A DNA stretch of 64,000 bases from positions 320,001-384,000 of the forward strand of contig CAWFFN010000009.1 of assembly GCA_963815115.1 (NCBI GenBank), written 5' to 3'. Both the position numbers and the translations under genes were made by a program. Positions within the stretch are counted from its first letter, which is position 1, and each line of letters starts with the position of its first letter. The DNA is from an uncultured delta proteobacterium (GTDB lineage: Bacteria; Desulfobacterota; Binatia; DP-6). Of this stretch, positions 1-64,000 are shown piece after piece. Below the pieces are notes generated by a model. The model did no database searches, had not been told where the DNA came from, and saw nothing but the letters and a program-made list of their open reading frames with translations.

Positions 1-513
1 CCAGCGGATCCGAACAGTGATGGGTGCGTCGACGGGGCGAAGGCAAAGTTCGCGGGCGACGGCGATCCGTCGAAGGGTTGTTTCAGGAAGCTCGAAGCCA
101 AGAAGAACAACGACTGCATCACGTTCGGTGACACCGCGCCCGCCGAGCTGCTCGTTGATGATTGTATTGGTGCGCTGGTCGCCGCCATCGATCCGCCTCC
201 GCTCGAACAGACGAAGTGTGGCGTCGGCAAGAAGCAGTGCGTCGCTGTGAAGCTGAAGAGCCTTCTCAGCTGCTACCAGAAGGCACAGACACCGGGGAAG
301 GTGGTTGAGCCGGAGCTGAGCCAATGCCTCGCGAAGGCGATGGCCAAGTTCGATGGTGGCCCCGATCCTGCGCGGGGCTGCTTTGCCAAGCTCGAAGCCA
401 AGCGCCGGAAGGACTGTCGGCCTCCTCTCGGGAACACGATGGCTGTCGAGACCATTGTCGACTCGTGCGCGAGCACGTTCATGGCGCTGCTTCAGGACAC
501 GATGGTGCCCTGA
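1..513 (+). CDS. Cys-rich, probably secreted protein, 3' part (runs off the window edge)
   Basis: Frame 1 is open from base 1 to TGA at 511-513 and carries two copies of a C..AKAKF.G.DP..GCF.KLEAK..DC unit. Confidence 0.7.
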   Translation, partial: PADPNSDGCVDGAKAKFAGDGDPSKGCFRKLEAKKNNDCITFGDTAPAELLVDDCIGALVAAIDPPPLEQTKCGVGKKQCVAVKLKSLLSCYQKAQTPGKVVEPELSQCLAKAMAKFDGGPDPARGCFAKLEAKRRKDCRPPLGNTMAVETIVDSCASTFMALLQDTMVP

Positions 514-765
514 CATGGGTCACGCTGCCCAGCGAGAAATCGCCGTTGGGGACCAGGTTCGCGGCCTGAGCGACCCCGGCCAGAGAGTGCCCACCGTGGT
601 GAACATCTTCCGACTGAATCCACGGCGGACGATACGACCGAGCCGCGAGAAGCTCAGCAGAGGGTATCGATCCCATTGTTCATCTGGAACCTCCTTGCTT
701 CACCGCTGTGCCCAAAGATGAGCTGACCAATGCCAGCTGTAGATAGGGGAGGGGCACTCATGGCG

Positions 766-834
766 CGTGCCGTGCCGGCACCTCCACGCCCCCGTTCATA
801 GCATTGAACGGGGAGACCGGGGTGGTACGGCACG
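766..834. repeat. long imperfect hairpin
   Basis: CGTGCCGTGCC (766-776) pairs with GGTACGGCACG (824-834); inner stem CCCCGTTCA (790-798) / TGAACGGGG (805-813). Confidence 0.6.
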
Positions 835-842
835 AGCTCTCT

Positions 843-970
843 CTACCAAGTAACTCGCACCGCCGATGACCTCAGGCGGCGGGGCGGAGGGTGACCTCGT
901 AGCCCAGATGGTGCAGGCGGCGCGTGAGCCCGGCGACGAGGCGGGCGTGGTCGCCGCGTTGGAAGGTGGT
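843..970 (-). mobile_element. right-end remnant of a diverged IS110 relative
   Basis: Encodes [30 protein letters not shown] and ends GCGAGTTACTTGGTAG, like the full copies at 23534, 34250 and 47600. Confidence 0.9.
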
Positions 971-2801
971 CCGGGCATCCCAGGCGGTGTCCGGCGAGAT
1001 CATCCTCGAGAAGCTCGTCGACACGCTCATGATGGTCGCGCTCGAGCACGCGGGAGCAGAGCGCGGCCTCCTGATCCTCCCGCGGAACGACGAGGAGTGG
1101 ATCGAGGCCGAAGCCACGACGTCCGGGGGCACGGTCGCCGTCCGGCTGCGCGAGGCCCGGGTGACCCCGGCCGACCTCCCCGAGTCGGTCCTGCGCTACG
1201 TCATCCGGACGAAGGAGTGCGTGATCCTGGACGACGCCACGACCGAGGAGCTTTTCGCGTCCGATCCGTACATCCGTCGCAGCCAGGCTCGTTCGGTCCT
1301 TTGCCTGCCCCTGCTGAAGCACGCGGAGCTGGCCGCCGTCCTCTATCTCGAGAACAACCTTGCGCCCCACGTGTTCACGGCGGCGCGGACCGAGCTGCTC
1401 AAGCGGGTCGCCGCGCAGGCGGCGATCTCGCTGGAGAACCCCACCTCTATGCAGAGCTTCGCCACGCGGAACGGACGGTTCGCCGGCACGAGCAGGATCT
1501 GCGCCTGACGATCGACGCGATTCCCGAGATCGTCTGGACCGCGCGGCCCGACGGTGTCGTCGACTCGCTCAATCGGCGCTTCCTCGATTTCGTCGGATTC
1601 TCTTCGCCGGAGGAAGCGGGCGAATTGCGCTGGGACGCCGTGGTGCATCCCGAGGACTACGCGACGGCCCTGCAACGGTGGTGGGCGTGCGTTCGCTCCG
1701 GTGAGCCCTACCAGGCCGAGCTCCGAGCTCGCCGGCACGACGGGGAGTATCGCTGGACCATGATCCGTGCCCTGCCGCTGCGCGACGAGGCGGGAACCAT
1801 CGTCCGCTGGTACGGCACCGGCGTCGACGTCCAGGACCGGAAGCAAGCGGAGGAGACGATCCGGGAGCAGGAAGGCGAGCTGCGGCTGCTCGTCGATCTC
1901 GTCCCGCACCATATCCTGGTGGCGGACGCGGAGTGGCGGCTTCTCCGCGCAAACCGGTCGGGTCTGGACTACTTGGGCCTCACGTTCGAGGAGCTCTCTC
2001 GAAACGAGAGCTTCGCCTACTATCACCCCGACGATCTCGACAGCCTGCGGACGGCGATCGAGTCGATCTCGCAGGGCATCCCGAAGGACTTCGAGGCGCG
2101 CGCGCGCCGGCGCGACGGCCAGTTTCGATGGCACCTGTTCCGTTTCGTCCCCCTGCGCGACGAGCACGGACGCGTGCTTCGATGGTACGTGACGGGCACC
2201 GACATCGAGGATCGGAAGCGCGCCGAGGAGCGCGTGCACGAGGAGAACCTCGCGCTCCGCGAGGAAATCGACAACGCCTCGATGTTCGAGGAGATCGTCG
2301 GGACCTCCCCGCGCCTTCGAGCCGTCCTCTCCAGCGTGTCGAGGGTGGCGCCGACGGATTCGACCGTGCTCATCACCGGTGAGACCGGAACGGGCAAGGA
2401 GCTCGTCGCCCGAGCCATCCACAAGCGATCGCGGCGATCGGCGCGAGCGTTCGTGAGCGTCAACTGTGCCGCGATCCCCCCCTCGTTGATCGCCTCGGAG
2501 CTGTTCGGTCACGAGAAGGGGGCGTTCACCGGGGCGCTGCAACGCCGCCTCGGCCGCTTCGAGCTCGCGGACGGCGGGACGATCTTCCTCGACGAGATCG
2601 GCGATCTCCCCGCCGACACCCAGCTCGCCCTCTTGCGGGTTCTCCAGGAACGCCAGTTCGAGCGTGTGGGGGGGACGCGATCGATCAGGGCGGACGTGCG
2701 CGTGATTGCCGCCACGAATCGGGACCTCGAAGCAGCCATGGCCGGGGGCGAGTTCCGGAGCGACCTCTTCTATCGGCTGAACGTGTTCCCGATCGAGGTG
2801 G
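961..2801 (+). pseudogene. GAF-PAS-PAS sigma-54 enhancer-binding protein, truncated at both ends
   Basis: GAF (ASQAVSGEI...LYLENN), two PAS/PAC domains, Walker [15 protein letters not shown]; frameshift near 1440; stops at FPIEV where the 90-bp module begins; no HTH. Confidence 0.85.
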
Positions 2802-2892
2802 CTGATAGGCACGACGAAGGGCCTTTTGCCGCGGAGGCTTACAGAACGCCCCATCCCGGACCTTCGCCGCATTTTCGCACGCTCCGTCAACA
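2802..2892 (+). repeat. solo copy of the 90-bp module (CTGATAGG...CCGTCAACA)
   Basis: Near-identical to 21964-22053 but not followed by IS110. Confidence 0.9.
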
Positions 2893-3628
2893 CAGACCCC
2901 ACCTGTAGCTTGCTAGACCCAGCTCTGGCGAGGGCTTACGCGCGGCCGACCGGCTGCGGTAGGCCCTCGTCGGCTGGGGTTCCATGTACGCACCATGTAC
3001 GCAGGCATCCGCGGCGTCAGGGGCTCCGCCACGAGCGAGGCGACGTCGATACCCGCTTGATGACCCGCGCGGAGAACCTGGCCTCGACGGATCTTTCGGG
3101 CTGGCTGGACTCCGTGCAGACGTGGCGGCTCACGCACTCATAGGATGCCGCATCCTGTGCGCCTGCCGCGCTGGCCGCCCTGAAGTATGTCGGGCGCTCG
3201 CCACCCGTGACGGTACTGTCCCTGACCTTCCAGGCGTTCGGGCGCCTGCAGGCGTCGCGTCCCTCGGTCCGTTGGCGGTCGTCGCGTCCGGCCTCCTCGT
3301 CCTCGGGCTGCTTCGCTACCGGTGACGATCGACGATACGCGGCGGCGCGTGGCTGGATCGCAGGGACGATCGCAGCGATCAGTCTGGGAAGGGCGCATGA
3401 AGGGGGTATTCGCCCTTCGTCCCTACCAGCCATCTCCCCGGCGCGTCTACCAGCCCGCCGCCCTTCCGTAACGGAGGTACAGGGTCTCGTCCTCAAGGAC
3501 ACAAGTCGAGGATCAGAACCTCGGCCTCGACGGGGGCTCGTACGCGGGGCTCGTGTGACGGGCAGGTATGTGATTCCTTGGCTGCCTGCAGGAACCGCAG
3601 AACGCGCGCGTGAATGGTATCTCCCCGC

Positions 3629-4792
3629 TCACGGTCGAGCGGGCGGAACGCGCCCGTCCCGGAGCCAAGTGGTCACCACCCGGCACGCGAGGTCGAGGTT
3701 GCCCATCTGGCAATGACTGTCGGCGTGCTCGGCAGCGGTGAACATCCGCACCTGCACCGAGCGTGCCGAGGTGAGGGCTGCGGCCTGGCGCCGAGTCAGG
3801 ACCGGCGGCTGGAACGCGTCGTGCTCACCGCAACACAGCAGCACGTCCTGCGTGACGCGGGCGCTGCCGATGTGCTCGGCGTTCATTCCCAGGAACCAGT
3901 CGGCCACATCCATCGGCTCGTGGCCGTCGACGAGGTAGAGCGTCTGGTTCACGACGTACCGGAGCACCGGGAAGAGGCGCGCCCGCACCCGGATGCTCCA
4001 GTTCATGACTCCCCGGAGCCGGAGCATCCGCCGGGCGACGGCGCGCACCGGCCCCGGCAGCTGGTACAACCAGTCGTACACCGGGGGCCAGCTCACGACC
4101 CGGTCGATGCGCGGTTCGCGACCCGCGGCGCGCAGTGCCCAGTATCCGCCCATCGAGATTCCGACGATCGCAGCGCGGTCGACTGAGAAGTGGTCAAGGA
4201 CCGCGGCCACGGGCTTCTCCCAGTCGTGATCGAAGGTCAGCCGACCGAGGGCGCGCGCGCCGCCCTGCCCGGGGCCTTCGTAGGCGATCACGTCGAAGCC
4301 GCTCGCGGCGATGCGCTCCCAGATCGCGTAGAATTCCTCGATCAACGAGTCGAAGCCGCCGTGAAGCAACACGGTGCCGCACGACGCCGACCCGACGACG
4401 CGAAGTCGATAGGCGGGAAGCGTCGCGCCGCCGTAGGGGATCTCGTGGCGGACCGCGCCCCCGTCGCGGAACGCGCGGTCGAACAGGTCGCGGTAGCGCC
4501 GGTAGATCGGGACTCCGGCGCCGAACCTCTTCGGAGTGAAGAACTCGGCGACGCGCAGATAGCTCGTCGCGTTGCGGAGCCGGCCCTCGGCCTCGACGCG
4601 CTCGGCCAAAGCGGTGAACACCTCGGCGCAGTCGTCGAGCGAGCTGATCGCTCGCGCAGCAGTTCTCAGCTCCTGGCCATCGGCGAAACCGAGGGCGTGC
4701 GCACGGTTGAGCTGGTAGTTGAGAAAAGGAATGCGGTGGAAGGCCTCGAACCCGACTGGCAGCTCCGCCATCTTTACGTCGAGATCGCCCAT
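3629..4792 (-). CDS. alpha/beta hydrolase (FrsA/esterase-like)
   Basis: HGGFDS, GPGQG, GISMGG nucleophile elbow, C-terminal HCQ. Confidence 0.85.
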   Translation of the reverse strand: MGDLDVKMAELPVGFEAFHRIPFLNYQLNRAHALGFADGQELRTAARAISSLDDCAEVFTALAERVEAEGRLRNATSYLRVAEFFTPKRFGAGVPIYRRYRDLFDRAFRDGGAVRHEIPYGGATLPAYRLRVVGSASCGTVLLHGGFDSLIEEFYAIWERIAASGFDVIAYEGPGQGGARALGRLTFDHDWEKPVAAVLDHFSVDRAAIVGISMGGYWALRAAGREPRIDRVVSWPPVYDWLYQLPGPVRAVARRMLRLRGVMNWSIRVRARLFPVLRYVVNQTLYLVDGHEPMDVADWFLGMNAEHIGSARVTQDVLLCCGEHDAFQPPVLTRRQAAALTSARSVQVRMFTAAEHADSHCQMGNLDLACRVVTTWLRDGRVPPARP

Positions 4793-4930
4793 CGATCGCA
4801 GCCTATCTGGTCAGTCCCGCAAATCGAACCGGCACCGCCACCGGCACGAGCCGCCGCGCGCCGCCGCCGGCACCCGCAAGGTGCGCTCACGACTGCGTGC
4901 GATCTGCGGAAGAGAGAGGCCCCCCTCGGC

Positions 4931-5617
4931 TCAGCCGATCCACGCGAGCGCCTGTTCCAGCACCCGGAAGCCGTCGGCAGGTACGCACGCGCCGTGAGCG
5001 ATCATCACCCGCTCGGGGTTCCAGCCGAGCACCTCGGCCTTCGCTCGACGCGCCGCCCGACGGTCGACGAACGTCAGGCGCAGTTCGCGCGGCGTGCTGC
5101 CGCCCGGACCGACAAGGCCGTCGAGCCGCATGATCCAGCCCCGCCACCCGCGGGCCACGGACGGGTCGAACCGCTGGACCAGATCCGCGAAGATGGCCGT
5201 CCGCGAGGCGCGATGAAAGAACACGACCTCCTCCAGCGCGAAGCTGCCGTGGAAGATCACCTGATCGATGTCGCGTGCCCAGGCAGGGTCGGGCGCATCC
5301 CCGAGCTCGTCGTCGAAGCGCAGCTCCCGCCGCCGGCGCGCGAGGCCGGGCGAGGCGTGCAGTCGTGCCGCGGGCCAGCGCGCCTTCCAGGCGCCGAGGA
5401 AGAGGTGGTGAAGCTTGTTGGGCGAGACAACGTCGCCGACGGGTCCGAGCCGGTCGATCTCCTGCGCGAGCGCGTCATCGAGTGCGATCGGCGACCAGGC
5501 CCACAGCGTGCCGTTGCGGAGCCGAACGAGTACCATCCGCGTCGGATATGGGAACCCGAGGAAGGAGACGGTCGGACCATCGGCGATCCAGATGTCCCGA
5601 TCGACCGTCGTGAGCAT
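4931..5617 (-). CDS. DUF4336-type protein (metallo-beta-lactamase-like)
   Basis: YPTRMVLVRL, SPNKLHHLF, EVVFFH, AHG motifs. Confidence 0.8.
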   Translation of the reverse strand: MLTTVDRDIWIADGPTVSFLGFPYPTRMVLVRLRNGTLWAWSPIALDDALAQEIDRLGPVGDVVSPNKLHHLFLGAWKARWPAARLHASPGLARRRRELRFDDELGDAPDPAWARDIDQVIFHGSFALEEVVFFHRASRTAIFADLVQRFDPSVARGWRGWIMRLDGLVGPGGSTPRELRLTFVDRRAARRAKAEVLGWNPERVMIAHGACVPADGFRVLEQALAWIG

Positions 5618-5654
5618 GGCGGGATGGTCAGTGGCTATCAATGACGGTCGGCGA

Positions 5655-6062
5655 GTGAAAGCGACCGCCGCATTCCTTGCGTTGACGCTCGTCGCGCTCG
5701 GCTCCTGTGGATCCCGACCCGACCCCTCGACGCCGGGCGGCGCCGCCGCCCGCTTCCTCGATGCCTACTTCGGCCTCGACCTCGACGCGGCGCTGGCGGC
5801 GAGCGTTCACCGTGCACGCGAGCGGGTCGAGGCGGAGCGACGGCTCACGGCCGGGCAGCGGGTCGACGCGGAGACACGGGTGCCGATCATCCGCTATCGC
5901 CTTCTGCGCGAGGAGCCGGGGGAGGGTACCATGGTTCATCTCGTCTACGAGGTTCGCGCCACCGTGCCGGACGCCGGGACGAGCGAGCAGCGATGGCTCG
6001 TCACCGTCGATCGGATCGGAGAGAGGTGGATCGTCGCGGACTTCGATCGCCTTCCCGGCTGA
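5655..6062 (+). CDS. putative lipoprotein
   Basis: GTG start, MKATAAFLALTLVALGSC lipobox-like signal. Confidence 0.65.
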   Translation: MKATAAFLALTLVALGSCGSRPDPSTPGGAAARFLDAYFGLDLDAALAASVHRARERVEAERRLTAGQRVDAETRVPIIRYRLLREEPGEGTMVHLVYEVRATVPDAGTSEQRWLVTVDRIGERWIVADFDRLPG

Positions 6063-6423
6063 AGAGCGGAGGCGGTCGGTCGCGGGACGAACGGAGGCCT
6101 GACGGCGCAAGACGCAGTGTTCTGGACGATCGTCTCGGAAAAGTCGTGCTGCGCTACGTGGACGCGACGCGGCACGTCGACACGGCACGCCATCGACCTG
6201 ATCGCTCTATCGGCGCTGCTGTGGACAATCGTGGAGTCGGTCCAATTCCTGGCATGACGCCGGGTGAAGTGGAAGTGTCGAGCGGCGATGAAGCTGAGAT
6301 GTCGAGAATCAGCGGCAATCGTCGTTGGCCGACCCGATGCCGTAGCGGTTCCCATCGGGTGTGCGGACGTCGTCCCTCTCCGCACGCCTTGCTCAACTGG
6401 AGGGATACTCAGCGGAGTAGATT

Positions 6424-6534
6424 GTGAGCGACATCGATGAGACGAGGCGCCGTGAGGAGAGAGGCAAGCGCATCGCGATCGTCATGGCCCTGATCGCTTT
6501 GGTCGTCTTCGGCTTCGTTTGGTTCTTCCGGTAG
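6424..6534 (+). CDS. 36-aa single-pass membrane microprotein
   Basis: GGAG then GTG; MSDIDETRRREERGKRIAIVMALIALVVFGFVWFFR*; too short for the ORF track. Confidence 0.5.
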   Translation: MSDIDETRRREERGKRIAIVMALIALVVFGFVWFFR

Positions 6535-6847
6535 TAGTTCGACCGCCTCGGTGCCGACGACCCGACGGTAGGCGACGTGCCTGCGCCGTCTTCGGCCGCC
6601 GCGCCCACTGTTCGGGCACCTCGTGCTCCGTCGCTGTCACCACCAACTCAGCCTTCGGTCGCCCCCAACGCCATCCGCCTCCTCCTCATAGCAGAGACGA
6701 CTGGGCGACTTATTCCGTGAACTTCGGGCTCAGGACACTAGAGAGAGGTACGCGCTGTGGATGTGCACCCAGTCCCTGGCGTGGAACCACATGCGGGATA
6801 CCTGGTGCGAGAGTGGCCACGGTGCACGATGGCGGGGGGTCCGACCT

Positions 6848-9028
6848 TCATGACGGCGTCGAGTGTGCACCCTCCAGGAACGCTCGCACCGCTGCCTCGT
6901 TTGACCGGTGGGTCGTGATCATGAGGACGTCACCGGCATCGATCCGGGTGTTTGCCCGGGGGAAGAGGGTCTCGCCGTCGCGCGTGATCGAGACCACCAG
7001 CGCATCGCGAGTAAGTCGCGCCTCCGCGAGCGTCCTTCCCGTGAGCGGTGACGACGCGGCGATGTGCGCCTCGAACAGCGACGTATCCTGTGGAAGCGTG
7101 GCGGCCCGGCGCACGCTGCGTCTCAGCGTAGCCTTGTAGGTCTGGAGGATGTCGCGCACCGTCACCCGGCCGACGACGTGACCGCTGTCCAGGACGGGAA
7201 GCCAGCTCATCCCGGAGTCCACCAGCCGGCCGAGCGCCGCCTCCAGCGTGTCGTTCGGCCCCAGCTTGTCCGGAAGTTGCGACATCGCCGCTTCCGCCAG
7301 GACGGAGGGATCGTCCGATCGCATCACCTCGTCGATGCGCGCCTGCGTGATGACGCCGACGACCTCGGCATTGCCGTTCACGACGACGACACCCGTCTCG
7401 CGCGCCCCCTCCGGCGCGGTGCTCACGGGCGTCGTGGCGACGAGAACGGGACCGGGAGCCGCCATCGCGTCGCGAACCAGCAACGCCGACAGCATCGGAA
7501 AGCTCAGGCGGACACGATGGAAGGGCGAGCTCGACCGATCTCGAAGCTGGGAGCGATAGATGGTCTTGTCGCCGACGAGGGCGGTCGACACCGCGACCGC
7601 GATCATCGCCGGCGCCAGCAGCGAGAGGTTGCCGGTCATCTCCGCAACCATCAGCATGACCGCGAGGGGCGCATGCGCGATACCGCCGAAGAGCGCCATC
7701 ATGCCGATGATCACGAACGCGGTCGGCTGCGTCGGCATGTGTGGCAGCACCCCGTAGCCGAGCCGCCACAGTGACGCGCCGAGCATCCCGCCGACCACCA
7801 TGCCGGGCGCGAAGATGCCGCCCGATCCGCCGGAGCCGATCGACAGCGACGTGGCGACGATCTTCGCGAACGGCAGGACGAGGACGATCCACAACGGAAG
7901 CGCGAGCAGCGTGTCGCTCCGCATCCCGAGCTGCACCCAGCCGTATCCCATGTGCAGGATCTGGGGCATCACGATGCCGATCAGTCCGACGATCAGGCCG
8001 CCCAGCGCCGGCTTCACCCACGCGGGCAGTCGCAGGTGGTGAAAGATGCTGGTGATGCCGTAGAAGGCGCGCGCATACAGCAGACCACCGAGCCCGCTCG
8101 CCACCCCGAGCACCGCGTAGTAGACGAGCTCGACGGGCGAGCCAAGCGCCAGCTCCGGGTGATTGCCGAACATCGGCGCGAAGCCGCAGTACGAGCCAAA
8201 CACCGTGTATCCGACGATCGATGCGATGAGCGCCGGGATGATGGCCTCGACCTCGAAGTCGTGGATGTAGAGGATCTCGCTCGCCAGCAACGCGCCCCCG
8301 AGGGGGGCGCGGAAGATCGCGCCAATGCCAGACCCGATCCCCGCGGCGACCGCGATCCGCCGGTCGGCGAGATCGAGACCGAGCCAGCCCGCGAGCAGGG
8401 AACCGAACCCGGCCGATATCTGCGCCGTGGGCCCTTCCCGGCCGGCCGAGCCGCCCGAGCCGATCGTAATCGCCGACGCGACCAGCTTGATCGGCGGGAT
8501 GCGCGCGCGGACGCGCCCCTCGTGGTGATGGATGGCCGCGATCGCGGCATCGGTCCCGTGACCCTCGGCCTCGGGAGCGAGCTTGAACACGATGAGGCCG
8601 GAGAGGAGTCCGCCGAGGGTCGTCACAAAGGGCAGCCGCCAGGGATGCTCCATGGCCATGACCACGGTGAGCCCCTCGCCGGCCGGTGCGGGCGGCATGT
8701 AGCCGACAACGGCACCGAGAAAGAACTCGGTCACGAAGCGAATGGCGGCGTCGAAGACGATGGCGGCAACCCCCGCGACCACGCCGATCGCCGAGCTCAC
8801 GAGAAGCCACTTGGTGAGGCTCCGGGTGCTCTCGAATCCAGCGCCTCCGGAGAACATCGAGCGCAGACGACCCGTGTTCTCGATCGGGCGCGGCGGTGTC
8901 CCCTGTTGGCCCGGGAAGCGGGAGTCTTCGACAGGAACGAGCGGCATGTCGGGAATGAGATCATCGCAGACCCCATCGATCCAGCCTATCAATTCGGGCA
9001 TCGTGCGCCCGGCTTGCAGGCAGAGCAC
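6848..9028 (-). CDS. ClC chloride channel / H+-Cl- antiporter with CBS pair and TrkA-C domain (start codon uncertain)
   Basis: GHGTD, GREGP and GIFAP selectivity motifs; C-terminal CBS and RCK-C-like segments. Confidence 0.9.
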   Translation of the reverse strand: MLCLQAGRTMPELIGWIDGVCDDLIPDMPLVPVEDSRFPGQQGTPPRPIENTGRLRSMFSGGAGFESTRSLTKWLLVSSAIGVVAGVAAIVFDAAIRFVTEFFLGAVVGYMPPAPAGEGLTVVMAMEHPWRLPFVTTLGGLLSGLIVFKLAPEAEGHGTDAAIAAIHHHEGRVRARIPPIKLVASAITIGSGGSAGREGPTAQISAGFGSLLAGWLGLDLADRRIAVAAGIGSGIGAIFRAPLGGALLASEILYIHDFEVEAIIPALIASIVGYTVFGSYCGFAPMFGNHPELALGSPVELVYYAVLGVASGLGGLLYARAFYGITSIFHHLRLPAWVKPALGGLIVGLIGIVMPQILHMGYGWVQLGMRSDTLLALPLWIVLVLPFAKIVATSLSIGSGGSGGIFAPGMVVGGMLGASLWRLGYGVLPHMPTQPTAFVIIGMMALFGGIAHAPLAVMLMVAEMTGNLSLLAPAMIAVAVSTALVGDKTIYRSQLRDRSSSPFHRVRLSFPMLSALLVRDAMAAPGPVLVATTPVSTAPEGARETGVVVVNGNAEVVGVITQARIDEVMRSDDPSVLAEAAMSQLPDKLGPNDTLEAALGRLVDSGMSWLPVLDSGHVVGRVTVRDILQTYKATLRRSVRRAATLPQDTSLFEAHIAASSPLTGRTLAEARLTRDALVVSITRDGETLFPRANTRIDAGDVLMITTHRSNEAAVRAFLEGAHSTPS

Positions 9029-9800
9029 CCCACTATCGGTTGGCGCGACGAGTACACGAAGCGAAATCGCCGACGTCGGCGAGGCGCCGGCTGCGAAGAC
9101 GCGGCGTGGGATGGCGCCGTGCCGCCCCTCTGTGCGAGATGCTTAGCGTGCGCGGGCGCGCATCGATGGTCGGTAGCGGCCCATCGCGTAGGCGCGGCCG
9201 AGACGGGGAGAGATCGTGTGGCCGCACGATGGATCCACCGGTCGGTGCCGTCAGGACGGGCGGTCGGCTCGGGCGCGGGGGGCGACTCGCGGTCCTCGTC
9301 CCGGCCGGACTCGAGATCGACGAGCCGGGTGTGCCTCGCGAGTTGGGTCTCCTGCAGCGTTGCTTCCGCATCGCGGATGCGCGTCTCGTACTCGTCGCGC
9401 ACGATATCGAGCACGTCGCGCGGATGGTCAGGTCTCTCGCCTCCTGAAACGCCTGCACCTGCGCAGTCTCGTAGGCAAGGTCCCGCACGCACGACGCTGG
9501 CGGGGCACGCACCTCGGCCACGCCGTGACGGGCGCCGTCGTCCACCTCAGCGAGGACCGTTCCCCTGCCGCGTTTCTGACGGAGGCCGGCTGACCAGATC
9601 TCGGCTCCTTGCAGAGAAGTCGGACACGGAGACTCTTCCAGCGCGTACGACCGGTGCTCGCGGGTCGCTACAAGCTCATGTCGCGACGAGCTCCTCAAGA
9701 ATCCGGATGGCCGGCGCCCGTTTCGTGAGCAGCGAGGCAGGTGCTGCCTCGGCTCTGTGCACCGCTCCGGATGTCGGCGACGGAAAGCGGACCTCCGCGG

Positions 9801-9816
9801 CGGCCCGAACGTTGCA
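9801..9816 (+). promoter_or_regulatory. candidate sigma-54 (-24/-12) promoter for glnK-amtB
   Basis: CGGCCCGAACGTTGCA has GG-N10-GC spacing, about 260 bp upstream of the P-II gene. Confidence 0.45.
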
Positions 9817-9921
9817 TGCACGGAACCAGGACCGTCTCGGTCTCTACGCAAGGGGAAGGATAGGGGGAGCGCGTCTGGAGATGGCCGTCTTGGTGTTTCC
9901 TGGTGCCAGGCGTCCGGGTGA

Positions 9922-10416
<495 letters not shown>

Positions 10417-10472
10417 AGGAATCCGGCTCCCCACCAAGGTCGCACATGGGGAGCCGACTGGGGGGACCTGAC

Positions 10473-11936
10473 ATGCGGAAGATCGGACGGCGTGCTTGGC
10501 TTTGGTTGGTTACTGGACTTCTAGCGCTCGCCTGCGTGAGCGTTCTCACATCTCCCGCCGGCGCGGAGCCGCCCGAAGCCGCTCCGCTCTTCACCAAGGA
10601 GATGGCTGATGCGATCGTGAACTCCAAGGTCGCCCTCGATACGGTCTGGACACTCATCACGGCGTTCCTCGTGTTCTTCATGAACCTCGGCTTTGCATTG
10701 GTGGAGTCCGGCTTCTGCCGGGCCAAGAACACGACGAACATCCTCGCGAAGAACTACATCGTGTTCGCCGTCTCCTCGGTGGCGTTTCTCCTGACTGGAT
10801 TTGGCTTGATGTTCAGCGATGGCAACGGTCTCTTCGGAACGAGCGGCATCTGGTTCCTGACAGGGGCCGACAACAGCCCGGCCACGGGAGACACGTACCA
10901 AGGCGTCTATAGCGCGCTCAACTGGACTGGGACCCCCTTGTTGGCGAAGTTCTTCTTTCAGCTCGTCTTCGCCGGGACCGCGGCGACCATCGTTTCCGGA
11001 GCGGTCGCCGAGCGGATCAAGTTCGCTTCCTTCTTCCTGTTCTCGTTCATCATGGTGGGCTTCGTGTATCCCGTCGCCGGCCATTGGATCTGGGGGGGCG
11101 GTTGGCTCGCCAAGCTCGGCATGCTCGACTTCGCCGGCTCGACCGTCGTGCATTCGATCGGCGGCTGGGCGGCGTTCGCGGGCATCGTCATGCTCGGACC
11201 GCGCATTGGCAAGTACACCAAAGAGGGAAAGCCGGTCGCCATCCCAGGTCACAGTATGACATCGGCGACCATCGGGGTGTTCGTCCTGTGGTTCGGCTGG
11301 TTCGGGTTCAATCCGGGTTCGACCATGGCCGCCGACTGGGCTTCGATCGCGCACATCGCCACCACCACGAACACCGCAGCTGCGACGGCGTCGATCAGCG
11401 CGCTGCTGACCGCCTGGTGGCTGCTCGGGAAGCCGGACCTTGGCATGACCCTGAACGGGGGTCTCGCAGGGCTCGTCGCGATCACTGCCCCGTGCGCCTT
11501 CGTCAGCGTGGCGAGCTCCTTCGCGATCGGCATCATGGCCGGAGCGCTCGTGGTAGGATCGGTGCTGTTCTTCGACCGGGTGGGCGTCGACGATCCGGTG
11601 GGTGCGCTCTCGGTTCACATGGTGAACGGCGTCTTCGGTACCCTGGCGCTCGGCTTGTTCGCGGATCCGACCGTCTGCCCGGCCGCCTCCGTCGCCAAGC
11701 CGGGCCTCCTCTTGGGAGGCGGGCTCGCTCAGCTGCTCCCGCAGGCCATGGGTGTGGTCGCGGTGGGTGCCTTCGTGTTCCTCGTGGGGCTCATCGGCTG
11801 GGCGATCATCAAAGTCGTCGTGGGGCTTCGGGTGAGCGCGGACGAGGAGCTGGAAGGCCTCGACATCGGAGAGCATGGGAACTACGCATACCCCGACTTC
11901 CAGATGGCTACGATCGCGGAGCACGGCGCCCGGTAG
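10473..11936 (+). CDS. amtB: ammonium transporter
   Basis: DFAGSTVVH, WFGWFGFNPGS, DDPVGA.SVH motifs. Confidence 0.95.
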   Translation: MRKIGRRAWLWLVTGLLALACVSVLTSPAGAEPPEAAPLFTKEMADAIVNSKVALDTVWTLITAFLVFFMNLGFALVESGFCRAKNTTNILAKNYIVFAVSSVAFLLTGFGLMFSDGNGLFGTSGIWFLTGADNSPATGDTYQGVYSALNWTGTPLLAKFFFQLVFAGTAATIVSGAVAERIKFASFFLFSFIMVGFVYPVAGHWIWGGGWLAKLGMLDFAGSTVVHSIGGWAAFAGIVMLGPRIGKYTKEGKPVAIPGHSMTSATIGVFVLWFGWFGFNPGSTMAADWASIAHIATTTNTAAATASISALLTAWWLLGKPDLGMTLNGGLAGLVAITAPCAFVSVASSFAIGIMAGALVVGSVLFFDRVGVDDPVGALSVHMVNGVFGTLALGLFADPTVCPAASVAKPGLLLGGGLAQLLPQAMGVVAVGAFVFLVGLIGWAIIKVVVGLRVSADEELEGLDIGEHGNYAYPDFQMATIAEHGAR

Positions 11937-32679: not shown

Positions 32680-34250
32680 CTGATAGGCACGACGAAGGGC
32701 CTTTTGCCGCGGAGGCTTACAGAACGCCCCATCCCGGACCTTCGCCGCATTTTCGCCCGCTCCGTAACAAGTTCCCACCGACCCCGGGGGTCGACCCGCG
32801 ATGGAGGAAACTGGTACGGCGCCGCTGCCGGCACCGAGGTCGAGCAATGTCTGGTGCGCGAAGCCCGCTAACAAGTTGGACCCGACGTCCCGTGCGCACC
32901 CGTGATTGTCGCCACGGACCGCGCGGTCCGCGAGCACGCTTGGTAGACTGCTGCCCCCAGGGACGTCACGCCGGCAGAACGGGAGGACGTGACGATGGAG
33001 GTCATCCATGCCCAGTGCGCGGGGCTCGACGTACACAAGCAGACCGTGGTGGCCTGCGTGCGGATCACGGGCGCGGGGGGCGTGCGGCGCGAGGTGCGGA
33101 CGTTTGCGACGACCGCCGCCGAGCTGCTGGCCTTGCAGGAGTGGCTGGTGGCCGCCGGCTGCACCCATGCCGTGCTGGAGTCGACGGGCGTCTACTGGAA
33201 ACCCGTGTGGCACGTGCTCGAGGACCACCTGACCCTCGTGCTGGCCAACGCGACGGCGGTGCGCAATCTGCCCGGGCGCAAGAGCGACGTGAGCGACGCG
33301 CAGTGGCTCGCGGATCTGCTCGCCCATGGGCTGGTGCGCGGCAGCTTCGTGCCGCCCGCGCCGATTCAGGCGTTGCGCGAGCTGACGCGGACGCGCAAGC
33401 AGCTCGGGCGGGAGGTCACCGCCCACAGTCAGCGGATCGAGAAGGTGCTGGAGAGCGCGGACGTGAAGCTCGCCGCGGTGCTCCGCCCGCTGCTCGGCGT
33501 CAGCGGGCGGGCGATCATCGCGGCCCTGGCGGCGGGCGAAACCGATCCCGAGCGCCTCGTGGCGTTAGCCCACCCGCGGCTGCGGCCGAAGCGGGCCGCG
33601 CTGCGGGCCGCGCTGCCCGGGCACGTCCGGCCGCATCATCGCGTCTTGCTGGGTCAGCACCTGCGGGTGGTCGAGACGCTGCGGGCGACGATCGCGGAGC
33701 TGGATGCCGCGATCGGGGCCGCCGTCGCCCCGTATCGCGCCGCCGTCGACCACCTCGTGACGATGCCCGGCGTGAGCACGACGGCGGCGCAGATCCTGGT
33801 CGCGGAGATCGGCACGGACATGAGCCGCTTCCCCAGCGCGGGGCATCTCGTCTCCTGGGCGGGGCTGTGTCCGCGCCAGGACGCGAGTGCGGGCAAGCAC
33901 CGCTCCACGCGCCTCCGCAAGGGGGCGCCGTGGCTCAAGCCCGTGCTCATTCAGGGCGCGTGGGCAGCGGTGCGAGGCCGCGAGGGCTACCTCCGCACCC
34001 AGTTCCTGCGCCTCAAGCATCGCCGCGGTCCGATGAAGGCCATCGTCGCGGTGGCCGCCTCCATGCTCACCGCCGCCTATTACATGCTGCGCGACGACCA
34101 AGACTATCACGACCTCGGGGCCGCCCACTTCCAGCGCGGCGACCACAACCACCTCGTCGCCGGACTCACCCGCCGCCTCCACCACCTCGGTTACGAGGTC
34201 ACGCTCCGCCCCGCCGCCTGACGCCGCGTACCGAGCGAGTTACTTGGTAG
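32680..34250 (+). mobile_element. 90-bp module (32680-32769) plus IS110 element, copy 2
   Basis: Matches copy 1. Confidence 0.95.
32989..34221 (+). CDS. IS110-family recombinase/transposase
   Basis: Same 410-aa protein as 22273-23505. Confidence 0.97.
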   Translation: MTMEVIHAQCAGLDVHKQTVVACVRITGAGGVRREVRTFATTAAELLALQEWLVAAGCTHAVLESTGVYWKPVWHVLEDHLTLVLANATAVRNLPGRKSDVSDAQWLADLLAHGLVRGSFVPPAPIQALRELTRTRKQLGREVTAHSQRIEKVLESADVKLAAVLRPLLGVSGRAIIAALAAGETDPERLVALAHPRLRPKRAALRAALPGHVRPHHRVLLGQHLRVVETLRATIAELDAAIGAAVAPYRAAVDHLVTMPGVSTTAAQILVAEIGTDMSRFPSAGHLVSWAGLCPRQDASAGKHRSTRLRKGAPWLKPVLIQGAWAAVRGREGYLRTQFLRLKHRRGPMKAIVAVAASMLTAAYYMLRDDQDYHDLGAAHFQRGDHNHLVAGLTRRLHHLGYEVTLRPAA

Positions 34251-35226
34251 AAGCGCGGGTCGCGCATCCCGTCCTTGCCGCCCATCGCTTCGAGGTCCTT
34301 CCTCCAGCTCTTCCCGTAGGGCGGGTTGGCGAGCATGAAGTCGAACTCTTGGGCGGGGAAGGCGTCATGCGACAGCGTGGACCACTCCGCGCCGCCGACG
34401 ATGTGATCGGCGCTCTCGCCTTCGCCTTTGAGCAGCATGTCCGCCTTGCAGACGGCGTACGTCTCGGGGTTGATCTCCTGACCGTAGAGCAGGCACTTGA
34501 CCACTTGGTCGTGCTTCGCGGCGATTGCCGTGAGCGTCTCCTCGCCCACGGTGAGCATGCCGCCGGTGCCGCAGGCACAGTCGTAGAGCAAGTATGTGCC
34601 GGACTTGATCTCCGCCTCGATGGGCAGGAACACGAGGTTCGCCATGAGGCGCACAGCGTCGCGCGGCGTCCAGTGCTCGCCCGCCTCCTCGTTGTTCTCC
34701 TCGTTGAACCGGCGGACCAGCTCCTCGAAGACCGTGCCCATCGCGTGGTTGTCGATGCCCGCCGGCGAGAGGTCGATCGTCGGGTCGAGGAACTTGTTGA
34801 TCAGCGTGCCGATGGCGTCGGCTTTGGAGAGCGTCTGGAGCTGATTGCGGAACTTGAAGTTGTCGAGGATGTCCTGAACGTTTGGCGAGAACCCGTTGAG
34901 GTAGTCCTCGAAGTCGGCGAGCAGCTGCTGCTGGCTGCCACGGGACTTGAGGTCACGCAGCGTGAACTTCGAGGTGTTGTAAAAGGCTTGGCCGGCAGCG
35001 TCGCAGAGCGCGGCGCGCTGCTCGGTGATGCGCGCCTCGTCGAGCATCTTCTTGGTGGCGAGCACCTGTGGCTTGGGGTCGGTTCGAGGACCGCGTCCAT
35101 ACGCCGGATGACGCACATCGGCAGGATCACATCGGGGTACTTGCCGCGTCTGAAAAGGTCGCGCAGGACGTCGTCGGCGATGCCCCAGATGAACGAGACG
35201 ATTTTGTTGTGGGTCGCTTGGTCCAT
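34251..35226 (-). pseudogene. hsdM: type I restriction-modification methyltransferase, 3'-truncated by IS110
   Basis: FIWGIADDVLR, GEHWTPRD, DCACGTGG, ANPPYG; frameshift near 35070. Confidence 0.9.
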
Positions 35227-35739
35227 TCTGGCGTTCGCCCTCCCTCAGTACCCGCGGCGCGGCGCACTCATCTCGCGGGACTGCGCGACGCTCAAGACCT
35301 TCACGTTCGCGTGCACATTCGCCAGCAGTCGCTTCAACCTATCGGTGAGGTGCGTGTTGGCGAAGAGGACGGCTGGCTTGCTGTAGTCGTCGGGGCGGTG
35401 CCGCGGAGCACGCTTGCCAAGGCGGCCGCGAGGTCTTGGTCGCGCGTGCTGCCGCGCAGCACGTCGTTGCGAGGGGTGCAGAGGTCGAAGAGGGATTTCA
35501 CGCGTCCGCGCCTCCGTGGCGACCGACGCGGTTGGGGTGCGTAACAAGTCGCCGCAGCGCTGCTCGCGAACCTCTGCGGCCCATCGCCGCGGGTAGTACT
35601 GTCCGTGCCGGTACGCAGTCAACAAGGGCCGCCGACAGGCACCGATAGGCAGCGTGGTCCACGCCAAGACCGGCTCAGGCGATCCCGAGATCGGTTCGTC
35701 CACCACGGAGCGCACCGAAGCCGTGCGGCTGCTCAAGAC

Positions 35740-36094
35740 GTTGCGCCGCCGGGGCTTCCGCCCCACCACGGTCGGCGGGGACAAGGCCTACGACACGGAG
35801 CACTTCGTCGAGGACGTGCGCGCGCTCGGCATCGCGCCGCACGTGGCGCAGAACATCACCAAGTATCGCGGCTCGCGGATCGATGCGCGCACGACCCGAC
35901 ATGCCGGTTACACGGTGAGTCAGTGGTGTCGGAAGCGGGTCGAGGAAATCTTCGGCTGGGGCAAGACCATCGGCGGCCTGCGGAAGACCCGCTACCGCGG
36001 CCGCGAGCGCACGGGGCTGTGGGCGTACCTCGTAGGGAGCGCGTACAACCTGCTCCGCATGGCGAAGCTGCTCCCGGAGACCGCGGTCACATGA
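35740..36094 (+). mobile_element. IS5-family transposase C-terminal remnant
   Basis: GGDKAYD, RKRVEEIFGWGK, RKTRYRG, AYNLLRM. Confidence 0.8.
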
Positions 36095-36250
36095 CGATGC
36101 GGCGTCGACAACGCGTCCCTCACCGCGCCCGCCGCCGCCCAACAGGACGGCGAGGGAACCCGTCTCCCGATCTCGGCCGCCGCTGACCGATCCGAGAAGG
36201 AGAGCCAGCCACATGGAACGAGTCGCCATCACCGATTCTTCAGCATCCTG

Positions 36251-36460
36251 CTAGATGAGTTCGTGCTTGTGCTTGGTGACCTCACGTCCGAGGATGTGGT
36301 CGGCCGCCTTCTGGGCACGACTTCCTGCAAAGATCACCGCCTGCGGAGTGCTTCTCAAGACCCGAAGCCAGCTCTCGATATACGAGGCCGCCAGCTCCGC
36401 GGTCGCCGCAGAGATTCCTGCCTCGGCGCAGAGGAAGGCAGCGGTCATCTCGGCGGTTCA
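36251..36460 (-). pseudogene. ArdC-like antirestriction protein, C-terminal fragment
   Basis: AEMTAAFLCAEAGI...AASYIESWL...AQKAADHIL. Confidence 0.7.
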
Positions 36461-36602
36461 GAGGCTCAGAGGCTCAGCCCGGGCGATATCCCAGTCGCTG
36501 TTGAACGCCGGTGAGCGGAGGCTCCGATGGTGGCCGTTTGCGCGACCTCCTTACCACGACCGCAGATCGAGATTCCCGCACTTCTCGCTGATCGCCAACA
36601 GC

Positions 36603-36949
36603 TTAGAGGCCGAGGTGATCCTTGTGCTGGCCGCGCCTGCGCTGCGGCCGCATCGTCGCGCCGTTGCCGTTGCCCTCGCCGCCCCCGCCACTCCGCCGCC
36701 GTACCCCCGGGCGTGCCTTGGCCTGGAGATGAATCGTGAAGCCATTCATGAAGAGGTTGAACACCTCGCGGTCGCCGAGCCGGTGGACCGCGCTGGCCAA
36801 GCTCTGCGGCATGTCCATCGGGACGTGCTCGCAATACTCGTCCGCCGTCCCGTGAATGGGGCATGTTGCGCCGGGCTTCCTCACCCCGACGTGGACGGGG
36901 ACCTCTTTCCAGTCCAACTCTCCCGTGATCGTGATCGTTCCGACTGCCA
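36603..36949 (-). CDS. hypothetical protein
   Basis: AGGAG upstream of MAVGTITITGELDW; no recognisable family. Confidence 0.45.
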
Positions 36950-37053
36950 TCTCTCTCGTCTCCTTCTGCGTGCCGCGTTGGTTGATGGCTGAGCCAGACC
37001 ATATGAGAGGGGGCTCGCGCAAGAGCGCATGTGCCTAGTTTAGTACTAATAGT

Positions 37054-37256
37054 TTCACGCGGGTTTCTTGCGCGACTTTCTCACGGATGATTTGCCCGCA
37101 TGATTCACGCGAGTTTCTCCCACGACGTTCTCACGGATGATTTGCCCGCATGATTCACGCGAGTCTCTGCCGCGACGTTCTCACGGATGATTTGCCCGCA
37201 TGATTCACGCGAGTCTCTGCCGCGACGTTCTCACGCATGATTTGCCCGCATGATTC
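37054..37256. repeat. four tandem 50-bp repeats
   Basis: TTCACGCGAGTCTCTGCCGCGACGTTCTCACGGATGATTTGCCCGCATGA-like units start at 37054, 37104, 37154 and 37204. Confidence 0.95.
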
Positions 37257-37257
37257 T

Positions 37258-37344
37258 TGTTACGGAGCGGGCGACAATGCGGCGAAGGTCCGGGATGGGG
37301 CGTTCCGTAAACCTTCGCAAAACCCCGTTCATCGCTCCTATCGG
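37258..37344 (-). repeat. diverged solo copy of the 90-bp module
   Basis: CCGATAGG...GAACGCCCCATCCCGGACCTTCGCCGCATTGTCGCCCGCTCCGTAACA followed by AG. Confidence 0.9.
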
Positions 37345-37611
37345 CACGAGGTGGAGATCAACGCGCCGGTCTCCCGCGTCGCGGAGCACGAGGCGGGCGG
37401 GCAAGCCCGGAGCGTCGCTGAACCCTAGCGCCGCGAGCGCCGCAAGCGCGCGGGATTCGTCGGCCCGCCTGACGACCAGGTCGAGGTCGTCGTGTTGCCG
37501 TGTCTGCCTACGGAGAAGCGCGTCCACGCCCCAACCACCGTCGATGCACGTTTGGACCCCCACCGCCTCCAGTTGCTCCAGCACCGCGATGACGTCTCGC
37601 GCGCTCATCAT
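37345..37611 (-). pseudogene. aminoglycoside/lincosamide nucleotidyltransferase-family protein, truncated by the module
   Basis: DGGWGVDALL, HDDLDL, RVDLH. Confidence 0.8.
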
Positions 37612-38469
37612 GCAGGCCACTCAAGCGGAGCGGCCTGGGGCTATCAAGTTGGACACGCACTAGCTAGCACGGCCCGGCACCCGCGCTGGGGGCAACCGGC
37701 AACCCGACAACCTCTTTCGGCGCCCTGTCGCGAAGAAAACCGCGGGGGCGCCGCCTCGCGGGCCGGCCCACCGTGGGAAGGACCCGCGTCATCGCACGGT
37801 CGTCGACGGCGGCGGTCACTGTGGCGCTCGCAACGCACGCGGGTCGTCACCACCACAGCATCGCGATCGATCGCGGTACTCGAATGCAGCCCCGCCACTT
37901 ACCGTGCATATTTCAGTGGATGTCGGCCTGCCACCCTCGCTTGGAGCCCGACGACGCTCTCGTTCGACCACCACCCCGTCGAGAGCGTTGCCCATAGCAC
38001 GTTTCAAAGTCCCGAAGGTCGAGGCGGCAGTGGTGCGCCCGCACTCAGCCGTACTTCGTCTCGCGCGCCCGCTGGCGCGTTGACGCCGCGCAGAGGATGG
38101 CAGTAGGCTGTGATTTCTGTCTCATCGTCTAGCACTGTTCATCGTTGGGATCGTCGGCCTGTCGCTCGCCGCCACGCGAGGACGTGCCGCGGCGGCGTGC
38201 CCGAACACCTCCACGCAGCAGACTGGCCGAGTGCAAGCGGATGTGCCCCGCGGGTGGACACGGGCGCCGCGACTGCCGGGCGGCCTGCAGCGAGCGGAGC
38301 ACGTGCACCGCCCCGGGCGCGCGCATCCGGACGCTCGCCTAAGTGGTGAGCGAGTGCACCACCGACCCGCAGGGGCGGAGCTCGCTGAAGCAGAAGCTCC
38401 TCATCCGCCGCGGGAACTGAGGCAAGCTTGCTCGAGCGAGAGGACGAGTCGACCGCGGAGGGGGGCTCG

Positions 38470-38742
38470 CGTGATCGCTTGCGAGACGTTCACCGGCGTG
38501 AGGCATCCGTTGGGGGTGCAGGGCTGCTGCGCACGGCCTTCGCCGACGCGATGGCCGGCCGCGGGGCGTGTCGTGTTCCTCACCGCTGAACCGACGATCG
38601 GCAAGACTCGCGCGGCCGCGGAGTTCGCTAAAATAGCGCCCCGAGCCGCCGGGGTTGTGCTGTGGGGCCCCTGCTACGACGCCGAGTGGGCGCCACCGTT
38701 CGGGCCCTTCGCCGAAGCGATCGCCGTCCCGACCCAGCTCCG
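38470..38742 (+). pseudogene. AAA ATPase fragment
   Basis: Degenerate Walker A (AEPTIGKTR), VLWGPCY...PPFGPF. Confidence 0.55.
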
Positions 38743-41130
38743 ATGAGACGACTCGCCGCCATTGATTGGCTCCTGCTTGGCATCTCGCTGCCAATCTTGC
38801 TGTTCAGTCTGGTGATGTCCGTGGTACACGGCGTCCGTGGCGACTTCGTGGTCCCGACGTTCTGGGCAACGTCGGCGGCGGACGAGCAGTCGTATCCGGT
38901 GGTGGGACGAATCTGGTCACGCCCGAGCGGGGAGGCGAGCCCGGTCGCGGTGGGAGACCGCCTAGTGCGGCTGGAGGAAAGCGACCTTCGTGGTGTGTCC
39001 AACGCGGGATTCATGCTGCGCTGGTCGCAAGCGGCGCAGGCCGGTGCCCGCTCACTGCTCTTGACGATCGACCGCGGCAGCGTGCGCTCCGACGTCCGCG
39101 TGCTCCTCGTTCCCGGGTATGGCCCGGTTGGGATTACTTGGTGGGCGCCGCTTCCGTTTATCGCCGGCAGCGTTGTCACTGCGCTGCTCCTGCTCGTGCG
39201 TGGCGCCCACTGGCACCTCGCGCGGCGCTACTACGTGGCGAGCGTGCTCTTGGTGTTATCGATCGGGCCTTACTTTGCGGTCCCGACCGCGCCCCGGGCC
39301 GAACTCATCACCGATGTGCTGGTTCTCCCGCTGGCCTGCGGGCTTTTCCTCTGGAACCTCAACGAGTTCCTCCCACGCCTGCGGCTGTGGGGTCCCGGAC
39401 AGCGAGCGCTGACCTCGGCACTGGCGCTCCTGCTGTCGGTATCGTTCGCGGCTGATTTCTGGTTGCCCGATGTGGGGTTGGCGGCGATTTTCTCGGGGGC
39501 GGCTCCGCTCGCACTGACTGGCTTCAGCATCGCATCACTCGTGGCGCTCACGCGCGTGTACCAGCGCGCGGACCCTCTCGGGCGCCGGCAGATCAAGTGG
39601 GTGGTCTACGGCTTCTACGTGGGTCTGTTGCCCCTCGGCCTCTTCTGCGGCGTCCTCTCGCTCGGCGTCGCCCCCGAGTGGATCAGCGCGCTCTTCGCTG
39701 TTGCGACGATTGCAGCGGTGGCGGTACCGCTCGGTCTCCTGGTGGCCATCGCCTTCTATCAATTCTTAGATATCGACCGCCTATTCAGCGCCACCCTTTC
39801 CTACAGCATACTGACAGTCCTCGCCCTCGCCGTGGTGCTCGGTGTGATGCCGGCGGCTTCGCGCACGGCGAGCGACGTCCTCGGACTCGACCCGGTAGCC
39901 GGCCAGCTCCTCGTCTCCCTTGGCCTTGCGGCTGTCCTCGTCCCCGCGCACCGGATCGTGCGGCCGTGGATCGACCGACGGCTATTCCCGCAGCGTGCCA
40001 CGCTTGAGCAGGGGTTCGAGCAGTTGCTCGGGGAGATCTCGACTGCGGCGGACATGCAGCAGCTGACCCAGCTGACGAGCGAGCGACTCGACACGTTGCT
40101 GCGTCCGGCCGTCGTCGTCCTCTATGCCCGTGCCGGCGATGGCTTCACGCCACTGGCAGCGCGCGGTCGCAGCGCGCCGCCCGCCTTCGCTGCGGGGAGC
40201 CCCCTTATCGCGGCGCTCCAAGAGCGCACCACGCCACTCGCCGCAAGGCGCTGGACGGTGCGCCGGACGGCATCCCTGACGCCCTTTGAACGAGCGGCGA
40301 TCGAGACCCTCGACGTCGCGGTGCTCGTACCGATTCGACGCGGGGCCGACCTCGCGGCGTTCTGGTGCCTCGGAGCGAAGCGCTCCGGCGACATCTACAC
40401 GCCGACCGATCTTGCCGTGCTCGGCGCCGTTGCCGGGGCGATCTCGGATCGCTTGCTCGCGCTTGGCGAGACGCGATCAGAGGATCGACTCGAGGACAGC
40501 CCCCGGCACGCTCCGGCGTCGCCGGATGCTGCAGCGAGCCCACCGCTGACAGCTGCGGCGGCAGACGACGCGGGCGTCTTCCGGCGGGAGGGTGAATACT
40601 GGGCGGTGGCATACCGGGGCAAGACGGCCCGCCTGCGGGACACGAAAGGCTTGTACTACATCGCCCGGCTGCTCGCGCAGCCCGGCCGCGAATTGCACGT
40701 GCGCGACCTTGCCACGATGAACCAGCAGAGTGATACGGGCAACGGTTCCGAGCCCATGGGCGTGGAAGGCGACCTGGGAACGATTCTCGATGCGCGGGCC
40801 ACGGCGCAATACAAACAGCGGCTGGCTGAAGCGCGCCAGGAACTCGACGAGGCCACCGCGGCGGGCGATCTCGGGCAGGCGGCGCGCGCGCGGCATGAAA
40901 TAGAGACCATTACCGAGCAACTCGCCGCCGCCTACGGGCTCGGCGGCCGGCTGCGCACGGCTGGCGATCCGGCCGAACGCATGCGCAAAGCGGTGACCAA
41001 TCGGATTCGCCACGCCCTCGACCGGATCTCCGCCGCGCACCCAGAGCTCGGCCGCCATCTCACCAACGCGCTCCGGACCGGCTTTGTGTGCGCCTACCGC
41101 CCCGAGCACCCGGTGGCGTGGCGCCTCTGA
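38743..41130 (+). CDS. membrane-anchored sensor-regulator (multi-TM, GAF-like, C-terminal FRREG...RKAVTNRIR domain)
   Basis: Many TM segments, GAF-like LGAKRSGDIY, C-terminal domain shared with the next gene. Confidence 0.75.
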   Translation: MRRLAAIDWLLLGISLPILLFSLVMSVVHGVRGDFVVPTFWATSAADEQSYPVVGRIWSRPSGEASPVAVGDRLVRLEESDLRGVSNAGFMLRWSQAAQAGARSLLLTIDRGSVRSDVRVLLVPGYGPVGITWWAPLPFIAGSVVTALLLLVRGAHWHLARRYYVASVLLVLSIGPYFAVPTAPRAELITDVLVLPLACGLFLWNLNEFLPRLRLWGPGQRALTSALALLLSVSFAADFWLPDVGLAAIFSGAAPLALTGFSIASLVALTRVYQRADPLGRRQIKWVVYGFYVGLLPLGLFCGVLSLGVAPEWISALFAVATIAAVAVPLGLLVAIAFYQFLDIDRLFSATLSYSILTVLALAVVLGVMPAASRTASDVLGLDPVAGQLLVSLGLAAVLVPAHRIVRPWIDRRLFPQRATLEQGFEQLLGEISTAADMQQLTQLTSERLDTLLRPAVVVLYARAGDGFTPLAARGRSAPPAFAAGSPLIAALQERTTPLAARRWTVRRTASLTPFERAAIETLDVAVLVPIRRGADLAAFWCLGAKRSGDIYTPTDLAVLGAVAGAISDRLLALGETRSEDRLEDSPRHAPASPDAAASPPLTAAAADDAGVFRREGEYWAVAYRGKTARLRDTKGLYYIARLLAQPGRELHVRDLATMNQQSDTGNGSEPMGVEGDLGTILDARATAQYKQRLAEARQELDEATAAGDLGQAARARHEIETITEQLAAAYGLGGRLRTAGDPAERMRKAVTNRIRHALDRISAAHPELGRHLTNALRTGFVCAYRPEHPVAWRL

Positions 41131-41152
41131 AACGATGCGACGCCCATCTGGA

Positions 41153-41181
41153 TGTAGCGTCGCTACACGGCCTGTAGCGCC
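41153..41181. promoter_or_regulatory. operator-like motif, copy 1
   Basis: TGTAGCG-T-CGCTACA-N5-TGTAGCGCC. Confidence 0.65.
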
Positions 41182-41196
41182 TGGATTCATGGCGCC

Positions 41197-41598
41197 ATGC
41201 CGTCACGGGACTCAATTCACGACCGGGTGCACCGCACACCGATCTTTCGCCGCGAAGGGGATTACTGGACGATCGAGTACGACGCAGCGGTGGTGCGGCT
41301 TCGGGACGCCAAGGGGCTGCGCTATATCGAGCCGCTGCTGCGGCATCCCGGCCGCTCCTTTCACGTCGCCGAGCTGATCCGCGTGGCGGACTGCCCGGAC
41401 GGGCGCCGGCCGGCGGCGGACGACGGAACCGCCGAGGCCGTCGAGCGTGCCCGCAAAGCCGTCACCAACCGCATCCGGGGGACGCTGGCGCGGATCGCCA
41501 ACGTCCACCACGCCCTGGGGCTCCACCTGCGCAACGCGGTCCACACCGGGACGCGCTGCGTCTACACGCCGGAGCGGCCGACCGGATGGGCGGAATGA
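41197..41598 (+). CDS. stand-alone paralog of the upstream C-terminal regulator domain
   Basis: FRREGDYW...DAKGLRYI...RARKAVTNRIR...HLRNAVHTG. Confidence 0.75.
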   Translation: MPSRDSIHDRVHRTPIFRREGDYWTIEYDAAVVRLRDAKGLRYIEPLLRHPGRSFHVAELIRVADCPDGRRPAADDGTAEAVERARKAVTNRIRGTLARIANVHHALGLHLRNAVHTGTRCVYTPERPTGWAE

Positions 41599-41606
41599 AC
41601 CTGTCG

Positions 41607-41635
41607 TGTAGCGTCGCTACGCCAGTTGTAGCGCC
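41607..41635. promoter_or_regulatory. operator-like motif, copy 2
   Basis: TGTAGCG-T-CGCTACG-N5-TGTAGCGCC, same spacing as copy 1. Confidence 0.65.
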
Positions 41636-41801
41636 ACATAAGGCGTTCGGATGAACGAGCTGAAGCTTCGGCGCAGCTCAAACGTACGAAGGAGGCAGGA
41701 ATGAGCGAGAGGGATTCGAAAATGCCTGTCCGTTCCCTCGGGGGCATTCGTATCTTCTCGATGGCGCAGAATCGTTACAGACGAGCGAAAGGAGACCAAC
41801 T

Positions 41802-42311
41802 ATGAAACGAATTTCAAGCCTTATGCTCATGGCGGCTGCCATGATGTTCCTCGGCCTGCGGCCAACCGGCGCCGCAGCGGATGAACCAATCGTTGGCCTT
41901 TGGCAGGTAACCTGGAAGGACGCCGTCACCCAAGCGGTGGTTCTCAATGTCTGGGACGTCTGGCATGCGGACCGGACAGAGACCCAGAACGACACCACTC
42001 CGATACTGATCGGAAACGTCTGCCAGGGTGCGTGGATTCCGCTTGGGAAGCGAACCTACGGCCTGACTCACCCGGCTTTCAACTTTCTGAGCGCGCCTGA
42101 GGATCAAGAGGGTCAACCCGATTCCAGCAACAGCGCCCTGGTACTGGAACGAGTGACGGTTTCGAAGGATGGGAACACCCTTCAGGGCCTGGGGATCTAT
42201 AAGACGATCGCGGGCATGGATCCCCTGGACCCTCACGCGGCCGTGCTGAGTTCTGAGAATATCACCATCACCGGGAAGCGGGTCCAGGTCGACCAGACTC
42301 AACTTCCCTAG
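41802..42311 (+). CDS. secreted hypothetical protein
   Basis: AAGGAG RBS, signal peptide, IVGLWQV. Confidence 0.75.
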   Translation: MKRISSLMLMAAAMMFLGLRPTGAAADEPIVGLWQVTWKDAVTQAVVLNVWDVWHADRTETQNDTTPILIGNVCQGAWIPLGKRTYGLTHPAFNFLSAPEDQEGQPDSSNSALVLERVTVSKDGNTLQGLGIYKTIAGMDPLDPHAAVLSSENITITGKRVQVDQTQLP

Positions 42312-42426
42312 TCTGTGAGGGGGGAACATCAGATGCATGTTCCCTGTCAGTGTCAATCTCGGGGGCTCGGCGGCCCACCCGGGCATCCGAACACCACCAA
42401 CGACGAACCGAAGGGAGAACCCGCGC

Positions 42427-43389
42427 ATGTTGTATAGTCTGATGACCCGCGTCCCCTGCATCAGCCGCCTCGTTCTCGCTGTCGTCGCGCTTGTTGCCGT
42501 AGGAGCGGCACCAGCCGGGGCCGACTGCACCCGCGCGAAACTGAAGGCCATCGGCAAGAAGGAATCGGGTCTCCTCGCCTGCCAGGCGAAGGTCGCAGCG
42601 AGCGGCGACTCCTCCGGCCTCTCGGCTTGCGAATCGAAGGTGATGGCCAAGTTTAGCCACGCGTTCGGGAATGCCGGCACCTGCATGGGCGACCAGACGG
42701 CGTGTGAGAGCATCGCAGACGGCTGCGAGTCGTCGGTTGCCGGGGCTTTCATCGACACCTTCCCGAGCGACTGCGAGGTCCGGAAGCGGAAGGCGGCGGG
42801 AAAGCTCGCGAAGGGCGAACTCGGGTGCTACGCGAAGGCCGCAACGAAGGGACTGCCGGTGGATAGCGTGGTCTGCATCCCGAAGTCCACGATGAAGTTC
42901 TCGGTGGCGCTAACCAAGGCGGGGACGTGCCCGGACGGCGGCTCGCCCCAGAGTTTCGTCGAGAGCCACTGCGTCACCCCAGCCGTCACAACCGACGGTG
43001 GCGGCGTCGTGACCGATGTATGTCCGACTACCACGACCACGACCACGCTGCCCCCGCAGCCGTGCACCTCCGTCGTGGGCGGCTTCTGCTGGTACCTGGG
43101 TGCGTTTGATGCGGACTGTGACGCTACCTGTGCGGCGGAGGGACGGGTGTACGACGCCGCGACAGCTACGTATGCGGGCAGTTCGGGAACCAACGCGAAC
43201 TGCGAGGCTGTTCTCACTGCTTTGGGTCACCCGGGATCGGTCGCTGACGGATCGCTGAGCGTTGGCGGCGGTTTCGGCTGTTCTTGGATCTGCCCTAGAG
43301 GCTGCGGGGTAGGATTCCGCGACATCGGTGAGACGACCACATCTGGAGCCTCCGCCGCGCTATTCCAGCGGGCTTGTGCGTGCATGTAG
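42427..43389 (+). CDS. secreted Cys-rich protein with Thr-rich linker
   Basis: Signal peptide, two C..K.KA.GK...L.C.AK units, TTTTTTTLPP. Confidence 0.75.
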   Translation: MLYSLMTRVPCISRLVLAVVALVAVGAAPAGADCTRAKLKAIGKKESGLLACQAKVAASGDSSGLSACESKVMAKFSHAFGNAGTCMGDQTACESIADGCESSVAGAFIDTFPSDCEVRKRKAAGKLAKGELGCYAKAATKGLPVDSVVCIPKSTMKFSVALTKAGTCPDGGSPQSFVESHCVTPAVTTDGGGVVTDVCPTTTTTTTLPPQPCTSVVGGFCWYLGAFDADCDATCAAEGRVYDAATATYAGSSGTNANCEAVLTALGHPGSVADGSLSVGGGFGCSWICPRGCGVGFRDIGETTTSGASAALFQRACACM

Positions 43390-43526
43390 CCAAGGAAGAA
43401 CCCACAGCCCCAGGCGCTCCGAGTCTGCCCCTTCTCATTACAAGCTAACACAGTGAACCCCACCACAAGTGTTGCGACGTACCGCACCGCACCAAGGCCG
43501 CTCGAGACCGAAGGGAGGACCCGTTC

Positions 43527-43847
43527 ATGTTGTATAGTCTGACGACCCGCATCGCCTTGGTGCTCGCCCTGGCGGTGACGGGGGCACGGCCCGCCGGCGC
43601 CGCCGACCAGACCATCCTCGGCCGCCGGCTCGTGGTGAAGAACCCCCTCGGGGAGGCGGACAGCACCGGCAAGCGGCAGTTTGTGGTCAAGGCGAGGGAG
43701 ATCGGGAGCCCCGACACCATCGTGGGTGACCCTACCGCCGCCGGCGCCAGCCTCTCGATCACGCTCAATGACGGCACGCAGCCGTGCACCGCTGGCCTGG
43801 GTGGCCACGCCGAGAAGGCGAAAGCGCCGAGAAGGACGCCACGATGA
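43527..43847 (+). pseudogene. secreted protein fragment
   Basis: Signal peptide and ADQTILG..GDPT..GA motif related to the next gene; ends abruptly. Confidence 0.5.
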
Positions 43848-45790
43848 CGCAGTACACGCGAGCCTTGGTCGTCCTGGTGTGGGTCGTGCTCGGGGCGAGC
43901 ACGCTCCGAGCGGCGGACGAAGTGATCCTCGGCACGCAGGTCCGGATCAAAGACCCGACGGGGGTCGAGGACCGGCGGCAGGTGAAGGTGGTCGGGAAGG
44001 AATCCCAGACCGCCTTGCCGACGCCCCTCGCGCAGCCGGGTGCGGGGGCCACGTTGACGGTGGTTACGCAGGGGACGACGCCCAGCGCGCAGGCGTTCGT
44101 GCTGACCGGCACCTGGGTGGCGGCGGGGTCCAGTGGCTGGAAGTACGTGGCGGGCGGCACCGCGCCGGTGAAGTTGCTCCTCCTCAATCGGACGGCGAAC
44201 GGGACGGCGCAGCTGAAGGTGCTGCTCAAGGGGAATGTGGGCACCGACCCGCTGACCCTTGTGCCGCCGAACCTAGGCACGGAGGCCGGCATCATTCTCG
44301 ATGACGGCAACGGGACGCGGTATTGCCTGCGCCTCGGTGGCGCGGCGGGCGGGGTCGTGAAGAAGAACGACGCGACGCAGTTCTTCCTCGGGGTGCGTGC
44401 GACTGCCCCGGCAATCGAGGCGGGGTGCCCGACGACCACGACGACCAGCACGACGTTGCCGAGCACGACGACCACGACGACCACGACGTTCACGAGCACG
44501 ACGACGTTGGGGTCTCAATGTGGTCAATATCCGACGTGCGCTGACAGCTGTCCCACCGGTCAAGCCTGCGGGGTGTTCTGTGGGTTCAGAGGGTGCGGTT
44601 GTTTCTGCGTCCCGTCCGACGAATGTGCGGGTTCGGCACCAACCTGTGGCGGGTCGTGCCCCAGCGGCCAGGTCTGTAGCCCACTGAACGGCGTGAACGC
44701 CTGTGAGTGCGGATACACCTGCGATTCTTCCGAGGCGCCGACGTGTGGCGGAACGTGCCCCCCGGGGCAGGTGTGCGGGCAGGGAACGGGCACCACCGCC
44801 TGCACGTGCGTCACGCCCGACAACACCTGCGGCATTTCCCAGGGACCCACGTGCGGCGGGACGTGCCCCAGCGATGGGGCCTGCCGTCCGAGTTCGGGTG
44901 GAAACTCCTGCGAGTGCGTGTGCGGCTCGCCGCCGCTTTGCCCCTTCGTCACCAAGTGGGGCAGTACGGGTAGCGGGCACGGGCAGTTCAACGTCCCCTT
45001 GGGCGTCGCCGTGGATGCGAGCGGGCACGTCTTCGTCGCCGACGCACATAACGACCGCATCCAGAAGTTCCGGAGCGATGGGACCTTCGTCACCCAGTGG
45101 GGCAGCAACGGCAGCGGGGACGGGCAGTTCAGCTTCCCTGTTGGCGTCGCCGTGGATGGGAGCGGCAACGTCTACGTCGCCGACACGAACAACGAGCGTA
45201 TCCAGAAATTCACGAACACCGGGACCTTCCTGACGAAGTGGGGCAGCGGCCCCGAGCCCGGGGGCGTCGCCGTGGATGCGAGCGGGAACGTCTTCGTCGC
45301 CGAATCCAACGGCTCGCGTATCGACAAGTTCACGAACACCGGGACCTTCCTGCTCACCTTCGGGACCGAAGGCTCGGGGGATGGGGAGTTCGCTAACCCC
45401 GTCGGCGTCGCTGTTGATGGGAGCGGGAACGTCTTCGTCGCCGACGGCAGCTTCTTCTTCCCCGGCAACAACCGCATTCAGAAGTTCACGAACGCCGGGT
45501 CCTTCTTGACCAAGTGGGGCAGCCCGGGCAGCGGAGACGGGCAGTTCGATCAGCCCCAAGGGATCGCCGTGGACGGGAGCGGGAACGTGTTCGTCACCGA
45601 GGGCTCCCACAACACCCGCATCCAGAAGTTCACGAACACCGGCACGTTTCTCGGGCAATGGGGTTGCAATGTCGCCGGCAGCGCGGATGGGTTGTTCAGC
45701 GACCCCCGCGGGCTTGCCGTGGATGGGAGCGGTAACGTCTACGTCGCCGACTCCCTAAACAGCCGCATCCAGAAGTTCGCGTGTCCATAA
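43844..45790 (+). CDS. secreted NHL-repeat (6-bladed beta-propeller) protein with Cys-rich repeats
   Basis: Six P.GVAVD.SGNV.VAD..N.RIQKF repeats, PTCGG.CP repeats, Thr linker. Confidence 0.9.
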   Translation: MTQYTRALVVLVWVVLGASTLRAADEVILGTQVRIKDPTGVEDRRQVKVVGKESQTALPTPLAQPGAGATLTVVTQGTTPSAQAFVLTGTWVAAGSSGWKYVAGGTAPVKLLLLNRTANGTAQLKVLLKGNVGTDPLTLVPPNLGTEAGIILDDGNGTRYCLRLGGAAGGVVKKNDATQFFLGVRATAPAIEAGCPTTTTTSTTLPSTTTTTTTTFTSTTTLGSQCGQYPTCADSCPTGQACGVFCGFRGCGCFCVPSDECAGSAPTCGGSCPSGQVCSPLNGVNACECGYTCDSSEAPTCGGTCPPGQVCGQGTGTTACTCVTPDNTCGISQGPTCGGTCPSDGACRPSSGGNSCECVCGSPPLCPFVTKWGSTGSGHGQFNVPLGVAVDASGHVFVADAHNDRIQKFRSDGTFVTQWGSNGSGDGQFSFPVGVAVDGSGNVYVADTNNERIQKFTNTGTFLTKWGSGPEPGGVAVDASGNVFVAESNGSRIDKFTNTGTFLLTFGTEGSGDGEFANPVGVAVDGSGNVFVADGSFFFPGNNRIQKFTNAGSFLTKWGSPGSGDGQFDQPQGIAVDGSGNVFVTEGSHNTRIQKFTNTGTFLGQWGCNVAGSADGLFSDPRGLAVDGSGNVYVADSLNSRIQKFACP

Positions 45791-46037
45791 GACAGTTGCC
45801 TGACGCAGACCCAGCGTCGCTTACTGCGACCTGCCACTTGTGTCGTTCCTGTTTGGGCTCGGGAGCGCGGTCGGCATCACGTCGATCGCGGCGGGTCTGG
45901 CGTGAAGTGGCAGCGGATCGGACTGTCGCTTCTACCCGCGTGCGACGTGCCAGTCGCGCCGGTCGCACGGGCCGAGGAGGGTACGCGCCGACTCCTCGCG
46001 TAGGGCGGCGCGCGGCGCACGTTGCTGGGACTCGTAG

Positions 46038-47600
46038 CTGATAGGCACGACGAAGGGCCTTTTGCCGCGGAGGCTTACAGAACGCCCCATCCCGGACCTT
46101 CGCCGCATTTTCGCCCGCTCCGTAACAAGTTCCCACCGACCCCGGGGGTCGACCCGCGATGGAGGAAACTGGTACGGCGCCGCTGCCGGCACGAGGTCGA
46201 GCAATGTCTGGTGCGCGAAGCCCGCTAACAAGTTGGACCCGACGTCCCGTGCGCACCCGTGATTGTCGCCACGGACCGCGCGGTCCGCGAGCACGCTTGG
46301 TAGACTGCTGCCCCAGGGACGTCACGCCGGCAGAAGGGAGGACGTGACGATGGAGGTCATCCATGCCCAGTGCGCGGGGCTCGACGTACACAAGCAGACC
46401 GTGGTGGCCTGCGTGCGGATCACGGGCGCGGGGGGCGTGCGGCGCGAGGTGCGGACGTTTGCGACGACCGCCGCCGAGCTGCTGGCCTTGCAGGAGTGGC
46501 TGGTGGCCGCCGGCTGCACCCATGCCGTGCTGGAGTCGACGGGCGTCTACTGGAAACCCGTGTGGCACGTGCTCGAGGACCACCTGACCCTCGTGCTGGC
46601 CAACGCGACGGCGGTGCGCAATCTGCCCGGGCGCAAGAGCGACGTGAGCGACGCGCAGTGGCTCGCGGACGCTCGCCCATGGGCTGGTGCGCGGCAGCTT
46701 CGTGCCGCCCGCGCCGATTCAGGCGTTGCGCGAGCTGACGCGGACGCGCAAGCAGCTCGGGCGGGAGGTCACCGCCCACAGTCAGCGGATCGAGAAGGTG
46801 CTGGAGAGCGCGGACGTGAAGCTCGCCGCGGTGCTCCGCCCGCTGCTCGGCGTCAGCGGGCGGGCATCATCGCGGCCCTGGCGGCGGGCGAAACCGATCC
46901 CGAGCGCCTCGTGGCGTTAGCCCACCCGCGGCTGCGGCCGAAGCGGGCCGCGCTGCGGGCCGCGCTGCCCGGGCACGTCCGGCCGCATCATCGCGTCTTG
47001 CTGGGTCAGCACCTGCGGGTGGTCGAGACGCTGCGGGCGACGATCGCGGAGCTGGATGCCGCGATCGGGGCCGCCGTCGCCCCGTATCGCGCCGCCGTCG
47101 ACCACCTCGTGACGATGCCCGGCGTGAGCACGACGGCGGCGCAGATCCTGGTCGCGGAGATCGGCACGGACATGAGCCGCTTCCCCAGCGCGGGGCATCT
47201 CGTCTCCTGGGCGGGGCTGTGTCCGCGCCAGGACGCGAGTGCGGGCAAGCACCGCTCCACGCGCCTCCGCAAGGGGGCGCCGTGGCTCAAGCCCGTGCTC
47301 ATTCAGGGCGCGTGGGCAGCGGTGCGAGGCCGCGAGGGCTACCTGCGCACCCAGTTCCTGCGCCTCAAGCATCGCCGCGGTCCGATGAAGGCCATCGTCG
47401 CGGTGGCCGCCTCCATGCTCACCGCCGCCTATTACATGCTGCGCGACGACCAAGACTATCACGACCTCGGGGCCGCCCACTTCCAGCGCGGCGACCACAA
47501 CCACCTCGTCGCCGGACTCACCCGCCGCCTCCACCACCTCGGTTACGAGGTCACGCTCCGCCCCGCCGCTGACGCCGCGTACGAGCGAGTTACTTGGTAG
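46038..47600 (+). mobile_element. 90-bp module (46038-46127) plus IS110 element, copy 3
   Basis: Same as copies 1 and 2 apart from small indels. Confidence 0.95.
46344..47572 (+). pseudogene. IS110 recombinase with frameshifts (possibly read errors)
   Basis: Deletions near 46670, 46865 and 47569 relative to copies 1 and 2. Confidence 0.85.
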
Positions 47601-47690
47601 CTGATAGGCACGACGAAGGGCCTTTTGCCGCGGAGGCTTACAGAACGCCCCATCCCGGACCTTCGCCGCATTTTCGCCCGCTCCGTAACA
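47601..47690 (+). repeat. 90-bp module abutting the IS110 right end
   Basis: TACTTGGTAG then CTGATAGG...CCGTAACA, then unrelated GGGAGG. Confidence 0.95.
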
Positions 47691-48083
47691 GGGAGGACTG
47701 GAATTACTGGCCGTTCATCGGCACGGGTCAGGGGATTCCGCTCGACCGCACGGATCCCACGATACCGTGGACTTCGAACGGGGAGCACGTCGACCAGCAG
47801 CATTCGACCGGTTTCGGGGGCGATGGCGACCCGATCGTGGTCACGCACACGTGGCACTGGCAGCTGACCCTGGAGCCCGACCCTGGGCAGTAGGGTGGCA
47901 CGTCAGCGACCCCGAGCCCAGCGAGTTCCGTCGCTGCCGTGGTAAACTCCCTCATGGAAGAGCAGCGAGGGGCCCGGGTGCCGACGAGCCGTATCTTTCG
48001 CGGCCGGGAGTCGCCTCACCCGGGACACGATTGATCGGGGACGACTCCGGAGGAGAGGATCGAAGCGGTCTGGGAGTAGCTGA

Positions 48084-48108
48084 GTGCGAAAGGGGGGACT
48101 TGAACCCC
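48084..48108 (-). other. tRNA(Leu)-like 3' end remnant, probable att site
   Basis: Reverse complement GGGGTTCAAGTCCCCCCTTTCGCAC gives T-arm plus acceptor 3' strand; rest of the tRNA absent. Confidence 0.65.
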
Positions 48109-48210
48109 TGATGGATCCCGTAACTCCGCAGACGTATTAAGGGCTTACCCGCCAGGAACCGCCATCTGGAGGCAGGAAACGTGCCTCTGAGGCACATTGT
48201 TCCTGGCATG

Positions 48211-49063
48211 CTAGCGCGGCTCTTGTGCGCGTGGTGAAACGTCGTTCGCCGAGACTGCACGCATCGCCTTCATGAGATCGTCGGCGGTCGCCCCGAGCCC
48301 GAAGGTTTCGGCCAGGAGAACGAGCAGGGCGAGCGGCATGCGGAACACGTACCACAGCTCCAGCTCGATGCTCGCGATGAGCGGAACCTGGAGCGCCGAA
48401 CCGTGAACAAGGTCATGGCGGAAGCGATCGAAGCGGCGCAGCCGATCTGGGTCGTAGACCGTGCCGTCGGTGAACGCTGTCCAGCCCGACGGGGGTCGGC
48501 AGATCGCGAAGACGAGGGCGAACTTGGTCATGAGCGATTCGTGGCTCAGCTGCTTGAGTTCCGCATCCATCAGACGTCTGAGGACATCGTCGGCGTTGGA
48601 CCCTCGTTGTTCGGCGAGGCGGATTCTGCGGTCCTTGAGACGCTCTGCCCATGCGTCCGGCGCGACCAGCGTGGTGATGCGGCAGCAGTCGAGGGCGGCA
48701 TCATCGATCACCGCGTGGGCGAACACGACTGTCGCCGCGTCGATCACGGCAGACGCGCTCTGGACCGTGTGGTTCACCATGGTGTGCGCGAACATGTCGA
48801 CGTCGGTCTTACTGATAGCGGAGGGGTCCTTCAGGATCCCCTCGTACCCAGGGTCGTTCTGAAGCTTGTCGAAGAGGTCCGCGTGCTCCTTGAGCAGGAG
48901 GTCGGGCCCCTGCGCCAGGCCGATCTTGCCCACCCGACGAAAGCAGGCGACGAGATTCCACCCTCTCGTCCACCGAGCCGTTGTCTGTGCGAAGAGGGCA
49001 GCCGCTTCCTCCCGTGGCGTCACGTTCAGACTCGCAGTCCCTAGTGTATCGCACGCCGCCATG
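48211..49063 (-). CDS. hypothetical protein with HEPN-like Rx4H motif (start uncertain)
   Basis: VVFAHAVID...RHDLVH. Confidence 0.55.
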
Positions 49064-49126
49064 CATGGGCCATCTTGCCGTGGCGTGGGGCGGAGCAGTC
49101 GCGGGAGGGTGTTCGACCTCGGGCCA

Positions 49127-49258
49127 GCGTCGAGTACCCCGCGTATCGCGTGAGTGTACTGCGTAGCCCACGGGCCGTCGGCCGACCATTCGAGCTGACC
49201 GTACCCCGCCCCGTGGGGAGTCTCTGACGCTCCGGACGTAGTACCTGCCGTCTCGCTC
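49127..49258 (+). repeat. about 130-bp direct repeat, copy 1
   Basis: Nearly identical to 51984-52112. Confidence 0.9.
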
Positions 49259-49541
49259 CCGGCTGTCCCAAGCCGGAACTGGCGAGCCCCGATGGCCGAA
49301 GCCTTTGCCAAGACTCTCGCCCGCGTGGCCGAAGGTCGCGCCGCCAACGTGGCGCAGCTACACGCGCTCGCCACCCGGTTGGAGCAGCTCCCGCTGGAGG
49401 ACGCGGTCGACGCGCTCTTCCTTGAGCCCGTTCTGGCTGAGCTAGCATGGCAAGCGGCTCGGGTCTTGGAACGGGCTCCCACAGGAGCGCTGCCTCAATT
49501 CGACAAGAAACAACTTCGAGCTCCCCGAGATCGTAGGGCGA

Positions 49542-49994
49542 TCACACCTTCGCAGCGGCTATGCTCGCACCCAGGATCGAGTCGCGACGTAGCCACAGGA
49601 AAACGAAGATCAACATCGAGGGCAGCTCGTACAGATACGCCGTCCCGATGTGGTAGCTGAACGGCAGGTACTTGGCTCCGGGCTGGAGCGAAAATGATCC
49701 GTCGTTGACCCACGTGCCGATGAATCGAAAGCCGACGAGGATGGTGAAGATGACCGACCAGATGAGCAGGTTGATCTCAAGGTACCGCTCCGGATCCCTC
49801 CAGCCGTAGAAGGCGAGGATTCCCAGTCCCAGCTCCGTCACGAGGTACCACGCCCGGACCTCGACCTCGGCCGGCCAGTTGTCGATCCCGATGCCCGTCA
49901 GCGTTGCGATGATCTGCGGGAAGATCGCACATGCGACCCCGTAGCCCGCCCAGATGATACCCGTCGTCAGAACGAACCAGCGACTGAAGGACAT
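49542..49994 (-). CDS. DUF4345-like membrane protein
   Basis: Four TM segments, EVRAWY. Confidence 0.65.
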   Translation of the reverse strand: MSFSRWFVLTTGIIWAGYGVACAIFPQIIATLTGIGIDNWPAEVEVRAWYLVTELGLGILAFYGWRDPERYLEINLLIWSVIFTILVGFRFIGTWVNDGSFSLQPGAKYLPFSYHIGTAYLYELPSMLIFVFLWLRRDSILGASIAAAKV

Positions 49995-50030
49995 CGAACC
50001 TCCCGTTTCAAGTGGCTGGTCATGCCAGCG

Positions 50031-50867
50031 CTATGAGGCCCTCGGGTAGTAGAGCGCCATGTCGATCTCGCCCGCCGCGGCGTCCTCGAGCCATCGTCGG
50101 ATCCACGTCGGCTCGGGCGCGCCGTCCGCCTTGTGGCCGGGCAGCGCAGTGCCGAGAAGCCCGAGGGCCAGGGCCACGCGGCCCGTCGTGCCTCTGAACA
50201 TCCCGAGCAGATGATCGTGCGGGACGCTGTTCGCCGCGGCCGGCACGAGGCGGTTCATGCCGTCGACGGCGATGCGTCCCACCTCGCCGAGGTGCCTCGC
50301 CATCGCAGGGAAGCTCTTGATGCGGAACCAGTAGTCGCCGACGACGTCGTCGTAGACGTCCGAGGCGCAGCGTCGATGCTCGAACTCTTCCACTAGGTGC
50401 CAGAGCATGAAGCTCGCTATCCGCGGATCGCTGTCCCCGAACAGGTGGGCGACGTTGCGGACGGCGAAGATCGCGAACGGCGTGAACAGGTTCTCCAGCG
50501 ACGCCATGTACGAGAGGTTGAACTCGAGGCTCTCGTTCTCGAGGAGCGCGTCGTAAGATCTCATGATCTCCTGCTGCACCCCGTCGAGACCCGGATAGCG
50601 CTCGTTCAGCAGTTTCAGATGCGCTTGGTGTTGTCGGGCGTGCTGGCTCTCCTGCTGGCTGAACAGCCTCGCCTCGCGCCGGATCCTCTCGTCCCGGATG
50701 CGAGGCATCGCTTCGCCCACCGCGCGTACGAAGTAGCGTTCGAAGGCCGGACCGATGAACGTGATGGTGTTGAACAGATTCCCGCAGTAGGGATTGCCTC
50801 GGTTCCACTGGAAGGAAAGGTCGGGCTCGAACCGGAAGTTCAGCCTTCTCACCTCGATCTCTGCCAT
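50031..50867 (-). CDS. putative metal-dependent hydrolase
   Basis: FERYF, QESQHARQH, WHLVEEFEHR. Confidence 0.85.
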   Translation of the reverse strand: MAEIEVRRLNFRFEPDLSFQWNRGNPYCGNLFNTITFIGPAFERYFVRAVGEAMPRIRDERIRREARLFSQQESQHARQHQAHLKLLNERYPGLDGVQQEIMRSYDALLENESLEFNLSYMASLENLFTPFAIFAVRNVAHLFGDSDPRIASFMLWHLVEEFEHRRCASDVYDDVVGDYWFRIKSFPAMARHLGEVGRIAVDGMNRLVPAAANSVPHDHLLGMFRGTTGRVALALGLLGTALPGHKADGAPEPTWIRRWLEDAAAGEIDMALYYPRAS

Positions 50868-50933
50868 CGCAAGCTCCTGCTTCACACGTCCCAGAGGCAA
50901 TCGCCGACCGACGCGTCGACCCGTCGTCGGTAG

Positions 50934-50947
50934 TACAGTTGACTGTA
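50934..50947. promoter_or_regulatory. TetR operator-like palindrome
   Basis: TACAGT-TG-ACTGTA between the divergent hydrolase and tetR genes. Confidence 0.65.
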
Positions 50948-50963
50948 AGGGTCAAGTACGCTG

Positions 50964-51660
50964 TATGCCCTGCGTGGCTACGCCAGCTCGACATCCGACC
51001 CCATCGCCGGCCTCGCGACGCGAGCGGCGCGTGCATGAGGTGCATGATCGAATCCTGCGGGCCGCCATGCAGCGCTTCGCTGAGCACGGCATCGACTCGA
51101 CCAAGGTCGATGAGATCTGCGCCCTCGCGGACGTCGCGCAGAAGACGTTCTTCAACCACTTTCCGACGAAGCAGCACATCGTCCGCGAGATTGCCGCGGG
51201 CTTCTTACACGACCTCCTCGCGATCCTGGACGAAGCTCGCCGTGCCCCCGGCACGACGGCGCAACGCCTTGAGCGCTTCTTCACGCTGGTCGCGACGGGG
51301 GTCGAGCGCGCCGGCCCGATGCGCCGAGATTTCGTGATGGAGGTGATCCGCCTCGTGCACGGCGACCGGACCGACCTCGAGCAGAGCAGACGGCTCTACG
51401 CCGCGTTCGGTGCGATGCTACGCGACGGGGTGCGCGCGGGCGACGTCACCGGCGCATACCCGGTCGCGGTTCTCAGCGAGGTCGTCGTCGGCACCGTTAA
51501 CACGCTGATGCTCAACTGGCTCGGAATCGACGACTATCCCTTCCGCGCACGAGCGACCGCCATGGCGCGCTTCCTCGCCGATGCTCTTCGCGTGCGGAAG
51601 GGAAGCGTCGCTGCGGCCAGGGTCAAGAACCGCGAGGGAATGACGAAGGGATGCCGGTGA
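50964..51660 (+). CDS. TetR/AcrR regulator
   Basis: RILRAA..RFAEHG...EICALADVAQKTFFNHFPTK. Confidence 0.9.
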
Positions 51661-51751
51661 GAGCTAGGGTCGACGCGCTGGCGTAGACGGTTGCCTTCGC
51701 CCGCGCCCAACAGCGATCAGACGGGGGCGCGGCCGTCGACGAGAGTGAGCT

Positions 51752-51980
51752 CGGCACCATCTACCTCGCGAAGTCGGGCGGTTCTACAAGATCGGCAGGT
51801 CTGGTGCCGTAGGACGCCGCGAGTATGAGCTGGCGATCCAGGTTCCCGAGCGGCTCAAGATGGTGCACGTGATCGGGACGGACGAGCCGAACGGGATCGA
51901 AGGGTACTGGCACAGGCGCTTCGAGGCGAAGCGAAGAACAGCGAGTGGTTCGATCTGGACGCAGCCGACGTCGCGCTGGG
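51752..51980 (+). pseudogene. GIY-YIG (T5orf172-like) nuclease fragment
   Basis: IYLAKSG..YKIG, GIEGYWHRRF, EWFDLD across frameshifts. Confidence 0.65.
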
Positions 51981-51983
51981 TGG

Positions 51984-52112
51984 GCGTCGAGTAGCCCGCG
52001 TATCGCGTGAGTGTACTGCGTGGCCCACGGGCCATCGGCCGACCATTCGAGCTGACTGTACCCCGCCCCGTGGGGAGTCTCTGACGCTCCGGACGAGTAC
52101 CTCGTCTCGCTC
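51984..52112 (+). repeat. about 130-bp direct repeat, copy 2
   Basis: Nearly identical to 49127-49258. Confidence 0.9.
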
Positions 52113-52284
52113 GCGATGGTCGCGAGATGAAACCACTGGATCTCAAGGCGCACCTCGTGGTACGTCCGACGGCGTGGCGAAACCCTCGTCGAAAACGCCC
52201 GTCGCGCGCCTTGGAAGATCAAATGGTTGGCGACGCCGCCCTTGGTGAGGCGAAACCAACAGGTTCTGCCACAGGGAGGCGACG

Positions 52285-52881
52285 ATGAAGGCAGCGATCT
52301 ACGCTCGGGTCAGTACCTCGAACGGCGAGCAGAACCCGGAGACGCAGCTGGACGAGCTGCGTACCTGGGCGCAGCGGCTTGGGCACGACGTCGTCGCGGG
52401 GTACGTCGATCGAGTGTCCGGAGCGAAGGGCGCTGATGAGCGTCCCGCGCTTGCGGACGCGCTCCAGGCCGCGCATGAGCGGCGGTTCGACGTTCTGCTC
52501 GTCTGGGCGCTCGACAGGCTTAGCAGGGGCGGCATCGGGCCCACGGCTGGGATCCTCGACCGACTCCGACGGTCAGGTGTCGCGTTGAAAAGCTACAAGG
52601 AACCCTGGCTCGACACCGCCGCGCCGGGCGTCGGCGAGCTGCTGACGGCTGTCTTCTCGTGGGTTGCCCAGCAAGAGCGGGAGCGCATTCGGGAGCGCGT
52701 CCGCGCCGGACTCGATCGCGCGCGACGACGTGGGACGAAGAGCGGCCGGGCGATTGGCAGGCCACGCGTGCACATCGATCCGGAGCGGGCCCGACGGGCC
52801 GTCGAGCATGCCGGGTCGATCCGCCAGGCGGCGAAGCGGCTGGGCGTGTCCGTGCGGTCGCTCCGACGGCGGCTCGCGTAG
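52285..52881 (+). CDS. resolvase/invertase-type serine recombinase
   Basis: YARVST, LDRLSR, GRP, C-terminal HTH. Confidence 0.92.
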   Translation: MKAAIYARVSTSNGEQNPETQLDELRTWAQRLGHDVVAGYVDRVSGAKGADERPALADALQAAHERRFDVLLVWALDRLSRGGIGPTAGILDRLRRSGVALKSYKEPWLDTAAPGVGELLTAVFSWVAQQERERIRERVRAGLDRARRRGTKSGRAIGRPRVHIDPERARRAVEHAGSIRQAAKRLGVSVRSLRRRLA

Positions 52882-52889
52882 GGACCCAG

Positions 52890-53050
52890 CGCGCCGACGT
52901 ACCTACGTCGGCCGGGCGCTCGACGCGGCCATCGACCTCGCGACCGTCCAGCGGCTCGTCGGGCACCGGTCGCCGATAACCGCCAGTCGGTACGATCGCA
53001 GAGACGATCGCGCCCGCGAACGTGCCGCTAGACTGGTGCGGCTGCCGATG
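52890..53050 (+). pseudogene. tyrosine recombinase C-terminal fragment
   Basis: RRTYV...DLATVQRLVGHRSPITASRYDRR. Confidence 0.7.
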
Positions 53051-53275
53051 CATTGTAGGAGTCGGCGGGGCTGGCAAGCGCGGCGCGGTTTGATATGGCC
53101 GCGCCATGGAACAGTCTCAGGTGTGCGACCAGCCTGCTCATCCGCCCCCGAAGTGCTCCGCAGTCGGCGTGCCGCATAACCGGAGGCAGACCGAGGACCG
53201 CACGGCTGCCGCGCCGCTGTGTACGGGTCGCGATGAGGCTGCAGTTGGTGGACCCGAACCTGCAACGTCAGCCTG

Positions 53276-53902
53276 ATGCTCGACCTCACGAAGGGAACGC
53301 TCAACTGTTGGGTATTCGGAGGCCTAGACCTGTTCGAGGGCCTCAAAGAATACACCGGCCGCCTCGAAGAGCAGATCGACCGCATGGCCGAAACGGAGCG
53401 TCACCGGCTAGCAGAGGTGCCACCAGACGATGAACCAGAAGCCTCCGAGCGGTGGCACCGCCACTGGTTGTTCGAGGACGCGATACCTCGGAACTTCCGC
53501 TACTCCGGAGTCACGCTACTGGTGACGACCATTGAGACAATACTTCTGCAGGTGTGTCAGGAACTACGTACCTCGCGGAAATTGCCGCTCGCAGTCAGTG
53601 ACCTCCACGGCCGGACCCACGAGAGAGCCCTCAAGTATCTCCAGAAGGTTGCGGGTATTCAGTTGCCGGCATCGACGTTCCGATCGACGCTGAAGCATCT
53701 GGTTACCGTGCGACATTGCATCGCGCACGCGGCAGGCAATGTGAACTTGATGGGCAGCCCGGAGGCCGTACGTGTCGCGGTGGCAGGCCTCGACGGGTTC
53801 AACCTCTCCTCTGACGACTACGTGGAGATCGACAAGGGAGTTTGCAACCGTCTCGTTGATGAGGCTTCCAGGTGGCTCGATGAGGTGGTGGAAGCCACTT
53901 GA
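53276..53902 (+). CDS. HEPN-like hypothetical protein
   Basis: VTTIE..L, RHCIAH (Rx4H). Confidence 0.65.
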   Translation: MLDLTKGTLNCWVFGGLDLFEGLKEYTGRLEEQIDRMAETERHRLAEVPPDDEPEASERWHRHWLFEDAIPRNFRYSGVTLLVTTIETILLQVCQELRTSRKLPLAVSDLHGRTHERALKYLQKVAGIQLPASTFRSTLKHLVTVRHCIAHAAGNVNLMGSPEAVRVAVAGLDGFNLSSDDYVEIDKGVCNRLVDEASRWLDEVVEAT

Positions 53903-54157
53903 GCCTGGCGGCTCGGTTGGGGAACCTGCAGGGAGTTGGGCTCGAAGCACCGACCATCCCCGACGCGGAGGCGGTGCAGCGCTCGACGACCATGAGGCTG
54001 CGTGAACGCGACGGGGCCAGACACAGTAGGAAGGTTCCCATGTCGTGCGACATCTGCATGACGGTGGCGTGCGCGGCGACCGTCGCAGCCTTGACGGCTG
54101 CTCGCTGGATGGCGGCCGAGCTCTAGCCCGGACAGGCAAGGCATCGAGGGCGATTGT

Positions 54158-64000: not shown

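Follow-up and report, generated by a model that had tools for sequence, protein, structure and literature searches.

A 90-bp non-coding repeat as the probable homing site of IS110-family insertion sequences

A non-coding sequence of 90 bp with fixed ends, here called the module, recurs within the 64-kb stretch of DNA that was analysed (the window), in places directly before an insertion sequence (IS) of the IS110 family and in places without one. This raises the question of whether the module belongs to the IS, moves by itself, or is the site on which the IS lands. A preliminary description had left the choice between a mini-element, a portable landing pad and the scar of an excised IS. The analysis suggests that the module is probably a small lineage repeat that serves as an IS110 homing site, is not part of the IS, and is read at its right end by a bridge RNA.

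Copies, ends and subtypes of the module

The six copies in the window lie where they had first been placed: CTGATAGG is found five times on the plus strand at exactly these sites (0.74 expected from shuffles), and a repeat finder returned five direct copies of 94 nt with 95-100% identity and an inverted copy at 37256-37318 with 91-94%. The fixed ends were reproduced as well. Upon alignment all six copies start with (G)CYGATAGG and stop with CCGTAACA, the copy at 2802 carrying one more C, and direct repeats flank none of them, in line with the reported absence of a target-site duplication. Three copies (2802, 47601 and 37344..37258) indeed have no IS behind them.

2801..2892, plus strand: solo module of type A (A variant, one extra C near its end)
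21963..22055, plus strand: module of type A (C variant) with AG core, immediately left of IS-alpha copy 1
32679..32771, plus strand: module of type A (C variant) with AG core, left of IS-alpha copy 2
37256..37345, minus strand: solo module of type B (87 nt + G + AG), inverted
46037..46129, plus strand: module of type A (C variant) with AG core, left of IS-alpha copy 3
47600..47690, plus strand: solo module of type A (C variant), immediately behind the right end of IS-alpha copy 3 (...TTGGT-AG-CTGATAGG)

Genome-wide, a profile (E below 1e-20) finds 18 near-identical modules, nine on contig C9 (318-430 kb) and nine on contig C5 (1376-1419 kb), all restricted to these two islands. Elsewhere in the genome there are 11 weaker relatives, two of which are the flanks of a second element, IS-beta, bringing the family to 29 members with 18 of them in the islands. 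In all 16 copies that could be read, the base before the left end is G, the dinucleotide being AG (7), GG (8) or TG (1), and this G is assigned to the module because native homologues of two left flanks have another base there. To the right, AG follows in 7 of 14 solo copies, the remainder having GG, GA, AC or a variant end. Types A and B are separated by a 3-base indel; type B copies end in AACA-AG and contain an inverted repeat of 6 bp (GGAGCG/CGCTCC), set seven to eight bases in from either end. The two halves of the module, left and right, assort independently, and neighboring modules have variants in common. The core pattern has 19 matches in this genome as against 0-2 per genome in 24 relatives from the same order, and the sharp-ended family is also found in three other genomes of the genus, a Polyangia genome and two metagenome contigs, the latter being all that a core-pattern scan of metagenomes returned. 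No record of a plasmid collection matched the module.

Several other readings of the module sequence were rejected. Rfam gave nothing at gathering score across the whole window and chance-level matches around the IS (the best being Methylosinus-1, minus strand, E 0.33). Single-sequence folds of both strands were no better than shuffles (z 0.05 and -0.08), and RNAalifold predicted zero pairs for 18 family members; a candidate stem, GCGAAGG/CCTTCGC, is paired in 78%, a value reached by 158 of 500 shuffles. A coding function, prompted by the 3-base indel between types A and B, was rejected because, as judged by eye, single-base indels on either strand distinguish a more distant member (L018). A simple scan found no promoter or terminator in the module. 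A DDE-type reading, in which the right end is a TG...CA terminus and modules occur in inverted pairs, was dismissed by eye on two inverted pairs on C5 that have no target duplication.

IS-alpha and the reading of the module's right end

The IS next to the modules, IS-alpha, measures 1479 bp including one AG, starting AG|TTCCCACC and ending TTACTTGGT-AG. Its transposase combines the DEDD N-terminal domain (PF01548, E 3e-14) with the IS116/IS110/IS902 C-terminal domain (PF02371, E 1.5e-21), the latter having 12 matches across the genome. Consistent with the IS110 group, IS-alpha has no terminal inverted repeats and repeats one core dinucleotide at both junctions, which is AG in 4 of 4 copies.

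22056..23534, plus strand: IS-alpha copy 1 (IS110 family), right end ...TTACTTGGT-AG
22056-22278: predicted bridge-RNA region of copy 1
22153-22159: LTG-like TAACAAG of copy 1
22223-22230: LDG-like CTTGGTAG of copy 1
22279-23505: transposase of copy 1
32772..34250, plus strand: IS-alpha copy 2, with the same sequence as copies 1 and 4
46130..47600, plus strand: IS-alpha copy 3
843..965, minus strand: inverted right-end fragment from a relative of IS-alpha, with 84% identity to IS-alpha and 91% to a C5 fragment

In the assembly, copy 3 lacks eight single bases and has two substitutions relative to the other copies, and consequently its transposase frame is broken. A public contig supplies the missing C at two of these places (behind 47568 and 47581), and at least these two deletions may be assembly errors.

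Sequence comparison separates the module from IS-alpha, of which it is not the left end. The body of the IS begins after ...TCCGTAACA-AG, and a 92% relative of its left end on contig C8 likewise starts ...TCCGTAACA-AG-TTCCCACC, with non-module DNA upstream that shares about 11 nt. Two elements in other genomes, L041 and L046, have transposases 91% and 90% identical to that of IS-alpha and sit behind the same 11 bases, directly after ...GCTCCGTAACA-AG; L041 is preceded by a partial module and L046 by a module of a different subtype, and their bodies begin differently, with TGAGTACC and TGCGCACC. Genome-wide, 14 of the 18 modules in the profile set have no intact IS. Together these observations argue against the module as an integral IS left end.

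The left ends of eight related elements were aligned and their guides compared with the flanks by eye, following the rule that guides are sense copies that include the core, taken from the accessible part of PMC11208160. The variable segment that follows AGCCCG is identical to the left flank with its AG in 8 of 8 elements. Behind GAGCAC/GAGCGC, all six elements that have a right end on the locus carry a copy of that end plus AG, a count that leaves out L043 and L046, whose right-end sequence was not read. In 7 of 8 elements the IS body opens with the two bases that follow the first guide segment, the exception being L042. RNAalifold predicts 31 pairs for this alignment, 12 of them with compensatory changes, and places both guide segments unpaired inside two enclosed domains; no Rfam family matched the region. 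The two guide segments thus covary with the left flank and the right end of the elements in the arrangement of a bridge RNA, indicating that the right end of the module is the programmed left target. The sequence comparison therefore supports the module's right end as the left target half-site read by an IS110 bridge RNA; that this RNA is made and guides insertion is inferred.

In the proposed mechanism, the non-coding left end of IS-alpha would encode the bridge RNA. One unpaired segment, ...CUAACAAG-UU, would copy the last bases of the module, the AG core and the first two bases of the IS, and a second, GCUUGGUAG, would copy the IS's own right end plus AG. The recombinase-RNA complex would therefore insert a circular IS directly after ...TCCGTAACA-AG. 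The left half of the target alone is conserved, with variable bases to the right of the core. ‘Half-match’ insertions of this kind are known for IS621, according to the available part of a preprint (10.64898/2026.08.31.748434), and ten IS-alpha-type right ends have no motif common to their right flanks, which fits the recognition of the left half alone that is set out there.

TAACAAG occurs 29 times in the genome, 12 sites outside modules being unoccupied, and the five sites bearing an IS-alpha-type left end all read TCCGTAACAAG. All four intact copies of IS-alpha follow a type A module of the C variant, and seven modules of other subtypes with the identical 11-base TCCGTAACAAG have no IS. By hand arithmetic this split has a chance of 1 in 330 if sites are independent, which kin sites are not.

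The module family is the target of three IS110 lineages, at three fixed positions. IS-beta, present in two copies with a transposase 59% identical to that of IS-alpha, sits within a diverged module in the opposite orientation, and on C8 its empty site is found as an uninterrupted copy in which the two flanks meet exactly, with one AG. A third element, IS-gamma, divides module B_1376 after GCCGATAGGCG, near the left end of the module. Its other left-end fragments with a readable boundary (5 of 5) follow (G)CAGATAG(G/C)CG-like bases, which are the left-end motif of the module. One unrelated DDE element probably also converged on it. With the right end as a programmed target, the other lineages and the empty site, solo modules are best read as targets that would be free or vacated, and not as scars. 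The landing-pad idea of the preliminary description thus survives in its core, namely a target half-site on a module separable from the IS.

Gene fragments at the module edges and competing explanations

Both edges of the module adjoin unrelated gene fragments with 90-99% identity to distant loci, and the segments between modules are pieces of genes.

866..2800, plus strand: sigma-54 activator, cut by the left edge of a module
20343..21962, plus strand: large serine recombinase gene that reads into a module and has no stop codon of its own
32176..32678, minus strand: trypsin-like protease gene, N-terminal part absent at the left edge of a module
37346..37620, minus strand: nucleotidyltransferase gene (Aminoglyc_resit family), cut
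47691..47911, plus strand: 221-bp fragment that starts exactly at the right edge of a module

The left edge had been said to truncate four genes, and for three this holds: the sigma-54 activator lacks everything past its ATPase domain, the protease its N-terminus, and the nucleotidyltransferase ends at profile position 86 of 149. The fourth had been labelled an IS91-like transposase; its Resolvase, Recombinase and Zn_ribbon_recom domains make it a large serine recombinase. Contig C7 carries a paralogue that shares the last 94 nt of the activator (2707-2800) at 99% identity and then continues differently. The fragment at 47691..47911 is the sole stretch matched by contigs of two other runs, which diverge on both sides of it. 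Beside the inverted module at 37256..37345 lie the truncated nucleotidyltransferase on the left and four 50-bp tandem repeats on the right. When 16 units (module, or module plus IS) were removed in a script and a spanning frame sought, candidates appeared for four, including the module at C5:1397552 and IS-alpha copy 1. At 2802 and at C5:1418266-1418356, insertion into a gene was rejected, homology showing the flanks to be non-continuous. No simple insertion is documented because in none of the cases tested are the flanks of a module continuous in a homologue. Synteny around two dispersed family members in four genomes of the genus yielded no empty allele, since the flanks have their matches on different contigs or have almost none. 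A pure target leaves the sharp left edge, the cutting of genes and the amplification of the module unaccounted for, and rival explanations were weighed.

Foremost among these, though we consider it rather doubtful, is a two-part element, in which module and IS-alpha were moved or duplicated as a unit and precise excision of the IS leaves the module as a scar. Copies 1, 2 and 4 are identical over all 1571 bp including the module, with different DNA on both sides, and the restriction of all four intact copies to one subtype, with seven equal targets empty, fits movement as a unit better than four independent hits and hints at some such movement. The junction of right end, AG and module that is expected of a unit circle or tandem is present at 47590-47610 and is spanned by a public contig. 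The 10-40 nt that follow the solo modules 2802 and C9:318218 resemble the left end of IS-alpha; at 2801..2892 this covers about 40 nt that look diverged, with BLAST extending to IS position 100. Against this, the guide bases after the core match the start of the IS body (UU / TT) and not that of the module (CT), and by eye no segment complementary to the left end of the module is found in the IS left end. Relatives elsewhere follow other subtypes, a partial module or, in one case, non-module DNA, and deleting module plus IS restores no continuous gene at copies 2, 3 and 4. In the parts of the window covered by contigs of public runs, no joint matches excision of the IS, all listed joints having short sides of about 20 nt.

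That the module is instead a mini-element like MITEPpu9, cut and pasted in trans by an IS110 recombinase, with the IS merely also targeting it, is in our estimate unlikely. It would agree with two fixed ends lacking a target duplication, with the constant G before the left end (16/16), with AG after the right end in 7/14 solo copies, with the lineage-specific expansion, with variants common to neighboring modules, and with the type B inverted repeat near both ends. IS110-family genes are the sole recombinase genes present in both islands: three of the four serine recombinase genes of the genome lie in the window and none in the C5 island, which also lacks tyrosine recombinase genes, the C9 island having one outside the window. 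A precedent exists in ssr9/MITEPpu9, mobilised by the ISPpu9 transposase as described in the accessible sections of PMC12288879. Nevertheless, the first and last 20 nt of the module resemble the ends of IS-alpha, IS-beta and IS-gamma in at most 3-5 bases by eye, so that the defining feature of MITEPpu9, resemblance to IS ends, is missing from the earlier mini-element proposal. Furthermore, left flanks share no target, and the discontinuity of module flanks in the homologues tested also speaks against it.

We regard as improbable a further reading, in which an array that collects DNA fragments from elsewhere would have the module as its repeat unit, with segments of 0.2 to several kb fixed between modules by bridge recombinases. 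RNA-guided IS110 recombinases would act on half-sites, with recombination at the two edges and the center of the module, giving an integron- or IS26-like accretion on a non-coding repeat with segments cut anywhere in genes.

Very improbable, finally, is an assembly artefact in which the islands are chimeric joins of related metagenome strains at the 90-bp repeat or the IS: the genome does behave like a metagenome bin, the stretch is present in soil-metagenome runs only, fragments next to modules match other loci of this bin with 90-99% identity, and single-base deletions of copy 3 are contradicted at two places by a public contig, but contigs of 0.8-1.9 Mb are hard to obtain unless reads far exceed 90 bp, the sharp-ended family recurs in the genus, Polyangia and metagenome sequences named above, and independent public contigs span the module/IS junction at 32769 (a short-read contig of run X1 covering 32722-33453 with zero differences) and the IS/solo-module junction at 47600 (a 709-nt contig covering 46966-47672).

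Significance and comparison with known systems

IS110 bridge-RNA recombinases are under development as genome-writing tools, and natural examples of site choice are therefore useful. This locus is a natural case of a target fixed in its left half alone, supplies eight covarying guide/target pairs (read by eye), and has three IS110 lineages on one 90-bp element at different fixed positions. If the seams were made by these enzymes, bridge recombinases would rearrange and collect host DNA in nature, beyond moving themselves; if they arose otherwise, the module would be a further, ordinary case of a lineage-specific repeat that offers a safe harbour.

In IS26-type arrays and translocatable units, direct repeat copies part unrelated segments and truncated genes, without target duplication. 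Direct module copies likewise divide unrelated DNA and truncated genes with no target duplication, the difference being that the repeat here is 90 bp long and non-coding.

Some IS1111-group elements insert specifically into attC sites of integrons, others into the terminal repeats of Tn21-type transposons. Like them, IS-alpha is an IS110-family element specialized on one fixed position in a repeat of mobile DNA; unlike in their case, no integron integrase, attC core sites or Tn3-type repeats were recognized (partly by eye), and the module has no match in the plasmid collection. An integron cassette array was rejected on similar grounds: no core sites are seen by eye, the segments between modules are gene pieces and not whole genes, and a tyrosine recombinase is absent from the C5 island and single, outside the window, in that on C9.

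The REP/BIME targets of IS621, ISPpu9 and ISPpu10 (Pseudomonas putida) are likewise short repeats of the host lineage used as specific targets, and the same repeat family is used by more than one IS110 lineage. The elements also share the absence of inverted repeats, a duplicated core dinucleotide (AG here and in ISPpu9), and a guide RNA upstream of the transposase gene, which is predicted here. A stem-loop that lies 5' of the paired bases contributes to the specificity of ISPpu10, as stated in the accessible part of 10.64898/2026.03.19.712850, and the module too has an inverted repeat in this place. The module nevertheless differs from a REP/BIME-type repeat, being 90 bp long as compared to about 35 bp, present in 18-29 copies as compared to hundreds with 18 in two islands, and adjoining truncated genes, whereas REP sequences lie between intact ones; its inverted repeat has no compensatory changes, and its target is conserved in the left half only.

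The preliminary description did not recognize the module as a described element, which was too strong, as homing of the IS110 family on small repeats and the modular ISPpu9/MITEPpu9 pair are already in print in the accessible text of PMC12288879. As far as that text extends, ISPpu9 and MITEPpu9 (ssr9) resemble the present case in that an IS110-group IS and a non-coding module occur linked, solo and in tandem with AG at their boundaries, suggesting modular movement. They differ from it, within the same limits, in that MITEPpu9 is found downstream of the transposase gene, between two near-copies (A', B') of the ends of the IS. The module described here lies upstream, its ends are unlike those of the IS, and its right end is the target of the IS.

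Copies of the module and the seams at its edges

The preliminary description reported six copies of the module, a non-coding repeat of about 90 bp that starts with CTGATAGG and ends in ...CCGTAACA, and all six were found where it had placed them. In the 6.9-Mb genome (12 contigs, 70% G+C; the window sits on contig C9, 320001-384000), a profile search returned 18 copies with E below 1e-20. These near-identical copies are split between two islands, with nine on C9 (318-430 kb) and nine on contig C5 (1376-1419 kb); relative to the contig that carries them, 15 are in + orientation. The same search found 11 weaker relatives, dispersed over C5, C8 and C9. Nine copies belong to type A (90 nt), type B modules measure 87 nt, and three further copies have a left part other than that of either type. 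A complete IS110-family element follows four copies, three in the window and one at C9:428603, and the junction of the IS right end with AG-CTGATAGG is present as one chromosomal copy. BLAST matches to the module were obtained in 4 of 61 relatives' genomes, including this one, and all four are in one genus; among 25 genomes of the order, a 24-base core pattern has 19 matches in this genome versus 0-2 in the others.

Both edges of the module are seams between DNA pieces. Two type B modules enclose a 1.6-kb piece (C5:1400816-1402430) that occupies the inter-module gap exactly and has 94.4% identity to C7:230300-228686; the native C7 locus lacks the module and has a different continuation on both sides. 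On the right of B_1376, a type B module on C5, a 1067-bp match to a C12 locus (96% identity) begins with the base that follows AACAAG. In front of the module at 2802, the last 94 nt match an activator paralogue on C7 with 99% identity; natively this sequence continues through the remainder of the gene, whereas at 2802 the module takes over. Behind the solo module at 47601, one with no IS following it, 221 bp match contigs of two other runs, and both ends then diverge. None of the tested cases showed the DNA on either side of a module, or of a module plus IS, to be continuous; two cases were undecided.

The junctions were checked against assembled contigs of public soil-metagenome runs. The module/IS junction of IS-alpha copy 2, IS-alpha being the IS110-family element directly right of some modules, is spanned with zero differences by a contig of run X1, and another contig links copy 3, across its right end, to the solo module, of which it covers 72 nt. 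These two junctions are therefore independently supported. Eight single bases present in the other three copies are absent from copy 3 (46130-47600), and this second contig has the C that is missing at 47568 and at 47581. Some of these deletions are probably consensus errors of the assembly, and assembly error may partly account for the broken reading frame of the copy 3 transposase.

Beyond the module neighborhoods too, the region as a whole is pieced together from segments that have near-copies at other loci, as in the short stretches at 17613-17866, 18247-18590 and 63085-64000, which are 97-99% identical to distant C7/C5 loci. Four tandem copies of a 50-bp unit (37054-37253, 91-100% alike) start four bases past the right end of the inverted type B module, and could be iteron-like or binding sites. 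The gene at 43772-45790 encodes a 672-aa NHL-repeat protein whose internal 141-bp repeats constitute repeat families D7-D9, a near-copy of these repeats lying at C12:570.7-571.5 kb. The sole case seen of context conserved beyond the module is a metagenome contig (L085), whose module has about 30 bases of right flank in common with the C5:1418992 copy (C5:1419079-1419110).

Boundary and predicted target of IS-alpha

Three lines of evidence show that the module is not a component of IS-alpha. On C8, a 92% identical IS-alpha left end starts at ...TCCGTAACA-AG-TTCCCACC, and what precedes those 11 bases is not module DNA. In public genomes, seven loci encode relatives of the IS-alpha transposase, and the two closest, whose proteins are 91% and 90% identical to it, stand directly behind ...GCTCCGTAACA-AG, the left neighbor being a partial module in one and a module of a different subtype in the other. 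The first bases of these two bodies are, moreover, unlike those of IS-alpha.

For the third line, the 223-nt non-coding left end of IS-alpha was aligned with those of related elements, eight in all (IS-alpha, six of the seven public loci and IS-beta, a further IS110-family element of this genome). The eight have a common conserved scaffold with two variable segments. On this alignment RNAalifold predicts 31 pairs, 12 with compensatory changes, and leaves both segments unpaired within two enclosed domains. When compared by eye with the element flanks, the first segment (CUAACAAG in IS-alpha) is identical to the terminal 5-9 bases of the left flank together with the core AG in all eight elements, and the second is identical to the right end of the element itself, again with AG, in each of the six for which that end was readable. 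The two bases behind the first segment are the first two of the IS body in 7/8 (UU/TT, UG/TG). In the excerpted text of Durrant et al. (PMC11208160), the left target and left donor guides of the bridge RNA pair with the bottom strand, core included, so guides appear as sense copies, as is seen here. From these three lines we conclude that IS-alpha, about 1479 bp long, is an ordinary element of the IS110 group, whose programmed left target would be the right end of the module. The bases right of the core vary among 10 IS-alpha-type right ends, which fits recognition of the left half-site only, a mode reported for IS621 in the excerpted text of a preprint (10.64898/2026.08.31.748434).

A second small repeat family, ending in ...CCCTTCCGTAAC, lies in the window at 3423-3481 and, inverted, at 26774-26832, and also in the flanks at C8:54333 and C8:808854; the C8 relative of IS-alpha is placed behind a sequence with this ending. 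Elements of the IS-alpha type may have two repeat families with the same last bases as possible targets. In a Gemmatimonadota record (L043), the element stands in tandem with a second copy of itself, whose right end it directly follows, and its left-target and left-donor segments are almost the same.

Other elements in the module and its spread

IS-beta (two copies, transposase 59% identical to that of IS-alpha) is located mid-way in a diverged module in the opposite orientation, and on C8 an uninterrupted module corresponds exactly to the two flanks of IS-beta joined through a single AG. IS-gamma, the third element of the IS110 family here, has a frame-shifted gene and interrupts B_1376 behind GCCGATAGGCG, and its other left-end fragments are preceded by the same left-end motif of the module. 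A DDE element, of the rve type as judged from its translation by eye alone, starts with TGTAGGCCCC and sits at ...TTCGCC|TGTAGG, the same position in two different module subtypes; this would make it the fourth element to occupy one fixed place in the module.

Hosts of the DDE element
L011 (G004:C222): another genome of the genus
L086: metagenome contig

The positions that IS-alpha and these three elements occupy argue for the module as a homing site.

Between types A and B there are 11 substitutions and one 3-base indel; all of them lie to the left of GAACGCCCC, and the right side is identical. The copy at C9:318218 has the same left-only divergence with yet another left half, and that at C5:1418992 combines a type B left half with five changes in the right half. 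By our own arithmetic, the chance of 11 changes all falling within the left 52 of 92 positions is about 0.002, and that of five all falling within the right 40 about 0.016. Variants are common to neighboring modules (1397/1400, 1404/1418, 46038/47601), and all four intact IS-alpha copies are behind type A modules of the 'C-variant'; another seven modules, of different kinds, have the same 11-base target and are empty. Taken together, the seams, the assorting halves, the shared variants and the single IS-bearing subtype suggest recombination at defined points of the module, along with some duplication of module and IS as one unit. The only recombinase genes common to both islands are of the IS110 family. 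Of the four serine recombinase genes in the genome, the window has three (20343-21962, 24555-24794 and 52291-52737): a large one, a partial one and a small resolvase.

Relation to known systems

Among the readings offered in the preliminary description, that of a landing pad for IS110 is supported by the IS boundary and the match between guide and flank. It assigns module and IS-alpha to a familiar class, that of IS110 elements which home on repeats specific to a lineage. The module itself is an undescribed variant, with sharp edges at gene-fragment seams, independent halves and a local copy burst. Among the papers searched, the ISPpu9 paper (PMC12288879, as excerpted) was the only one on IS110 with bridge RNA and MITE, and none dealt with IS110, Myxococcota and repeats together. 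The nearest comparison for the module is with the REP elements that serve as targets of IS621, ISPpu9 and ISPpu10, the last with a reported structural gate, as described in the excerpted texts of PMC12288879 and 10.64898/2026.03.19.712850.
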